NCBI GenBank assembly: GCA_003345545.1
Contig: PRDH01000026.1
Span: 32,001-96,000 of the forward strand
Length of the DNA stretch: 64,000 nucleotides
DNA from: Candidatus Thorarchaeota archaeon
GTDB taxonomy: Archaea; Asgardarchaeota; Thorarchaeia; Thorarchaeales; Thorarchaeaceae
Direction of reading: 5' to 3'
The notes below the pieces were generated by a model. The model ran no database searches. It was not told the DNA's origin and saw nothing but the letters and a program-made list of their open reading frames with translations. The number at the start of each line of letters is the position of its first letter. Within the stretch, counting starts at the first letter, position 1. Made by a program: the position numbers and the translations under genes. Of this stretch, positions 1 to 64,000 are shown in pieces.

Positions 1-1266
1 AGCTGGAGAGATATTCAGCGACTTTGGAGATCCCGAGTTGCTCACTACTATGAAGAGAGACTGTCAGCTTCAAAGGAACAGGCTGCCCAGCATCTACTAA
101 CAATCTCATCTGATCCTATTGTGATTCCACATGCCGGTGAAGCACATACAAAGATACACATCCACAGCCCATTGCATACGCCCCATGGGGGTGTTCTCGA
201 AGTGACGCCGCCAAGGGGATGGAAAGCTTTCTTGAAGTCCCATTCTCATGAACTGGATGGACTCAAGACAGAAATCAACTTCGCTGAGGACTCATCACTC
301 GAATTGGTTCTTACCCCGGGTCCAAGAATCAGGGACGAGTTTGCGGTTCACAAAGGACAATGTAATCTAAGAATGGAGTACGATACAGCGGAGCCAATCT
401 CCATAGTTCAACTTGGAAGTTCTGGCAAGTCCGTTGAAGTATCAAAAACAGAAGAACAGGGATGCATTGTTCACCGAGTGCGAAATGCATCCATTGAGTT
501 TGCAGTTTCTAAGGACTACGGCGGCTGTCTGTTCTCACTAAAGAACAAGAGGGGAGTTGAGTTTCTGACAAGTTCCTTCCCGAAGGCGACTCCGCGCTCA
601 GGGGCATTCTTTGAAAACTATCATGGCGGAGTACAACCTATTATCTTTGATGATGAAATGGGTGAGTCTCTGACAAAAGCCCGAACGAATAGTGAGAAGA
701 TGTCAGCAAAGAACTACAGTCGCGGAATCTGGTCAGGAGTAGAAATAAGCTGGAAGGGAAAGATCCAACAGACTACAAGAGGGCTTCAGTTTAATTTGAG
801 GTACTTGACAGCTCCTGCTTGTCCCATTGTTGTAATCGAGTGGCAGATTGTCAATCGGACAACTGCGCCTGTTCGCTTCTACCCCTCCATTCTCATCGAC
901 CCAAAACTTGACGAAGAACTATCAGGTGGAAAGATACGTGCGAAGTGGTCTGGAAGAATGTATGATATTCGAGGAGGACACGTTCCCATGGCTGTATCGC
1001 CTTCTGACAATCTCGTATGGATAAAACCCGAGAAGAGCAGGAGAAGAACCAGCGGCCTCTGTTACATGGTCAATGGAACTGACGCCGATATGCTCTCGGT
1101 GTACTTGGGTGACATGTTGATTCTGACTGCAGTGGATAGTCTCTCAGCAATCATGCCCAGGGAGGAGCGTGTTATGACATCCTGCTTATTTGTCGACCCG
1201 CCCGATATGGAGACTCTTGAAGTCATACGAAGGCTACTAGGTTCATTGCTTCCAAAACGCGACTAG
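1..1266 (+). CDS. Hypothetical protein, C-terminal part (5' truncated by window edge); beta-rich, possibly the C-terminus of a large GNAT-family protein
   Basis: Frame 1 is open from base 1 (SWRDIQRLWRSRVAHYYE...) to TAG at 1264-1266. The family assignment is only a recollected resemblance. Confidence 0.55.
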   Translation, partial: SWRDIQRLWRSRVAHYYEERLSASKEQAAQHLLTISSDPIVIPHAGEAHTKIHIHSPLHTPHGGVLEVTPPRGWKAFLKSHSHELDGLKTEINFAEDSSLELVLTPGPRIRDEFAVHKGQCNLRMEYDTAEPISIVQLGSSGKSVEVSKTEEQGCIVHRVRNASIEFAVSKDYGGCLFSLKNKRGVEFLTSSFPKATPRSGAFFENYHGGVQPIIFDDEMGESLTKARTNSEKMSAKNYSRGIWSGVEISWKGKIQQTTRGLQFNLRYLTAPACPIVVIEWQIVNRTTAPVRFYPSILIDPKLDEELSGGKIRAKWSGRMYDIRGGHVPMAVSPSDNLVWIKPEKSRRRTSGLCYMVNGTDADMLSVYLGDMLILTAVDSLSAIMPREERVMTSCLFVDPPDMETLEVIRRLLGSLLPKRD

Positions 1267-1342
1267 TATACACCCATCAACGTTGATACGCATCAGACAA
1301 TATCCCGCAAGGATGTAACAAAGAATGATCAAGAAGTAGATG

Positions 1343-3613
1343 CTAGGCTCTTCTTAGAAGTATAGTGAAGACTGTGCCCTCATGATAATCGCCAGGGACC
1401 CGTTCTTCCACTTTGATTGAGCCTCCGAATGCATGTATGATTGTCCCTGCCACACTCATTCCTAAGCCTGTTCCTGATGCATCCTTCATGTATCGCTCGA
1501 ACATTCGGGCTCTTCGTTCGGGTTCAATCCCTTCTCCGTGATCACTCACACGAATGCTCCACCATGGTTCGTGATTCAGGGCAGTTTCGGTGACTGCCAC
1601 CTCTATCTCAGGTATACCTTTGGAGTACTTTATTGCATTGTCAAATATGTTCAGGAAGACATCAATCAAGAGGCTGTTCGCCAAGACCAGACAGGTTTCA
1701 AACTCATAATCGATCTTGAATCTAACTTCCTGCAGGGGGCTCTTCCTAGATGTTAGCTGGAACGCTTCCTGGAGGATTGGAATCAGATCCACCGATGATA
1801 ACCGTTCTGGAGTAAGCTGATCTGCCATTCCCAACTGACGAACATTCCGGATCAGATGGTCCGCTCGTTGAAGTTCGTTCTTGGAGTCTCTGATGGCTTG
1901 CTCTTTCACGAGAGGCCCTGCATCCTCCATTTCAAGCAGGCCGATGCTGAGTGCAAGTGCTTGGTGATAATTGGATATGTCATGAACCAAGAGGTCCGCA
2001 AAAAGTGTTGCACGTTTCTGAGATGCTTCTGCTCGGCTCATCTCTTTGAGATACATCAGTCCTAGAAAGGACGGTCCCATCAAGATAGCTAATAGCAATA
2101 TGAGCTCCGATGACCACCAGCCTAATGTCCATTCTTGGAAATTGGCCTTGATTAGTGAAGGAACAATCCATAGTGCGAGGAAGCCTGTTGCCAACAAATC
2201 TACGGTGATTCTTCCTTTTCCGTCCTTTATCTGGACTGAAGTGTAGTAGAAGAACAGAAACATACTCAGTAGAGTTGACGCTAACAATAGTGCCCGACAG
2301 AGTGGCTGAAATCCCCAATAACCTCCAGAGCCCCACATAGTGATCTGTGTGTACTCCGAAAACAGGATGGCTGCAAAAACAGCTGGCACTATTAGCAGGT
2401 CGCTTTTTGAGAATGTTGGTTGCACTTCCGGCGTGCTGCCTGTCATTTTGATAGCCTTCGGCAGCTCGAGCAGCAAGAGAACTGAACCGACGAGATATGG
2501 AATTATGGAGAGTTCTAGTGTATTGGGAGGAGTGAGGACCGCTTTAATCACCTGATATGATTCGATTGTCGCCCATGTGATGAAGAGTAAAATGACGGGC
2601 CGTCTCTGCGGAGCTGGTCGGTGAGTATTGTAGAGATTCATCAAAAATGCCATTGAGAGTGCAATCAGTGAGGCTCCAAGATGGAGCACAATGAACAGGG
2701 CGACGTTTGGCGTTGGCGGAGTCGGCATGTATGTTACGACTGTTAAGGTAGTACCTGTTGGTACGATGACCAAAAGAGAAAGGGCTAGTGGTATCAGATA
2801 GGCACGAGACAATTTCATACCTATACGGACCTGAAAAGCAACAGAGGGTGCTAGTCCCAGTATGACCAGTCCCATGGACCAGAGTATATATGATATAGTC
2901 CATGCATTCGATGGGAAATACAACGTCACGAGAAAAGGAATATACGAAAGGCCATAGATAGCAAAACCCGCAACAAACAGATTCGCTTCATAGGTAGTGG
3001 AGCCTCCTGGAGTCGTTGACCACATGAACCCACACATGGGCAGAACAATTCCGCTGTAGATCCCCAATATCGTCCCTACAATGATGAAGCTATCTTCAGG
3101 AAGGGTCGGAATGATGACAAAAGATAGGAACAGGTGAATTAGTACAGATGAGAGTATGAGTATCACAGCACTTTGTCTTCTATTCTCCAACCATCCCTTC
3201 TTCTTCATGACCATTCCAATGAATACAAGCGATGAGAAAATCGCAAGGAAGACTAGATCAATCAAGAGATGAATCCTGCTGTATTCATATACCGGGTTGT
3301 TTTCGTAGATGATTATGATTGCTCGTCCCATGCTTATTATGGCGGCAAAAAATAGGGCGGCATGGAAGACTGTTTGTTCCGCATGTTCTCGTACTCGATA
3401 TTGAACAAGGATAGCTGCTGAGCAAGTGATAGCCAGAAACGCGAGCATAGAATCATATGCAATGATTGTTTGTGAAGAGCTCCAAGCATTGAGAAGTAAG
3501 AAGAATCCAAGGCATGTGGCAAGTAGTGCGCCTACTATGATTGTCAGCAGTCTTGAAAGCCTTAATGGCGAATTGGAACTGCGCCCTAGCATTGTTCTCA
3601 CGATACATCCCAA
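1343..3613 (-). CDS. Polytopic membrane sensor histidine kinase
   Basis: H-box LLVHDISNYHQ, N-box VFLNIFDNAIKY, G1 DHGEGI, G2 GTGLGMSV; about 16 hydrophobic segments at the N-terminus. Start uncertain (ATG at 3592 possible). Confidence 0.92.
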   Translation of the reverse strand: MGCIVRTMLGRSSNSPLRLSRLLTIIVGALLATCLGFFLLLNAWSSSQTIIAYDSMLAFLAITCSAAILVQYRVREHAEQTVFHAALFFAAIISMGRAIIIIYENNPVYEYSRIHLLIDLVFLAIFSSLVFIGMVMKKKGWLENRRQSAVILILSSVLIHLFLSFVIIPTLPEDSFIIVGTILGIYSGIVLPMCGFMWSTTPGGSTTYEANLFVAGFAIYGLSYIPFLVTLYFPSNAWTISYILWSMGLVILGLAPSVAFQVRIGMKLSRAYLIPLALSLLVIVPTGTTLTVVTYMPTPPTPNVALFIVLHLGASLIALSMAFLMNLYNTHRPAPQRRPVILLFITWATIESYQVIKAVLTPPNTLELSIIPYLVGSVLLLLELPKAIKMTGSTPEVQPTFSKSDLLIVPAVFAAILFSEYTQITMWGSGGYWGFQPLCRALLLASTLLSMFLFFYYTSVQIKDGKGRITVDLLATGFLALWIVPSLIKANFQEWTLGWWSSELILLLAILMGPSFLGLMYLKEMSRAEASQKRATLFADLLVHDISNYHQALALSIGLLEMEDAGPLVKEQAIRDSKNELQRADHLIRNVRQLGMADQLTPERLSSVDLIPILQEAFQLTSRKSPLQEVRFKIDYEFETCLVLANSLLIDVFLNIFDNAIKYSKGIPEIEVAVTETALNHEPWWSIRVSDHGEGIEPERRARMFERYMKDASGTGLGMSVAGTIIHAFGGSIKVEERVPGDYHEGTVFTILLRRA

Positions 3614-3765
3614 AATATCTCTTTATACCAATTGTTGGTATTGTGTTGTCATTGAGGCCTCTTGAAAGAGGTTCTAGGACTATTGATGCCCCCTCCTATC
3701 CGCTGTTTCGGGCTCAAGAGAATGAGCAACTTCAAGAGGTGGTTTGTGGTCAACGCTGATCGAGT

Positions 3766-4134
3766 TTGGTTCCAATGCTTCATGAGCCAGATGACTTCAT
3801 TGGCAACATTCTTGGAAAGCTCCTGAATCGCCAATTAGAGAATCAACCGATGCGAGGCAAGGTTGGAAGATGGAGAATGTCCGTTGTTCTGGACACTGAC
3901 TACTACCCCATCTCAATAATCTTCAGTTATCACATTGAGATTGTTGCCGACTACGTTGATGACCCGACTATTGTACTCTCTATGAAGTTCAATACGATCA
4001 TTCGACTCTTTAGGGGCGAAACCTCAATGATAAGAGCTGTTCTCGGGGGTGCAATCAAGACTCGTGGTTTGCTGAAACACCCACTCTCGATGATCAGGTT
4101 CTACCGATTGATGACGTCGATATTGGGAGGATAG
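3766..4134 (+). CDS. SCP2 sterol/lipid-binding domain protein
   Basis: 122 aa with SCP2-like C-terminus (PTIVLSMKFNTIIRLFRGETSMIRAVLGGAIKTRG); 4 bp before the next gene. Confidence 0.7.
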   Translation: MVPMLHEPDDFIGNILGKLLNRQLENQPMRGKVGRWRMSVVLDTDYYPISIIFSYHIEIVADYVDDPTIVLSMKFNTIIRLFRGETSMIRAVLGGAIKTRGLLKHPLSMIRFYRLMTSILGG

Positions 4135-4138
4135 TCCA

Positions 4139-5563
4139 ATGGATCTGAAATCGCAGTTTCAACAGATTGTTGGGGAACAACATGTTGCTGATGGAGCTGG
4201 GGAACGGTACGTCTATTCATTTGACATGACAGAGAATCCCTCCAAAGAACCCCTGATGGTCGTGATGCCTTCTACTGTTGAGGAAGTTCAGAATATAATC
4301 AGGCTCGCCAATGAAACCCGGACACCTCTGGTTCCCTTTGTAACAGGTCAGAACGTTGGGGGTCTGACAATACCACAGGTCGAGGGAGCTGTCATCGTAG
4401 ATCTCAAACGCATGGATAGAATCCTTGAAGTGGATGAGGAAGCGATGTACATGCTTGTTGAACCAGGCGTTACCTTTGGTGACGTCAAGAAATATCTTGA
4501 GAAACACTTTCCATCGCTGCGGTACACGTACCCACTCGCACCTCCCTTCACTTCGGTCATGGCGAATGCGCTACTCCAAGGACTCTGCGATCTCTCAACA
4601 ATGCATGGCTCGATGTCTGATTTCATCAATGGACTGGAGGCAGTCCTGCCGAATGGTGACATAGTCCGTGTTGGTTCTGGAATCATGGGAGAAGAGAATT
4701 GGTTCGGAAGATACCCTCTTCCAGATCTGGTTGGTCTCTTTTCTGGCTGGCAAGGAATGACTGGCATTGTAACAAAGATCTCGCTAAAGCTCTGGCCAAA
4801 GAAGAAGGCAATGACGCATGCAGCTCTATTCACATTTGGGGAGCAGCAGACGACTGACCTGCTCAAGAGAATTGTTCGAGAGGGTATCATTGAAGATGCT
4901 GATTGCCAGTCGCTCTCTATAGTAAAGATGCTGATGGGTGTTGCACCTCCAGTGACGCCTCACAGGGGAGAACCAGACTACGGTACCGTCCTCATTCTAT
5001 CTGCGAATTCGGAAATCGAGCTGAATGAGAAGTATAGACAACTAGAGAATCTTGTTGAGCTATCCAAGAAGGATGAGCCACGGAATCTCCTCATCGATTG
5101 GGGTACGGTCACGAAACTTATGGGTGAACAGGCGAATGCGTGGATCGATTTTCCTTCGGATGCGTTCAAAGTACTGGCTCAATATGATGGGCTCACATGG
5201 GTGGGAACCTATATTCATCCCAAATATTGGGGAGCAGCTCTGGAGGGCGGGAGGAGGATTGTTGAGAAGTATGGTTTCGAGTTGATGGCCTTTCTCAAAC
5301 CCATGCATATGCTCCATTTTGCAGAGTTCAAATTCATCATCAGATTTCCGAAGGACCCTGCGACTCTCGAACGTGTACGTCGATGCAACGAGGAACTGCT
5401 GGATCTTGCCCTAGGGCTCAAGGCAATCCCCTACAAGACTCCAGTGTGGTCCGCCAGACGACTGCAGCAGTTCGCTGATCCCGCTTTCTTCAAACTACTG
5501 AGAGACCTGAAGAAACTACTGGACCCTAACAACATCATGAATCCTGGGAGGCTTGACCTGTGA
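4139..5563 (+). CDS. FAD-binding oxidoreductase (GlcD/D-lactate dehydrogenase, VAO family)
   Basis: PxxVVMPSTVEEV, VDLKRMDRILEVD, VEPGVTFG, LEAVLPNGDIV, GMTGIVTK; C-terminal LKKLLDPNNIMNPG. Confidence 0.9.
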   Translation: MDLKSQFQQIVGEQHVADGAGERYVYSFDMTENPSKEPLMVVMPSTVEEVQNIIRLANETRTPLVPFVTGQNVGGLTIPQVEGAVIVDLKRMDRILEVDEEAMYMLVEPGVTFGDVKKYLEKHFPSLRYTYPLAPPFTSVMANALLQGLCDLSTMHGSMSDFINGLEAVLPNGDIVRVGSGIMGEENWFGRYPLPDLVGLFSGWQGMTGIVTKISLKLWPKKKAMTHAALFTFGEQQTTDLLKRIVREGIIEDADCQSLSIVKMLMGVAPPVTPHRGEPDYGTVLILSANSEIELNEKYRQLENLVELSKKDEPRNLLIDWGTVTKLMGEQANAWIDFPSDAFKVLAQYDGLTWVGTYIHPKYWGAALEGGRRIVEKYGFELMAFLKPMHMLHFAEFKFIIRFPKDPATLERVRRCNEELLDLALGLKAIPYKTPVWSARRLQQFADPAFFKLLRDLKKLLDPNNIMNPGRLDL

Positions 5564-6705
5564 CCCCAGTGCCAAGCGCAATTGAGGAGTGGCTCCACAG
5601 CTGCATCCGATGTGGCAACTGTAAGTATGTCTTCAAGGAATACAGCCCTTCGTGTCCTTCAGGCGAATCCTTCAACTTCGAAACCTACTTCGCATCTGGT
5701 AGATTGTGGATAGCACATGGAATTCGGAATGGCGAGCTAGATTGGGATTCCTCGCTGATTGATCCCATCTTTGCCTGTACGACATGCGGCGCCTGTGAAG
5801 TACAATGTCTGGCACCTCACCGAGAAAACATCTTAGAGGTCATTGAGGAGCTGAGAGCGCTTGCTGTGAAGGAATTGGGTCCACTCCCTGAACACAGGAA
5901 GTTTGCCGAGCGAATCGGCGAAAACCACAATCCCTACGGGGCACCTCATCATTCACGAGAATTGGCAAAGGCTCACAATCTTCCTCTGAGTGCATCGGTA
6001 GTCTACTTCATTGGCTGCACATCCAATTATCGTGAAGAAGAAATACGTGACTCAACAATCTCTCTTCTCAAAAAGGCCGGGGTCGACTTTACCATCGTAG
6101 ACGAGTATTGCTGCGGGTCGCCCTTGCTCCGAACTGGGCAGCTCTCGTTGACCAGTGCGCTGGCTGAACACAACCAAAAAGTAATCGAAGCGACGGGTGC
6201 ACAAAGGGTTGTCACATCCTGCTCGGGATGTTATAGAACGCTCGCCCGGGACTATTCCAGGATGGGCATCAAATTGAATGCGGAGATCATGCACATCTCG
6301 CAGTATATTCGGGAACTTCTTCGGAGTGGTCGATTGGCAGCTCATTCCATCCCTCACCGCATACAAGTGACATATCATGATCCGTGTCACCTTGGAAGGC
6401 ATATGAATGAATATGATGCTCCCAGAGATGTCTTACAACAACTCCCTATTACATTCACGGAAATCAGTACCGAAGATGGAATTCGCGAGAATGCTTGGTG
6501 TTGCGGGGCTGGAGGTGGCTGCAAGTCTGCCTATCCTGATTGGAGTCGCGAAACCGCAAGAATACGCCTCAATCATGCACAGCGCACTGGAGCTGGAGTT
6601 CTGGTTTCATCATGTCCATTTTGCAAACGAGTGCTTAGTGATGCCCAAGAGAATGATTCTGTGGAGATATTGGACCTCAGCGAACTAGTCGACCGACTGA
6701 CCTGA
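5560..6705 (+). CDS. Fe-S oxidoreductase, GlcF/GlpC/HdrD-like (2x4Fe-4S plus two CCG domains)
   Basis: CIRCGNC...CP, CTTCGACEVQC, YFIGC, CCG, TSCSGC, YHDPCHLGR, CCGAGGG, SSCPFC; GTGA overlap with the upstream gene. Confidence 0.9.
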   Translation: MTPVPSAIEEWLHSCIRCGNCKYVFKEYSPSCPSGESFNFETYFASGRLWIAHGIRNGELDWDSSLIDPIFACTTCGACEVQCLAPHRENILEVIEELRALAVKELGPLPEHRKFAERIGENHNPYGAPHHSRELAKAHNLPLSASVVYFIGCTSNYREEEIRDSTISLLKKAGVDFTIVDEYCCGSPLLRTGQLSLTSALAEHNQKVIEATGAQRVVTSCSGCYRTLARDYSRMGIKLNAEIMHISQYIRELLRSGRLAAHSIPHRIQVTYHDPCHLGRHMNEYDAPRDVLQQLPITFTEISTEDGIRENAWCCGAGGGCKSAYPDWSRETARIRLNHAQRTGAGVLVSSCPFCKRVLSDAQENDSVEILDLSELVDRLT

Positions 6706-6983
6706 ATAGCGCGGGAAGCAAGAGCTGCTGACCTTTTCTCTCTAGACTCTAGGACCCCTGAGGTGTTCATAAACATGGATCAATATCAATGAGATGAAAC
6801 TGACCAGGACTAGGGATATATGATCGCAACCATGGGGTATACTTGGAGTGCTATGTACGTATGTGCTCTCTACGTATGAAAGCCTTGAGGAATGAAACAG
6901 AAAGCGACTCATCCCTCGTAGAGGTATGATTAGAGTGAGCAGAAAATGAAACCTAGGTCTTCCAAAGGAGAATAAAAGCAGAG

Positions 6984-7009
6984 AAAAACTCCGCAAGATT
7001 CGCAGGAGT
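6984..7009 (-). terminator. Hairpin plus T-tract terminator of the ABC operon
   Basis: Minus strand reads ACTCC-TGCGAATCTTGC-GGAG-TTTTT, about 20 nt after the last stop. Confidence 0.5.
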
Positions 7010-7029
7010 GCGTTTGTTCCTTTTTTCGT

Positions 7030-7794
7030 CTAAGTCCCAGGGATTTTCGCACGCTCATAGATATAGTTCACAATCCAGGAAATAGCGGTAATCAAGACAA
7101 GGAAAATAATGGCAATAACAGCATAGACTTGTAGAGCTTCGTACGTGCGCGCTACTATCATTTTCGCAGCGCCAAAGATATCAGCTACTCCAACAAAATA
7201 CGCAACAGTAGTGTATTTCGGAAGATAGACTGCTTCATTTGACCAGGCAGGTATTGCTCGCCTAAGGCTTTGCGGGAGCACAATATATCTGATTTCTTGA
7301 CGTCTTGTCATTCCTATTGACTGAGCTGCTAGCGTTTGTCCTGCCGAAATGGATGCCATCGAACCGCGGAAGAATTCTGCTTGGTATGCTCCGCTGTTTA
7401 AGCCTAATGTAATCGCACATAGAAGAATTGTGGTGTTAAGAATCGTCCGTGGAACCCCCACAATGTCTGGAAAGATAACTCGCCACGAGGTGTCAAACGG
7501 AGCCATGCCTTGTGCCACTAGCCACGCATTCAACACAGCGGGTAGGATTGTGACTGCCAGAATCTGCGCCAGTAGAGGTGTACCTCTCATAAACTCAATA
7601 TAAGCAGTGGAGATTCTGGATGTGATTGGACCTCCATAATGTCGACCAACAGCTAAAAGAATTCCAAGGCCGAGTCCGAGGAACAGAGCGAAGAGATACA
7701 ATCCCATCGTCATAAAGAATCCGCTAACCAGATCAGGATAGTACTCTTCAATCCAAAGAATCCCGAAGAGTCCAGTTGGTGATACAGCTGTCAG
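7030..7794 (-). CDS. Polar amino-acid ABC transporter permease
   Basis: RGTPLLAQ, LNSGAYQAEFFRGS, GQTLAAQSIGM, IVLPQSLR. Frame is open upstream of the track start 7713; start placed at CTG 7794, 6 nt after GGAGGT. Confidence 0.9.
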   Translation of the reverse strand: MTAVSPTGLFGILWIEEYYPDLVSGFFMTMGLYLFALFLGLGLGILLAVGRHYGGPITSRISTAYIEFMRGTPLLAQILAVTILPAVLNAWLVAQGMAPFDTSWRVIFPDIVGVPRTILNTTILLCAITLGLNSGAYQAEFFRGSMASISAGQTLAAQSIGMTRRQEIRYIVLPQSLRRAIPAWSNEAVYLPKYTTVAYFVGVADIFGAAKMIVARTYEALQVYAVIAIIFLVLITAISWIVNYIYERAKIPGT

Positions 7795-7808
7795 TAGAAT
7801 ACCTCCGA

Positions 7809-8579
7809 CTACACTAATTGTTGATCAGATTCTGCTTTTCCATATAAGACCTCCAATTTATGGAGGAAATCGATTGCTCGCTTGGATTGAGGATTCTCAA
7901 AGAAATGCTCAGGAGTTCCTGTTTCTACTATCACGCCTTGATCCATGAAAATCATCTCACTAGAAACAGCGCGAGCGAATCCCATTTCATGTGTTACAAC
8001 AATCATTGTCGTTCCTTCTTTCGCTATGTCAAGCATGACTTGGAGAACCTCTCCTATCAATTCGGGATCAAGTGCACTGGTAGGCTCGTCAAATAGAATA
8101 ACATCGGGTTCCATTGCTATAGACCGCGCAATTCCAACACGTTGTTGTTGACCTCCGCTTAGCTGTGCAGGATAATGATGACTCCACTCAGCCATTCGAA
8201 CTTTCTCAAGTGCCTTGTATGCAATGTTTTGTGCTTCCTCCTTTGTCTTACCAAGCACGAGACGAAGCCCAATACTGACGTTGTCTATTGCTCTGAGATG
8301 TGCAAAGAGATTGAAGTTCTGGAAAACAAAACCAATACGTGTTCGCAATCGGCTTAGTTCTGCTTTGTGTTCCATTAGGCTTTCGCCGCAAAGAAGTACC
8401 TCACCTTTGTCAGGAGGCGTTAGCATGTTTATTACTCTGAGCAAAGTGCTTTTTCCTGATCCACTTGGTCCAAAAACAACTTTTACTTCTCCCTCATTCA
8501 CATCGAAAGATATTCCTTTTAGCACCTGTAGTTTATCGTATGCTTTCCATACATCTCTTACCTCAATGACTTTCGTTAT
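7809..8579 (-). CDS. Polar amino-acid ABC transporter ATP-binding protein (GlnQ-like)
   Basis: Walker [41 protein letters not shown]. The typical N-terminus ([12 protein letters not shown]) lies upstream of the track start; start placed at ATA 8579. Confidence 0.93.
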
Positions 8580-9271
8580 TGTTTTCCACCTCCAAGTCCG
8601 AGTTGTCTAAGTTTCGCGGTCATACTCTCTCCTACATACTTTGTAATGGGATAAGTAAAGATAAAATAGATGATTGAAATTACCAGAATAATCCCCAAGA
8701 ATAGGGCGGGATAGGTGTTTGTAAACGCCTGAGCTTGATATAACATCTCAGTCACGCCAATTGCACTTGCCAAGGATGAATCCTTGATAACTACCGCATA
8801 TTCATTTGTCCACCCTGGTAAAGAGAGTCGAAATGCCTGAGGTAGGATAATATGTCGAGTAGCCTGCATTTCAGTCATTCCTATCGACCGAGCAGCCATC
8901 ATCTGACCAACGTCCACAGACAATATCGATCCTCGAAATAACTCCGATTGATATGCTGCACTTCTTAATGCGAGTGCAAACACAGCCGCTACGAATAATG
9001 CAGCGATAACGGAACCAGCCCACATGAACCAACCCAGCAATGCAGCTCCAAAAATAAAGAGAAGAACAAGTAATGGAATTCCTCTGAATATCTTTTCATA
9101 TCCCTTGGCAATCAATTGTAATTCAAATGGTCCGTAAACGCGCATTAGGGCAAGTGCAGTCCCTACAACAAAACCAAATGCTAAAGAAATAAGGGTGAGA
9201 GCAAGAGTTGTTGAGAGTCCTCTTATAGTAATCAAATAGAGAATGTCTAGAAGTCCCTCAACCTCTTGCAC
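8576..9271 (-). CDS. Polar amino-acid ABC transporter permease
   Basis: [47 protein letters not shown]. Confidence 0.92.
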
Positions 9272-9277
9272 TCATTA

Positions 9278-10072
9278 TCACCCAAACCACTTTGCAATTA
9301 GTGCGTCTACCGTTCCATCTGCAAATCCTTCAGCGATGGCACTGTTTATTGCCGCAGAGAGTCTATCGCTACCATATCTGATGTAGAATGCTGTTGGTGG
9401 TGCAGTCACTGTGAAGATTATTTTGACACTATAGACTGTGCTGTAGAGACCGACAATTGGTTCATCGACGTATATAGCGTCAAGAGTACCTGTATCTAGT
9501 GCTTGAAACATTGTTTCAACAACAGGATATCTGGTTAGTGTGGCTTCCATGTTAGTGATATCTGATAGTTCTTCATCTTCAACTGTTCCAGTTTGAACTC
9601 CAACGTCCAATCCAACAAGATCTGCTAGCTCATCAATTACAAGAGTCGAATTGGCTTTGGTAACGACGACCTCGTTCGTTCTAATGTACCAGGTCAATGG
9701 CTGAAGAACTGCACATCGTGCAGCAGTAATGAATGTGGCTGAAGCAATCATATCGATTGTTCCGGCTTGACATGCACCGATTAAATTGTCAAAGTCCATA
9801 TCAATCCATTGAGTGGTTACATTAAGATAATCGGCAACCAATTCTGCAAGATCAATATCAAACCCTTCTATTTGGTTAGAGGTTGTATTGAATATTTCGA
9901 ATGGCGGCCAATTTGTGTTAGTTCCCACAATGATTGAACCTCGCGCCTTGATCACATCGTAATCATCAGATGCAACCAACGACGGTGTAAAGTATCCAAT
10001 CCCAAAGCCGATAATTATGCCAACTATCAGCATTGCTGCTATTATTACGGTTTTTCCACCTGATTCTGCCAG
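9278..10072 (-). CDS. Amino-acid ABC transporter substrate-binding protein (SBP family 3), N-terminal TM anchor
   Basis: VGTNTNWPPFE, GFDIDLA, VGVQTGT. Start placed at CTG 10072, 7 nt after GGAGGT (MAESGGKTVIIAAMLIVG...). Confidence 0.92.
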   Translation of the reverse strand: MAESGGKTVIIAAMLIVGIIIGFGIGYFTPSLVASDDYDVIKARGSIIVGTNTNWPPFEIFNTTSNQIEGFDIDLAELVADYLNVTTQWIDMDFDNLIGACQAGTIDMIASATFITAARCAVLQPLTWYIRTNEVVVTKANSTLVIDELADLVGLDVGVQTGTVEDEELSDITNMEATLTRYPVVETMFQALDTGTLDAIYVDEPIVGLYSTVYSVKIIFTVTAPPTAFYIRYGSDRLSAAINSAIAEGFADGTVDALIAKWFG

Positions 10073-10253
10073 TTTCTTTACCTCCGTTGATGTGAATCCT
10101 AAGATTCAAGGATTCCGTACGTTAAACTCACTGAAATAGATTCGCTTTTTTGTTTCAGCGGTATCAAACTGAATGTCAGGGCTGGTGACGACAAGGTCCT
10201 ATTACTCTGTATCATAGAGCCGGATGCCCAACAACGTGCTGTAAGAATGTACG

Positions 10254-10475
10254 CTACTTAATTGTAATGGCATCTAGAGGGCAGATGTCTACACATTGAT
10301 TGCACCTCGTGCAGAGGTCCGTGAATGCCACATCTACTCTCCAGTCAGTGGGGTCATTGTTGATGTAGTCTGGAGAGTACAGGATGAAGATGGCTGGAGG
10401 ACAGATTTGAAGGCACTTCTTGCATATTCGGGGGTCCTTGCATTTATCGTAGTCGACTACAATCTTGGTCTTCAT
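10254..10475 (-). CDS. Small 4Fe-4S ferredoxin
   Basis: CKDPRICKKCLQICP and CTRCNQCVDICP. Confidence 0.88.
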   Translation of the reverse strand: MKTKIVVDYDKCKDPRICKKCLQICPPAIFILYSPDYINNDPTDWRVDVAFTDLCTRCNQCVDICPLDAITIK

Positions 10476-11339
10476 CTACCACACATCCTTTAGGACAGGA
10501 TTCTCATTTCTGTCCACCATCTGAATGGCGTTCTCAGGACACGCAGTAGCGCAGAGACTGCATCCGAAGCATCGCTTGGCATCGATATATGGCGCATTCA
10601 TCAGACTGTCAAATGTTAGAGCACCAAACTGACATCGAGAATTGCAGACTGCGCATCCGTTGCATTTCTCAAAATAGACTTGGGCGACATATTCGCCCTT
10701 GTACAAAAACTTGAGGCCGTATTCCATTCTGATTCTAGCTGCAGCGCACTCCGGTCTTTCGCAGCTGCAGAGAGCCGCAATATAGGGAATAGGTCCAAAC
10801 CAGACTGTGTTTACACGACCAGATTCGTTCATGGTTTCAACGAAGTCTTGAGCCTCATCCACATGAAGCCACTCCGCACCCCGTTCTGGAATGAATCTTG
10901 GCAGCTTCGGAATCATCTCGGCAAGAGCTCCAAATGTGAGACAGCATGGATCTTGGATTCCACGGCTCATCTGTCGACATGCGCAATTGACCTTCAAGAC
11001 TGGACTGGCGATTTCAAGTATCTTCTTGGCATCTTCAAGAGTCACCACTTGACCGGGATGCCCTTCGCCACGACGAGGGTTGCGTTTTCCCTTCTCCTTG
11101 CGGAACCATGAATTCACGTAGCCTTTCAATGCTCTGCCAACAATGGGTGTGCTGAACTTGTAGCCCGGCCCTTTCATTGAGATCCCATAGATCTTCTGGA
11201 GATAGATCTTCTCGAATTGTTTCCAGAGCTCGAAAATGTATTCGTGAGCATTTGTTTCCAGTGCTGTCTGCTCCAGGTAATTCTTGGAGTTAAGATACCA
11301 TCTCTTTCCAGCCCCGTGTTTGAAACACCACTCGCACAT
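10476..11339 (-). CDS. 4Fe-4S binding protein
   Basis: N-terminal CEWCFKH, central CACR and CSCERPEC, C-terminal CNGCAVCNSRC and CFGCSLCATACP. Confidence 0.85.
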   Translation of the reverse strand: MCEWCFKHGAGKRWYLNSKNYLEQTALETNAHEYIFELWKQFEKIYLQKIYGISMKGPGYKFSTPIVGRALKGYVNSWFRKEKGKRNPRRGEGHPGQVVTLEDAKKILEIASPVLKVNCACRQMSRGIQDPCCLTFGALAEMIPKLPRFIPERGAEWLHVDEAQDFVETMNESGRVNTVWFGPIPYIAALCSCERPECAAARIRMEYGLKFLYKGEYVAQVYFEKCNGCAVCNSRCQFGALTFDSLMNAPYIDAKRCFGCSLCATACPENAIQMVDRNENPVLKDVW

Positions 11340-11509
11340 CTTCTAATGCCACCAGAGTAGATACTGTTTTGTTCTTGCTAAGCAAACGGGCTATATTGTC
11401 TTTCGACTTTGAACTAGAGCGCGAATAATGCGGGGTATGCTTCAGGAGTTTGAGTCTCTTCAGAGGTTGACCTTAGCCTATGATAGAAGAACCCGCCATA
11501 GCAATGAAA

Positions 11510-12931
11510 CTAGTGATGATGATGTTCATGTACATGGTCCAGCGGTGCCAATCTTCCGAAGGTTCTCTGAACGACCTCACTGAGTGATGGGTGTATATGC
11601 ATTGCCTGAAGCATTGGATAGAAGCTGCCATCTTGAGTGTACATAAGGTTCGCAATCTCTTGGATCAGGACTGGCGCGTCAGGCCCGACGATGCTTGCTC
11701 CAAGGATTTTCTTATTCTCAGCATCCACAATGACCCTGACGAGACTTGGCGGATTTCCCATGGCGAATCCCTTTGCTGCTGTAGAGTAGTCCCCCTGTCC
11801 AACTAATAATTGATGTCCCGACTCCTTGGCCTCTTTTAGTGTCATGCCCACGGTCGCAATTGGAGGATATGAGAACACAGCTCTCGGGACGGCATGATAG
11901 TCCATTGTAAGAAGTTCTGCGTCTTTGCTGTTGCTCATGACTTCTGACAGATTGGACCATACAATGTCTGACTCAGTGTTCGCAACATGCCGGAACTGAT
12001 AGCGTCCTATGGCATCCCCAAATGCCCAGATACCCTTCTTACTTGTTCTGAAGTAGTCATCAACAATGACCCACCCCTGCTCGTCTACCTTCACTCCTGT
12101 CTTCTCAGGCTTGAAAAGGTCTGCATTGGAGTGTCTGCCTGTGGCAATTAGGAGCGCTTCTCCTCTAGACTCCTTGACCTCGCCGGTATCACGATCGCGT
12201 GCCCAGACTATCTTTTGTTGTCCATCTTGCTTGACTTCTATGACCTCGTGATTCACAAGGATGTTCATCCTCTTTGAGAGCTCTTCCCGTAAGACCTCAG
12301 AAACATCACTGTCTTCATTCTTGACCAAGTAGGGATTTCTGCCTATGATGGTGACAGCTACTCCAACGGCTGAAAAGAAGTGCCCGAATTCAGTGGCTAT
12401 GTACCCTCCACCGACGATAATCATGGACTCTGGCTTTTCCATGAGATGAAGTGCATCATCTTCCACGAGGTACTGCAGCTCATTAAGACCTTTGATTCTG
12501 GGAATGTTCGGTCTCGCGCCAGCAGCAATCACAATTGTGGGGGACCTTATTTTTCGACCATTGATTTCCATGGTGTAGTCACCTACGAATTGTCCTGTGC
12601 CTTTGTACCAATCGATTCCCTCAGCTTCATCAACAGACTGTCCCTGTTGACGGCTTGAATTGTCGACCTCTTCTCTCATTCGCTTCATGATCCAAGGATA
12701 GTCGATGCTCTCAACCTGAAGCTTGACGCCAAGTGACTCAAGATGTTTCGCCTCCGTAATGACGTCAGCAACATACGTGAGGATCTTCGTAGGTATGCAC
12801 CCTCGATTAAGACAGGTTCCGCCCATCGGCCCATTCTCAACGACTGCAACTCGCATGCCTTTTTCATAGGCTGCAGAGGCGACGTTCATTCCAGCTCCTG
12901 AGCCAATGACAATCAGGTCATATTTCTCCAT
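11510..12931 (-). CDS. Dihydrolipoamide dehydrogenase / mycothione-reductase-like pyridine nucleotide-disulfide reductase
   Basis: GSGAG FAD motif, GGTCLNRGCIPTK redox disulfide, GGGYIATE, HIHPSLSE. Confidence 0.88.
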   Translation of the reverse strand: MEKYDLIVIGSGAGMNVASAAYEKGMRVAVVENGPMGGTCLNRGCIPTKILTYVADVITEAKHLESLGVKLQVESIDYPWIMKRMREEVDNSSRQQGQSVDEAEGIDWYKGTGQFVGDYTMEINGRKIRSPTIVIAAGARPNIPRIKGLNELQYLVEDDALHLMEKPESMIIVGGGYIATEFGHFFSAVGVAVTIIGRNPYLVKNEDSDVSEVLREELSKRMNILVNHEVIEVKQDGQQKIVWARDRDTGEVKESRGEALLIATGRHSNADLFKPEKTGVKVDEQGWVIVDDYFRTSKKGIWAFGDAIGRYQFRHVANTESDIVWSNLSEVMSNSKDAELLTMDYHAVPRAVFSYPPIATVGMTLKEAKESGHQLLVGQGDYSTAAKGFAMGNPPSLVRVIVDAENKKILGASIVGPDAPVLIQEIANLMYTQDGSFYPMLQAMHIHPSLSEVVQRTFGRLAPLDHVHEHHHH

Positions 12932-13018
12932 GTTATTAACAATAGTGAATTACTTAATAAAGATAGTGTTGGAGTTTAACGTGCTGCGTATCCTGGATAG
13001 CTTTTCAGAAGCCATTGG

Positions 13019-14230
13019 CTAAACGATTTCCCAAGAAGTTGCCATACTGACACCTCCGCCGCCGCAGAGAGTAGCCATGCCCTTAGTGAGCCCTCTTCTT
13101 CTCAGGGCATGTATGAGCGTAATGACAATCCGTGCTCCCGCGCATCCGACTGGGTGACCCAACCCAATTCCAGATCCATTCACATTGACCCTATCCCTGT
13201 CAAAGCCCAGAGGTTTGAGACCCTTCTCGACAGCAAGAAACTGACTTGCAAAAGCTTCGTTCAGTTCCACGAGGTCCCAATCAGAGAATCCCTGTCCTGT
13301 TCTCCTGATGAGATCCTGGACGGCTGCAATTGGTGACTCTCCCATGAGATGTGGTTCACTGCAACCCATCCCGTATCCCGTCAACTTCGCCAATGGCTTG
13401 AGTCCTAGTTCACCTGCTTTTTTCTTTGACATGATGACCATTGCAGCTGCTCCATCATTGATTCCACTGGAGTTGCCTGCAGTGACCGTGCCGTCGCTTT
13501 TGAAGGCGGGTCGTAGTTGTGCCAGACCTTCCATAGTCAGATTCGGCCTGAAGTGCTCATCTTTCTCGACAAGTGTCGTACCTTTCTTTCCCTTGATCTC
13601 AATGGGGACTGTTTCTTCTTTGAAATCGCCCTCCCTTGTTGCACGTTCCGCGTTGTTATGTGACTTTAGTGCAACAACGTCTTGCTCCTCCCGTGTAAAT
13701 CCATACTTTGCATTCAGAAACTCAGCCGTTTCACCCATGATGTACTGCTTGCCTGTTTCGGGGTGAGGATAGAAATGACTCCCGGCGTGAAGCCCTGTTG
13801 TAAGTGCATCCATGAAGACGCCGTCGAAAAGTCGCACTCCCCATCTTGCATTCTCAACACAATATGGAACATTAGACATTGATTCGACACCACCAGCAAG
13901 AACAATGTCAGTAAATCCTGTCTGAATTTGCATCGCTCCACTGACAATGGCTTCCATTGCAGATGTGCACACTCTATTGATTGTGACTGCCGGGACTGTA
14001 TAGGGGACTCCAGCCAAGAGCGCTGAGATTCTTGCAATATTGAGTGCTTTCGGCGGCTCAAAGCAGTTGCCAAGCCTTACATCGCCAATGCGTGATGGGT
14101 CTATGCCAGCACGTTTCACAGCCGCCTTGATAACCTGCGCGGCCAGTTCTGGCGCTTGAAGCTCTTTCAGTGAACCTCCAAAGGTGCCAATAGGACTCCG
14201 GCATGCTGATATGACAACTATCTCTTTCAT
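13019..14230 (-). CDS. Acetyl-CoA C-acetyltransferase (thiolase)
   Basis: INRVCTSA, TAGNSSGINDGAA, NEAF, GHPVG, LCGGGG. Confidence 0.95.
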   Translation of the reverse strand: MKEIVVISACRSPIGTFGGSLKELQAPELAAQVIKAAVKRAGIDPSRIGDVRLGNCFEPPKALNIARISALLAGVPYTVPAVTINRVCTSAMEAIVSGAMQIQTGFTDIVLAGGVESMSNVPYCVENARWGVRLFDGVFMDALTTGLHAGSHFYPHPETGKQYIMGETAEFLNAKYGFTREEQDVVALKSHNNAERATREGDFKEETVPIEIKGKKGTTLVEKDEHFRPNLTMEGLAQLRPAFKSDGTVTAGNSSGINDGAAAMVIMSKKKAGELGLKPLAKLTGYGMGCSEPHLMGESPIAAVQDLIRRTGQGFSDWDLVELNEAFASQFLAVEKGLKPLGFDRDRVNVNGSGIGLGHPVGCAGARIVITLIHALRRRGLTKGMATLCGGGGVSMATSWEIV

Positions 14231-14603
14231 AGCATCGGCATCGACATCTGCTCCTTATATTGAGCTTGGTTTTAGAATCTCAGTGCGATCTCAGAACTCA
14301 ATGTGTATCAAGAACTACAAGTCAGTTTAATATGAGATCTAGGGCCATGTATGATGTCAGGTCAGGTATTGGTTCTGAACTACACCAGGAGATAAGAACT
14401 ACAGTTCATCTATATCGTTTCAGGACTTCCTCGTGATTCAAATCACGCTGATAGGACCCACAAAACGCGATTAGAAACCTGACTAGGGGCAGGCAATTAG
14501 AGGCTTTTCTTTGGCCTGCCCTGACACCTGATTTGAAAGTGACCCATGTCATCAAGCTTAAGTGGCAAATGGGTCCCTCTAAACCAATACTGAGGTCTTT
14601 AGA

Positions 14604-16496
14604 ATGAGAATGCTTCAGATACATACCGACGGATTCAGCTACGAGGTTAAGAGGAAGGCTCTCAAGACAGCTGAAGATGTCAAAGAGAAAGTATATGCAA
14701 CCGAAGACTCTTGCTTGGTGAATTTCATTGCCGTCGAGAAGAGTGACGAGAGTAATGTAGCAGCATCTGCCAAGCAAACCGCAGATATGATTGCATCTGC
14801 TGCTGATGAAGTCAAAGAAACGAACGTTGTTGTCTATCCTTGGGTCCATCTCTCAGAGAACCCTTCAAAACCTAGTACTGGAATGCAGTTCCTGAAGGCA
14901 GTGGCATCTAATCTTGAGAAACGCAGCTATCATGTTGTGCGTGCCCCATTTGGATGGTACAAGGCATTCTCGATTCACTGTAAAGGCCATCCACTTGCTG
15001 AGCGATCGAAGGTCCTTGACATTTCCAAGGAACTGGCAAAGACAGCTGAGGTTGAGGTAGCTGAGGGAGAGGACCTCACTGCACTTCACGCTGAGGAAAA
15101 GGCCAGTTCGCAATTCTTTGTCGTCGAACCAAATGGCAGGATGACGGATGTCAAGAAGTTCAACTACGCCAAGTACAATGAACTAGAGATTTACATCAAC
15201 TACGAAACTGCTAAGGACCGTACTGTAATGGAACCGCCTCCGCATATCGAGATAATGAAGAACCTTGAACTTGTTGACTACGAGCCCGGTTCAGATGCTG
15301 GGAACTTCAGATGGCCACCAAGAGGGCTCACCCTGAAGAGGACTGTTGAAGAAAGGGTTACTGCCGAAATGATTGAGTATGGAGCTAATGTGGTGCAGAC
15401 TCCTTTGATCTATGACTATGCCCATCCTTCATTGAAGTCGTATCTGCAGAGATTTCCATCCAGACAGTATGTGGTGCGCTCCGGAGACCGCGATTACTTT
15501 GCACGCTTCTCAGCGTGCTTTGGACAATTCCTACTGATCTCTCAGGCACAAGTGTCATACAAGCAGCTGCCTCTGAAGCTCTTCGAGATTGCCCCTTCCT
15601 ATAGACGAGAACAGAGTGGAGAGCTGGCTGGAATGCGGCGGCCACGGGCATTCACCATGCCGGACATACACGAGATAGTTGCTGATACTGAAATGGCAAA
15701 AGCTTCTGTCAAGAATCAACTAGTGTTTGTTGAGAAACTGATGAATGAGCTAGAGGTTTCCTATGAGGTTTCATTCCGGATTCTCCGTTCATTCTTTGAA
15801 GAGAACAAGGACTTTGTCTTCGGCGTTATAGCCAGGGTAGGCAAACCTGTCATGGTCGAGCTATTCGAAGAGCGTTATGCGTACTTCATCTTTAAGGGTG
15901 AATGGAATGTCGTCGATCAACAGCTGAAAGCTGCGTGCCTTGCGACTATTCAGATAGATGTGGAAAACGGTGAGCGCTTCAACATCAAATACGTGGATGA
16001 GGAAGGCAAGGAACATTATCCTCTGATTCTTCATACTTCTCCCTCAGGATCAATTGAGAGAATTGTCTATGGTGTCCTAGAGCAGGCGAGCAAGGACATG
16101 AGAGATGGTAAGGTGCCTCATTTGCCTCTCTGGATGACGCCGGTTCAGGTAAGATTGGTCCCCCTGAATGAGAATATGCTGGACTATTGTCTGGATATCG
16201 GCAGAGTCCTAGGAAAACACGGTATTCGTTATGAAGTCGATGATCGTCAGCAGACTCTGAACAAGAAGATTCGGTCTGCTGAAAAGCTCTGGATACCCTA
16301 CATCTGCGTAGTGGGCGACAAGGAGAGAGAAAGCCACCAATTATCTGTAAGACGACGAGAACTCAAAGATCAGACCACAATGACAACTGAGGAGCTGGCT
16401 GAGCAAATATTAGAGAAGACTAAGTTCGCTCCCAAGCAGAAACTCATGATGCCATTTCTCGTGTCCAAGCAACCTATCTTCTCACGAGAAGTGTAA
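14604..16496 (+). CDS. thrS: Threonine--tRNA ligase, archaeal type with N-terminal editing domain
   Basis: YPWVHLS, APFGWYKAF, CKGHPLAE, RFSACFG, YRREQSGE, FTMPDIH, LHTSPSGSIER; C-terminal anticodon-binding domain. Confidence 0.96.
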   Translation: MRMLQIHTDGFSYEVKRKALKTAEDVKEKVYATEDSCLVNFIAVEKSDESNVAASAKQTADMIASAADEVKETNVVVYPWVHLSENPSKPSTGMQFLKAVASNLEKRSYHVVRAPFGWYKAFSIHCKGHPLAERSKVLDISKELAKTAEVEVAEGEDLTALHAEEKASSQFFVVEPNGRMTDVKKFNYAKYNELEIYINYETAKDRTVMEPPPHIEIMKNLELVDYEPGSDAGNFRWPPRGLTLKRTVEERVTAEMIEYGANVVQTPLIYDYAHPSLKSYLQRFPSRQYVVRSGDRDYFARFSACFGQFLLISQAQVSYKQLPLKLFEIAPSYRREQSGELAGMRRPRAFTMPDIHEIVADTEMAKASVKNQLVFVEKLMNELEVSYEVSFRILRSFFEENKDFVFGVIARVGKPVMVELFEERYAYFIFKGEWNVVDQQLKAACLATIQIDVENGERFNIKYVDEEGKEHYPLILHTSPSGSIERIVYGVLEQASKDMRDGKVPHLPLWMTPVQVRLVPLNENMLDYCLDIGRVLGKHGIRYEVDDRQQTLNKKIRSAEKLWIPYICVVGDKERESHQLSVRRRELKDQTTMTTEELAEQILEKTKFAPKQKLMMPFLVSKQPIFSREV

Positions 16497-16767
16497 GAAG
16501 AGACTGAGATTGTCTAGTATAGATACATCTCGTCTGGATGCCCAGGACTAGCTGGCAATGTGAGGATTCGGTCCACATCTTAGGATATTATCATGACTAG
16601 TCTGCTTGACACCAGTTATGAGTGATTCCTCATACTTCCCTTGAACCCATGGATTTCCGGCAATCAGAGGATGCTATCGCATCTTAACTCAATATGTCGT
16701 GAGTCGATACTGTTTTTACCTACCCTGCCTCTATTCTACGTTGTCACCTATTTGAGGAACGCGTGAG

Positions 16768-17910
16768 ATGAAGATAGGTATTCTCGGAAGCGGTCAAATG
16801 GGCAGAGGTGCAGCGTTTGACCTAGCTCGACAAGACGCAGTGGAACAACTTCTGCTAGCGGATATCAATCTGAAATGTGCAGAGTCACTTGCCAAGGAAA
16901 CTGGCTCAAAGGCAAAAGCCGTGAAGGTCGATGCTAGGAATCGAGAGCAGCTTGAGGGTTTCTTTGGAGGTGTAGACGCAGTCATCAGTGCGGTGAGTTA
17001 CACAGTCAATGTGCTTCATACTGAGGTCGCGATAGAAACTGGCACCCATATGTGCGACTTGGGAGGCGGCTGGACGATTGTGCAGAAGCAGATTGAGATG
17101 AATAATCAGGCGAGAGATGCCGGCATCACCGTCGTGCCAGATTGCGGGCTTGCGCCCGGAATGGTCAGTGTTCTTGCAAGGCATGGAATCGAGTATCTAG
17201 ACCGTGTTGAGAGCGTGAAGATTCGAGTGGGAGGTCTCCAACAAGAACCTCGTCCCCCGCTGAACTACTCCCTAATCTTTTCCGTTGAAGGACTGATCAA
17301 TGAGTATGTGGAACCATGTGTTGCTCTGAGAGATGGCAAAGTAGTTCTCGAGGACCCATTGGTCGGATTTGAAGAGATATATTTCCCCGAGCCTTTTGGA
17401 AAATTAGAGGCGTTCAACACGAGCGGAGGTACCTCAACACTTCCATATACCTATCAAGGAAAAGTAGGCAACATGGACTACAAGACGATACGCTATCCCG
17501 GACATGGCCATAAGGTCTGGTGCTTGATGAAACTTGGACTCATGAGTAGCAATCCAATAGACGTTGAAGGAAAGAAAGTACGTCCACGGAAAATGCTTGA
17601 AACCCTACTGGAAAAGAATCTGCCGCCTGCTGGCAAGGATGTCACACTCATCCGAATAATGGTTGAAGGTTGGAAGGGTACAGAATCACGAAATATCGAA
17701 TACGAGATCATAGACTACTTCGATGAAACTACTGGTCTCACTTCCATGATGCGGACGACCTCTTTCCCTGCTGCAGTGACTGCAATGATGATGGCTGATG
17801 GCCGCATAAGTGAGCGGGGAGTATTGACACCTGAAAGATGCATTCCCCCTGAGCTCTTCATGAAGGAGCTACGGTCCCGTGGCATTGATATCAAACACAG
17901 GATTTTCTAA
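16768..17910 (+). CDS. Saccharopine dehydrogenase family / lysine 6-dehydrogenase
   Basis: GSGQMG Rossmann motif, DCGLAPG, VGGL, FSVEGLINEY, EAFNTSGG, YKTIRYPGH, SMMRTT. Confidence 0.88.
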   Translation: MKIGILGSGQMGRGAAFDLARQDAVEQLLLADINLKCAESLAKETGSKAKAVKVDARNREQLEGFFGGVDAVISAVSYTVNVLHTEVAIETGTHMCDLGGGWTIVQKQIEMNNQARDAGITVVPDCGLAPGMVSVLARHGIEYLDRVESVKIRVGGLQQEPRPPLNYSLIFSVEGLINEYVEPCVALRDGKVVLEDPLVGFEEIYFPEPFGKLEAFNTSGGTSTLPYTYQGKVGNMDYKTIRYPGHGHKVWCLMKLGLMSSNPIDVEGKKVRPRKMLETLLEKNLPPAGKDVTLIRIMVEGWKGTESRNIEYEIIDYFDETTGLTSMMRTTSFPAAVTAMMMADGRISERGVLTPERCIPPELFMKELRSRGIDIKHRIF

Positions 17911-18019
17911 ATGCTGATTAGGTCGGCCGAAGTCGATAAGTGCTCAATCCCTGCAATTCGCGCTGACTGATTGACTCTTGCATGGATATTAGGCTCATAG
18001 TAACTGATGATTACCAAAT

Positions 18020-18070
18020 GTGTACATTATTAAGTGAACATAATAACGTGTACATAATAATGTATATAAG
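18020..18070 (+). promoter_or_regulatory. Three tandem 14-bp repeats (putative operator) abutting a TATA box
   Basis: GTGTACATTATTAA (18020), GTGAACATAATAAC (18034), GTGTACATAATAAT (18048), then TATATAAG at 18063-18070, about 30 nt before the HTH gene. Confidence 0.7.
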
Positions 18071-18100
18071 TGGACGTGCCCAAATGAAGAACGATTCAAT

Positions 18101-18385
18101 ATGATGCTCCCTCTATCCACTCCACGTGTCGACCTTGGACGGGCAATGGCTGCAGTACTGCAGGCGCTAAAGGAATCTCCATCGATGTCGATTGCTGGCC
18201 TGTCAAAGGCGACAGGTATTGATCGTCGTACTGTCAAGAAGGCTGTTGACCTTATTCTGAAGGTGCAAGATAGTCTGACTGCTCAGAAGTTGCGAAGGGA
18301 GAAAGTGGGGAAGACTTGGATTATCTCCATCGCTAGGAAAACCTCTGACCTGATTGAAAGTGCGAAGACGAGAATGCATCGGTGA
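18101..18385 (+). CDS. Small winged-HTH DNA-binding protein
   Basis: VLQALKESPSMSIAGLSKATGIDRRTVKKAV helix-turn-helix followed by a basic beta-wing. Confidence 0.75.
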   Translation: MMLPLSTPRVDLGRAMAAVLQALKESPSMSIAGLSKATGIDRRTVKKAVDLILKVQDSLTAQKLRREKVGKTWIISIARKTSDLIESAKTRMHR

Positions 18386-18391
18386 GGTGTT

Positions 18392-18925
18392 TTGATGATT
18401 TCGAGGCTAGAGAGTTTCGTACTTCTAGTACTATTCGGAGGGCTTGCAAGTATCACGTCTCAACTAATGTGGAGCATTTTTGAATGGCTAGTGCTTCTCC
18501 AGCTGCTACTGATATTCACAATCGCTTCAGCTGGTGAGAGTTTCGTTTCCTCCCAAGGCTACTATCACTACACAAAACAGGAGAGGAATGGTCCATTTGT
18601 GAAGAATGTCCCCATTTGGATTGTCTTCCTTTGGGTCTTCTTCATACAAAGCAGTTTCCTCTTCTCACTGTCACTTGGTTTCACTGGGATTCAGGCTGCC
18701 ACAATGTCTGGTATGATTGCCTGTTTGATAGACTTCCTGCTGCTTGAACCTCTCTTGAGCCGAAACATGGAGTTGTGGAGATGGACATGCGTGAAGAAAG
18801 GATACTTCGCCTTCATACCAGCCAGATTCAACAGATTCACCGCGCCGCCTGGCAATTATATTGCATGGATGCTATTTCCGCTGATTGCGAATAGTATCCT
18901 TGTTTCTCTGATTGTTGCAGTCTAA
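18392..18925 (+). CDS. CruF/DUF422-like (carotenoid hydratase family) membrane protein
   Basis: GYYHY, GPFVKNVPIWIVFLW, IDFLLLEP, LWRW, PPGNYIAW match the family pattern. Confidence 0.6.
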   Translation: MMISRLESFVLLVLFGGLASITSQLMWSIFEWLVLLQLLLIFTIASAGESFVSSQGYYHYTKQERNGPFVKNVPIWIVFLWVFFIQSSFLFSLSLGFTGIQAATMSGMIACLIDFLLLEPLLSRNMELWRWTCVKKGYFAFIPARFNRFTAPPGNYIAWMLFPLIANSILVSLIVAV

Positions 18926-18941
18926 ACCGTTTCGCATTGCA

Positions 18942-18982
18942 AGGGAGGAGTCATCATTCCTTTCTTCGAGTGACTCCTCCCT
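18942..18982. repeat. Perfect 12-bp inverted repeat (hairpin) after the HTH-CruF operon
   Basis: AGGGAGGAGTCA (18942-18953) and TGACTCCTCCCT (18971-18982), 17-nt loop, followed by a pyrimidine-rich tract. Confidence 0.75.
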
Positions 18983-19049
18983 GCTCTCTTCTTGATTGCC
19001 TAGGAATCCTTAATCTAGTTGTAAGCTCTATGAAGAGCCGTGGTCTATC

Positions 19050-20273
19050 ATGAGCAAGTATAGTTCGATCTACTCGAAGATGCTGGATGCTCGCGAGATA
19101 ATCAAGGGCATTGCACATAGAACCCGCATGGAATACTCAACAACTTTCAGCAATGCAACGCAGGGAGAGGTATACCTCAAGCTCGAGAATCTGCAGAAGA
19201 CTGGTTCATTCAAGGTCCGTGGTGCAACCTACGCAATGTCACAATTCTCGGATTCAGAAAAGAGAGCTGGAGTCATTGCAGCATCAGCAGGTAACCATGC
19301 ACAAGGAGTCGCCTATGCAGCCGCTAGATTGGGTATCAAGTCCACCATAGTTATGCCCACATACTCCTCTGTTGCGAAGATTCAAGCGACTGAGGGATAT
19401 GGAGCTACTGTCATCCCGCACGGGGACACCTTCGACGATGCACTTACTTTTGCAGAAGAAACCTCAGAAAAAACAGGTGCGACATTCCTGCACCCATTCA
19501 ATGATGAGAATGTAGTTGCCGGACAAGGTACCATTGGACTTGAGATACTTGAAGAATGTCCAGATGTTGATGTGATTTCCGTTCCGATAGGCGGCGGAGG
19601 TCTGATCTCAGGCATCTCTATTGCAGTCAAAGAGCAGCGTCCTGAGGTGGATGTATACGGAGTGGAAGCTGCGGGTGCTCCATCGATGCAGGCGTCTCTA
19701 AAGGCAGGAAAAATCATCCGTGTTGAGAATCTGGACACAATCTGCGACGGAATCGCTGTCAAAACGCCCGGCAATCTAACATTCAGAATCTCTCGAGACC
19801 TGGTTTCAGGAGTAGCAACCGTAGATGAGCTAGAGGTAACCCGAACGATTTTCATGCTCCTTGAGAGAGCTAAGCTTGTTGTTGAGCCATCCGGCAGTGT
19901 TGGGCTTGCCGCGTACTACAATGGCAAAATCAACATAAAAGGAAAGACTGCTGTTGCAGTTATCTCTGGAGGCAATATAGACATGTCACTTCTCGCTAGG
20001 ATTGTCGAGAAAGAGCTATTCAGACTAGGTCGCTCAGTAAGAGTAAGGGGCTCGATACTGGACAAGGTTGGAAGCATGAACAGACTACTCAGCTTGGTCG
20101 CTGAATCCGGAGTGAGTGTGATTGAGATTAATCAGGATCGCTTTGACCCTGGGATACCACCCAACAGAGCCGAGGTCGAGCTGATTCTCGAAGTGCCTGA
20201 TGAGAGGGCACTAAAGAAGATGCTGAAGCTTATGGCCGAACAGGGGCTGGACTTTGAAGTTCGTGAGAATTAA
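19050..20273 (+). CDS. ilvA: Threonine ammonia-lyase (dehydratase) with C-terminal ACT domain
   Basis: LKLENLQKTGSFKVRGA, ASAGNHAQG, PIGGGGLISG, EPSG, ISGGNID. Confidence 0.93.
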   Translation: MSKYSSIYSKMLDAREIIKGIAHRTRMEYSTTFSNATQGEVYLKLENLQKTGSFKVRGATYAMSQFSDSEKRAGVIAASAGNHAQGVAYAAARLGIKSTIVMPTYSSVAKIQATEGYGATVIPHGDTFDDALTFAEETSEKTGATFLHPFNDENVVAGQGTIGLEILEECPDVDVISVPIGGGGLISGISIAVKEQRPEVDVYGVEAAGAPSMQASLKAGKIIRVENLDTICDGIAVKTPGNLTFRISRDLVSGVATVDELEVTRTIFMLLERAKLVVEPSGSVGLAAYYNGKINIKGKTAVAVISGGNIDMSLLARIVEKELFRLGRSVRVRGSILDKVGSMNRLLSLVAESGVSVIEINQDRFDPGIPPNRAEVELILEVPDERALKKMLKLMAEQGLDFEVREN

Positions 20274-20354
20274 TAAACTCCGCCTGTGCCATAATTCCCC
20301 CCTTAATGGCAGAAAGTGTACCACAGAGAGCATACATGCACACCTGCATTCGTT

Positions 20355-22109
20355 CTAGATTAACGGAAGACTTGATACTGCAACAATGGATAGCATGAAA
20401 GCACTGACGAGTATTGCAGGCCATGTATTCTGGAACTTGAGGGCAGTCCACGCAGTCAATACTGTCGTTAGGAGCGAAACAACCAGCACCAATAAGAGCA
20501 GGAGGCCCAGCAGTACCATTTTACCACCGATGAATCCAAGCGCAGTTGTGCCGAACACAACGACTACTGCCAGTAGACCTGAAACCGCGAACTTCGATGC
20601 AAATGCAAAGACCATAGTCTTGATCTCCTTCTGACTCTCGCTCCAGTTTCGGTCACTCAAGAGAAGTCCCCGTAGCCAAGCTGCATCAACCACGAGATAG
20701 GGAATGGCAAAGGCCGTCACTATGACCGTATTGATACCACGAATGCCGACGGGCCACTTCACCAGTGCCAAGAGAATCCATGGTTGCATTTGTTCAGGCA
20801 AGCCGCTTATGGCCAACCAGAAGAGAAGCCAGATTATACATACTCCCGCTACAGCGATGCACTTGAGGAAATCAACGATATGCTCCTTAACGGGAATTCT
20901 CTGTATGCCAATTGATGCAAATGCCAACTTTGTATTTGGTATCCCCATCAGGCCGCACATTGCTGCAGTCAAACACAAAACCGAGAGTGTGTAGAAGAGT
21001 ATCAGACCTGTAGCAAACATTGAGTTCGGCCAGGCAAGCCCTAGGTTCTCAAGATGGAATCCGCCTGCTGTTGTCGCAGTGAAGATTGTCACCATTATTG
21101 CTCCTAGAATTGAGCTGATGGCGAATGTCCTCTTGTAGCTGAGTGCTTTGGTCTGAAGAGGTATCTTCCGTGGTTTCATCGTTTCAGGAAGGTGACTGTA
21201 AACAAGTAGCATGACCGGGACAACACTGACAAGGAGCGAGAAGGCACCTGAGAAAGTAGCAATGACCTTGCTGAAGTAGATTTGATCTGCTGGGTCAAGA
21301 GTCTGGGAAAGCTGTTCTTCGCCCTGAACGGCCTGAATAAGCCAGGAAGCAGATTCTCGAACGATTGTACCATCAAGGGCCTCAAAGACATGATCTGTCG
21401 GTGCAAATAGTAAACGATAGGCTGTCTGGTTTTCAAGTGACCCATAAGTTATCCCTGGCTCTGCACTGCTGTTTCCAGTGGCAGTCCTGATCGCATTAAT
21501 GGCATCTTCCTCTGAGATCATCTCATCGTACGCGCCAATGGCTATTAGGAGGTTGCCTGGAAAGTCGACGTATGATCCGAGACTCATTTGCCCGATATCA
21601 CCAACAGTTGCATATGCCAACGGGGCGACAGGCATGTCCTTCATCTCAATCGCCACACGAAAGCCGAGGGAATGTGACAGAACACCATAGCTTTCATTAT
21701 CGACGTCAGCCCAGCTATCCTGAACGTAGCGAAGCGCTGCATACGCATCCTGAGCCATCTCCTCATAATCTTCAACGATAAACGGCAGACTAGAATCGCC
21801 GTGTCCTGCAAGGTCAACGGAGACAACAGTGAAATTGCGTCTTGCCAGCTCTATGTTGAAAGCATACATACCTTCCTTAGACCCTGCCAGACCATGAAGT
21901 GTCAGAGCAATTGGCATGGGTTCGAGATGAATACCTGTTCGCGGCGCATAGACTATGAAATCCACAGGCCGTCCTGGGGCACGTTCGATTCGTAACCGCT
22001 CGACAGTGAGTTCTCCCATTCCTCTATCGACACTCCAAGACAAGTAGAACGAAGAAGCAATCAAGATAGACAAGATGAAGACAGAAAGATAGAGTGGGTC
22101 TCGATTCAT
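20355..22109 (-). CDS. Membrane-anchored alpha/beta hydrolase with polytopic C-terminal domain
   Basis: LHGLAG, VDLAGHGDS, nucleophile elbow SHSLG, candidate His in TDHVFE, about 8 C-terminal TM segments. Start moved to ATG 22109 (AGGTGA SD). Confidence 0.8.
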   Translation of the reverse strand: MNRDPLYLSVFILSILIASSFYLSWSVDRGMGELTVERLRIERAPGRPVDFIVYAPRTGIHLEPMPIALTLHGLAGSKEGMYAFNIELARRNFTVVSVDLAGHGDSSLPFIVEDYEEMAQDAYAALRYVQDSWADVDNESYGVLSHSLGFRVAIEMKDMPVAPLAYATVGDIGQMSLGSYVDFPGNLLIAIGAYDEMISEEDAINAIRTATGNSSAEPGITYGSLENQTAYRLLFAPTDHVFEALDGTIVRESASWLIQAVQGEEQLSQTLDPADQIYFSKVIATFSGAFSLLVSVVPVMLLVYSHLPETMKPRKIPLQTKALSYKRTFAISSILGAIMVTIFTATTAGGFHLENLGLAWPNSMFATGLILFYTLSVLCLTAAMCGLMGIPNTKLAFASIGIQRIPVKEHIVDFLKCIAVAGVCIIWLLFWLAISGLPEQMQPWILLALVKWPVGIRGINTVIVTAFAIPYLVVDAAWLRGLLLSDRNWSESQKEIKTMVFAFASKFAVSGLLAVVVVFGTTALGFIGGKMVLLGLLLLLVLVVSLLTTVLTAWTALKFQNTWPAILVSAFMLSIVAVSSLPLI

Positions 22110-22227
22110 TAGGCTCACCTTTTGAATGGCTGATGGAAACCTGCAATTGACATAAAGATGCTGTTTCATGCCTTCAAGCAGGCGGCAAGCGGGACAGCAA
22201 TTGCCTTTGCTGTCCATCCAAGTGCTC

Positions 22228-23181
22228 CTAGTAACGTATCCCGAGTTTCTTGGATAACGTTTCAAGCATATCCCTGGTCATTGCAGCCAAGTCATACTGC
22301 GCCTTCCAGCCCCACTCTTGCCGGGCGACACTATCATCAAGTGACGCGGGCCAAGATTCTGCAATCGCCTGTCGGAAATCGGGTGCATAGCTTATCTTGA
22401 ATGTTGGAATGTGCTTCTTGATCTCTGCAGCCAGTTCTTCAGGAGCAAATGACATTGCTGTGATATTGAAGCTTCTATGTTTCAGCTTCTTCGCGTCAGC
22501 TTCCATCAAATCGATTGTGCATTTGATGCAGTCAGGCATGTACATCATCGGAAGATACGTGCCTTTGTTGAGAAACGAAGTGTACTTTTTGTTCTTTAGA
22601 GCCTCGTAGAAGATCTCGACAGCATAATCTGTTGTTCCTCCACCTGGGAGCGCTTCAGCACTGATGATGCCGGGATATCTCAGGGAACGGAAGTCAAGGC
22701 CATATCGATTCGTATAGTATTCTCCCCACAGCTCTATGAAGACCTTCGTAATACCATATGCACTCGTCGGCCGCATAATCACGTCGTTAGGCGTATTGTC
22801 ACGAGGCGTACTTGGACCGAAGGCAGCAATCGAACTCGGTATTATGACTTGGTCGAGTTCTAGGATTCTGGCAGCCTCAAGTATGTTGTATGCACCTTGG
22901 ACATTCGTAGCGAACGCAAGCTGAGGATCCTTTTCGCCGACGCCGGATAAGACAGAGGCATTGTGAATTATGATATTGATGTCATTGTCAACAAGCATCG
23001 AATGGATTTGATTAGTATCGAGAATATCGAGATGGAGATAGGGCCCATGCTCAGTGAGTATCTTTGGTGGTTTCTTTCTGCCCGATGCAATGACATTATC
23101 GCCACCATACTTGCTGCGTAGAGCTCCGACCAGCTCCGTACCTATTTGCCCATATGAACCAGTCACCAATATTCGCTTCAT
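22228..23181 (-). CDS. L-threonine 3-dehydrogenase (extended SDR, GalE-like)
   Basis: TGSYGQIGTEL, PSSIAAFG, YGITK, LRYPGIIS, PGGGTTDYA, LPMMYMPD. Confidence 0.88.
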   Translation of the reverse strand: MKRILVTGSYGQIGTELVGALRSKYGGDNVIASGRKKPPKILTEHGPYLHLDILDTNQIHSMLVDNDINIIIHNASVLSGVGEKDPQLAFATNVQGAYNILEAARILELDQVIIPSSIAAFGPSTPRDNTPNDVIMRPTSAYGITKVFIELWGEYYTNRYGLDFRSLRYPGIISAEALPGGGTTDYAVEIFYEALKNKKYTSFLNKGTYLPMMYMPDCIKCTIDLMEADAKKLKHRSFNITAMSFAPEELAAEIKKHIPTFKISYAPDFRQAIAESWPASLDDSVARQEWGWKAQYDLAAMTRDMLETLSKKLGIRY

Positions 23182-23422
23182 GTTTCCTCAGTCCAAGATA
23201 CTCTGTTATTGGAAAAAGGGCCAAGAACTCCCCGTTTTAAAGATTGAGCTTCGCACAGAAATGTGGTTATGTATCTCAAGAAATGGTTGGACGTTTGAGT
23301 GGATGTATCTATGTTCAGCAAATCGAAACGGCTTCACCCCTTACTCGAATAGAAGCAACTAAATCACAATTCTTGAGTAGAAGAAAGGTGAGAGGATTCC
23401 GTATTTTTCTTGAGGCCTGCGG

Positions 23423-24073
23423 GTGGAACTTCATCCGAACTCAATGGTGATGGTACGTTTGCCATTATTGATTTTTATCCTTGTAGTATCTTCTTCAGCT
23501 ATTGCCATTCCAATGTTCCTGTTACTATCGTACTTCTACTTGCGTGTTCTTCCCCTCTCAGTCGCTATTCTGTTCCTCTGTATAGCAGCATATATGAAGG
23601 TCAACAAAACGTATCGAAGTTCGATTTTGGTCTTTCTGATTTCGTTCTTCTTTTCAGGATTGTTTTGGACTCCCAGGCCCACATACCCATTCATAATCGA
23701 CTACATACTTGCAGCGCACGGACTTCCCCCTACAAGGCTTTTCATGGCGCTACAATACGGTGTGAATTTGCATGACCCATCCTATGCAGCCGAGCTTGTT
23801 GTCTTGGTTTTGTTTACGTTAACGAGCGTAGTGACATCTGAGATAGTTGCTGTCCACTCTGCAAAGCACCTGAAAATCTCAGAAGCTCTATTCTTCCTGC
23901 TTCTTATTCTAATACTCTGGTGTCTACTGCCCATTATCATGTTGGCTAATCATTCGACATTCTGGCAAATAGTGCCTCTCCCTCTTGGACCATTGATTGC
24001 CCTTGGCATCCTTCTATCCAGAAGGACGAGAGAAACCGACGTTCCACATCCTGATTCGACTCCATCATTGTGA
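23423..24073 (+). CDS. Hypothetical membrane protein
   Basis: 216 aa, about 6 hydrophobic segments, fills the gap between two genes. Confidence 0.6.
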   Translation: MELHPNSMVMVRLPLLIFILVVSSSAIAIPMFLLLSYFYLRVLPLSVAILFLCIAAYMKVNKTYRSSILVFLISFFFSGLFWTPRPTYPFIIDYILAAHGLPPTRLFMALQYGVNLHDPSYAAELVVLVLFTLTSVVTSEIVAVHSAKHLKISEALFFLLLILILWCLLPIIMLANHSTFWQIVPLPLGPLIALGILLSRRTRETDVPHPDSTPSL

Positions 24074-24146
24074 AGAGAGGAAGGGAAGGAGGCGATATCT
24101 GCCTGTTTCCTCGTAAATGGTCCGCTTCGCATTCTGCAACTATGAT

Positions 24147-26882
24147 TCACTTCAGATGCTTCGCCTGCTTCTCCTTTATTGCTGCCTGTGCAGCCGCAAG
24201 ACGGGCGATTGGCAATCGATATGGAGAGCATGAGACATAGTCAAGACCAATCTCGTGGAAGAACTCTACAGACCTCGGGTCGCCACCATGTTCACCGCAG
24301 ACACCCAGCTTCAGGTCAGGTCTGGTCTTTCTGCCTCGCTCAATGGCGATTTCCATCAGTTGCCCGACACCGCGCTTGTCTATGCTCTTGAAAGGGTCAT
24401 TTCTCAAGATATGAAGCTCGAGATACTGTGGTAAGAATGACTCGATGTCATCTCTGCTAAAACCAAAAGCCATCTGCGAGAGATCATTCGTCCCAAAGGA
24501 GAAGAACTCAGCACTCTGGGCCATGTCTCCGGCACGCATACATGCGCGTGGAGTCTCTATCATTGTGCCATACAGGTATGGGATATTAAAACCCACTTCG
24601 CTCTTGACATCTTCGTATACCCTGTCAACAATGAGCTCCATGGTTGTCAGTTCTGCCGCTCCGATTGTGACTGGAATCATGATTTCAAGGTGGACCTTCT
24701 TTCCCTTCTTGATGAGTTCGGCACCGGCCTCAAGCATCGCTCGGACTTGCATCTCATAGACCTCAGGATATGTGATGCCCAGACGCACACCACGGTGCCC
24801 CATCATAGGGTTATTCTCATGTATCTGTTCCCCTCTCTTGCGGACCTCTTCAGGGGTGATTCCAAGCGCCAGCGCAAGTTTCTCCTGGCCGAACTTGCTC
24901 TGTGGGACGAACTCGTGCAGTGGCGGGTCGAGAAGCCTAATAGTGACTGGCAGTCCATTCATGACCTCGAGGGTCGACTTGATGTCCTGCTTCACATAAG
25001 GAGCAAGTTCCTTTAGAGCATGAGCTCGTTCTGAATGAGTCTTGCTCAGAATCATCTTGCGAAGCAGAAACAGTGGCTCATCGCTTCCCTCTCCATAGAA
25101 CATGTGCTCGGTCCTGAAGAGCCCTATGCCTTCAGCTCCGAAACCTAATGCGACTTTTGCATCGTGTGGTGTATCCGCGTTTGCTCGCACTCCGAGCCTT
25201 CTATACTTATCAATGAGCCCCATGAACTCCTTCAACCTTGGATTCTCTGTGGCCTCTATCATGGGCAGCTCACCATCGTAGACAAGACCTTGCGTGCCAT
25301 TCAGGGTGAGTATGTCGCCTTCTTTGAAGTGTTTCCCACCTATACTGACAGTCTTCTCAAAGGTATTGATATCAAGTCCCGATGCTCCCACGATACAGCA
25401 CTTGCCCCACCCTCGCGTGACTAGTGCTGCATGGCTTGTCATGCCGCCACGGGCTGTCAACACTGCATTTGCTGCTCGCATTCCCTCGATGTCTTCGGGG
25501 GAGGTTTCTTCACGAATGAGCACTACCTTCTTCCCGCGCTTGCTCCATTCCAAGGCATCTTCTGAACTGAAGACAATCTGCCCAAATGCGCCGCCGGGAC
25601 CAGCCGGAAGCCCTCGTGCGATGGGCGTGGCTCTTGCTTCTGCTTCGGGATCTAGAATCGGGTATAGTAGCTGCCCCAATTGCTCGGGAGCTACACGAAG
25701 GATTGCAGTGGGCTCGTCAATGAAGCCACTGTGGAACATATCCATAGCAATGTTCAGCGCCGCAGTGGCAGTTCTCTTACCAACACGGTGTTGGACGAGA
25801 AACAGCTTGTTCTCTTGAATTGTGAACTCAAGGTCTATCATGTCCTTGGTGTCTCTCTCAAGGGTATCTCGAATCCCCGAGAGCTCGTTGTAGACTTCAG
25901 GCATTACTTCTTCTAGAGTTGGCAATACTTTACTCTGCTCATTCTTGCTGTCCTCATTCATGGCATTGGGAGTGCGCGTTCCTGCGACAACATCCTCTCC
26001 TTGGGCATTGATCAAGAACTCACCGTAGAACTTGTTAGCTCCAGTTGCTGGGTTTCTTGAGAAAGCCACACCTGTGGCACTGTGGTCCCCCATATTGCCA
26101 AAGACCATGGATTGCACTGTGCATGCAGTGCCCCAATCATCGGGTATATTCTCGATGCGTCGGTATGCAACTGCTCGTGCACCTCCCCAAGACTTGAATA
26201 CGGCACCCACTGCACCCCAGAGCTGCTCGTATGGATCATCGGGGAACTCCTTCCCGAGTGTCTTCTTCACTGCATCCTTGAACTCATCACAGAGCTCTCT
26301 TAGCTGTTCAGCGTTTAAGCAGGTGTCAGTTAGGCAACCGACCTTCTTCTTCTTCGCTTCAAGCAGCCGTTCCATCTGTCGTCTGATTTCATGCCCTTCC
26401 TCTGGCTCAATTCCTGCAGCTTTCTCCATGACGACATCACTGTACATCATGATGAGTCTGCGGTAGGAATCATATACGAACCTCTCGTTACTTGTTATTT
26501 CAACAAGACCAGGAATTGTCGACGCGGTTAGGCCGACATTCAAGACGGTTTCCATCATCCCTGGCATGCTCTGCCGGGCACCTGAGCGACATGAAACCAA
26601 AAGAGGATTCGTAGAACCTCCAAATTCCTTCTCCATGGCTTTTTCAAGGAAGCGTAGAGCATCCTTCACCTCACGCTTTACTTCCTCGCTGAAGCCACCT
26701 GTCTTAAGGTAGAGATTACAGACTTCTGTTGAGATGGTGAAACCAGGAGGTACTGGCAGCCCAAGAAGCGTAGCACCTGCAAGGGAGGCTCCTTTTCCTC
26801 CAAGTAGGTTCTTCATCGTGTCGTTCCCATCGGCTCGACCTGCGCCGAATTTGAAGACATATTTACTCTTCGTCTTTGTCAT
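24147..26882 (-). CDS. ppdK: Pyruvate, phosphate dikinase
   Basis: LLGGKGA, PVPPGFTIST, SMPGMMETVLN, GGMTSHAA phospho-His, GIGLFRTEHM, FSFGTNDL, GVCGEHGG. Confidence 0.97.
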   Translation of the reverse strand: MTKTKSKYVFKFGAGRADGNDTMKNLLGGKGASLAGATLLGLPVPPGFTISTEVCNLYLKTGGFSEEVKREVKDALRFLEKAMEKEFGGSTNPLLVSCRSGARQSMPGMMETVLNVGLTASTIPGLVEITSNERFVYDSYRRLIMMYSDVVMEKAAGIEPEEGHEIRRQMERLLEAKKKKVGCLTDTCLNAEQLRELCDEFKDAVKKTLGKEFPDDPYEQLWGAVGAVFKSWGGARAVAYRRIENIPDDWGTACTVQSMVFGNMGDHSATGVAFSRNPATGANKFYGEFLINAQGEDVVAGTRTPNAMNEDSKNEQSKVLPTLEEVMPEVYNELSGIRDTLERDTKDMIDLEFTIQENKLFLVQHRVGKRTATAALNIAMDMFHSGFIDEPTAILRVAPEQLGQLLYPILDPEAEARATPIARGLPAGPGGAFGQIVFSSEDALEWSKRGKKVVLIREETSPEDIEGMRAANAVLTARGGMTSHAALVTRGWGKCCIVGASGLDINTFEKTVSIGGKHFKEGDILTLNGTQGLVYDGELPMIEATENPRLKEFMGLIDKYRRLGVRANADTPHDAKVALGFGAEGIGLFRTEHMFYGEGSDEPLFLLRKMILSKTHSERAHALKELAPYVKQDIKSTLEVMNGLPVTIRLLDPPLHEFVPQSKFGQEKLALALGITPEEVRKRGEQIHENNPMMGHRGVRLGITYPEVYEMQVRAMLEAGAELIKKGKKVHLEIMIPVTIGAAELTTMELIVDRVYEDVKSEVGFNIPYLYGTMIETPRACMRAGDMAQSAEFFSFGTNDLSQMAFGFSRDDIESFLPQYLELHILRNDPFKSIDKRGVGQLMEIAIERGRKTRPDLKLGVCGEHGGDPRSVEFFHEIGLDYVSCSPYRLPIARLAAAQAAIKEKQAKHLK

Positions 26883-27165
26883 GAAACGTCAACTCACCTT
26901 TGCTGACATTCAGATGTGGCCGAGGCGAATGCCTACTATCCAGACCAGACCAATTGAATGAAATGCAATAGCCAATTCAATGAGGTCAGAGAGCATCTGA
27001 CACTGCTGTAACATCATTGCTCACGTATTAATAACCTGTCTGTAGTGGCGTGTTCCTTAACTCATCACCAATCCGAAAGCCTTTTCCCAACTTCCACGGT
27101 TCATGTGCCGCATCTTCGGCCAAAGTCAGTTGTCATTCATATGTCAGGGCTCTGAGGAAAGTAGC

Positions 27166-28632
27166 ATGATCGACCTCACAAAGAACGAAAATCAGCTCAT
27201 GAGAACAGTTGAGCGTTGTCGCGAACGGAACATTGTGATACCCACCTTTGAGCAGATGAAGAATCCAAAAAAGGCTCCAAAGAGAATCAGAGACGAACTC
27301 AAAGGCATAGGCCTCTGGGACGTGGTTCCACAGAATCTATTTCGAATCACTTGGAAGAATGAGCCTGTTGAAAAGGGTGGTCAGTTTCAACAGCTGGCAA
27401 ACTACATGGAGATGCCACCTGAGCTCACAGGTGTTGAAGCAAGAATCATCGCACTTGTTGGCAAATGGTTCCCCACCGGAGCGCACAAGGTTGGAGCCTC
27501 ATTTGGTTGCCTAGTGCCTCGCCTTGTCACCGGGCAGTTCGATCCTACCCACCACAAAGCAGTCTGGCCTTCGACAGGGAATTATTGCCGTGGTGGTGCA
27601 TACGACGCAGCGCTTCTTGGTTGTGAGAGCATAGCCATCTTGCCTGAGGAAATGAGTCAGGAACGCTTCGATTGGCTCAAGACTGTCGCTGGAGAGATCA
27701 TCAAGACGCGGGGTTCGGAGAGCAATGTCAAGGAGATCTATGATAAGGTCGCAGAGCTTAAGGCGACTCGAGAGAACGTCTTCATCTTCAATCAGTTCGC
27801 AGAGTTTGGCAACTACCTCTTCCACTATGAGGTGACAGGACATGCGATGAAGGAAATTCTGAGCCATGAACTTGGAAATGATACGTATCGTGGTGTCTGT
27901 TTGACCACTGGGTCTGCTGGCACTGTTGCCTGCGGTGACCAATTGAAACAGGCCTATCCCGCCTCAAAGATTGCTGCAGGAGAGGCTGTTCAGTGCCCTA
28001 CTCTTTGGCTCAATGGCTATGGTGCTCATCGAATCGAAGGTATCGGGGACAAGCATGTTCCTTGGATACACAATGTTCGCAATACAGACCTGATCATCGC
28101 AATTGATGATGCTGATTCGATGAACTTGATGCGGCTCTTCAATGAACCTGAAGGTCGCAAATATCTCATTAACGAAATTGGCGCGCCAGAAAAGATAGTA
28201 GCGCAACTTGGACTGCTGGGCATCTCCAGCATAGCGAATCTGCTTATGGCCATAAAATTCGCCAAGTACTATGAACTAACTGAGAATGACGTGGTGCTTA
28301 CAGTCTTCACAGATTCAATGGATATGTACAGGTCGAGGATGCTCGAGGCACAGTCAGCCTCTGGACCATATTCATCCAAGCAGAGCACAAGAGATTACTA
28401 TGGGCACTTGAAGGCTCAGAAGACAGATGCCATGATTGAGCTGGGTCACTACGATAGAAAGAGAATCCATCACCTCAAGTACTATACCTGGATTGAACAG
28501 CAGGGGATGGAACTAGATGAGCTCAATGCTCAATGGTATGACTATCCAGCATACTGGGAACGAATCCAACATCTGATGCCAAAGATTGACAAGTTGATCA
28601 TTGAGTTCAATGAAAAGGTCGGCTTGATATAG
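27166..28632 (+). CDS. PLP-dependent enzyme, fold type II (cysteine synthase / tryptophan synthase beta-like)
   Basis: FPTGAHKVGA (PLP lysine), PSTGNYCRGG, TTGSAGT, HRIEGIGDK. Start moved to ATG 27166. Confidence 0.82.
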   Translation: MIDLTKNENQLMRTVERCRERNIVIPTFEQMKNPKKAPKRIRDELKGIGLWDVVPQNLFRITWKNEPVEKGGQFQQLANYMEMPPELTGVEARIIALVGKWFPTGAHKVGASFGCLVPRLVTGQFDPTHHKAVWPSTGNYCRGGAYDAALLGCESIAILPEEMSQERFDWLKTVAGEIIKTRGSESNVKEIYDKVAELKATRENVFIFNQFAEFGNYLFHYEVTGHAMKEILSHELGNDTYRGVCLTTGSAGTVACGDQLKQAYPASKIAAGEAVQCPTLWLNGYGAHRIEGIGDKHVPWIHNVRNTDLIIAIDDADSMNLMRLFNEPEGRKYLINEIGAPEKIVAQLGLLGISSIANLLMAIKFAKYYELTENDVVLTVFTDSMDMYRSRMLEAQSASGPYSSKQSTRDYYGHLKAQKTDAMIELGHYDRKRIHHLKYYTWIEQQGMELDELNAQWYDYPAYWERIQHLMPKIDKLIIEFNEKVGLI

Positions 28633-28880
28633 TCACTATGCCCATTTGATTCTCCCTGCTTCTCAGAAAGCGTCGCTCTTGAGCGTGGTGTACGCAGTTT
28701 ACTAGTAGAAACATTCGCAATTAGCTTGGAAGGTCTAACCAGCATTATCTGAAATACCCGTGCAGGCATGCTAATCGCACGCAAATTAGTCCTATCGGGA
28801 AGAGTGGTAAGTTGGATTGCTCGCTGTTTCCTGTAGTATTACACTAGCAGTTTAGCTTACATAATCGAGGAGGCTAGCTC

Positions 28881-31800
28881 TTGAAACGCAACATCATACT
28901 GGTATTTCCTCTGATGTGCATCGTGCTAATCCTCATTCCATCGATATATGATCTCCCCCAGAATGCTCGCATGCTAGAAGGTCTAGATTACAGGCAAAAC
29001 GGGAACCTTCCCGTTGAGAATTATGCCGTGGTAGATAGGCAAACAGGCGTCTTTGATCCCGTTGTAGTTGAGCATATAGGGTCATCTGCCTGGGCGTCGA
29101 CATACACATCTGCGCGTACTGATGTATCACCTTCCCCAGGTTCTGCTGTGTTCATGCCTGCAGGTCCCACAGGCAATCAATACTCCTCGGATTGCGTTGC
29201 GGGTCACTTCCTAGTCGGGTCTGGAGGAAGTACTGATTTTGGATCATCTGAAGGGACACTCTCTCTTTGGTTGAAATGGGACCTCACAGCCCCCAATGGC
29301 CGCTTTTGGGGCCAACACGCCAACTTCGAAACAAGATGGACTACCAACAGACTGACTCTTGACTGGGGGAGTGATAACACACTCTTCGGGACGAAATCCA
29401 ACTGGTCAATAGATCATTGGTATTTCATCGCAATAACCTGGGATCAGACAATCAACTCTCTAGTAGCCTATTGGGGTGATGAGGAAACAGAGCCCATAGA
29501 GGATGCTTCGCTATCATGGACCGGTTCTGTTTCGGATCTACTTACTCAGAACAACATAATGAGTTCGCGAGGATCGGCAAGCTATCGTGTTGATGGACAT
29601 GTCGACGAGTTCAGATACTATTCAGTTGAAAGAAGTCTGGATGAATTGAGAATTGACTACAGGACAACTCTCACAGGCTCTGAACTTGGTCTCGTACACT
29701 ATTACCAGTTTGAAAACGACCTAGCGGATTCCGCCAGTGACACTGCTCTTGTTCAGGCAGGCAGTCACGTTTTCAGCCAAGATGTAGCCTCAGGGATTGG
29801 AGGATGGAGAGCAGAGCAAATCGAAATCGGCATTCGTGATTTGGAGCTGCTCAGTGTTCTGAACGGCTCCCTTGAGAGCGGAGTTCCAGGTACTGTGGTA
29901 GATTGGTCTGGTGACGCTAGTTGTTATCCATATGGTTGGCGAGCGCGCAGAGAGATTCTTGATACCCATGGCTACCAGCGAGTTTCATACAGCAATTCCG
30001 ACCCGAAATACTTGGTTCTTGAGAACGAGGGCTATGAAGATTCTGCTGCACCCAGCACACACCGCCACTATAATGGCACCAAGATCTACTGGTACCAAAT
30101 CGTGAATAATAGCAAGCACAATACTCAGTTTCAGTTCAGTATGAACTACCTCTATCAGAGAGGTCCAATCGGAGAGAATCATAGTGGCAATTTCAAGTTC
30201 AGTTTTCAGATCATGAATGGTTCATCTACTCTATGGAACTGGTCTGTAGACCCTACCAACATAACACAGCGCGGGATTTGGAATGAGATCGATTCCGTGG
30301 TAGTGAATTTGCCGGAGGTGCTTTCTACTTTTGAGGTAAGAGTTTGTTTTGCAGTCGACACGAACTCGAGCTATGTCGAGATCTCAGACTCAGATCCTGA
30401 TTTGGATGGCGACCCAGCAAATGGGAGGTATATCACGTTTCTAGTGGACGACATATCTCTCACAGTACTAGAAAATCTCAGTCCACAAAATGTTAATCTG
30501 CATGTCAATGTTGAACTAGTCGGCGACAATCCGATACTCGGCGACTCGGAATCTGGAACGATTTCGTTGAATCATACTTACTGGGAAAAAGCTGCAATCC
30601 CTTTCACATTCACATCAAATGCGAGTGTGTCATTTGAATACTCAGTTTGTGTTAGTCGGATGACGAAGTTCTACAACTCATCATTCTCGACGAACCTTAG
30701 TGACTTGGGCGTCGCATATGAGATTGACCTCAACCAAGATGCAGACCTATTCATCTTCACTTATATTCAATCCTACTCGGAGGCAAGAGACCTAGGCCTT
30801 ATCGTACACTATCGCGATGATTGGCGCAGCCCAACTGTGGAAGACCCCTTTGGCAACGACCTCACTGCTCAGGCATTAGTCGAATCTGATCGCTTGGAGA
30901 TTCCATCTGGTCTGGCCAGCGTCGTTGGTTGGTGGAAAATCAATCTGAAAGCACCAAACTATCTAGCGTCGATGTCGACTCAGGTACTTAGAAGCTCTGA
31001 ATCGACTTGGAAGACTGAAGCAGTTTTTCGTAGTGGCGATCAAATTCGCTGCAATGCCCTCATTGGTACTGAGTCTGAATTGACTTCTCCCATATTCGAT
31101 GTCAAGGCTGACTGGTATCTGCCAACAGGAGCTCTGTGGTCCAGCGAGACTATCGCCGAATCAAATAGCTCCTCTATTGTGAGTAATGGAACCACATTGG
31201 GACCTTACAATGCGACAATTGGAGAATGGATGGTTTCCGTATCTTGGTTCAATGGAACGGAGGTGGCATTTGGCTCGATCACATTTGAGGTACATCATAG
31301 ACTGACAATATTCGCTCAGACTCCGAGCATCGATGTTGCGCCTGGAGAACAATTCACAGCAACCATCTCGCTCTATGATCAAGACAATGGCAATCCTATT
31401 CTCGGTGATGCTCGCGTAGTTGGAAATTGGTCTTCCCTTGATATTCAATTCAATCCTAATCTTGCAAGAAGTTGGTGGGAGGCCGATTTCAACTCTTCAG
31501 TAGTGGGAACAGGTAGTTTTGTTCTCCTAGTTTCTGTCAGCATGCCCTATTATGTTGCGAACAACTGCACAATCAACGTGAACATCCCCGTTGCCGAGTC
31601 GCTATTCATGATTACCGTTAGAGCCACTCTTGTTGGAGCTCTAGCCGTGTTCGCTCTGTTCCTTGTTACTGCAATCAGTCGCCGTATCTATGTGCAAACA
31701 ATGACACGCAGGAACCTGGAACTCCTGGCCCTAAGAGGACGTTTCGAGGATGCAAGAAATCTAATCGGTATTCTAGTCATCCACCGCTCGATTGGTCTTC

Positions 31801-32381
31801 CCATTTACTCCCGAATCCTCAAGGGCGGCTTTCAAGAGTCCCTTCTAAGTTCGTTCATAACTGCGCTGTCACAATTCAGAGCGGAGTTCTCGTGGGATGA
31901 ACCAAGATGGACAGCGATACCCATTACAGAAGTAATTACCGCTGTTCAGACCGAGGTCCTCATCTGTGCCATGATAAGCGTCGAACCTGCTACGCCAAGG
32001 CAGAAGAATCAGTTGGAGCTTTTTGGCAGAGATATCGGAGAGCGCTATGATTTAGAGAATGGAGCTGTGCGGCAGCTAGTGAATAGTCCCGACCTAGACG
32101 ATACCATCGATCCTATCTTTGATAGTCACTTTGATGGAGCTCTCATGAATCGGTATGTCGGAGTCAGGGACGACCTTCCTGAGCATCTGAGTTTCGTGAA
32201 GGAAACCATGGCATCAATGGACCTCACAGATGGTGCTACGCCTGAATTCATTGTCAAATCGATGACACTATTGGGCCATAGTGATAGAAAGTCACACAGC
32301 ACAGTCCTGAATGCACTCGATGGAGGTTACCTGATCGCCGCTGAGAAGGTATTTCCTTCGAAGACAGAGCCAGAGCACTAG
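28881..32381 (+). CDS. Large single-pass surface protein with LamG-like domain and cytoplasmic longin/roadblock-like domain
   Basis: Signal peptide; LamG signatures GTLSLWLK, WYFIAITWD, GHVDEFRYYS, LVHYYQFE; TM near 31610-31680; tail ILVIHRSIGLPIYSR...ESLLSSFITALSQF. Confidence 0.8.
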   Translation: MKRNIILVFPLMCIVLILIPSIYDLPQNARMLEGLDYRQNGNLPVENYAVVDRQTGVFDPVVVEHIGSSAWASTYTSARTDVSPSPGSAVFMPAGPTGNQYSSDCVAGHFLVGSGGSTDFGSSEGTLSLWLKWDLTAPNGRFWGQHANFETRWTTNRLTLDWGSDNTLFGTKSNWSIDHWYFIAITWDQTINSLVAYWGDEETEPIEDASLSWTGSVSDLLTQNNIMSSRGSASYRVDGHVDEFRYYSVERSLDELRIDYRTTLTGSELGLVHYYQFENDLADSASDTALVQAGSHVFSQDVASGIGGWRAEQIEIGIRDLELLSVLNGSLESGVPGTVVDWSGDASCYPYGWRARREILDTHGYQRVSYSNSDPKYLVLENEGYEDSAAPSTHRHYNGTKIYWYQIVNNSKHNTQFQFSMNYLYQRGPIGENHSGNFKFSFQIMNGSSTLWNWSVDPTNITQRGIWNEIDSVVVNLPEVLSTFEVRVCFAVDTNSSYVEISDSDPDLDGDPANGRYITFLVDDISLTVLENLSPQNVNLHVNVELVGDNPILGDSESGTISLNHTYWEKAAIPFTFTSNASVSFEYSVCVSRMTKFYNSSFSTNLSDLGVAYEIDLNQDADLFIFTYIQSYSEARDLGLIVHYRDDWRSPTVEDPFGNDLTAQALVESDRLEIPSGLASVVGWWKINLKAPNYLASMSTQVLRSSESTWKTEAVFRSGDQIRCNALIGTESELTSPIFDVKADWYLPTGALWSSETIAESNSSSIVSNGTTLGPYNATIGEWMVSVSWFNGTEVAFGSITFEVHHRLTIFAQTPSIDVAPGEQFTATISLYDQDNGNPILGDARVVGNWSSLDIQFNPNLARSWWEADFNSSVVGTGSFVLLVSVSMPYYVANNCTINVNIPVAESLFMITVRATLVGALAVFALFLVTAISRRIYVQTMTRRNLELLALRGRFEDARNLIGILVIHRSIGLPIYSRILKGGFQESLLSSFITALSQFRAEFSWDEPRWTAIPITEVITAVQTEVLICAMISVEPATPRQKNQLELFGRDIGERYDLENGAVRQLVNSPDLDDTIDPIFDSHFDGALMNRYVGVRDDLPEHLSFVKETMASMDLTDGATPEFIVKSMTLLGHSDRKSHSTVLNALDGGYLIAAEKVFPSKTEPEH

Positions 32382-32455
32382 TACCATCCCAATTCTGTCT
32401 TCATGGGCTTCATTTATCAGGAGTGATGATGCATTCTTTCTAGGTCGTCCTTCAG

Positions 32456-33577
32456 ATGGAAGAGATAACGATTAGATATTGGAGCCCGCACGGACGCCAA
32501 GAGGAAACGAAGTTCCACAGAGAGCACTCGAAGATTGATTTGATCATGCGGGCAGCAAAACGGATTGACCTCTCTGATGTCAGAATGTGCACCAGTCTTC
32601 AGACTCTAGATCTATCGCATAACATGCTGGAGGAGCTTGACCTCACACCTCTGACTGGTTGCTCATTGCTCAAACAGCTCCGCATTCGGAGCAATCATCT
32701 CACAAGACTAGATCTATGGCCTCTTCTTGATTGCATGAGTCTGAGCGAAATCGACATCTCGGAAAATCGTCTTCAGAATCTGGACCTCTCTCCAGTCTTT
32801 CTGCGGTCTTCTGTCCGTGCGGACTCTTCTGTTGTCCTGTCAGCTGACGCTCTCCTCCACTATGTCTTCACTCAGGATGAACTAAACAGACGTTTTCAAC
32901 TGGTCAGAGGCGATGGTGCTCCTTGGACAGCACACCCAGTAATTATCTGGATGGAATACGCAGACCTCGCACACAGGATAGAGTGGAATAGTATCAAGAA
33001 ACGCATCGATTCACTACTGTGCATGATGACAGAAGATAACTGGTTTGGCGTTCAGCGTGGATTGCTTAGTGGGTTAGGGATGGAGGAGCTTGCTGGATTT
33101 GACGGCAATCCTAAGCAACTGCTGAAAGGTACAGATGGTAACATGTCTTTCAAGGACGCTCGTCGTGTTGTTTTTGACAATGCTATTGAACTACTTGAAG
33201 AACAACTGGAGAACGGAGGACCCACACTCTTCCTTGATACAGACAGGATGCGAGAAACAAGGGCATCGAAACTGATACCCGGAATTGCCGAGAGAAGAAA
33301 GCAAGAAGTCGAGGAAGTCATCTTGCCTGTGAAGGGCAGCAAGGTGAACTTGGAGACTCTATGGATGACTCATTACGGATTTGAGATTCTCAAGGCTCTT
33401 AGATTAGACTTGACAACAAATCTAGAAGGTCTTCATATAGTAAGAACAAGCTTTGAGGAACTTGGCATGGAGATACAGACACAGAAGGCTTCGACTGTAT
33501 CTCCTGCATACCCCGTCACGGTATCGAGAAGCATGTATCTTCATTCATTGAACTACATCCAAGGCAAATACGATTAG
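32456..33577 (+). CDS. Leucine-rich repeat protein
   Basis: About 3.5 LRRs: LQTLDLSHNMLEELDL, LKQLRIRSNHLTRLDL, LSEIDISENRLQNLDL. Confidence 0.85.
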   Translation: MEEITIRYWSPHGRQEETKFHREHSKIDLIMRAAKRIDLSDVRMCTSLQTLDLSHNMLEELDLTPLTGCSLLKQLRIRSNHLTRLDLWPLLDCMSLSEIDISENRLQNLDLSPVFLRSSVRADSSVVLSADALLHYVFTQDELNRRFQLVRGDGAPWTAHPVIIWMEYADLAHRIEWNSIKKRIDSLLCMMTEDNWFGVQRGLLSGLGMEELAGFDGNPKQLLKGTDGNMSFKDARRVVFDNAIELLEEQLENGGPTLFLDTDRMRETRASKLIPGIAERRKQEVEEVILPVKGSKVNLETLWMTHYGFEILKALRLDLTTNLEGLHIVRTSFEELGMEIQTQKASTVSPAYPVTVSRSMYLHSLNYIQGKYD

Positions 33578-33660
33578 GGCGTAGTTGGATGATTACCTGC
33601 TTCAATAGGTTAAATTACATGTTGGAATTCAGCGCAACGCCGAAGGATGTGTTCGTCTGA

Positions 33661-34257
33661 TTGACGGGATACAGGAAGTACTTTGACGAGCCCATAATAA
33701 GAGCGAGAATAAGTGGACTCAGATTTCCGAAGATATGCCCGGTCTGTTGCGCCCCATCCACTTCAATAAGCACAATATCTGCAACGCCTCAGAATAGACA
33801 GTGGTTGCGCCCGCATTGGAATCCTGCTTTCTATACCAGAGAGAGAAGACGAATTGGATTGCCAAATCCCAGAACGATAAGCTTTCTAGTACGTGTATGC
33901 GAAGAACACCATATTGCAGATGACGGCAACGGGAGAATGCGCTGTCTTGCGATGCTATTTGCTGCTTTCCTGTCAGGATTGTCAATATTCGCCCTTATCT
34001 TCGTAAGTTATGATTTGTCGTCGGGAAGAGGGATTCATCCTATCGCGATAGCATACGTGGTAGGACTTACCTTGTCTCTTGTCTTCGGTTATGTTGCGTT
34101 CAGACCTAACACACTAGAGGCATCAGTAGGAATCATCGGTTTTGACCCTGATTTTCAACACGTGTGGTTCGAGTTGAAGAATGCAGAGTATAGGAAGCAA
34201 TTCATCATGGAGAACCAGACTATTTCTGAATTCGTAAACTGGGTCGAGATGGCATGA
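33661..34257 (+). CDS. Hypothetical 2-TM protein with putative Zn site
   Basis: FPKICPVC...VCEEH followed by two hydrophobic helices. Confidence 0.7.
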   Translation: MTGYRKYFDEPIIRARISGLRFPKICPVCCAPSTSISTISATPQNRQWLRPHWNPAFYTRERRRIGLPNPRTISFLVRVCEEHHIADDGNGRMRCLAMLFAAFLSGLSIFALIFVSYDLSSGRGIHPIAIAYVVGLTLSLVFGYVAFRPNTLEASVGIIGFDPDFQHVWFELKNAEYRKQFIMENQTISEFVNWVEMA

Positions 34258-35695
34258 TTTGCCCGCGCCGACTATCACTCACTTCATAGTACTTGCAGAC
34301 CCGCGCCAAGGCTCTGATTGCTTCGTACATATTGTGAAACACAGGAAGGCCTTCTTTGACAAATGAGGCCCAAGCATCACTTCGTGCCTTTTGATAGGCA
34401 ACTTCTGGAACCACAACAAGCACTGGCTTATTGACATCTTCTACGGCTTGTCTTCCTGCCTTTGCGACCGTCCTCCAATAGTCGACTAGTACATCTTGGG
34501 CTCCCATTATTGTTGCGACCTGGTACATGTTATAGACATCTGCCTCAAAGATGAACGAAGAGAATCCTGTGTCTTCCGCAATAGTACGAATGACTTCTGT
34601 CGTAGTCTGATCTTGATAATAATCCGCAGCCATGTCGATAGGATTGGCCAATCCTGTCCCCACATCACGCATGAGTTTTCTAAGACGTGCCATTGTTTCA
34701 GGCGTTGTTTGAGGAACTTGCAGACCATTCTCAATACAGAGATCTGTGTATACGACGCTAGTCCCTCCACTTATAGCAACGATTCCGACATCTCTTGTCT
34801 TTGGTCTGGGGCTCAGTGAGAATATGCTCAAAGTGGCCACCAAGTCTTCAATCGTTTCCGCAGTCTGAACATTCGCTTGTTGAAAAGTAGCCTTCCAGAT
34901 CTCCTGGTTCCCTGCAAGCGCCCCAGTATGAGATGATGCCGCTCGTGACCCTGCACCAGTTCGCCCTCCTTTGAGAACCACAACTGGCTTCGCCTTGGCT
35001 GCATCGATGAGCGAGTTCAGGACCTGTCGTCCGTTTTTCGCTCCTTCGATGTAGGCTCCGATGACCTTCGTTTTTGCATCGTCTCTTAGGTAGTCCAAAA
35101 GTTCCTGTGGTGATATGTCGACTTCGTTTCCATAGCTGAAGACTTTGCTGAAGCCGACCCCTGCCTCAACCCCTGAGGTATATGACGTCATTGATACTCC
35201 ACCTGACTGAGAGAGAAATCCCACATTCCCTGAGAGCCGTTTCAGAGTTGGCATAAACGCAAAGCCAATCTCAGGGTACATGAGTCCCATGCAATTTGGT
35301 CCAAAGGCTCTCATTCCTAATTCATCTAGGATGAATCGAATTTCGTGCTCTCTCTGCCTGCCCTCTTCAGTTCCGAGCTCTGAGAATCCACTTGAAAAAA
35401 TAGTGACTGCTTTTGCTCCCTTCTCATAGCATTCCCTCAGAACTTGAGGAACATACTTGTACGGTACTGCAATGATGGCATAGTCAATTCTCTCGGGGAC
35501 CTCTGAGAGACTCTTGTATATCTTGTGACCGAGTATTTCTCCCTCTCTTCTAGAAACTAGCCACACTCTGAGATCATGCTCCCATTGTAGCATTGAATGT
35601 ACCCAGTAGTACCCGAGCGTTTCAGAGACTCCCACAATGGCTACAGACCGAATATCAAGAATCTCCTTGATTGTGGGTCTCATCATGGCTGTCAT
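34220..35695 (-). CDS. ADP-forming acyl/acetate--CoA ligase, alpha subunit
   Basis: SVAIVGVS, FSSGFSE, FGPNCMG, FLSQSGG, YGNEVD, LKGGRT, AASSHTGALAG (phospho-His), NPIDM. Start placed at ATG 35695. Confidence 0.88.
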   Translation of the reverse strand: MTAMMRPTIKEILDIRSVAIVGVSETLGYYWVHSMLQWEHDLRVWLVSRREGEILGHKIYKSLSEVPERIDYAIIAVPYKYVPQVLRECYEKGAKAVTIFSSGFSELGTEEGRQREHEIRFILDELGMRAFGPNCMGLMYPEIGFAFMPTLKRLSGNVGFLSQSGGVSMTSYTSGVEAGVGFSKVFSYGNEVDISPQELLDYLRDDAKTKVIGAYIEGAKNGRQVLNSLIDAAKAKPVVVLKGGRTGAGSRAASSHTGALAGNQEIWKATFQQANVQTAETIEDLVATLSIFSLSPRPKTRDVGIVAISGGTSVVYTDLCIENGLQVPQTTPETMARLRKLMRDVGTGLANPIDMAADYYQDQTTTEVIRTIAEDTGFSSFIFEADVYNMYQVATIMGAQDVLVDYWRTVAKAGRQAVEDVNKPVLVVVPEVAYQKARSDAWASFVKEGLPVFHNMYEAIRALARVCKYYEVSDSRRGQIMPSRPSLRIQK

Positions 35696-36044
35696 GTGGC
35701 TGGCTCCAGTTGAAGCCACGAACTCTGCCGGTGATTTAAACTAACTGATACTAGAAAAAAAAAGTCGTGATTGCAGCGACTGATTCCTTGAGGCCATTTG
35801 TTCGTAAACCTAACAATGCTGATTGCCATGTTGTCCAAGAAGAAGAACCACCCGCGATCTAAGGATGCGCCCTTGGGATGGATTCACAGAAATCCTGAAT
35901 TCATGAGCACTACTCCTCATTGCGATTTTTCGAACGGTTGTGAATTATATGGAATCACCATCTATTCATATACTAGTAATGACAAGATTGGCAAGTCAGA
36001 CGTACTGTCGTGAACATAGCTATGGCCATTGAGGAGATTAGCCA

Positions 36045-39000
36045 ATGAGAACTAAGAGAACTGTGGGACTAATTCTAGTAATTCTTCCTCTGATTCTGGG
36101 TATTATGATCTTGCCTCCTGGTTGGGCAATCGACTCAAAGCGTGGGTTAGATAGCGAGACTGTCGTCTTAGACAATGGCCAAAAGATTGTGGTAGCGCCC
36201 GATGAGGTGCTCATGAAGTACATCATCTCGGATTTGCCGACCTCAATGGCTGGAACAGGTGACCCATTGATTGCTTCAGAGTATGGAACGAGAATCGACT
36301 CGTTCATAGAACAGCGCATGGTCTATTATCCATCAGGAAGTATCACGACTGCTAACCTCTCGGTGCCCCTAGGCGAGCAGTGGGAAGGATATGGTGTCTA
36401 TGGAGACATCAGTAGTATAACAGAAAACCGTAGTTGGCTGGTCAATCAGGGCTTCAGCACAGATGCAACTTGGTCCTTCGAAACTCGATACGAGGAAGGG
36501 GATTTCAGTGGCAATAACAGAATGCATTACTTCACTCAAACAGGCACTAACGTAGGCACGTGGGGAACCAGAGGTACGGGAACGAGCCAATTCATTGATC
36601 CTTGGGGCGTCGCAATTGACTCCTCTGGCAACATCTACGTAGCTGATGCCTTCAACAACCGCATACAAGTCTTTACGAACACTGGCAGTTTCATTAGACA
36701 GTGGGGAAGCTATGGCATTGGAAATGGGCAATTCGACCGCCCCACAGGAGTTGCTGTCAACACCACAGGCTATGTATATGTTGTTGACCAAGGCAATGAT
36801 AGGGTGCAGGTGTTCAGTTCTACAGGTGTCTATCAGCGGCAATTCGGTACCTCGGGGATTGACAACGGTGAGTTCAGAAGTCCAACTGGTATAGCAATAC
36901 GCAACTCACTCGGATATGTATATGTGACAGACACAGGCAATGACCGTGTGCAGTACTTCAATTGGAATGGTGTACGACAAGGTGGTTGGGGCTCCACAGG
37001 GACAGGTAACAGCCAATTTCAGATGCCAACAGGAATCGCCGTCGACCAGGGCACTGGGCAGGTAGCTATCGCTGACAGTACCAACAATCGCGTTCAGAGG
37101 TTTACAGCTGCTGGAACATACTCTGGCCAGTTTGGCAGTCTTGGTGGCGGAAACACGAACTTTAGGACACCTATGGGAGTTGCCATCAACTCCACGACAG
37201 GTCGTATTTATGTGAATGACCTCGGCAATCACAGGATTTCTTACTTCTCCAACGCAGGTGCATATCAGGGACAATGGGGAACTGACGGAACAGGCACATC
37301 GAACCTACGCTTCAACTACGGTATCGCTGTAAGCCCGACGGGTAATGTGTACGTGAGTGAAGGCAGTGGTACTGAGAGGATGGATGCAAACTGGCTTTCA
37401 AACGGCCACGGAACGGGTAATCCATCTTCCATCTTTCAGATTGATGGCTACTGGCATGATGACCAGACTACGGATCTCTACGGATTCTGGTACAATCCTG
37501 GTGACAAAGCTTTTGCAAGACAGGACCTCGTAATCGAACGGGGCGAAGTGACGTGGGCTGGCATCTCCCTCGATTACTATGCAGACTGTCGCGGTTGGGG
37601 AACCTATATGACCGGGTTCTTTGAGCTCTTTGTATCGGTAGGCGATCCGGACCATGGTGGAAGCTACCTTTGGTCCAAGCAGTTTGACGATATTAATGAT
37701 GATAATATCTGGTACTCAACCGGACTTATCCCAATTGACTATTCTGACCTATCTCTGCCGAATGTAGAGATACTCGCAGGACTGAGAGTGACTGATAGCG
37801 AGTGGTATCGAGCAAGCGATATCCGACCTGAAGGCAGACTAGACAATATGGTCCTGTATATCAAAGCTAAGGCAACTCCTGATAACATTAATCTCCAGAT
37901 GAATGGAGTGGATGTCGATAATGTCTATAGTGGACCCACGCCAGTCTTTGGTCTCGGGACTGCTAGCTACGCGCCCTCGTTTCCATGGACATACGGCAAC
38001 GCCTATGCTAATTTCTCCTGGACCCCTGATGATAATCCCCCTGACCCGAATCTTGAGATATCCGTCTATATCGACGTTGATGTCAAGGTCTATGCACGTA
38101 GGTACAATGCAGTAACAGTCAATGACACTGAGCTTTTCAGCTATGGTGACAACTATGTCGTGCAGAACAGCACTACTGTCGAATGGACAACTAATCACTA
38201 CGTCGCGGTACCAGGAGGATACGAAGACGAGTTCTTCTACAATGTTTCCATACCACTGAATCGTGATATCACGTTCGTATCAGAACCCACGCAGCGATAT
38301 AGCAATCTTACGAATAGTTGGTATCTGGGCGACCCCGGTGATGGAGCTGTTAATATCTCAGTTTATGAGCTCGGACTCTCTGAACCTAACGGATTCTGGA
38401 TGATTCGCGGCGTTTCACCCAATATGGTGACGAATCTGCACGTGTGGGACAATGTGCTTGGTCAATGGGTTCAGACGAAGACCTTTAGGGCGGATGAGAA
38501 CACGAGATTCCGTGCTGTTCTGCCATCTGCGTACCAAGGTGACCTTGTCACTTTCACAATATATGACTCCCATGGAGAAGTCTGGGATACACTCACAGCT
38601 ACAGTGGACGTATCTGGCTACGCAATCAGCAATTATGTGAATCTTGATGCTGTCAGTGCACGAGTCGGTTCCTGGGAGGTACAAGCTTTTGTAGACGATC
38701 ATGATTCGGGCATCGAGGTGCACAATATTGGTTTCTTCCGTCGAGGTTTCTCTATTGACCATTCTACTCAATTATCAGTGAAGTACCCTGTCGAGGGCAG
38801 ACTGACCTGGGCTGTGAATGTGACCTATGGGGCTCTTGTCTTTCTCCAAATCCGTGTGAATGACAGCGATAATGGTGACCTGCTGGCCGCGGGCGTGATG
38901 TTATATTCTGGAGGATTTGGCAGTGGGACGGTCAGCGACCTTGGCACTGGTGAGTACAGTGTGACCCTGAATACCAACCTGCTGCCTTCAAATGGTGTCT

Positions 39001-42000
39001 ATGAAGTTGACCTAAGTTGGACCAAAGCCAACTACGATTCTCTCTTCGATACTTTTACAGTCTATGTCGTCTATGAAACAGAACTGCTATCTTCTGACGC
39101 ACCTGGTATAGATGTTGCAAGTGGAAACACTGCTGAGCTCCATGTCTACTTCCAGGACATGTTTACCAATCCAGTAGTTGGTGCTGCGGTTGTATGTAAT
39201 TGGACGCAAGGCTACACTGTGACACCAGATGGCTCCGGTAACTATCTATTGAGGCTGGATACGACAGGTGTGACTCTGAATCTTTATCGTGTTTCAATTA
39301 CCGCCTCAAAGAACTACTACCAATCTCGTTCCATCATTTTGAGTGTTGAAGTGCGCGAACTGCATACCTCTGCCATTCCATCAACAAGCTTCTTGTCGCT
39401 CCCTGTTGGCTATACAACCTCATTCACTATCACTTACAGAGATACTGATCTTCAGGTTCCAATTACTGGCGCGGCAAACACAATAAGCTGCAACTGGTCG
39501 GCTATTCATTCTGCTGGCGACCAGAACTACACTGTCACAGGAACTGCAACCCCGGGAGTCTATCAAGTATTGATCTACTCTATGGACGACGACGCACTAG
39601 ATTCCTATGATCTACTTTTCAGAGTTGAGCGATATGGTGCGCAGAATCACACATTCTTCGTGACAGTGGAACTGAGAACACATCTGACCTCGCTCTACCT
39701 TGACAACTCAGTCGAGCCCACACCCTACACTGGCAATATCACAGTCAATCTTGTCTATTACGATGTTGATGCGAACACGGGGATAGTCAATGGAACGACC
39801 TTGGGAGGCTATGTGGAGCTGATTATTACGAGCTCGACACTGCCCTATCCGACGTTCTGGATTGCCGGCATAAGTCCTGATGGACTCTATGCCATTCATA
39901 TTCCTGCAAATCAGTGGCCGGATGTTGGACAGATTACTCTTAGTTTCGAGGTCAACTGGATTGGTGTGAATCTCAAATACTCTAATTTGACCCTTTCAAC
40001 GAGTGCTCTGATAACAGCCGCTCCTACTGATCTCTTTATCGGAGAGAGCCCTGTCATAACGCCCTATGGAGAAGAAATCTCATTCAGCATCATCTATTTT
40101 GACATAGGGGCTGACACAGGAGTAGTCAATGCCACAGGACCGTACTCTGGAAATGTTCACCTGTTCATTGAAGTGCTGACCATTGGTGAAACACTCACAC
40201 AGTACGATATGACCATCCTTGAGATTGACTACACTGCGCGCCCCGGTGAGTATCGAATCACATTCGATTCATCGCTCTTGAGCGGGCTCGGGGCAGTCGA
40301 ACTCAAGATTTGGCTGAACTGGACGTATGCGGAGTTGCCATACTATCAGAATCAGGTCATTGTGGTCACAGTCTACTCTGCACACCGATTGACAACCGTT
40401 GACTGGACTCCACTTCCTCTCACACCGTACGATGAGCTTGTCAACCTCACCTTTACTTTCACAGACTCGCTCAGCGGGGCTCCCATCTCGAACAGTCCCC
40501 AACTTTCAATTGCTGTCCCTGCCTATCCGTCATTCAATATCTACTATCTCGGTGATATCACAGGCGTATTCATTGTTGAGATTGATACATCTCTGCTTAG
40601 CATTGGAAGTCAGACATTCTATCTCGATGTCATATGGACGGGAAGCCCCTACTACCAGAATAGGACAGGTGTCCAGATCTTCATATCAGTTAGAGAGAGA
40701 TACACGGACCTTACCCATGGGACCTACTCACCAATTCAGATAGGCAACACATTGCACCTCAACTTCACATATCGCGATCTCGATGACTATACATCGTTAG
40801 GAATGAATGGAGCTACACTTCTTCTTGATAGCTGGTTGGCCGGAAGCTACACAGTAGATGATCTTGGTAATGGAATGTACACACTGCACCTTGATACGAC
40901 TGCCTTCAGCACGATTGGAACAAAGATTGTGAACGTAACAATACTCTATGGAGGAAGTCGCAATTGTGCTGATGCCTATGACATATTCTATCTCACTCTT
41001 ACCATAAGGCGAACCCAGCTGACAAGCGACCTCCCTGATCTGGCGCCTTACCTAACCGAAGCTGTGATTGTCATCCATTACACGGATGATACAACAGATA
41101 CTGGTATCGTCGGGGCGACTGCGACAGCTGCTTGTGCTGCGGCAATTCAGACCCTGCAATTGAATGTCAACTACTGGGTTGACGACAACCTCGATGGAAG
41201 CTATAGTGTACGAATTCTTACCACTGCTCTAGGCAACTTCGGACCATATACAATCACCATCACAGTCACCTGGGACCTAGGCTGGCCATTCTATCAAGAG
41301 AGAGTCCGTGATGTGGACATTGAGGTTTCAAGGCGTCCCGCAACCGTCACAGTTTCCAAATCTCCTCTAAATACACCGTTTCTATCGAATGTGACATTCG
41401 AGATAGTTGTCACTGACCAACTTGATAGTACTGGAATCACTCTGAGCAAATCGAACCTGATTCTAACGCACGGAATAGGAGGCACCTTGATTAGTAATGA
41501 TCAGTATTCCATGGCTGGTTCAAATGGCATATACGTCATCTCCATCAATTCACTAGTTCTATCATCCGATCTCGAGGAAGACTATCCAATATTCATCTTA
41601 TTTGTCTGGGGTGACCTTACTCCGTACTATGCAAATGCATCATCCTCTACAGAAGTGTCCATTGTTGCACGATTCACTCAGGTCGCAGTGCTACAGACCC
41701 CGCCGGGCTATTACTACTTCAATGTCAGTGCTCTATTGCGTTTCAGCGACTACCTAACTGGTGCTCCAATTGCCGGCGCCACTGTCAGCGTGGCTTGCAC
41801 AAATACATCGAGTTTCGACTATTGGGTCGTCGACAATTCTGATGGTACCTACACAATACTAGTGGATTCGAACAGCCTAGCGGGTCTCGGCAGGTACTTC
41901 TTCCAAGCCAATTTCACATGGTCTGGCAGTCCGTTCTATCGCGACGTTATCGGCGTGAAATTCAGCATATCCGTAAATCCAGTATCTACAACCTTGAATT

Positions 42001-44744
42001 TTGTCCTACCTGAGGGAGTTACATACTATCTTGGCGATATGGTCTACGCCAACATTAGCTACACTGCTATTGCCTTTGGTACTGGAGTGGCCGGAGCTGC
42101 TATCACGACTGACTGGTTCACACGGTATGGGACCGGCAGTAGCATTGTGGAAATAGCACCTGGCATATACCAGATGTCAATCAATACATCTGGACTCAAT
42201 GCTCAGCTATATCGATTCATTGTAAATGCAAGCAAATACCTCCATTTGAGTCAGAGTATTGAGGCGGACATTCTTCTTGCAGCTGTGCCTGTCTTGTTGG
42301 AACTTGTCTTCACTCCTCAGAATCCCATGTGGGGTGATAGTGTGGCGTTCCAGGCAAATGTAACAGATGCAAGGACAGGTGCCCCGGTTGTCGGAGCATA
42401 TGTCAACCTGACCATTGGTCTGTTAGTATTTGATATGACGCCAGTTGCCGATGGTCTGTATAACTGCACAGTTCTCACTTCTTCATTGACCTCAGGTGAG
42501 TACACAATCGAGGTACAGTCGTCTCTACTTAACTACGAGACCGCGCAGCGAGATTTCCAGATCCGCATTGAAAAAATCGCCGCAAAGATTTTTGCGTCCA
42601 TCGATCCAATCTCTGCTGTTAATGGCCAGACGGTCATTGTCCATGTCGATTACCTCGAGTACGCAACCGGTCTTCCAATCTCCGTGGATGGAGTGGTTGA
42701 ATTCTCATGGATCGGTGGCAGCGGCTTCATTGGCTGGTCAGCTGGCGATGACAAATATGTTGGTTCCTTTATCGTGACTGGAGCTGCCGTTGGTAACCAC
42801 CATATTCTCATCCAGGCCTCCTCCCCTAACTACAAGAGCGTCAGTACTGTGGTAACAATTGAAATCACAGAGATAAACACGCAACTCGTCCCGATATCAA
42901 ACACAGTTATCTCCGGCAACTACAGAGATATTGTCAATATCACCGTGTATCTGAACAATACTGATCTCAATCTACCAGTTGATGGCGCTACTCTCAGTTT
43001 TGGAGTGGGCTCTATCGTTGGCAATCTCATAGAGTTGACAGCTCCAGGCTACTACAGTGCTTTAGTGGATACATCGTTCCTGAGTGTGCAAGAATGGACC
43101 GTGTCTATATCTAGTGTCAAACCTGGATTCACTCCATCTCAATTCGACTTCACGCTGACAGTTGAACAGATCGAGACTACGATTGTGATTCTCACTAGTG
43201 GTACAGTTTCAGGCTACTACGGTGAGATCGTGACATTCAACTTCTTGTTCAATGATACTCATGCTAACGAAGGAATATCCGGCGCAATCACGAACTACAC
43301 TTTAGAACAGACACATGGATCGCTTGTGGACAATGGAGATGGAACCTACAGTCTGACTCTGAACACTTCTATTGCATCCGCTGGAGCGATACCGCACGAC
43401 ATATCTTTGACTTTCAGGAAAGAGAACTACCGCTTCGCCTATGGACTCGCCAAGCTTCTCGTGATGCCCGTCCCCACACAAATCGAAGGTCCTCTTGAAG
43501 CTGAGTATCCAATATATGACAACTATTCAATGCTTTTCAGTTTCAGGGACACACTTAATGATGCTTGGGTCACTGATGCAGTTGCAACAGCAGTATGGGA
43601 ATTCGGCACTGCGACTCTGACGAATCTCGGAAATGGTTCGTACATGTTTGGTCCTCATGAAGCGAATCTGTCGACACCTCTTCAGTACAGAGAACTCTCC
43701 TACAGGATCAGGATATCACTCTCAAGAGCAAACTATACCAGGATGGAGATTGAGCATTATTTGACCATTCGTAGAATCCTGACAGAGACGGTCTCTGCTG
43801 CGCCAACCTCAGCTATCTATGTTGGAGATGTGTTCCTTGTCAATGTCACTTTTTGGGACGCCGACCATGGCATAATGATCACTGATGCTATCATCAATGT
43901 TATCACTAGCAGCCAGGTTGATAACGGACTCATCCATGAAATTAATTTGGACATCAACTGGGGTAATGGGACCTATACGATTGCTCTCCGTGCACCTAAC
44001 TTGGCGTTCTATAGCCTCCGCATTGATTTCAGTAAGGCGGACTATCAGACTTCGTCAGTGGAGCTCGATATCTACGCTAGGCTAAGTCCCGAACAGGAAG
44101 CACTTGCGAGGGGCTTCGAGTACTCAGCAATTGGAATACTTGCGCTCGCGGCTCTCGCAACCCTGTACATCAAGGTGCTGTCGGTTCCAAAGCTGCTTCG
44201 GACTCTTAGACGGATGGTGGCAGTTCTTGGTAGAGGCCGCATACCAAAACCCGCCAATGTTCCAGTACGACGTAACATGCTGCTGGCGATGATGAAAGAG
44301 GAGCTTGCAGGTGTGGCGGTCGTGAAGACCATTGAGGATATTTCAGTTTCGACAGTTGATGTAGCTGCTATGGATGTCGAGGCTCTGCTTGAGGACCTTG
44401 CAACAGTTGTTGGTCTGACAGCGAGCGATGTTGACACTCTTAGGAGAGATCTTGACCAGATGAGGCCGAGTGAACGTGCTGGCTTCATCAATGAAGTCTT
44501 GAAGCAAGAACGTGCTAGACGGGCAAAGGAGCTTGCCGAAACCGAGGGTGTCACACCCGAGAAACGCCCAAGCACCGAAGTTGAGGAGAAGCTCTCTGAT
44601 GAGGAGCTCAAACACCTCAAGGAGCGATTGATGAAGATGGGAATTGCGGAAACTGAAGCAGATCTTATGGTCGAACAGGCGCGTAATTTGTCTAGGGCCG
44701 AGATAGATGCACTACTTCGTGAAATAGGAGGCTCAGAAGAATGA
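36045..44744 (+). CDS. Giant (2899 aa) type I membrane surface protein: head with NHL beta-propeller insert, Ig-like stalk, TM, helical cytoplasmic tail
   Basis: Signal peptide; six NHL repeats (F..P.GVA....G.IYV.D..N.RVQ.F) at about 36500-37360; repeated ~100-120 aa beta modules; TM near 44130-44180. Confidence 0.9.
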   Translation: MRTKRTVGLILVILPLILGIMILPPGWAIDSKRGLDSETVVLDNGQKIVVAPDEVLMKYIISDLPTSMAGTGDPLIASEYGTRIDSFIEQRMVYYPSGSITTANLSVPLGEQWEGYGVYGDISSITENRSWLVNQGFSTDATWSFETRYEEGDFSGNNRMHYFTQTGTNVGTWGTRGTGTSQFIDPWGVAIDSSGNIYVADAFNNRIQVFTNTGSFIRQWGSYGIGNGQFDRPTGVAVNTTGYVYVVDQGNDRVQVFSSTGVYQRQFGTSGIDNGEFRSPTGIAIRNSLGYVYVTDTGNDRVQYFNWNGVRQGGWGSTGTGNSQFQMPTGIAVDQGTGQVAIADSTNNRVQRFTAAGTYSGQFGSLGGGNTNFRTPMGVAINSTTGRIYVNDLGNHRISYFSNAGAYQGQWGTDGTGTSNLRFNYGIAVSPTGNVYVSEGSGTERMDANWLSNGHGTGNPSSIFQIDGYWHDDQTTDLYGFWYNPGDKAFARQDLVIERGEVTWAGISLDYYADCRGWGTYMTGFFELFVSVGDPDHGGSYLWSKQFDDINDDNIWYSTGLIPIDYSDLSLPNVEILAGLRVTDSEWYRASDIRPEGRLDNMVLYIKAKATPDNINLQMNGVDVDNVYSGPTPVFGLGTASYAPSFPWTYGNAYANFSWTPDDNPPDPNLEISVYIDVDVKVYARRYNAVTVNDTELFSYGDNYVVQNSTTVEWTTNHYVAVPGGYEDEFFYNVSIPLNRDITFVSEPTQRYSNLTNSWYLGDPGDGAVNISVYELGLSEPNGFWMIRGVSPNMVTNLHVWDNVLGQWVQTKTFRADENTRFRAVLPSAYQGDLVTFTIYDSHGEVWDTLTATVDVSGYAISNYVNLDAVSARVGSWEVQAFVDDHDSGIEVHNIGFFRRGFSIDHSTQLSVKYPVEGRLTWAVNVTYGALVFLQIRVNDSDNGDLLAAGVMLYSGGFGSGTVSDLGTGEYSVTLNTNLLPSNGVYEVDLSWTKANYDSLFDTFTVYVVYETELLSSDAPGIDVASGNTAELHVYFQDMFTNPVVGAAVVCNWTQGYTVTPDGSGNYLLRLDTTGVTLNLYRVSITASKNYYQSRSIILSVEVRELHTSAIPSTSFLSLPVGYTTSFTITYRDTDLQVPITGAANTISCNWSAIHSAGDQNYTVTGTATPGVYQVLIYSMDDDALDSYDLLFRVERYGAQNHTFFVTVELRTHLTSLYLDNSVEPTPYTGNITVNLVYYDVDANTGIVNGTTLGGYVELIITSSTLPYPTFWIAGISPDGLYAIHIPANQWPDVGQITLSFEVNWIGVNLKYSNLTLSTSALITAAPTDLFIGESPVITPYGEEISFSIIYFDIGADTGVVNATGPYSGNVHLFIEVLTIGETLTQYDMTILEIDYTARPGEYRITFDSSLLSGLGAVELKIWLNWTYAELPYYQNQVIVVTVYSAHRLTTVDWTPLPLTPYDELVNLTFTFTDSLSGAPISNSPQLSIAVPAYPSFNIYYLGDITGVFIVEIDTSLLSIGSQTFYLDVIWTGSPYYQNRTGVQIFISVRERYTDLTHGTYSPIQIGNTLHLNFTYRDLDDYTSLGMNGATLLLDSWLAGSYTVDDLGNGMYTLHLDTTAFSTIGTKIVNVTILYGGSRNCADAYDIFYLTLTIRRTQLTSDLPDLAPYLTEAVIVIHYTDDTTDTGIVGATATAACAAAIQTLQLNVNYWVDDNLDGSYSVRILTTALGNFGPYTITITVTWDLGWPFYQERVRDVDIEVSRRPATVTVSKSPLNTPFLSNVTFEIVVTDQLDSTGITLSKSNLILTHGIGGTLISNDQYSMAGSNGIYVISINSLVLSSDLEEDYPIFILFVWGDLTPYYANASSSTEVSIVARFTQVAVLQTPPGYYYFNVSALLRFSDYLTGAPIAGATVSVACTNTSSFDYWVVDNSDGTYTILVDSNSLAGLGRYFFQANFTWSGSPFYRDVIGVKFSISVNPVSTTLNFVLPEGVTYYLGDMVYANISYTAIAFGTGVAGAAITTDWFTRYGTGSSIVEIAPGIYQMSINTSGLNAQLYRFIVNASKYLHLSQSIEADILLAAVPVLLELVFTPQNPMWGDSVAFQANVTDARTGAPVVGAYVNLTIGLLVFDMTPVADGLYNCTVLTSSLTSGEYTIEVQSSLLNYETAQRDFQIRIEKIAAKIFASIDPISAVNGQTVIVHVDYLEYATGLPISVDGVVEFSWIGGSGFIGWSAGDDKYVGSFIVTGAAVGNHHILIQASSPNYKSVSTVVTIEITEINTQLVPISNTVISGNYRDIVNITVYLNNTDLNLPVDGATLSFGVGSIVGNLIELTAPGYYSALVDTSFLSVQEWTVSISSVKPGFTPSQFDFTLTVEQIETTIVILTSGTVSGYYGEIVTFNFLFNDTHANEGISGAITNYTLEQTHGSLVDNGDGTYSLTLNTSIASAGAIPHDISLTFRKENYRFAYGLAKLLVMPVPTQIEGPLEAEYPIYDNYSMLFSFRDTLNDAWVTDAVATAVWEFGTATLTNLGNGSYMFGPHEANLSTPLQYRELSYRIRISLSRANYTRMEIEHYLTIRRILTETVSAAPTSAIYVGDVFLVNVTFWDADHGIMITDAIINVITSSQVDNGLIHEINLDINWGNGTYTIALRAPNLAFYSLRIDFSKADYQTSSVELDIYARLSPEQEALARGFEYSAIGILALAALATLYIKVLSVPKLLRTLRRMVAVLGRGRIPKPANVPVRRNMLLAMMKEELAGVAVVKTIEDISVSTVDVAAMDVEALLEDLATVVGLTASDVDTLRRDLDQMRPSERAGFINEVLKQERARRAKELAETEGVTPEKRPSTEVEEKLSDEELKHLKERLMKMGIAETEADLMVEQARNLSRAEIDALLREIGGSEE

Positions 44745-47700
44745 AGAACACCAGGCGATTGGTTCCAATTATCCTCCTCGTAGCACTGATGATAGCGCCT
44801 CTCTTCCTTACTCCGCAGGCATCAATTGCTGTAGCTACTCCCAACCTTGATGCAGACACATCTAGCGATGTTCGTATAGTCGATATTGGGAATGGTGAAT
44901 TCATTGAGTTGGCACCCGATGAGGAGCTGCATAGGTTCGTTCTCTCAGACCAAGGCTGGACTGAATGGACCGGCTTCAGCGACCCTCTCAACGGCTCCGA
45001 ATTCGGAAATAGCACCAACATCTTCCTTGACAGACAAATGACGTATATTCCAGGTTCTGGCACAAGTTCTGTTCAAACCGGTATTTCCATGGGCGTTGGC
45101 TGGGAATCATACGAAACCAGAGTCCAGATTACTAGCCTGACTGAGAATAGAACATGGATAACGAATCCAGGATTCCAGGATAGTGAGAGTGGCTGGACAG
45201 TATCAAACACAGACCTTGGTTCTTCCAGCACGACTACATCTTCATGGCTTAATGATGGGCATGGAGTGAATGATGATTGCATACAGGTTGATATAAACTC
45301 TGTAGGCTCCGTTCCACCCTACTACTACGATGATGGTGATATTTCTGCATATGAGCAAGCGACAACAGTGACTCGTGGCGCGGTCGTTTGGTCAGCCCTT
45401 CGTCTAGATTATTGGGCAGATACAGTGGATGATACTCATTACGGGATGACTGGCTCATTCCGACTTTTCACGAATGTTGAGGGCACTGACATCTGGAGAA
45501 GAGTATTCACTGATATCGGAGCTGAAGAAACATGGTACAACACAGGTCTTGTTACTGTCATCCCCTCGATATTCGGGCTACCAGGCGATGCAACGGTAAC
45601 CACGCGAATCGGTCTGGAATCACTTGTTGCTGTGGGTTATGACCCGAATATTCATCCTCGGGCAAGGTTTGATAACGTCGAGCTCTTTCTCAAGACTCTG
45701 GTCAATCCAAGTGAGATTACCCTTCGAATGAATGGCCTGACAGTGAGCGATGGCGCATCACGAGGGATCTGCGCGATAACGCAAATTCCGGCTACTCCAT
45801 GGACAACATCGCCCGTGCTGCTCACATTCTCATGGACTCCGATTCCTTCACCACCAAATCCAAACAAAGTAGTCAGAATTGACTTCAACGTGAACGTGAA
45901 TATGTTCGCGCGACGCTATGATGTTTCCAGTCTTTATGAGATCGGTCCCACCTCATATGGTGAGAGATTCATCGTAAGAAATGGAACGAACGCCGAGTTC
46001 ACTTCTTATTTCAGAGCCGATATACCCACGGGGTATGCAAATCGCTATTTCTTCAACGAAACAATACCAATGGAACGTGATATCTATTCTGTTGCGCAAC
46101 CACTTGCTCCAGCAACAAATCTCACGAGCGGATGGACTGGAGGGAATCCAGGAGATGGTTTCTTCAACGTATCAACCTATGATATCACCAATGAGCCTGG
46201 AAGATTCGGTTACTGGAGAATCCTAAGCAGTTCTCCCAACATGATTTCTGACCTGGAATTATGGAATCCCGACATAAGTGGTTGGGCGCGGACGGTCGAC
46301 CTGAGAGCAGGAGATACGACGAGAGTACGCGCGGATGTCGGAGCTGAGTTCGCTGGATCGACTGTCACAATCACAATATACAAACCAGACGATTCTGTGT
46401 GGTTAACCTTGAGCCCGATAGTTGATGGAGCAGGTTATGCTACATCTACGACGTTCGCCCTCGATGGCTCTTCTGCTCCTGCTGGCAGCTGGATGGTTCA
46501 GGCGACTACAAACAACGTAGGAGCTGATGGCGAGTGGACTTCAGTCGGTCTATTCAAGAGACCTTTCACAATCACACATGCCTCTGATATCACCCTGACA
46601 TACCCAGCGGATGCTGTGGGAACGATGTTGACCAATGTGACTTTTGGAGATCTCTTGCTGATCATCCTGGAAGTCGAGGACACCGACAGCTATTCACCCA
46701 CAGTCCTTGTTCCAGGAGGCACGCTGACTCTTGACTGGGTCTTGGGTAGTGATACGTTCGATGACAATAGAAATGGTCAATACACCAAAGTCATCGATAC
46801 AGCACTTCTTCCTGGCAGTGGCAATTATGTGATGGGTCTGGACTGGACTCACCCCAACTTCGATGCTTCCAATACTGCGCTTACGATAAATGTGAACTAC
46901 GCTGCCACATTGACCTCTCCAGATTATCCAGGTATCTCTGGTCCTGTTGGTGATGACCAGTCATTCATAGCAATATTCGCGAATGTGAATGGAACCGGAA
47001 TCACAGAGGGAGAGCTATGGTGTGATTGGTCCAATCCTTACACAGTAGTCCCACTGGGAACTGGCCAGTTCGAATTTCAGCTGGACATGGAAGATATCCC
47101 CATTGGTGAATATCCGATTCATGTCTACGCAACGGGCCCCTTCATTGAGCCGCAAACAATGCTGATGTACGTGGGAGCAAGAGAGATCTATAGTTCTATC
47201 ACGTACACCTCTAGCCAGCTGTCGATACCGCTTGGTGAAGCATCTTCATTCCTTCTAACATGGACCGATACTGACCATGGAACACTGATCGCAGGTTCCG
47301 CCTCATCTATAACCTGCAACTGGACATCGTTCCATACATCAGGCGATACGAACTACACGGTCGTCGAGGTTTCGCCAGGAAAGTACAACATAAGTATCTT
47401 CACAAAATCCAGTGATCCTCTGACAGGATCGGATTTCTTTGACGTACGTTTCAATGTAATGAAGGATGACTATCAGAATCACACCTTTGATATCGCTGTT
47501 GAGATTCGGAAGAGGAACACTCTCTTTGTCTTGGATGCACCGATTGTACAGACTCCCTATGGAAGTCCAATAACTGTTCTTGTCTTCTACCAAGATACAG
47601 ACCTTCGAGTTGGCATTGGAAACGTCACAGGAGAAGTGAGACTAACCATCACTTCATCAGAATTGGGAGGCATAGTATATACAACTGCAGCATCCTCTCT

Positions 47701-50700
47701 GGGTCTTGGACATTACAACATCACCATCCCGAGCGACCAGTGGGGGAGCATTGGGTGGAAAGACCTGCACCTTCTTATTGAGTGGAGCGGAGTTGTTGAC
47801 AAGTTCTATAGTCAAACGATAGACACCAGCGCAAGAATAACTGGTACTGATACTGATTTGTATCTTGAACTCGCACCGACTGCTACCTACTACTTGAACA
47901 CCTTCAACTTCACGGTGATTTATTGGGACACCGTAGGCCTGCTGAGGATTAGCAATAGCACGAACAACGTGTTTCTACACATCATGGCACTTGGTGCGGG
48001 CAATTCAGTGACTCAGAGCGATTTCACAGTGACTGAATCTGCATCGGTCCCTGGTACGTACATTTTCGTTCTTGGCAGTTCGCTATTCTCGAGTACAGAT
48101 ACATTTCGATTTGAGTTGTCCTTCATGTGGAAGAAAGGACAGAGTCCTCTCTATGAGAATGGAACTATGGTCGTTTCGCTCATTCTGTTGGATAGGCCTA
48201 CATATGTTGACTATACACCTGTCGCTTCGACTCCCTATGGCGAACAAGCTGAATTTCTCTTCAGCTTTGTTGATACTCTGACTTCAGTGAAGATCGCAAA
48301 TTCATCTCAATTGTACATAGACTTGAATGATTTAGGTGTAATATTCACTTACTCGTATAATCCAGTTACTAAGGAGTTCACATTGTACATAGATACTGCA
48401 TCGATTGGCAGCATAGGACCTCATGATCTTCACCTGAATGTGACTTGGATTGGAGCACCATTCTATGCTTCTATTCAAAGCAAGATATTCTCTGTCAGCG
48501 TGATCACAAGAGCGACGCAGCTCTCTCACCTATCCTTTAGCCCTGGGCAGTGGGGCAACAACATCACAATTGTCTTCATCTATACAGACATAGTAGCAGG
48601 CTCTACTACTGGCATGACTGGTACATTGACACTGAATATCGCAGCGGACAAGTATAGTGTGGTTTACAGTCCAGAGGGACGATTCATTGTTACCTTGAAC
48701 ACGACGGCCTTTCTTGGAGATGGAGAGTATTCTGTAACGGCAGTTGTTGTCCATACGTTTGCGTATTATGCTAACGCAACCGAGATATTCGATATTTCGG
48801 TACTCAAACGGTCTACGCAACTTGGCTATGACAGCCCGGATCCTGCACCGTATGCATCGAATGCTACACTTTATGTAACCTATGTCGATGACAGTACGGG
48901 AAGAGGTATTCCAGGAGCTAGCATTGCTATCTCCGGAAACAGTACCTATGCACTCGTCCTGAATTCCAATTATTGGTTCACGTACATAGGAAATGGTCGC
49001 TATCTCATCGAAGTCGATACGGCCGCTCTTGGCGCGCCAGGCTATTACCTCCTCACTGTTTCAGTCACATTTACAGGAGAACCGTTCTATCTTCCTGGCT
49101 CGAGAGATGTATTGACAAGGGTCACTTTGAGAACAACTCAGATTCTGATAACCCAGACTCCCGGAAGCGTTTCCTTCCTTGAAAATGTGGTCTTCAGATT
49201 CAAGTTCACTGATTACTTGCTGGGCACCAAGATTGCGATTACTAAGAGCCACATCACTCTCACACACGGCGAATACCCCTACACAGAGATTGCATCCGGA
49301 AGTTACTTCCTCTATGAGTATGCAACGTACTACGAGATAGTATTCAACTCAACCATTGTCAGTCCCGACACTCTCGTCACTGGACACCCTATTCAAATGA
49401 CAATCGATCTGGGTTCTGGCGTCCCCTATTATGCGCCTAGAAGTACTTCAACAACTGTATCGACAGTTGAGCGACCAACGCAGATTCTGTTTCCACTTGT
49501 GGAAGACACTCCCTACTTTGATAATATCACCATAGAGCTCAGTTACGTCGATTACTTGACAGGAGCCGGCATTGACGGCGCGAACCTGCTGATAGCAAGT
49601 GGTAACTGGTCGTCGCCTCAATACACGTTGTTCCGCGAGGGCGATGGCACCTACAGAATCCTCATCAATAGTAGCGTATTTGGAAACACTGGAACTGTCT
49701 TCTTTGACATCACTCTCAGCAAGTCAGGTGCACCGTTCTACTCAACCAGGGCTACCCTCGGTGTTCCAGCAACCATTAGGGAGGTACAGACCTCTCTCGT
49801 CGCGGACGCTCCTCCTGCTGGTTCCACAGCTGTGGGAGCACCTATCGAGGTCCTGCTTACGCTAGTTGATTTTGACCATGACTTGCCCCTATCAAATGCA
49901 GTCATCACCAGTGACTGGACGGCACTCTTTGGCAGGAGCTATACAGTGGTAGAACTGGGGAATGGTGCCTACACAATCACCCTCACCACAACTGGACTGC
50001 TTGCACAGAGGTATGACTTTCACGTCTATGGTGACAAACCGTTCTATCAGACTGCAGTGGCAGGAGTATTTGTTCAACCCGGTGCAGCCACAGTCGAGAT
50101 ATTCTTGGAGAGGAGCACCTACTACGCAGATTGGGGCGAACTAGTCAATATCACATTTCAAGTTCGGGAACCCTATTACAGCACGCCTGTCACTGGCATG
50201 ACTGCATCTCTTCTTTGGCAAGGCATGCTCTATGGCTTCAGCGAGGTCGGCAATGGCTATTACACGCTGTTGCTTGATTCGTCAGATACTAACTTTGGCG
50301 TCTATGCTCCGCAGATATCTGTCACGAAGCAGTACTATCAACCAAGGCAGACAACATTCAATCTCATAGTGTCAAAAGCTACAGGACAGATCATTCCTGA
50401 CTTTTCGAGTTATCAGGTTGTGATTGACACTTCAATAGACATCCAGCTGTTTCTGAATGACACTGTTTCTGGAATGCCTGTGACCACGGCGACAGTGACA
50501 ATGGAGTTCAATAGTACAGTCTATCTGCTCACTCATCTCGGTGCAGGTGTCTATTCTGGTGACTTGCTTGTATCCGGTTTTGCGATTGGGCAATATCCAC
50601 TCACAATCAGAGCTATCTCTCTCAATCATATGTTCCTGGAAACCATCGTTGGCATCAACGTTGTCCCAATTTACACCGAAGTGAAGTTGGTGAGTGGCGC

Positions 50701-52498
50701 TACGGTTTTGACAGTCTATTTCGGTGACACGTTGAACATACTTGCGATCTATAACGACACGTACTATAATGCGCTAGTGAGTGGGGCTAGTGTGATCTAT
50801 ACCCTTGGAAGCCTCACCGGCACATTGACCGAGGAAACAAATCACACCTATAGTGCTGTGATTGACGTGAGCTCCCTGCCATCCCAATCAATCTACCTGC
50901 GGTTGACTGCTACGAAGTTCGGCTACTCGACCACAACGAAATCGATCATCGTGACAATCCTTCCGATTCCAACTTCTGCGACTGTTGATGAAGCCAGCAC
51001 GTTGGAGAGCGGATATTTCGGCGCTCCGCTCAGCTTCAAGTTCTATTACGATGACCTTCAGCACTATGTAGGCATCGGAGGAGCTAATGTGATTGCCAGC
51101 TGGGAAGGAGGTACACCAACTGTAACTGACTATTCTAACGGGACATACAGAGTTGACTTGGTCATCACTGTGACAATTCCAGGTATCTATGATTTAGTTG
51201 TAAGGTTCGACCTTCAGAACTACACAACAAGAACAGCGATAGCTAGGATTGAGGTCTATGCCACTCCCGCCGCAATCTACGGTCCAACCACCTACTCATC
51301 GCCGATCAATGATACCATCGTGATTCCTTATCATGTGAAGAATATGTTGGACAATAGCACCATATCGGATGTGATTGGATTCGCATCATCCTCTCAATTG
51401 GGTGAATACGAGCTTCTGTTACTGCCAAATGGCAACTATACCCTGAACCTCCCTGGCGACCTACAGTACGGAACTTACGGTTTTGATGTCTATTTCGCCA
51501 CAACGAAATACACTATGTCTCCCATTCATGTGGATGTTACGGTGCGGACGATCCTGACAGCAGCTCTGCATGGAAATCTGACTATTCGAACCCAGCCTGG
51601 AGTGTCTTTCTCCTTTACTGTGACATATATGGACTTGGACCATAATGTTCCGATCAGCGGAGGAAGTCTGTCCTTAGAACTAGACCCTCAAGCGATTACC
51701 TACTACAACCAATCTATGCTCGATGAAGATGGAACGTACACATTGTACTTCTTCGCGAAAGGCGGCGGAACCCACTCGATTGTCATCAATATTGTAAAGG
51801 AGGGTTATGTCGCTCAGCAAGTCAGACTGTCGATTCAGTCAGACATCTCTGCAGAGCAAGCCTTCCAGCAGTTGGTTACAACAGCCGTAGGATCCGGAGT
51901 TCTCATAGTAGCCCTGCTTCTAGTAGCCTATGTGAAAGTGTGGAGTATTCCAAAACAGATACGCATCATGAGCCGTATGATTCGAGCGCTGGCGAAAGGT
52001 CATGTGCCAAAGGCTGCTAAAGCCCCAACTAGACAAGACATAGCTATGACTATTGTCAATGAAGAGATAGCTTCAATGCACCTAGTGAAACCCAGAGAGG
52101 ACATAGCTCCGGAACCAATAGTAACAACGGTTCCAGAGGTTAATGAGCTATTAGAGGAACTCGCATCTATCACTGGACTGGGTGAGGCTGAGATTGATGC
52201 GTTCAAGGCTGACCTCTCTCGAATGAGGGCCAGCGAGAGACCCGGATTCCTCAAGGAAGTGATTGACCAGGAGAAGGCTCGTCGCGCTGACGTCTTGGCA
52301 AAGCCCGCGAAGGTGGTCGCCAAGAAAGAGCAAGTTCCTTTGCAGGACTTGCCTGGTGAGCTAGAGGACCTACGGAAGAAACTACTCAAGAAGGGCATGG
52401 CAAGTGATGAGATTGACATCATCCTAGAGGAGGCCAAGGGTCTCTCGAAGGCGGATCTTGAAGCACTGCTGGATAGCTTGGGTATTAGCTTGGACTAG
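44741..52498 (+). CDS. Giant (2585 aa) type I membrane surface protein, paralog of the upstream gene without NHL insert
   Basis: Colinear motifs with the upstream protein (ELAPDE, TENRTW, WLNDGHG, SPNM, ITCNW, SVPK/SIPK, MRxSER); ATGA overlap. Confidence 0.9.
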   Translation: MKNTRRLVPIILLVALMIAPLFLTPQASIAVATPNLDADTSSDVRIVDIGNGEFIELAPDEELHRFVLSDQGWTEWTGFSDPLNGSEFGNSTNIFLDRQMTYIPGSGTSSVQTGISMGVGWESYETRVQITSLTENRTWITNPGFQDSESGWTVSNTDLGSSSTTTSSWLNDGHGVNDDCIQVDINSVGSVPPYYYDDGDISAYEQATTVTRGAVVWSALRLDYWADTVDDTHYGMTGSFRLFTNVEGTDIWRRVFTDIGAEETWYNTGLVTVIPSIFGLPGDATVTTRIGLESLVAVGYDPNIHPRARFDNVELFLKTLVNPSEITLRMNGLTVSDGASRGICAITQIPATPWTTSPVLLTFSWTPIPSPPNPNKVVRIDFNVNVNMFARRYDVSSLYEIGPTSYGERFIVRNGTNAEFTSYFRADIPTGYANRYFFNETIPMERDIYSVAQPLAPATNLTSGWTGGNPGDGFFNVSTYDITNEPGRFGYWRILSSSPNMISDLELWNPDISGWARTVDLRAGDTTRVRADVGAEFAGSTVTITIYKPDDSVWLTLSPIVDGAGYATSTTFALDGSSAPAGSWMVQATTNNVGADGEWTSVGLFKRPFTITHASDITLTYPADAVGTMLTNVTFGDLLLIILEVEDTDSYSPTVLVPGGTLTLDWVLGSDTFDDNRNGQYTKVIDTALLPGSGNYVMGLDWTHPNFDASNTALTINVNYAATLTSPDYPGISGPVGDDQSFIAIFANVNGTGITEGELWCDWSNPYTVVPLGTGQFEFQLDMEDIPIGEYPIHVYATGPFIEPQTMLMYVGAREIYSSITYTSSQLSIPLGEASSFLLTWTDTDHGTLIAGSASSITCNWTSFHTSGDTNYTVVEVSPGKYNISIFTKSSDPLTGSDFFDVRFNVMKDDYQNHTFDIAVEIRKRNTLFVLDAPIVQTPYGSPITVLVFYQDTDLRVGIGNVTGEVRLTITSSELGGIVYTTAASSLGLGHYNITIPSDQWGSIGWKDLHLLIEWSGVVDKFYSQTIDTSARITGTDTDLYLELAPTATYYLNTFNFTVIYWDTVGLLRISNSTNNVFLHIMALGAGNSVTQSDFTVTESASVPGTYIFVLGSSLFSSTDTFRFELSFMWKKGQSPLYENGTMVVSLILLDRPTYVDYTPVASTPYGEQAEFLFSFVDTLTSVKIANSSQLYIDLNDLGVIFTYSYNPVTKEFTLYIDTASIGSIGPHDLHLNVTWIGAPFYASIQSKIFSVSVITRATQLSHLSFSPGQWGNNITIVFIYTDIVAGSTTGMTGTLTLNIAADKYSVVYSPEGRFIVTLNTTAFLGDGEYSVTAVVVHTFAYYANATEIFDISVLKRSTQLGYDSPDPAPYASNATLYVTYVDDSTGRGIPGASIAISGNSTYALVLNSNYWFTYIGNGRYLIEVDTAALGAPGYYLLTVSVTFTGEPFYLPGSRDVLTRVTLRTTQILITQTPGSVSFLENVVFRFKFTDYLLGTKIAITKSHITLTHGEYPYTEIASGSYFLYEYATYYEIVFNSTIVSPDTLVTGHPIQMTIDLGSGVPYYAPRSTSTTVSTVERPTQILFPLVEDTPYFDNITIELSYVDYLTGAGIDGANLLIASGNWSSPQYTLFREGDGTYRILINSSVFGNTGTVFFDITLSKSGAPFYSTRATLGVPATIREVQTSLVADAPPAGSTAVGAPIEVLLTLVDFDHDLPLSNAVITSDWTALFGRSYTVVELGNGAYTITLTTTGLLAQRYDFHVYGDKPFYQTAVAGVFVQPGAATVEIFLERSTYYADWGELVNITFQVREPYYSTPVTGMTASLLWQGMLYGFSEVGNGYYTLLLDSSDTNFGVYAPQISVTKQYYQPRQTTFNLIVSKATGQIIPDFSSYQVVIDTSIDIQLFLNDTVSGMPVTTATVTMEFNSTVYLLTHLGAGVYSGDLLVSGFAIGQYPLTIRAISLNHMFLETIVGINVVPIYTEVKLVSGATVLTVYFGDTLNILAIYNDTYYNALVSGASVIYTLGSLTGTLTEETNHTYSAVIDVSSLPSQSIYLRLTATKFGYSTTTKSIIVTILPIPTSATVDEASTLESGYFGAPLSFKFYYDDLQHYVGIGGANVIASWEGGTPTVTDYSNGTYRVDLVITVTIPGIYDLVVRFDLQNYTTRTAIARIEVYATPAAIYGPTTYSSPINDTIVIPYHVKNMLDNSTISDVIGFASSSQLGEYELLLLPNGNYTLNLPGDLQYGTYGFDVYFATTKYTMSPIHVDVTVRTILTAALHGNLTIRTQPGVSFSFTVTYMDLDHNVPISGGSLSLELDPQAITYYNQSMLDEDGTYTLYFFAKGGGTHSIVINIVKEGYVAQQVRLSIQSDISAEQAFQQLVTTAVGSGVLIVALLLVAYVKVWSIPKQIRIMSRMIRALAKGHVPKAAKAPTRQDIAMTIVNEEIASMHLVKPREDIAPEPIVTTVPEVNELLEELASITGLGEAEIDAFKADLSRMRASERPGFLKEVIDQEKARRADVLAKPAKVVAKKEQVPLQDLPGELEDLRKKLLKKGMASDEIDIILEEAKGLSKADLEALLDSLGISLD

Positions 52499-52509
52499 GC
52501 CCTGTGTGA

Positions 52510-52539
52510 CGCACTAGCAATGGCAGGGTTGTTAGTGCG
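52510..52539 (+). terminator. Hairpin after the giant-protein operon
   Basis: CGCACTAGCAA / TTGTTAGTGCG, 11-bp stem with one G-U pair and an 8-nt loop; no T-tract. Confidence 0.4.
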
Positions 52540-52633
52540 CCCCTACCGATCAGTAGATACCTCTGAATTTCGATGGAGCTCACTGAGGGAGGCTCCATTT
52601 ATACAATGGAGAACAGTTAAGTAAGTATCAAGC

Positions 52634-53734
52634 TTGTCTGACCTCATGAATCTCGATGACCGAATCAAGTTGATCGCTGGAGTTGGCGAAGAAGTAGTTA
52701 CATTGGATGAATTGAGACAGCTATTAGAAGAGAAGCCTCATCCGATTGCTTATGATGGATTTGAACCATCTGGACTTGCACACCTGCCCTTTGGCGTCTA
52801 CAGAGCACTTCTTCTAAAGGACTTGGTCAAGGCTGGAGTCAGATTCAAGATTTGGCTTGCGGACTGGTTTGCATGGATCAATCGCAAGATGGATAGCGAC
52901 CTAGAGAAGATCAGGAACGTTGGAGAATACTTCATCGAGGTTTGGAAAGCAGCCGGTGTCCCTACTGATAAGGTAGAATTCTTGTGGGCATCTGAGGCCA
53001 TGGACTCAATAGAGTATTGGGAAAGAGTTGTGAGAGTCGCAAAAAGCACAACAATCGCTAGAGCAAATCGGGCACTGACAATCATGGGCAGGCGTGAGGG
53101 AGAACTGAATGAGGTGGCTCAGTATTTCTACCCGATGATGCAGGTTGCTGATATCTTTCATCTAGAAGCTGACATCACGCAGCTTGGACTTGACCAGCGC
53201 AGAGCCAATATGCTTGCTAGAGAAATCGGTCCCAAACTGGGATGGTGGAAGCCTGTCGTTATCAGCCATCACATGCTCATGAACCTTGAAGGAGCGGCTG
53301 AGCCAGAGGGATTCGACGAGGAAAAGGCATTTGACATCCAGATATCCTCGAAGATGAGCAAGAGCAAGCCCTCCTCTAGCATATTCGTCCATGATTCTGA
53401 GGAGAGGATTCGTGAGAAGATAATGTCTGCATACTGTCCTCCGAAGGAGGTTGTGAACAATCCTCTACTAGACTATGCGAAGCATATCGTGTTTCGCCAG
53501 TATGATACAATGAATATCGAGCGAAAACCAAAGTACGGCGGCGACATTGACTTCACGAGTTATGAGGGTCTGGAGAAGGCGTACGGAAACGGAGAGATTC
53601 ATCCTCTCGACCTGAAGAATGCAATGGTGATCTACCTCGATAGGATGATTGAGCCCATCCGTTCATATTTCGATACGAAGAAGAGGGCGAGAGAGATGCT
53701 CGAGCTTGTCAAAAGCTATCAAGTAACGCGGTAG
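52634..53734 (+). CDS. tyrS: Tyrosine--tRNA ligase, archaeal type
   Basis: AYDGFEPSG, LADWFAWIN, YPMMQVADI, GLDQRRA, KMSKS, AYCP, IHPLDLK. Confidence 0.96.
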   Translation: MSDLMNLDDRIKLIAGVGEEVVTLDELRQLLEEKPHPIAYDGFEPSGLAHLPFGVYRALLLKDLVKAGVRFKIWLADWFAWINRKMDSDLEKIRNVGEYFIEVWKAAGVPTDKVEFLWASEAMDSIEYWERVVRVAKSTTIARANRALTIMGRREGELNEVAQYFYPMMQVADIFHLEADITQLGLDQRRANMLAREIGPKLGWWKPVVISHHMLMNLEGAAEPEGFDEEKAFDIQISSKMSKSKPSSSIFVHDSEERIREKIMSAYCPPKEVVNNPLLDYAKHIVFRQYDTMNIERKPKYGGDIDFTSYEGLEKAYGNGEIHPLDLKNAMVIYLDRMIEPIRSYFDTKKRAREMLELVKSYQVTR

Positions 53735-53738
53735 ACAT

Positions 53739-54764
53739 CTAATCATCAGAGTTTCTCTTCCTTGCTCTCTGTGTCACTATACCGAGTGCAACAAATCCCA
53801 CGATGACGCTGAACCATAGAGTGACCACTCTAATCAGGATAGTGGCCGCACTTGCATGCGATGTAGATACTCCAAGTAGCAAGGGAATCAGTAAGACAGA
53901 TGTGAGCTCATATGTTCCGACTCCGCCGGGCAAGAACGAGACTGCACCGATGACTGAAGCTGTCGAGTGAATGAATGTTGCAGTGAGCAATAGCAGCAGA
54001 GGACTCATTGGAATCGCTGGTGCGAGTACTGTTAGTAGTAGCCACAGTTCGATACACTCCATGAACCATCCAGGAATACTGATTGCTGTGCCGGCCAACA
54101 TGGGCCTAGGACTCAGTGTTTTGGTCATAGTGTCTTCGACAAGGTCAAGGCTGTCTTGAAATCTCTTCAAAGGGCCGACTGAAGTCAGTCGCTTCAAGAT
54201 TCTGCTGTAGAACACGCCGGTTCCGAGGACAATCGCGCCCCCAAGTACTGCTCCGCCTAGAACGAGCACTGTGAGCAATTGATTTCCTGTGTTGATGCCG
54301 ACCGAGAATCCAACTAGCACCAGAATCACCATTGCCAAGAGATCCGTGACCCGTTCTGATATCACTAGTGGAGCTGTCTTTGCCACAGGCGTACCATCGA
54401 TTGTCCTGATGAAATAGCCTTTGACAGCCTCTCCGATCTTTGCGGGGGTCGTCGTGAGGGTAAAGCCTGCGAGAAAGACACTGAAGCTGTCCGCATGGCT
54501 AAGGCGAATGTGTATCCGGTGGAGAAAATACTGCCATTTGAAATACCGAATGATATAGTTCAGAAAAGAAAGCGCCATCATTGCTGGCAGTACCCACATC
54601 CATGGGATCGAGCCCAGCGCCAATAGAACTTCGTTCGGGTCTCCATAGACTCCTACTAGTGCAAAAACAACCATACTGAAAATGATGAAGATGGCTATGT
54701 TTCGTGGACTGATGAAGGAACTTTCCCTGATTGTATTCTCAGATTCACCAAGCATCGTATGCAA
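53739..54764 (-). CDS. UPF0104 / lysylphosphatidylglycerol synthase TM-domain (flippase-like) protein
   Basis: IRYFKW, TPAKIGEAVK, ERVTDL, LPGGVGTYE, LIRVVTLW; about 8 TM segments. Confidence 0.88.
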   Translation of the reverse strand: MHTMLGESENTIRESSFISPRNIAIFIIFSMVVFALVGVYGDPNEVLLALGSIPWMWVLPAMMALSFLNYIIRYFKWQYFLHRIHIRLSHADSFSVFLAGFTLTTTPAKIGEAVKGYFIRTIDGTPVAKTAPLVISERVTDLLAMVILVLVGFSVGINTGNQLLTVLVLGGAVLGGAIVLGTGVFYSRILKRLTSVGPLKRFQDSLDLVEDTMTKTLSPRPMLAGTAISIPGWFMECIELWLLLTVLAPAIPMSPLLLLLTATFIHSTASVIGAVSFLPGGVGTYELTSVLLIPLLLGVSTSHASAATILIRVVTLWFSVIVGFVALGIVTQRARKRNSDD

Positions 54765-55434
54765 TCCTCCGAATCCGTTGCCAGAGCATTGTTGGGACGT
54801 GTAAAAGGAAAAACGAGGGATAGCCAGTGATCTGCGTTCGACCTGCCTTCAATTCAGTATAGATATCGTCAGCAGTTTCAATATCCTGAAGCCAGGTTTT
54901 GGCATGCCCCATCTCAAGGATGGAATGTCCATCGCTGCCTGCTGTCATTGGTTTGTTCATACGTTTTGCAAGATTCTGAGCGCTTCTGTTGAAACTATTG
55001 ATGATACATCTTGAGTTGATACCTTCAACAAGGTCCACGTGCTTGGCTATCAAATGCTCAGGAAGTCCCCGTCTTACGGCAGCGTTTTTTCGTAGTATGT
55101 CGGTGGGGTGCGGAAGAATGACGAGGCCGTTCATGTCGTGAATGTCTTCTGAAATCTCAGCAAAAGTTCTATTTTCAATATGCCCTGAGATGAATAGACC
55201 GATCACTTCGCCAAAGTCTTTAGACTTGTATTCACATCCGGGAAGGATGAATCTTCCATCTCGGTGAATGACTCTCAGATTCGCAGCTCGAACGTGTTCG
55301 GTCGGTGCTACTCCTCTCAGACCTTTCTTCTTCATCGTTTTCAAGAGCGAGTGTGGAGTCTGAAGACCATCCTTTGAATGAAATGTGTGCATATGGAAAT
55401 CGAAAGCCGACAGCCGCTCGCTCATCTTTGACAC
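54745..55434 (-). CDS. PHP-domain metal-dependent phosphoesterase
   Basis: DFHMHTFHSKDG, PTEH, PGCE, LPHP, EGINSR, AGSDGH. Confidence 0.88.
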   Translation of the reverse strand: MSKMSERLSAFDFHMHTFHSKDGLQTPHSLLKTMKKKGLRGVAPTEHVRAANLRVIHRDGRFILPGCEYKSKDFGEVIGLFISGHIENRTFAEISEDIHDMNGLVILPHPTDILRKNAAVRRGLPEHLIAKHVDLVEGINSRCIINSFNRSAQNLAKRMNKPMTAGSDGHSILEMGHAKTWLQDIETADDIYTELKAGRTQITGYPSFFLLHVPTMLWQRIRRIAYDAW

Positions 55435-56427
55435 CTAGGGGGTGAAGGGAAATGGAAAGAGTGGTGGAAATAGATTCTCAAGGAAATCTAGGACAACTTT
55501 GAATACTGCTTCTAGGCCATCCATCACAATCCCCCAGAAGAATAGCGTCCAGACCAACGTCACCAAGAGTAAGACACCACCAATCAGGATTCCTTTGTCC
55601 TTGACAGCCAGATGAGGCTTTCTTCCGATAGGACTACCTATGTGTATTAGATAGACGTATCGCAGTATGATTCCTGCCATTATGGGAACTGTGAACATTA
55701 TGTACTGCTGCTCTATCGCTGCTCTGGAGATATCGTAGCAATACAGTGTGTAGAATATGACAAACCATGTTGCTGACATGGAAATCGCGTGGTCCAGGAT
55801 TGTATGTGTGTACATCTTAAAGACGGATTTGTGAGCAGCCGCATTCGCACCCAAGTACTGCAGCTCATTTTTTCTCTTGCCAAATCCCAGAATCAATGCA
55901 AAGAAGAATACACCAATGACCAGCCACGAGGTAGCATCGATGCGTATCAGAACTGCTCCTGAAACCGCTCTAATGACAAAGCCAACTGCGATAGTGACTA
56001 CGTCAATGACTGCTCGTTTCCTAAGATAACTATTGTACAGCTGGGATGTCACTATGTAGAGGATCACGGTGAGGAAGAACTTCCAATAGAGAATGAAGGA
56101 TAGGAATAGTCCAGAAACAAGGAGAATAATGGCAAAGTAGAAAGCGCTTTCCTTTGTCACAGCCCCTGAGGGCAGAGGCCTGTTTCTTTTCTCAGGATGA
56201 ACAGAGTCGGCCTCGAAATCACGGATATCATTGATGATGTATGTGGCGCTTGTTACTGCACACAAAGCTGCGAATCCGAAAAACAGCGGTATGTATTGTA
56301 TCCAGTAGGCAGGCTGAAAGACTTCCTCGAGTTGCTTGACTGGATAGAAAAGGATGGGTAAGAAGACAAGCAAGTTCTTGTACCATTGGGCAGGTCTCAT
56401 GAGTCGAATGTAGCCACTAAGAACCAT
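55435..56427 (-). CDS. UbiA-family prenyltransferase, decaprenyl-phosphate phosphoribosyltransferase-like
   Basis: RPAQWYKNLLVF, YIINDIRDFEADSVHPEKRNRPLPSG, GFVIRAVSG, FGKRKNEL. Confidence 0.85.
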   Translation of the reverse strand: MVLSGYIRLMRPAQWYKNLLVFLPILFYPVKQLEEVFQPAYWIQYIPLFFGFAALCAVTSATYIINDIRDFEADSVHPEKRNRPLPSGAVTKESAFYFAIILLVSGLFLSFILYWKFFLTVILYIVTSQLYNSYLRKRAVIDVVTIAVGFVIRAVSGAVLIRIDATSWLVIGVFFFALILGFGKRKNELQYLGANAAAHKSVFKMYTHTILDHAISMSATWFVIFYTLYCYDISRAAIEQQYIMFTVPIMAGIILRYVYLIHIGSPIGRKPHLAVKDKGILIGGVLLLVTLVWTLFFWGIVMDGLEAVFKVVLDFLENLFPPLFPFPFTP

Positions 56428-56442
56428 TACCTAATCCTCCAA

Positions 56443-57522
56443 TTATTCAGAGTATGAACTCCATAATGCGCCCCATTCAGTCTCTTCAAGGAACCACTTC
56501 ACCCATCTCCTTCCTTTGAGAGGAAGCCAGATACCATCATGGTAGAAACCGGATAGCTGCGTCGGAAGCCACATAAGTGGAGACCTGAACAAGAATGTTT
56601 CCATTCCGGGAAACTTCAGGAAACCGCGATTCCAGGCAATCACTGGACTCTTCTTGGGACAGAGGTGAAAGTTGGGGAGGTCTTCCCATGATTCATAGTC
56701 ACCGACTATCTCGATTTTCTCAGGATCAGACTCTCCGAGCCCTACCTCTTTCGCAAGCTGAAGCTTCCGCACGAGTGTTTGGTCAATCCCCATGAGACGC
56801 GTCTGAACAGTGTCTGCGGCCACCATATCGCTCGTGGCAATCAAAACGTTTCCAATCTTCGGGATCATTGTACGGGGGCCGGCTCCATCACCCATGACAG
56901 TACCGTCAGTAAGGACAAATTCAGAGTGTGAGATGGTCCGTTGCAGAAGAAGCAAGTCAACTAATACCTCATGTATCTTCAAATGTGCTAGGTGCCTATT
57001 CTTCGTGAGGTAGAGACCGAAGCTGTCCTTCATTGCTCCTGTCATCTGTGTGTGTCCATGAGTCTTGATTGTGGGGAGATGGATGATGTTTGTTCCGAAA
57101 ATCTCCTTGGGTGCAATAATCTCGCCGAATATCTTTTCGAGCACTAGCGTCTTCTTGGGGAGCTTCACATCGACATAGTGCGCCTTGATGAGGGGAAGGA
57201 ACTTGATACGATGCTTCTTGATGACTGGATACCAGTTGTTATTCCTCGTGCCTGTATAGATATTGGTTACAACGGTCTCGTTTTCGACTGCTTGAATTGT
57301 TCTTCGATCGAAACCATCACTGATGAGCTTCCTAAGCATTCCATCGAAAATGTAGGGATTCGTGCTGCATGCTGGATAGAGTTTGCTCCATGAGAGATTC
57401 AGTTTGATTGTTGTTGCAACATCTTTCGATACGAATTTGCTGTAATCAGCATCATTCATTGCTCTAGCTATATCCTCATTGATTGTCTTTGGGGATGTGT
57501 TGACCACGGCTACCTTCGGCAT
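56443..57522 (-). CDS. DUF362 domain protein
   Basis: IKLNL, CSTNP, LPTIKTHGHTQMTGAMKDSFG, DGTVMGDGAGP, SDMVAAD. Confidence 0.85.
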   Translation of the reverse strand: MPKVAVVNTSPKTINEDIARAMNDADYSKFVSKDVATTIKLNLSWSKLYPACSTNPYIFDGMLRKLISDGFDRRTIQAVENETVVTNIYTGTRNNNWYPVIKKHRIKFLPLIKAHYVDVKLPKKTLVLEKIFGEIIAPKEIFGTNIIHLPTIKTHGHTQMTGAMKDSFGLYLTKNRHLAHLKIHEVLVDLLLLQRTISHSEFVLTDGTVMGDGAGPRTMIPKIGNVLIATSDMVAADTVQTRLMGIDQTLVRKLQLAKEVGLGESDPEKIEIVGDYESWEDLPNFHLCPKKSPVIAWNRGFLKFPGMETFLFRSPLMWLPTQLSGFYHDGIWLPLKGRRWVKWFLEETEWGALWSSYSE

Positions 57523-57622
57523 CGTTCCTTCAACTCAGCATGAGCATCGCTCTGCGCATCAAAATGCCCTCTTCACTCTCATCTTAATAAGTTGCCTCAA
57601 TGGTTATTCTTGTACCAATGCA

Positions 57623-58078
57623 TTATTGGGGCGTTTCAGCGGATTCACTTGCCCAGAGAGATTCGATTCCAGAATATACCTCTCGTACCTGTGGATTCTT
57701 CAAATACCAGAGCAGTATGATGTTGAGAGCGAGTATGAGCGGACTCAGGGTGAGTACATGGACGATTACAGATGCGATGCCGACAGCCATAGCCACTCTC
57801 CATGCCCAAGGCTCCAGTCGCCAGAAACCCCAGCCTGCAATAAGTGATAAGACTGCGAGAGCGCCGATGATTACTCCGTGGGCAACGTACATAATCAGAA
57901 GACCAAGTGGACCCGGATAGAGATCCATCGAGAGATGCACGGCTGTCAGTATGATTCCAAAAACCCCTGACATGATTTCAAGAACAAAAATGATGATTAG
58001 CTTGGTCTCCGTTTGATTTGCGGCTTCGGAAAATGCGTCCAGATTATCAAAGGAATCCTGTGAATCTGCCAAGACCAA
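57623..58078 (-). CDS. Hypothetical 4-TM membrane protein
   Basis: GWGFWRLEPWAW and NIILLWYL pattern. Confidence 0.65.
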   Translation of the reverse strand: MVLADSQDSFDNLDAFSEAANQTETKLIIIFVLEIMSGVFGIILTAVHLSMDLYPGPLGLLIMYVAHGVIIGALAVLSLIAGWGFWRLEPWAWRVAMAVGIASVIVHVLTLSPLILALNIILLWYLKNPQVREVYSGIESLWASESAETPQ

Positions 58079-58129
58079 TCCCTCATCTGAACTATTGAGT
58101 CTGCAATCTATTATGTTCTTCGATAGGCG

Positions 58130-58996
58130 TTATCGGAGAGAGAGCGTTTCGAGTCTGTTATCGTGCCCAAGTCGGATGGCCTTAGGCTGCACCTGCCCGC
58201 CATATGATGCACTGAAGACACTGACAAGCCTATCTTGGAAGAATGTGACATACCCCTCAGGGAAGACTTCATGCGCACGAAACATGAGGTGTGCATCAAT
58301 GTTCTTCATGAAAGTATCAAAGGCCTCCTGTCCATAATACCTTGCCCGGTCGCCTCTAATATTGGCTTTGAATCTGAATGGGCCCTCTTGTGGATCATTC
58401 CACACTAGTTGAAATACAATATCATCGGGGAAATTGGGGTCTCTTCTGTTGCATGACTGAATGTCTTCGATTGAGGTCACTCCCTCAGGAATCCCACCAT
58501 GACATGCGAATATCGCATTCTTGTGATAGGCTGCAATAGGAAGAACTACAAAGACTCTCGCGTAGGAGTTGAATATGTCCAGCGGATATGAGCTCGTCAC
58601 AGCATTGTAGAAACCATAGCGAGCAACAATCTCTTCAGATTCATGATTTCCCCTGAGCATCATCACTCTTCCTGGATGGGCGAGTGCCAGTGCCATGACC
58701 AAGCTAAAAGTCTCTATCTGTTCTGGTCCACGATCTACATAGTCACCCAGAAAGACGAAGTGGTGATTATCATACTTCTGAATCAAGCGTTGTACGGACA
58801 ATGCGCTTGCAAGTTCACCGTGAAGGTCTCCGATGAAAACCACATTCTCAGAGGGGATGTTTACAACGTTTGGCTTCTCTCTAAGAAGATCCTGAGTCAA
58901 TCCTGTAAGATGCCGTATCTCATCTTCTTCGAGATCTGTTCTGCCGTCAAGAATAGACTGAACAAGCCTGTCCATTGTATACACACCTATTGCCAA
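58130..58996 (-). CDS. Serine/threonine protein phosphatase, PPP family
   Basis: GDLHG, GDYVDRG, LRGNHE, CHGG, VWNDP, RAHE, SVFSASY. Confidence 0.93.
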   Translation of the reverse strand: MAIGVYTMDRLVQSILDGRTDLEEDEIRHLTGLTQDLLREKPNVVNIPSENVVFIGDLHGELASALSVQRLIQKYDNHHFVFLGDYVDRGPEQIETFSLVMALALAHPGRVMMLRGNHESEEIVARYGFYNAVTSSYPLDIFNSYARVFVVLPIAAYHKNAIFACHGGIPEGVTSIEDIQSCNRRDPNFPDDIVFQLVWNDPQEGPFRFKANIRGDRARYYGQEAFDTFMKNIDAHLMFRAHEVFPEGYVTFFQDRLVSVFSASYGGQVQPKAIRLGHDNRLETLSLR

Positions 58997-59490
58997 TCAA
59001 GAACGTCGAAGACCAGCTGAACTGCCTCTTTGGGCGTCTTGGCTGAGTACACCTTATCAGTTCTCCGTCCGTCTAGCTGTGTCCCAGCAAGTTTCGCAGC
59101 CCAACCTCCGGAACTGGTCACTGAAACAATGGGCCGGTCCGAGAACCAAGCGATAGCAATTTCGCTTAGGGTTCCAGCTGAGCCATCCATCGCAATGACT
59201 GCATCTCCTGCTTTTGCTACAAGAAAATTCCTGGCGTAGCCAAGACCAGTAGGGATTACGATATCGACAAACTCATTGGCGTGTTCTTTCGAGTCAGTGG
59301 GAAGGATGCCAATCGTCAAACCATTGTTCCTCTTTGCACCTCTGCAAGCAGCTTCCATGACCCCTCCCAAGCCCCCGCAAATCAAAGCCACATTTCTCTT
59401 CGCTATCTCTTCGCCAACTTGCTCCGCGAGCATCAGTACCTTCTGGTCCGAGTCAGAGCCACCAATGACTGAGATAGTCCTGAAGTGCAT
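58987..59490 (-). CDS. LOG/YpsA-like Rossmann protein (TIGR00725-like)
   Basis: ICGGLGGVMEAACRGA, TIGILP, TGLGYARN, GSAGTLSEI. Start moved to ATG 59490. Confidence 0.88.
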   Translation of the reverse strand: MHFRTISVIGGSDSDQKVLMLAEQVGEEIAKRNVALICGGLGGVMEAACRGAKRNNGLTIGILPTDSKEHANEFVDIVIPTGLGYARNFLVAKAGDAVIAMDGSAGTLSEIAIAWFSDRPIVSVTSSGGWAAKLAGTQLDGRRTDKVYSAKTPKEAVQLVFDVLDWQ

Positions 59491-59709
59491 TACGAATTCT
59501 CCTGTTGGTTCTTCCTTGACTTCTCTACGGAGAGTGGCCTTCTTTTGAGCGTATTGTATGTCCAGCTTGACAGTCTTCGATCGTTTACTCGACCCTCTGC
59601 TGACTGCAGCAGTGACTTTGGCAACCATCATGAGAGGGACCGAAAAACAGTAAGTAGTAGCCACAGAACAAGATTCATCTTCTGTATCTCAATGCGAACA
59701 CTGGTTGAA

Positions 59710-60087
59710 ATGGTAAGACTATTCAGAACTGCAGATGCAGAAGAGCTGGCAAGAGCAGGATATAGTGCAAGATATCTCGCTAACGTGAAGTTTCGTAAGA
59801 GCATCAAGGATGGCGGATTCATTTGGGTGACTATACCTGCAGGCACCGTCACAGCACCTCACGCCCATGCGAAGCTCGAGGAGGCTTTTGTGGCATTGAC
59901 TACCCTAAACATCCACATAGATGACAGAGAGCTGCAGCTCGAGCGAGGTGACGTAGTACTCGTTGAACCAGGAGAAAAGCACTCCTTCTCTGCATCGAAG
60001 AATTCTGAAAGCAGCGTCCTAGCGATCAAGTTTCCGAACCTGAAGAATGATAAGATCGAATTCCATTCATCGGAGTCAGCTCAGTAG
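59710..60087 (+). CDS. Cupin domain protein
   Basis: PHAHAKLEEAF...GDVVLVEPGEKHSF. Start moved to ATG 59710. Confidence 0.82.
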   Translation: MVRLFRTADAEELARAGYSARYLANVKFRKSIKDGGFIWVTIPAGTVTAPHAHAKLEEAFVALTTLNIHIDDRELQLERGDVVLVEPGEKHSFSASKNSESSVLAIKFPNLKNDKIEFHSSESAQ

Positions 60088-60521
60088 TCCTCAAAGTCGT
60101 AGTCATCCTCATCTTCATCCTCCTCCTCATCATCGAAGAGGATGTCAACGGGACTTCTGTACTGCGTCATCAAGCTCGCCCTTGGAATAGCCCTTCTAAC
60201 GACACTATCAAAATCCTTCCATTCATTGTACCGCCTTCTCCTACCAATCACACCTGCTATTGTAACAACAGCAAAGGAAATGATGCCAGTCAGAAAGAGC
60301 TCTGGGCGAGTCTGGAACATTCCTGAGCCTGCGCTCAAAGCAATCACCAAGATTCCACCAAGGATTAGGGGATTCAGATAGCAGTCACACGTGAGATTGA
60401 GCTGTGGAGGACCGATTCTAAAATCATCTGGATCTGCTCCTGGTGCAAGATTCAGGTAGTAATTGAATACGCTCAGGAACGATACTGCAACCACTATCAA
60501 GACCAGTGCCAGTATTTCCAA
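60081..60521 (-). CDS. Hypothetical 3-TM protein with acidic C-terminal tail
   Basis: Three hydrophobic segments; ends DDEEEDEDEDDYDFEDY. Confidence 0.7.
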   Translation of the reverse strand: MEILALVLIVVAVSFLSVFNYYLNLAPGADPDDFRIGPPQLNLTCDCYLNPLILGGILVIALSAGSGMFQTRPELFLTGIISFAVVTIAGVIGRRRRYNEWKDFDSVVRRAIPRASLMTQYRSPVDILFDDEEEDEDEDDYDFEDY

Positions 60522-60540
60522 ATCGCTTCCCTTCTCTTAT

Positions 60541-62358
60541 TCATGCCTCAGTTTCGGGGACTGCCACCTTGATGCAGGAGAAACCATATTCACCTTCGTA
60601 CGATATTTCTGCTTGTTCACTTGGTTCAATCATCAATACTATAGAGTAGCTCTTGACCACATCAGGTTTTGCATTCGAGACATCGAATTTGCCTCTTGTG
60701 AGAGCTACCTTATGTCCTGTCTTCAAAGATCGGAGCTCAGGATGGTGTTTGGTCATAATGGCCACTCTAGCCTGCAATCTCTCGTTTCGCACTACCAGGG
60801 CTTCCTCTCCATTAATTCTTTCTACAGTTAGGACATCCATCCAGCCCTTCAGTTCATCGCGAATGGACTTGAATGCCACCGGCCCTCCCGTCGCCAAATT
60901 GTCAATAGGCGGGAACTCGCCCTGAACTTCGTTGAGAATGGGAGTGACCATATTCGTATTCCATCCCTTCTTTACAAAGGCCTTCAGCGCGTGCTCTGAT
61001 ATTTTCTCTAGCGCGGGCTTGAATCGGTCGTGAGATGAAGATGATACCTTGTAGAGCATCCGGAATGAATTGACTGCGCCCTCCTCCCTGTTGTATGCTA
61101 CACCAATCTTGTAGGCAGCAACTGCTAGCTGCCACGCATTATCATGGTCTTCAAAGAGAAGACTGTATTTCGCTATGTCGTTGAGCATTGCCATTGTTAC
61201 ATCAGGAAATTGCAGCTTTGTCTTTGTGAGGCTGAAACCGCCCATGATCTCTGACCGTAGGACTTGCATTGTTATGTAGAAACCCTCTGTGGTTTCCATC
61301 ATGCTATCAAGAGACAGTCTGTTTATCATCGAATCGTAGAGGCTGTAGAAGTAGTCAATTTCATCATAATCCTCCCGAATGAGGGATAGGAGGATTCTCA
61401 CGAAGAAAACTGATGCCTTGAGTTCGTTGTTCTGTACTTCTGCGAACATGAGTAGACGAAAGGCTTCCTCGCTGACAGCTAGTGCGTCCTCTATTCCTTC
61501 ACGTGTACCTCTGTACATGTGACAGATTATCTCGAGATAATAAAGAAAGAGCGTGAGGTCAGCAGCATGACGAACAAGCTTGCCATGAGTTTCTGATTCC
61601 TCAGTCAGCGTTGAAACGATTAGTAAACGTTCGATTTCGTTTTGAACTGCTTCTATCTCAAGCGCCAGAGGATCATACTTACCCTCGCGGAAATCGTCAA
61701 ACATGTTCGGAATGCCTGCTTTGATATCTTCAAGGAAGTCTAGCACGAACAATGGCTGGCCTTTCGCCAATTGCTTGTCCAGCCCCTCTGCGGGTCTCTT
61801 TACAGCCCTGAGCACACGAAGAGCATGATCCTCAATAACACGAATTCTTGTCACAGGATCGTATGACTCCTGCCTTGAAATGCTATACCTGACTTCCTCA
61901 GAGTAGATTCTGTCGCGAATTGGCGAGAGAGCTTTCTTCATCTCATCGTCATCTGCAAGCTCCATTAGCTCGAGGACGAACGCAGAACCAACAATCCCCT
62001 CTACTTCTACCTTGAGATCTTGAATAGTATTAAGCAGCTTCATGTCGCTTGTTACAATCCTAGATTTCTTCGAGCGCATCGCAGCAAGGATCAGAGATAT
62101 GTCATTGGGTTGGGGAAGCGAGCTTTCGGGACGCTTTATGCTCTCTGTTAAAGCCTTGATGTCTTTGGATAGTGTTTCATCGATTTGGATTATCGTTTCC
62201 ACTTCTCGTCTCAAGTACCAACGCAGCTCCTGGAATACCTGCCTCGTAATCCACAACTCGATGCCGACTTTGTCTGCTGCTTTCTTGATTATTGCCACAT
62301 CTTTGGGTCGGTCCGCGAAGCCACTGATAAAGAAGTTCGCATCAAGGTACACTCGCAT
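60541..62358 (-). CDS. Large PIN-domain protein (PIN, helical repeat region, beta C-terminal domain)
   Basis: VYLDANFF, ITRQVFQEL, NDISLILAA, IVTSDMKL supply the acidic PIN active-site residues. Confidence 0.8.
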   Translation of the reverse strand: MRVYLDANFFISGFADRPKDVAIIKKAADKVGIELWITRQVFQELRWYLRREVETIIQIDETLSKDIKALTESIKRPESSLPQPNDISLILAAMRSKKSRIVTSDMKLLNTIQDLKVEVEGIVGSAFVLELMELADDDEMKKALSPIRDRIYSEEVRYSISRQESYDPVTRIRVIEDHALRVLRAVKRPAEGLDKQLAKGQPLFVLDFLEDIKAGIPNMFDDFREGKYDPLALEIEAVQNEIERLLIVSTLTEESETHGKLVRHAADLTLFLYYLEIICHMYRGTREGIEDALAVSEEAFRLLMFAEVQNNELKASVFFVRILLSLIREDYDEIDYFYSLYDSMINRLSLDSMMETTEGFYITMQVLRSEIMGGFSLTKTKLQFPDVTMAMLNDIAKYSLLFEDHDNAWQLAVAAYKIGVAYNREEGAVNSFRMLYKVSSSSHDRFKPALEKISEHALKAFVKKGWNTNMVTPILNEVQGEFPPIDNLATGGPVAFKSIRDELKGWMDVLTVERINGEEALVVRNERLQARVAIMTKHHPELRSLKTGHKVALTRGKFDVSNAKPDVVKSYSIVLMIEPSEQAEISYEGEYGFSCIKVAVPETEA

Positions 62359-63096
62359 TCATTCATATCTCCATCTACTAGTACTGCATGACCAAGGTCT
62401 TGGAACCACAGTCTCGTTGCTCAAGCTTCTGTTTCACAGAACAGGTTCTCATAAAGGTCTTATGTTAAGCTCTTCGGCAAAACGGATGATATCAGCTAAT
62501 GGAAAAAGGTTCCGATTTGCACCATTCATGGTTGTCAACTTGAGCTATGGTGATGCCTCCTTAGTGCAGGTCATCCTGTCTGCGGCAAGCGCAGTGCTCA
62601 CATGTACTTCAAACGATACAAGTCTAATCTTCCTGTTCATCCCAACATCGTTCTTAAGTAATATCACATCATATGATATCATATCCCTGCAGGCAACTGC
62701 GTCGATCGACGACTACGTGGCTGCTTGAGCTATCCTACGGAACCAACGCAAACCGTAAGGGTTAACTGCAATTGCTCCCAAATCATAATCGAACCAAGGG
62801 CATAGCAAATTCGGTGTGAGCCGTCGTCACTACGGCGTGCGGTGGCGACTTGCAACGACCTCAGAATAGGCCTGTTGGAATGCGGCGTACAAAATCATTA
62901 GGTGGTGGCGCGGCAATACGACGCGTTGCTTGCATGACGCTATGCCCACCTTCTTATTCTGTCCTTGATTTTCGTTATTACGACAGCGCCCTAAACCAAG
63001 GACCGTTGTTGAGTTTCTTCTTGGCTGAAGCATAGATCCATTGCAGGAATCAGACTCTCGCATAATGCGCTAACAAGCGAGCTAATTAAGAGAGAA

Positions 63097-63678
63097 TTGA
63101 AGATGAGCACGATCATGATGGCTCAATACCGAAGAAATTCCTATGCCCTTACATTTCTTGTGCTGGCTGTTCTGTTCTCGAGTCTTGTCCTATCTGTCAG
63201 CACGACGGGAGTAGTGTCAGTTGCCCAGACACAGGGACAGGGCGCTACACGCCTAGCGGATGTGAGTCCTTCTATCTACAACTGGGGCATTACCGGAAGA
63301 CCAAACATGAGTGAGCCATTCACAGTATGGGCAAACGTCACTGACGATGATCTCGACCTGGCCAATGTGAGCGTCTATGTTAACGGGCCGAATACAACCA
63401 TCCATGAGCTAATGTCGTACAATGGGTCTCTTTATGTTGAGGACCTCGATGCTTTGCTAGATGCTGGTACATATGACATCTACGTTACTGCCACAGATCT
63501 AGCAAACAATACGCGCGTGAGTCGCCATGAATACATCGAACTTCAAATGGAAACGACGACTGTGGTTGACCCTAATATCACAATGCCATATGTCGTCGCA
63601 TCAAGTCTATGTATTGGATTGGTTGCTTGCATCGTCGCATACTTGTATCGACAACGCCAGTTAGCTGGTTCAACATGA
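63097..63678 (+). CDS. Small single-pass surface protein with Ig-like domain
   Basis: Signal peptide; TVWANVTD...GTYDIYVTATDLANN; C-terminal TM followed by basic residues. Confidence 0.7.
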   Translation: MKMSTIMMAQYRRNSYALTFLVLAVLFSSLVLSVSTTGVVSVAQTQGQGATRLADVSPSIYNWGITGRPNMSEPFTVWANVTDDDLDLANVSVYVNGPNTTIHELMSYNGSLYVEDLDALLDAGTYDIYVTATDLANNTRVSRHEYIELQMETTTVVDPNITMPYVVASSLCIGLVACIVAYLYRQRQLAGST

Positions 63679-63735
63679 AACAACCGGAATTGTGGCGAGA
63701 AGCGAAGAAATATCATAAATGATACATCCATCCGG

Positions 63736-63743
63736 TTTATAAG
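63736..63743 (+). promoter_or_regulatory. Putative TATA box
   Basis: TTTATAAG 36 nt before ATG 63780. Confidence 0.45.
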
Positions 63744-63779
63744 ACTTCATCAGTTGGGACACAAGAGGTCGCTGTTGTC

Positions 63780-64000
63780 ATGTTCAAGTACGCCTTCAAG
63801 CGAGTAGTCCGCAGCTATCGCCTCTTCGTTGCCCTCACAATTGGCGTTCTGTTGGCTACAACTTTCTTTGCGTCCACGAATGTTGCGGCTGACATCATAT
63901 CAAAGGATGCCCTCAGTGCGACCATCGAGAACATCTTGTATGACTTTGATGTAGATTCAGAGAACTCGAATTGGACAATTGCGGACGTAAATGGACTGGA
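63780..64000 (+). CDS. FtsX/MacB-like ABC permease, N-terminal fragment (runs off window)
   Basis: MFKYAFKRVVRSYRLFVALTIGVLLATTFFASTNVAAD...; frame open to the window end; absent from the ORF track. Confidence 0.6.
   Translation, partial: MFKYAFKRVVRSYRLFVALTIGVLLATTFFASTNVAADIISKDALSATIENILYDFDVDSENSNWTIADVNGL

Follow-up and report, generated by a model that had tools for sequence, protein, structure and literature searches.

Three genes on the forward strand of the window (the whole 64,000-nucleotide stretch of Candidatus Thorarchaeota DNA that was analysed) encode large predicted surface proteins, P0001, P0002 and P0003, the latter two hereafter referred to as the giants. In the window's coordinates, these genes and their features are:

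28881..32381, + strand: P0001 ORF, 1166 aa, TTG start; layout: signal, LamG-like insert, head core, one Ig-like module, TM, longin tail
29130..29768, + strand: LamG/ConA-like insert of P0001, aa 84-296 (PF13385 in orthologs; lacking in most family members)
29769..31274, + strand: head core of P0001, aa 297-798 (hhalign to the heads of the giants; core profile A3)
31275..31589, + strand: single Ig-like stalk module of P0001, aa 799-903 (iterated stalk-module HMM from the giants)
31599..31682, + strand: predicted TM helix of P0001, aa 907-934 (hydropathy scan; basic residues next)
31746..32150, + strand: predicted longin domain of the P0001 tail, aa 956-1090, cytoplasmic
32151..32348, + strand: C-terminal part of the P0001 tail, a small helical subdomain, aa 1091-1156 (from the secondary structure in the tail model)
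32456..34257, + strand: LRR protein (373 aa, cytoplasmic; Pfam LRR) and small membrane protein (198 aa), between P0001 and the giants
36045..44744, + strand: P0002 ORF, 2899 aa; layout: signal, head with NHL insert, 17 Ig-like modules, TM (aa 2694-2714), conserved tail
36537..37379, + strand: NHL beta-propeller of P0002, aa 165-445 (PF01436, E 5.7e-34)
38763..44078, + strand: 17 contiguous Ig-like modules of P0002, aa 907-2678 (iterated module HMM)
44187..44744, + strand: cytoplasmic tail of P0002, aa 2715-2899, giants' type (alignment A6)
44741..52498, + strand: P0003 ORF, 2585 aa; layout: signal, head without insert, 17 Ig-like modules, TM (aa 2377-2405), conserved tail
45143..45697, + strand: predicted CBM/MAM-like jelly roll in the P0003 head, aa 135-319
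46580..51844, + strand: 17 contiguous Ig-like modules of P0003, aa 614-2368 (iterated module HMM; the first is the modelled beta sandwich)
51956..52498, + strand: cytoplasmic tail of P0003, aa 2406-2585, giants' type (hydropathy; alignment A6)

According to the hydropathy profiles, each of the three proteins has a hydrophobic signal at its N-terminus and, close to its C-terminus, a single TM with basic residues after it. The numerous N-glycosylation sequons (21 in P0001, 48 in P0002 and 41 in P0003) are, with a single exception, located outside the cytoplasmic tails, which consist of 232, 185 and 180 residues, respectively. All three are predicted to be type I, single-pass membrane proteins. 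The TTG start of P0001 is backed by orthologs of 1166 aa, with full-length orthologs spanning 1153-1170 aa. The giants align colinearly in BLASTP (32% identity over approximately 2466 aa) and, judging by this alignment, are paralogs. The stop codon of P0002 overlaps the start codon of P0003 by 4 nt (ATGA), with GGAGG upstream, and the same overlap recurs in a genome of a different genus (G372), which also keeps the genes for the LRR protein and the small membrane protein in the same order (45% and 37% identity). The complete order, namely the LamG-longin gene, LRR protein, small membrane protein, CoA ligase (on the opposite strand), giant 1 and giant 2, is found in both G362 and G372. This conservation may be ordinary synteny among members of a single archaeal family and need not signal a functional link. 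In the window, neither a small GTPase nor any other obvious candidate partner is encoded close to P0001 or the giants, and none is encoded beside the paralog on contig C21 of the same genome. Elsewhere in the window, ThrRS is encoded, whose archaea-specific editing domain marks the window as archaeal.

A BLASTP comparison of P0001 with the two giants yields weak similarity (E 1e-6 and 1e-4, fewer than 300 residues) and finds the membrane-proximal part of the head alone, with P0001 residues 632-908 aligned to P0003 residues 449-724 (21% identity, E 1e-6). An hhalign comparison of the ectodomains of 24 P0001-family members with 21 giant heads extends over 567 columns (Prob 99.1, E 9.1e-19), such that P0001 294-905 corresponds to P0003 107-725. 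The first of seven sets of shared motifs is missing from this local alignment because it lies N-terminal of the LamG-like domain. When LamG-less relatives are compared with the giant heads, the alignment is contiguous over 605 columns (Prob ~100, E 3.2e-38) and opens at the first motif, where GvLNP..EQ.G is paired with G.S.PL.G.EYG, so that all seven motif sets are colinear in one homologous head. The P0001-family HMM and the giant-head HMM detect each other reciprocally, and a head-core profile (A3; P0001 aa 290-812, about 520 residues between the signal peptide and the Ig stalk) retrieves P0002 and P0003 from their own genome with E 3e-11 and 9e-11. These comparisons indicate that the heads of all three proteins are homologous along their whole length, with similarity far beyond chance. 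An earlier note on this DNA had quoted ordered motifs as signs of a common head; all of these motifs are present, and the profile alignments over 567-605 columns bear it out.

The AlphaFold2 model of P0003 aa 1-730 is all beta (mean pLDDT 77), with pLDDT >85 across most of aa 90-390 and 500-720 and low confidence in the region of the first motif (aa 59-87). The model contains a jelly roll of the CBM/MAM type, with the top fold matches to carbohydrate-binding modules of glycoside hydrolases and lyases; this is a similarity at the level of the fold, and the Pfam search detects neither sequence membership in a CBM family nor any family that matches the head core. The rest of the head is modelled as beta-sandwich domains, the last of which is an Ig-like domain (aa 614-721). 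A Foldseek search with the whole P0003 head returns generic multi-domain matches with TM-scores of 0.1-0.2. The head is thus predicted to comprise an N-terminal strand, a CBM/MAM-like jelly roll and further beta-sandwich domains.

The inserted domains of P0001 and P0002 occupy two different loops of this scaffold. The conserved RTD motif precedes the P0001 insert and the GW motif follows it, and this site maps in the P0003 model to the loop joining strands 89-103 and 111-115; in the relatives without LamG, the core begins at aa ~90-120. The profile PF13385 does not match P0001 itself but matches 4 of the 24 aligned members (best E 1e-8) and is precomputed for about 17 homologs; the P0001 insert aligns throughout with the orthologs that carry PF13385 and, in addition, shows a weak profile match (E 0.0015) to the lectin-like part of NTNHA. 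Assignment of aa 84-296 as a LamG-like domain is therefore supported via the orthologs and the weak lectin-like match. In P0002, PF01436 matches five stretches, and the 6-bladed propeller family PF17170 is detected with E 4.5e-10. This propeller stands in for approximately 20 residues of the loop between jelly-roll strands 134-138 and 163-170, and the head HMM A2 flanks it on both sides (matches at P0002 2-178 and 436-1023). The NHL domain appears to be a lineage-specific insertion because P0002 orthologs without it exist (proteins of 2599-2610 aa, and a 2586-aa ORF in G372 that matches within a 2592-aa open frame). LamG and NHL are classical binding modules. Hence the difference in inserts seen in the earlier note (LamG, NHL and none) holds, with the LamG-like domain recognized via PF13385 in the orthologs rather than in P0001.

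An iterated HMM of the stalk modules shows that the last ~100 residues of each head, as originally delimited, match the repeats that come next in the giants, so the Ig-like modules of about 100 aa are homologous across all three proteins. P0001 has one such module and both giants have 17, in line with the contrast anticipated before (about 1 versus roughly 15 or more). The count is exactly 17 in each giant and likewise in every one of the eight orthologs examined. The stalks of the other members are variable: the nearest longer relatives of P0001 keep the head and the tail and add 5 or 8 modules ahead of the TM, LamG-less members possess 9 to 14 modules, and a Loki-type subfamily falls into length classes about 210 residues apart. 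Assuming ~4 nm per extended Ig module, the giant pair would stand ~60-70 nm high, and the invariance of the 17 modules predicts a surface structure of defined height.

The tail of P0001 adopts, in a model built from 34 homologs (pLDDT 81, pTM 0.74), a juxtamembrane helix followed by b-b-a-b-b-b-a-a and then by a small helical subdomain. The DSSP elements of the tail (E27-34, E40-45, H51-69, E78-80, E85-89, E93-99, H105-122, H126-132) follow the longin order b1-b2-a1-b3-b4-b5-a2-a3 with a five-stranded sheet. The model superposes on solved longin domains well above background, and a Foldseek search started with it identifies longin and roadblock proteins exclusively, albeit with weak E-values. 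Comparison of the tail with PDB sequences and Pfam yields nothing significant, and the fold search alone identified the longin domain: Pfam longin families (e.g., PF13774 and PF19036) do not match P0001, and one of the 34 tails matches Fuz_longin_1 with E 0.11. The P0001 tail is accordingly assigned, on the strength of the model, to the longin fold but not to a longin sequence family; the fold model and Foldseek agree with the longin-like cytoplasmic part suggested in the earlier note. The C-terminal helical subdomain is possibly winged-helix-like; two divergent longin-type tails match PF24409 (wHTH) at their C-termini, one of them above the Pfam cut-off.

The tails of the giants belong to a different type, with the motif M..SER.GF..EV..QE..R invariant in both paralogs (alignment A6). 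On reading of the sequence, this tail seems to be helical. A profile search against PDB sequences gives a best E of 0.0017, to unrelated helical proteins; there is nothing under E 0.008 in Pfam, and ESM Atlas features give no usable match. Among the complete members of the family, 139 tails cluster with the longin tail of P0001 and 66 with those of the giants, with a few minor classes besides; the giants'-type group includes proteins of just 861-1540 aa. A third class (P0269/P0316 and P0273, with no BLAST link to longin) was considered and dropped: a pooled profile of twelve divergent tails, which is dominated by nine Loki-type tails and also includes P0269, P0316 and P0273, with P0278/P0293 of the same BLAST cluster as P0269/P0316 left out, matches the P0001 longin domain with hhalign E 2e-11. 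The divergent tails appear to be remotely homologous to longin and, therefore, there seem to be two main tail types, of which longin is the commoner. The tail exchange proposed in the earlier note stands as far as these two classes are concerned; it does not extend to most of the divergent tails, which are probably remote longin homologs.

The cytoplasmic tails are the most conserved regions of these proteins. The mean identity to orthologs is 64.6% for the longin domain and 63.8% (P0003, where the tail is the most conserved part of the protein) and 65.3% for the tails of the giants, compared with 46-60% for heads and stalks. This pattern argues for a conserved intracellular interaction.

A search of 1.84 billion representative proteins with profile A3 identifies 226 clusters with E <= 1e-3, 98 of these with E <= 1e-30, so that the head-core family, with P0001 among its founding members, includes at least 226 clusters at 50% identity. 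The head core is present in 214 of the 400 Asgard genomes analysed, with strong matches in the window's own family (81 of 85 genomes), weaker ones in several other families and none in families f8, f10, f11 and f13. Every named match is from Asgard (Thor, Loki/Prometh, Hermod, Heimdall/Hod, Odin and Sif lineages), and the family appears, so far, to be restricted to this group. In the most common architecture, a signal, a LamG-less core, a variable stalk and a TM are followed by a longin tail that matches with E between 1e-40 and 1e-80, for a total length of 1070-2342 aa. The genome under study encodes four members, P0001, P0002, P0003 and an ORF of 1553 aa on contig C21, which matches within an open frame of 1560 aa and has a longin tail and no LamG. 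A single core profile of approximately 520 residues thus retrieves hundreds of otherwise unannotated Asgard surface proteins and reveals their routes of diversification, i.e., loop insertions, changes in module number and the two main tail types. The earlier note's view of a modular single-pass family is supported, in that its members diversify where domains enter loops of the head and where stalk modules are gained or lost.

Longin domains of eukaryotes are found in Sec22b, VAMP7 and Ykt6, in the N-termini of AP sigma/mu, in zeta-COP, in TRAPP Bet5/Trs20 and in the SRX domain of SRalpha, and eukaryotes use this fold to control small GTPases. The domain of P0001 differs from these proteins in that it has no Pfam or PDB sequence match to them. 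Furthermore, longin SNAREs are tail-anchored and cytoplasmic, whereas the longin domain of P0001 comes directly after the TM of a type I protein with an ectodomain of ~900 aa, and no GTPase, SNARE motif or coat partner for this tail was identified. In Asgard archaea, NPRL2-like longin proteins and longin fusions have been described; these are either soluble or fused to GTPases or to two-component domains, and the available passages of these sources do not mention a fusion to an extracellular head and stalk as observed here (bioRxiv 10.1101/2020.10.19.343400; PMC10933270).

Among the Foldseek and VIA matches, there are Ig-repeat adhesins and S-layer proteins. Bap, PrgB, the ice-binding adhesin, the Nitrosopumilus SLP and Sulfolobus SlaB likewise consist of Ig-like arrays with a distal binding region, but the likeness is generic, with whole-head TM-scores of 0.1-0.2, and the head core described here lacks a Pfam family. 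These five proteins are not known to carry conserved folded cytoplasmic domains. The metazoan type I receptors with a jelly-roll tip and an Ig/FN3 stalk, such as Eph receptors and RPTPmu, resemble the present family in layout only: its members have neither a kinase nor a phosphatase and are unrelated to these receptors in sequence, and in fold the receptors match it no better than bacterial CBMs do. Single-pass surface proteins with Ig stalks and Asgard longin proteins are kinds already known. The new points are the three architectures that share one ancient head, the two insertion sites, the homology of the stalk modules together with the fixed 17-module giant pair, and how large the head family is and which taxa it spans. 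The literature that was searched contains no description of the head family, of the head-longin-tail fusion or of the giant pair, so the suggestion of an undescribed system agrees with the searchable record.

With modest confidence, we favor the interpretation that P0001 and the giants are paralogs, type I surface glycoproteins from a single Asgard-wide superfamily in which the head binds, the stalk spaces and the tail docks. Outside the cell, the head and its inserts would bind ligands that are probably glycans or the surfaces of other cells; how far the head reaches from the membrane would depend on the length of the stalk; and the tail would dock a cytoplasmic partner, coupling binding outside to events inside. 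Judging from the known roles of the fold, the longin tail could partner with a small GTPase, with a regulator of GTPases or with a coat-like protein. The two giants are probably made and used together, in view of their 4-nt gene overlap and equal number of modules. The analysis establishes the homology, domain order, topology, distribution and conservation pattern of these proteins and the folds of the head jelly roll and the longin tail; the type of ligand, the cytoplasmic partners, any signalling and the pairing of the giants are inferred, and a receptor or adhesin role comparable to that of eukaryotic adhesion receptors is suggested by analogy.

Among known prokaryotes, Asgard archaea are the nearest relatives of eukaryotes, and their longin, roadblock and small-GTPase genes are numerous. 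A family in which an ectodomain, a TM and a longin domain are fused offers a testable site where Asgard longin and GTPase parts could meet the cell surface. A stronger version of the proposal, which appears doubtful at present, is that these proteins are true outside-in receptors, such that ligand binding or clustering of the heads alters the engagement of Asgard small GTPases, their regulators or the cytoskeleton by the longin tails and by the tails of the giants. If correct, this would be a prokaryotic forerunner of receptor-coupled control of membranes and cytoskeleton, built on the longin platform of eukaryotic trafficking; the potential of the family as such a link through the membrane is real, if speculative.

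The main alternative, which we consider possible although unlikely, is a structural coat, in which the giants, and perhaps the smaller members, would be the main envelope proteins of Thorarchaeia that form an S-layer-like or canopy layer, with a height fixed by the 17-module stalk and with tails that only anchor or assemble it. The invariance of the giants favors this view: both the number of modules, 17, and the length of ~2580 aa are constant across orthologs that are about 50% identical, and a fixed run of 17 modules suits a structural spacer no less than it suits a receptor. Conservation is as high in the stalk modules as in the head, glycosylation sequons abound in the ectodomains, and archaeal S-layer proteins built of Ig domains (Nitrosopumilus, 8c8o; Sulfolobus SlaB, 8qox) are among the fold matches. 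The large conserved tails speak against it, being the most conserved parts of the proteins and, at 180-230 aa, longer than an anchor requires, and longin is a protein-docking fold. The longin-tailed members, moreover, vary widely in copy number and in the length of the stalk, as a single lattice protein would not, and no giant pair was detected in G328 and G320, two genomes from the window's own family that are 86-91% complete. Finally, cultured Lokiarchaeia, although these represent a different class, display complex surface proteins in place of an ordered S-layer (PMC9834061).

It is improbable that the heads act as lectins or CBM-like binders, anchored to the cell, that retain polysaccharide or detritus at its surface to be degraded outside and do not couple to the interior. 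The head jelly roll does find its best fold matches among CBMs of glycoside hydrolases and lyases, and LamG/ConA-like and NHL inserts also occur in glycan-binding and hydrolytic proteins; however, a fold match alone is insufficient to show sugar binding, neither a catalytic domain in these proteins nor hydrolase genes in the cluster were found, and the strong conservation of the cytoplasmic domains would be left unexplained. The notion that the shared motifs are a chance or low-complexity likeness between unrelated beta-rich surface proteins, to which the weak pairwise BLAST scores of P0001 and the giants (E 1e-4 to 1e-6) could be taken to point, is refuted for all practical purposes by the colinear profile-profile alignments (E 9e-19 and 3e-38), by the reciprocal HMM detection and by the core profile, which retrieves both families from 1.8 billion proteins.

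A search with the head profile of the giants (the paired surface proteins P0002 and P0003, 2899 and 2585 aa) identifies more giant ORFs in related genomes, with open frames of 3000-6555 aa, on the following contigs (genome: contigs).

G362: C1
G372 (different genus): C2, C16, C19, C76
G320: C1
G368: C1

These ORFs match the profile in its membrane-proximal part only (positions ~560-722). Giants with Ig-like modules, besides the P0002/P0003 pair, are thus common in the family. Genome G372 also holds a giant pair, directly upstream of which lies an additional gene (L001:9106-11310, 734 aa) that has no Pfam match and no counterpart in the window.

In the window, two genes are located between P0001, the 1166-aa surface protein with a longin tail, and the giants:

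32456-33577, +, cytoplasmic LRR protein, 373 aa, without a signal peptide
33661-34257, +, small membrane protein, 198 aa, with a CPVC motif

This location is kept in another genus, with 45% and 37% identity, respectively. The two proteins may act together with the surface proteins as partners, or their position may reflect mere synteny.

The genome of the window encodes two further proteins, one with a longin tail and one with a longin-like segment:

L003:8548-13209, contig C21, second longin-tailed family member, 1553 aa, without LamG
L004:5738-6928, contig C70, soluble protein, 397 aa

The neighbors of the former are unrelated (TspO-like protein, MscL, AlkZ-like glycosylase and PEMT-like methyltransferase). 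The latter has no Pfam match; its N-terminal b-b-a segment is longin-like and resembles the beginning of the tail of P0001 (hhalign probability 61, E-value 8e-5). This protein is possibly a longin that stands alone.

P0293 from Promethearchaeota (2265 aa) is a distant relative bearing the head. Immediately C-terminal to its TM helix, it contains a cysteine-rich segment (residues ~2030-2090, CPECG...CTKC...CWQCG) that has the look of a tail insert of the zinc-ribbon or RING-like kind. Among homologs of P0309, the lengths of the Loki-type family members cluster at ~1180, ~1390, ~1600-1625, ~1705-1720 and ~1810-1830 aa. Increments of ~210 residues suggest that stalk modules are gained or lost in pairs.

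What the first reader, a model, noticed from the sequence alone, without database searches (positions are those of the whole stretch)
36045..52498. Translationally coupled pair of colinear giant proteins, a candidate heterodimeric adhesin/receptor
Seen: 16.5 kb, two paralogs overlapping by ATGA (44741-44744). Each has signal peptide, head, long repeat stalk, one TM and a ~185-aa tail. Their lengths nearly match once the ~290-aa NHL insert is subtracted. They appear diverged (no long DNA identity noticed) yet keep stalk module order. Inference: coupling plus matched length suggests a 1:1 side-by-side heterodimer with one ligand-binding subunit (a loose analogy to alpha/beta integrin-type pairs, not homology).
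Basis: partly seen in the sequence, partly recalled or inferred. Interest (0 to 1): 0.75.

Follow-up and report, generated by a model that had tools for sequence, protein, structure and literature searches.

The report
Paired giant Thorarchaeota surface proteins
Two overlapping genes of an uncultured Asgard (Thorarchaeota) archaeon encode ancient sister proteins, each a sugar-coated surface rod about 2,600 residues long with a conserved inner tail. Related genomes keep the two genes together, in the same order and co-translated, so they very likely work as one unit, but physical pairing has not been shown.

Summary
A (36045-44744, 2899 aa) and B (44741-52498, 2585 aa) overlap by ATGA and are colinear paralogues (32% identity, no DNA similarity). 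Each has a signal peptide, a beta-rich head, exactly 17 Ig-like stalk modules, one TM helix and a ~185-aa helical cytoplasmic tail that matches no described family. A's extra length is a 284-aa NHL propeller inserted in a loop of the head.

New here:
- The A/B split predates the family's radiation (A and B clades each 100% support across 6-7 genera).
- Gene order, start/stop overlap and an internal GGAGG motif are kept throughout.
- All 36 pairs examined have 17+17 modules, while related singletons have 9 to 33.
- A and B differ most in membrane-proximal modules 11-16, which orthologues conserve.
- The locus is chromosomal (conserved tRNA-synthetase neighbour), not an aloposon.

A physical 1:1 heterodimer remains inference. 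A shared loop deletion proved to be an indel hot-spot, other family members live as singletons, and pairs arose more than once.

Tandem giant genes in Thorarchaeota were mentioned by Wu et al. 2022. This scan had already found the same pair in several other Thorarchaeota genomes, with similar conclusions.

The parts
36031..36036 (+). GAGGAG Shine-Dalgarno-like motif 8 nt upstream of the start of A
   Evidence: read directly from the sequence
36045..44744 (+). gene A: 2899-aa type-I giant surface protein (signal peptide, head with NHL insert, 17 modules, TM, tail)
36045..36131 (+). A signal peptide or N-terminal hydrophobic segment (residues 1-29)
   Evidence: hydropathy scan
36510..37361 (+). 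NHL beta-propeller insert in A (residues 156-439), absent from B and from most A orthologues
   Evidence: Pfam NHL 5.7e-34; alignment gap boundaries; two length classes of A orthologues
38784..44063 (+). A stalk: 17 diverged Ig-like modules of about 96-121 aa each (residues about 914-2673)
   Evidence: module HMM
44124..44186 (+). A transmembrane helix
   Evidence: hydropathy scan
44187..44741 (+). A cytoplasmic tail (about 185 aa): VPK...IPKP juxtamembrane motif and two three-helix modules
   Evidence: alignment A4; homologous B-tail model
44727..44731 (+). GGAGG motif inside A's last codons, 9 nt before B's ATG; conserved in all orthologous junctions within the family (weaker AGAGGG in the other-family genome G025)
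44741..44744 (+). ATGA start/stop overlap of A and B
   Evidence: kept as ATGA, GTGA or TAATG in other genomes
44741..52498 (+). gene B: 2585-aa type-I giant surface protein, paralogue of A
45143..45703 (+). B head: carbohydrate-binding-module / MAM / Eph-LBD-like jelly roll (residues 135-321); the NHL of A is inserted at the equivalent of B residue about 161
   Evidence: AF2 model pLDDT 73.5; VIA-align Z 9-11, e.g. 4d0q Z 10.9 rmsd 3.0 over 138 residues
46235..46600 (+). B head: macroglobulin (MG2)-like Ig domain (residues 499-620)
   Evidence: VIA-align: complement C5 7op0 Z 11.5, rmsd 1.7 over 97 residues
46601..51826 (+). B stalk: 17 Ig-like modules
51881..51949 (+). B transmembrane helix
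51950..52495 (+). B cytoplasmic tail: juxtamembrane helix, three-helix module 1, acidic linker, three-helix module 2
   Evidence: AF2 model pLDDT 73; no PDB, Pfam or Atlas match

Best explanation
A and B are an anciently duplicated, co-translated pair of giant type-I, N-glycosylated surface proteins of Thorarchaeia that act as one unit at the cell surface.

Each protein is exported by a Sec-type signal. It projects a head on a rod of 17 Ig-like modules, is anchored by one C-terminal TM helix, and ends inside the cell in a conserved folded ~185-aa helical tail. The head holds a CBM-like jelly roll and an MG-like Ig domain; in A of this genome it also holds an NHL propeller.

The stop/start overlap with an internal GGAGG motif delivers the two proteins together and in a fixed ratio. 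I think they most likely assemble in register into a hetero-oligomer, either a dimer or a higher-order bundle. The heads would bind external glycans or partners, and the tails would dock a still unknown cytoplasmic component.

Shown: the architecture, topology signals, paralogy, age of the duplication, conserved order and coupling, fixed module number, and chromosomal vertical inheritance.

Inferred: physical A-B association, ligand type, and the tail's partner.
For: - Architecture and topology.
- Taxon: Thorarchaeota, and every homologue is named 'hypothetical'.
- Pair conservation: A and B tails lie about 7.7 kb apart on one contig in 12 genomes. Pairs also occur in genera g15, g21, g23, g24, g26, g27 and g28. 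NCBI locus tags are adjacent in at least 9 MAGs.
- Age of the split: the upstream genes of 6 genera form one clade (100) and the downstream genes of 7 genera form another (100).
- Coupling: ATGA or GTGA in 11 of 11 genus junctions, and TAATG, ATGA or GTGA in 5 further genera, always with GGAGG 8-12 nt upstream.
- Module number: 17+17 in 12 loci and 24 database pairs. The sister subfamily of singletons has 9, 10 and at least 27 modules, and other paralogues have 21-33.
- Asymmetric specialisation: A-versus-B identity falls to 19-30% in modules 11-16, where orthologues keep 50-71% (Spearman rho -0.72, p 0.001).
- Stable chromosomal site: the aminoacyl-tRNA synthetase gene lies downstream of B in 10 of 10 genus loci.
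- By analogy (PySLP, bioRxiv 10.64898/2026.08.21.746120): membrane-proximal Ig domains of a colossal archaeal surface protein do associate laterally.
Against: - No direct evidence of A-B contact was obtained.
- Deletion of the same module-3 loop in A and B of one clade is not obligately coupled: of 24 pairs, 2 lost it in A only and 2 in B only.
- Equal module number may be passive. The modules are diverged from one another, so there is no substrate for slippage, and both genes descend from one 17-module ancestor.
- Family members work as singletons in many genomes.
- Pairs C/D, E/F and the G025 pair are each other's closest relatives, so tandem duplication or homogenisation recurs in this family.
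- Overlapping start/stop codons are common in prokaryotic operons whether or not the products bind each other (general knowledge).
Confidence: 0.6

Rival explanations
1. Independent paralogues. A and B are co-transcribed duplicates that sit side by side in the membrane but do not bind each other. Each is a separate surface fibre with its own ligand specificity (A with NHL, B without). Matched length is inherited rather than selected for pairing.
For: - Singletons of the same family exist.
- Tandem duplication recurs (C/D, E/F, the G025 pair, and a triple array in G035).
- Indels in A and B are not obligately coupled.
- Heads and distal modules evolve faster than the rest, as expected for diversifying binders.
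Against: - Order, adjacency and start/stop overlap have been kept since before the radiation of at least 7 genera.
- No contiguous locus shows A or B alone.
- Strict 17+17 modules, while relatives vary from 9 to 33.
- Paralogue-specific yet conserved membrane-proximal modules.
Confidence: 0.25
2. Two-component S-layer-like coat. A and B are the building blocks of a regular or semi-regular surface lattice (for example mixed pillars). They would work like colossal Ig-rich S-layer proteins such as PySLP, and would not be a discrete 1:1 receptor.
For: - Fold matches of head and stalk domains to S-layer proteins: Haloferax csg 7ptp Z 10.8, SlaB 8qox Z 9.7, and the Nitrosopumilus S-layer 8c8l by Foldseek.
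- PySLP has 19 Ig-like domains, a C-terminal TM and a hexameric pillar made of its membrane-proximal domains.
- The family is present in 82 of 87 genomes of the class.
Against: - The long folded acidic cytoplasmic tail is unlike the short basic tail of PySLP-type proteins.
- The only imaged Asgard relative lacks an ordered S-layer (PMC9834061).
- Genomes carry several different family members, not one dominant protein.
- Some genomes seem to lack A/B altogether: G024 (99% complete) and G097.
Confidence: 0.12
3. Cargo of an aloposon-like mobile element. The tandem giant genes belong to an integrated element like those of Heimdallarchaeum (Otus/Ephialtes).
For: Wu et al. [quoted passage not shown]
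Against: - No tRNA gene anywhere in the 64-kb window.
- No ParA/MinD among the flanking genes, which are housekeeping or surface genes.
- G+C is flat across the window.
- The tRNA-synthetase neighbour is conserved in 10 of 10 genus loci.
- The A and B trees are consistent with vertical descent across genera.
Confidence: 0.02

Closest known systems
[quoted passage not shown] 2022, Nat Microbiol, PMC8813620)
   Same: Two adjacent giant genes that are homologous to each other, in an Asgard genome. The Thorarchaeota cases mentioned there (over 3000 aa) probably correspond to the C/D or E/F pairs of this same family.
   Different: A and B are below 3000 aa. They sit at a conserved chromosomal site next to a tRNA-synthetase gene, with no tRNA integration site and no ParA-containing upstream cassette. 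The paper did not analyse architecture, tail, coupling or module number.
PySLP-type colossal S-layer proteins of Thermoproteota (bioRxiv 10.64898/2026.08.21.746120)
   Same: A giant archaeal type-I surface protein built from about 19 Ig-like domains with a C-terminal TM helix. Its membrane-proximal Ig domains associate laterally between copies.
   Different: PySLP is a single gene forming homo-hexamers, with a short, highly basic tail ending in lysine and a crown/lattice core. Here there are two paralogous genes, a CBM-like head with or without NHL, and a 185-aa folded acidic tail. No sequence relationship was tested.
Bacterial fibrillar giant adhesins with Ig-like (Big/MG-like) repeat stalks (from general knowledge, e.g. 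SiiE, LapA, MpIBP; fold match to 6xi3, 'extending region of large adhesion protein', Z 10.0)
   Same: Head-stalk-anchor logic: a distal sugar-binding-type domain on a long rod of Ig-like repeats.
   Different: Those have near-identical repeats whose number varies, are exported by T1SS or are wall-anchored, and have no TM plus cytoplasmic domain. Here the modules are diverged, their number is fixed, and the protein is a Sec-exported type-I membrane protein.
Integrin alpha/beta heterodimers
   Same: Two single-pass type-I subunits of similar height, one with a beta-propeller head, and cytoplasmic tails that could dock intracellular partners.
   Different: Integrin subunits are not paralogues of each other. 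The FG-GAP seven-bladed propeller and the beta-I/VWA domain are not detected. Heterodimerisation is not shown here.
Sulfolobus SlaA/SlaB two-component S-layer
   Same: Adjacent genes encode two surface proteins that assemble together. SlaB has Ig-like domains and a membrane anchor (fold match 8qox Z 9.7).
   Different: SlaA and SlaB are not paralogues, only SlaB is anchored, and neither has a folded cytoplasmic tail.

Membership tests
NHL repeat beta-propeller (Pfam PF01436) | Multiple NHL repeats scoring above the Pfam gathering threshold | tested here: met
   A residues about 185-440: E 5.7e-34, 114.9 bits against a cut-off of 20, five repeats. NCBIfam scyF_NHL is below its cut-off. B has none.
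Aloposon giant-gene pair (Wu et al. 2022) | Integration at a tRNA gene downstream of the giant genes | tested here: not met
   No tRNA in the 64-kb window. A tRNA-synthetase gene lies downstream in 10 of 10 genus loci.
Aloposon giant-gene pair (Wu et al. 2022) | Four conserved upstream genes, including a MinD/ParA-like ATPase | tested here: not met
   The upstream genes are a CoA-ligase-like protein, an LRR protein, a LamG-type receptor, a PALP enzyme and PPDK.
Aloposon giant-gene pair (Wu et al. 2022) | Sequence homology to Otus or Ephialtes | not tested
Integrin alpha/beta | Alpha subunit with an FG-GAP seven-bladed propeller; beta subunit with a beta-I (VWA-like) domain and MIDAS; subunits not homologous to each other | tested here: not met
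   Pfam finds only NHL (six-bladed type) in A and nothing in B. A and B are 32% identical paralogues.
PySLP-like colossal S-layer proteins | Tandem Ig-like domains followed by a C-terminal TM helix | tested here: met
   17 Ig-like modules plus an MG-like domain plus one TM.
PySLP-like colossal S-layer proteins | Short, highly basic cytoplasmic tail ending in lysine | tested here: not met
   The tail is about 185 aa, net acidic, folded into helical modules, and ends in E or D. The PySLP feature is as described in the paper.
PySLP-like colossal S-layer proteins | Conserved beta-hairpin between the last Ig domain and the TM; profile-level sequence homology | not tested
   No model of the module-17-to-TM junction was made, and no PySLP sequence was at hand.
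Alpha-2-macroglobulin / complement C3 family | MG-domain fold | tested here: met
   B residues 499-617 against C5 MG2: Z 11.5, rmsd 1.7 over 97 residues. Pfam MG2 is only sub-threshold.
Alpha-2-macroglobulin / complement C3 family | Thioester motif (CGEQ-type) and a thioester domain | tested here: not met
   No C[GLAS]EQ motif in A or B, and no TED or A2M Pfam hit.
Thorarchaeial 'tailed giant' family (undescribed; defined here by the cytoplasmic tail) | C-terminal TM followed by the VPK..R...IPKP motif, helical module 1 (..LL..L...M..SE..F..EV..QE) and helical module 2 | tested here: met
   Invariant columns in alignment A4 across A, B, C, D, E and S. The profile finds 175 representative clusters in 1.84 billion proteins, always at the C-terminus. 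It is present in 82 of 87 genomes of the class.

The most novel reading that the evidence does not exclude
A and B form an obligate, in-register hetero-oligomer: a prokaryotic two-chain adhesion receptor that arose by duplication of a homo-oligomeric ancestor. Its paralogue-specific membrane-proximal modules 11-16 make the interface. Its undescribed folded cytoplasmic tails couple binding outside the cell to an Asgard intracellular system such as the actin cytoskeleton or membrane-remodelling machinery. That would make it a functional analogue of eukaryotic paired adhesion receptors in the archaeal lineage closest to eukaryotes.
Probability: 0.2. Interest if true: 0.8.

Novelty: new variant of a known kind. 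Interest (0 to 1): 0.5.

Why it matters
Cultured Asgard archaea have no ordered S-layer. They carry unidentified 'complex surface proteins' thought to mediate the cell-cell contacts relevant to eukaryogenesis (PMC9834061), and Thorarchaeia are still uncultured.

This locus gives concrete, conserved candidates for such structures. It is a family of giant single-pass glycoproteins found in nearly every Thorarchaeial genome. It has a folded cytoplasmic domain absent from domain and structure databases, and one sub-lineage (A/B) has been kept as a co-translated pair for a very long time.

If the two chains do assemble and the tail docks an intracellular partner, this would be a prokaryotic outside-in adhesion device. 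Even if they do not, the tail domain and the fixed 17-module ruler are defined targets for structural and proteomic work.

Tried and rejected
1. Complex prediction on A (module 17 + TM + tail, alignment A2) against B (same region, A3) returned no verdict: score 0.00, controls not run. This is neither support nor evidence against binding.

2. Indel co-variation. Five of about 23 lineage-fixed indel runs coincide in column and direction between A and B. They include an identical 7-8-aa loop deletion in stalk module 3 in clade G002/G005/G006, with no sign of gene conversion. I first read this as co-evolution. I rejected it after 24 database pairs showed the loop lost in A only (2), B only (2), both (4) or neither (15); one further pair had a truncated A. 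It is an indel hot-spot.

3. 'B without A' in six genus genomes turned out to be truncation at contig ends (contigs of 3.9-8.8 kb), so it is uninformative.

4. Unpaired A/B-like tails in G097 and G049 looked like counter-examples. The tree places them in a third subfamily, not in A or B.

5. Tail function. Pfam up to E 10, NCBIfam, PDB sequence profiles, Foldseek against PDB (best E 0.9, generic three-helix repeats) and the ESM Atlas gave nothing usable. SHOCT, UBA and Pex14-like resemblances are by eye only and unsupported.

6. The sigma-70 promoter and terminator scan is not meaningful for an archaeon.

Neighbourhoods of distant database orthologues were therefore examined through the genome search and the fetch from genomes.

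8. The aloposon / mobile-element reading was rejected.
Full report
OBSERVATION

The window holds two long + strand ORFs, A at 36045-44744 (2899 aa) and B at 44741-52498 (2585 aa). They share the four bases ATGA. BLASTP aligns them colinearly over 2466 residues at 32% identity with few gaps, and blastn finds no DNA similarity.

A hydropathy scan finds exactly two hydrophobic segments in each protein, one at the N-terminus and one about 185 residues before the C-terminus. N-glycosylation sequons are enriched before the TM (A 47 seen, 29 expected; B 41 seen, 21.6 expected) and almost absent after it. That fits a type-I topology with a glycosylated ectodomain.

Pfam recognises only the NHL repeats of A (E 5.7e-34).

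ANATOMY

A module HMM built iteratively from one stalk repeat finds exactly 17 modules in A and 17 in B. Module-specific periods (96-121 aa) are nearly the same in both.

An AlphaFold2 model of the B head (residues 1-725, 19-sequence alignment, mean pLDDT 73.5) is all-beta. VIA-align resolves two domains:
- A jelly roll of the carbohydrate-binding-module / MAM / Eph-LBD type at residues 135-321 (for example 4d0q Z 10.9, 8zqf Z 10.8, 2zew Z 10.2, 2c9a Z 9.0).
- A macroglobulin-type Ig domain at residues 499-617 (complement C5 MG2 Z 11.5, rmsd 1.7 over 97 residues). Archaeal S-layer proteins also match here (7ptp Z 10.8, 8qox Z 9.7).

There is no thioester motif. The NHL propeller of A is inserted in a loop of the jelly roll.

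The tail model (pLDDT 73) shows the TM helix, a basic juxtamembrane helix, a further helix, a three-helix module, an acidic linker and a second three-helix module. Nothing in Pfam, NCBIfam, PDB (by sequence or by fold) or the ESM Atlas matches the tail. Its profile finds only 175 representative clusters among 1.84 billion proteins, always at the C-terminus.

ORGANISM AND FAMILY

Named homologues are all 'hypothetical protein' from Candidatus Thorarchaeota MAGs.

The tail family occurs in 82 of 87 genomes of the class and in 17 of 17 genera. Only weak relatives occur in a few other Asgard families, and most sampled families gave no hit.

The window's own genome has a third member, C, of 4119 aa on contig C19. 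Its expected partner is lost at the contig end.

Within the genus there are three pair types:
- A/B.
- C/D: about 4100 + 3170 aa, 22 and 21 modules, with a 195-nt gap between the genes.
- E/F: 3400-6200 + about 3950 aa. In G006 these two also overlap by ATGA with a GGAGG upstream.

IS THE PAIR CONSERVED?

Yes. In every locus where the contig spans the junction, A is followed by B. That covers 11 genus genomes plus G025 from another family, and also genera g15, g21, g23, g24, g26, g27 and g28.

The junction is ATGA, or GTGA in G001, in all 11 genus loci. In five other genera it is TAATG, ATGA or GTGA. A GGAGG motif always lies inside A's last codons.

A tree of the last stalk modules plus the tail puts the upstream genes of six genera in one clade and the downstream genes of seven genera in another, each with 100% support. 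The duplication is therefore older than the radiation of the family, and the gene order has never changed.

A tRNA-synthetase gene follows B in 10 of 10 genus loci. There is no tRNA gene, no ParA and no compositional anomaly. This is a chromosomal locus and not an aloposon of the kind described by Wu et al. 2022 (PMC8813620). [quoted passage not shown]

IS LENGTH MATCHED, AND DOES THAT MEAN ANYTHING?

B orthologues are 2552-2600 aa. A orthologues fall into two classes: 2552-2631 aa without NHL and 2870-2900 aa with NHL. The NHL form is scattered through the clade and is present in several other genera. All 12 loci and all 24 database pairs (matched by source contig) have 17+17 modules.

Relatives vary. 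The sister subfamily of singletons has 9, 10 and at least 27 modules, and others have 21-33. Stalk length can therefore change in this family, yet it has not changed in A or B. That suggests constraint.

It is not proof of pairing, though. The modules are strongly diverged from one another, which removes the recombination substrate that makes repeat numbers unstable in bacterial adhesins. Both genes also simply descend from one 17-module ancestor.

TESTS FOR CO-EVOLUTION

In the clade G002/G005/G006, both A and B have lost the same 7-8-residue loop of module 3. The flanks stay clearly A-type in A and B-type in B, and the outgroup keeps the loop in both. Across the whole length, five of about 23 lineage-fixed indel runs coincide between A and B.

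On wider sampling the loop is also lost in A alone or in B alone. It is a hot-spot, and I do not count it as evidence of contact.

A more robust pattern is regional. Orthologue identity is 50-71% along the whole stalk. A-versus-B identity, however, falls from about 35% in the head and modules 1-10 to 19-30% in modules 11-16 (rho -0.72, p 0.001). Each paralogue has thus acquired, and then conserved, its own membrane-proximal stalk.

This is what a hetero-specific lateral interface would look like. It would also fit two different membrane-proximal partners. In the solved PySLP S-layer, the six membrane-proximal Ig domains are where the copies associate.

COUNTER-EVIDENCE

- Family members live as singletons in many genomes.
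- C/D are closer to each other (42%) than A is to B.
- The two G025 genes are 44.5% identical to each other but only 35-38% identical to either A or B of this genus. Tandem duplication or homogenisation therefore recurs.
- Some genomes seem to lack A/B altogether: G024 (99% complete), G097 and G049.

VERDICT

The reading 'conserved co-translated functional unit of two giant surface proteins' is well supported. The reading 'side-by-side 1:1 heterodimer' remains an inference, which I put at roughly 0.3 for a strict heterodimer and about 0.45 for any hetero-oligomer.

The thing is a new variant of a known kind, the giant Ig-repeat single-pass archaeal surface proteins. Three features distinguish it: an ancient coupled paralogue pair, a fixed 17-module stalk, and an undescribed folded cytoplasmic tail.

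The same pair has already been reported by this scan from several other Thorarchaeota genomes with concordant conclusions.

Noticed in passing
window 28881-32381 (+): Residues about 520-910 of the upstream 1166-aa surface protein (LamG/longin receptor in earlier notes) give tblastn matches of 22-26% identity to the head regions of A and B orthologues. This neighbour therefore shares a head domain with the giants while carrying a different cytoplasmic domain.
   Followed up: partly
G000 contig C19:75498-87857 (locus L020): A third family member, C (4119 aa, 21-22 modules, extra head of about 840 aa). In G001 it is followed after 195 nt by D (3162 aa, 21 modules). In the window's genome the contig ends 271 nt after C, so D is probably unassembled.
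   Followed up: partly
loci L021-L024 (G014:C13, G006:C87): Pair E/F. The head of E varies from about 2500 to 3200 aa between species, while F stays at about 3950 aa. The tail of F carries four tandem copies of the C-terminal three-helix module. In G006, E and F also overlap by ATGA with a GGAGG upstream.
   Followed up: partly
G090:C25:13955-14758 and G091:C5:71766-72569: In two genomes of one genus, a family member of about 5000 aa is read through a single in-frame TAG. This could be a conserved recoding event, a split gene or a shared assembly feature.
   Followed up: no
stalk module 3 of A and B (window about 39500-39530 and 47325-47350): The loop with the H..GD.N motif after the conserved NW[ST] has been lost repeatedly and independently, in A, in B or in both, across Thorarchaeia. 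Its conserved His/Asp pattern hints at a dispensable ion- or ligand-binding site.
   Followed up: partly
database proteins P0106/P0013 and P0109/P0012 (locus tags EU527_06785/80 and EU527_02725/30); G075:C22: Some genomes carry two A/B pairs, one with the NHL insert and one without. G075 has three A/B-type tails on one contig. The pair itself has therefore been duplicated as a unit.
   Followed up: no
window 52574-52597 (+): An inverted repeat, TGGAGC...GCTCCA, followed by TTTATAC lies between B and the tRNA-synthetase gene. It may be a transcript end for the A-B operon and/or a TATA box for the next gene (seen by eye only).
   Followed up: no
locus L027 (G035:C24:84000-103000): A distant Asgard family has three tandem genes (1414, 1512 and 2162 aa; 4-11 modules) with a divergent version of the same tail. 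Tandem arrays of this family are therefore not limited to Thorarchaeia.
   Followed up: partly
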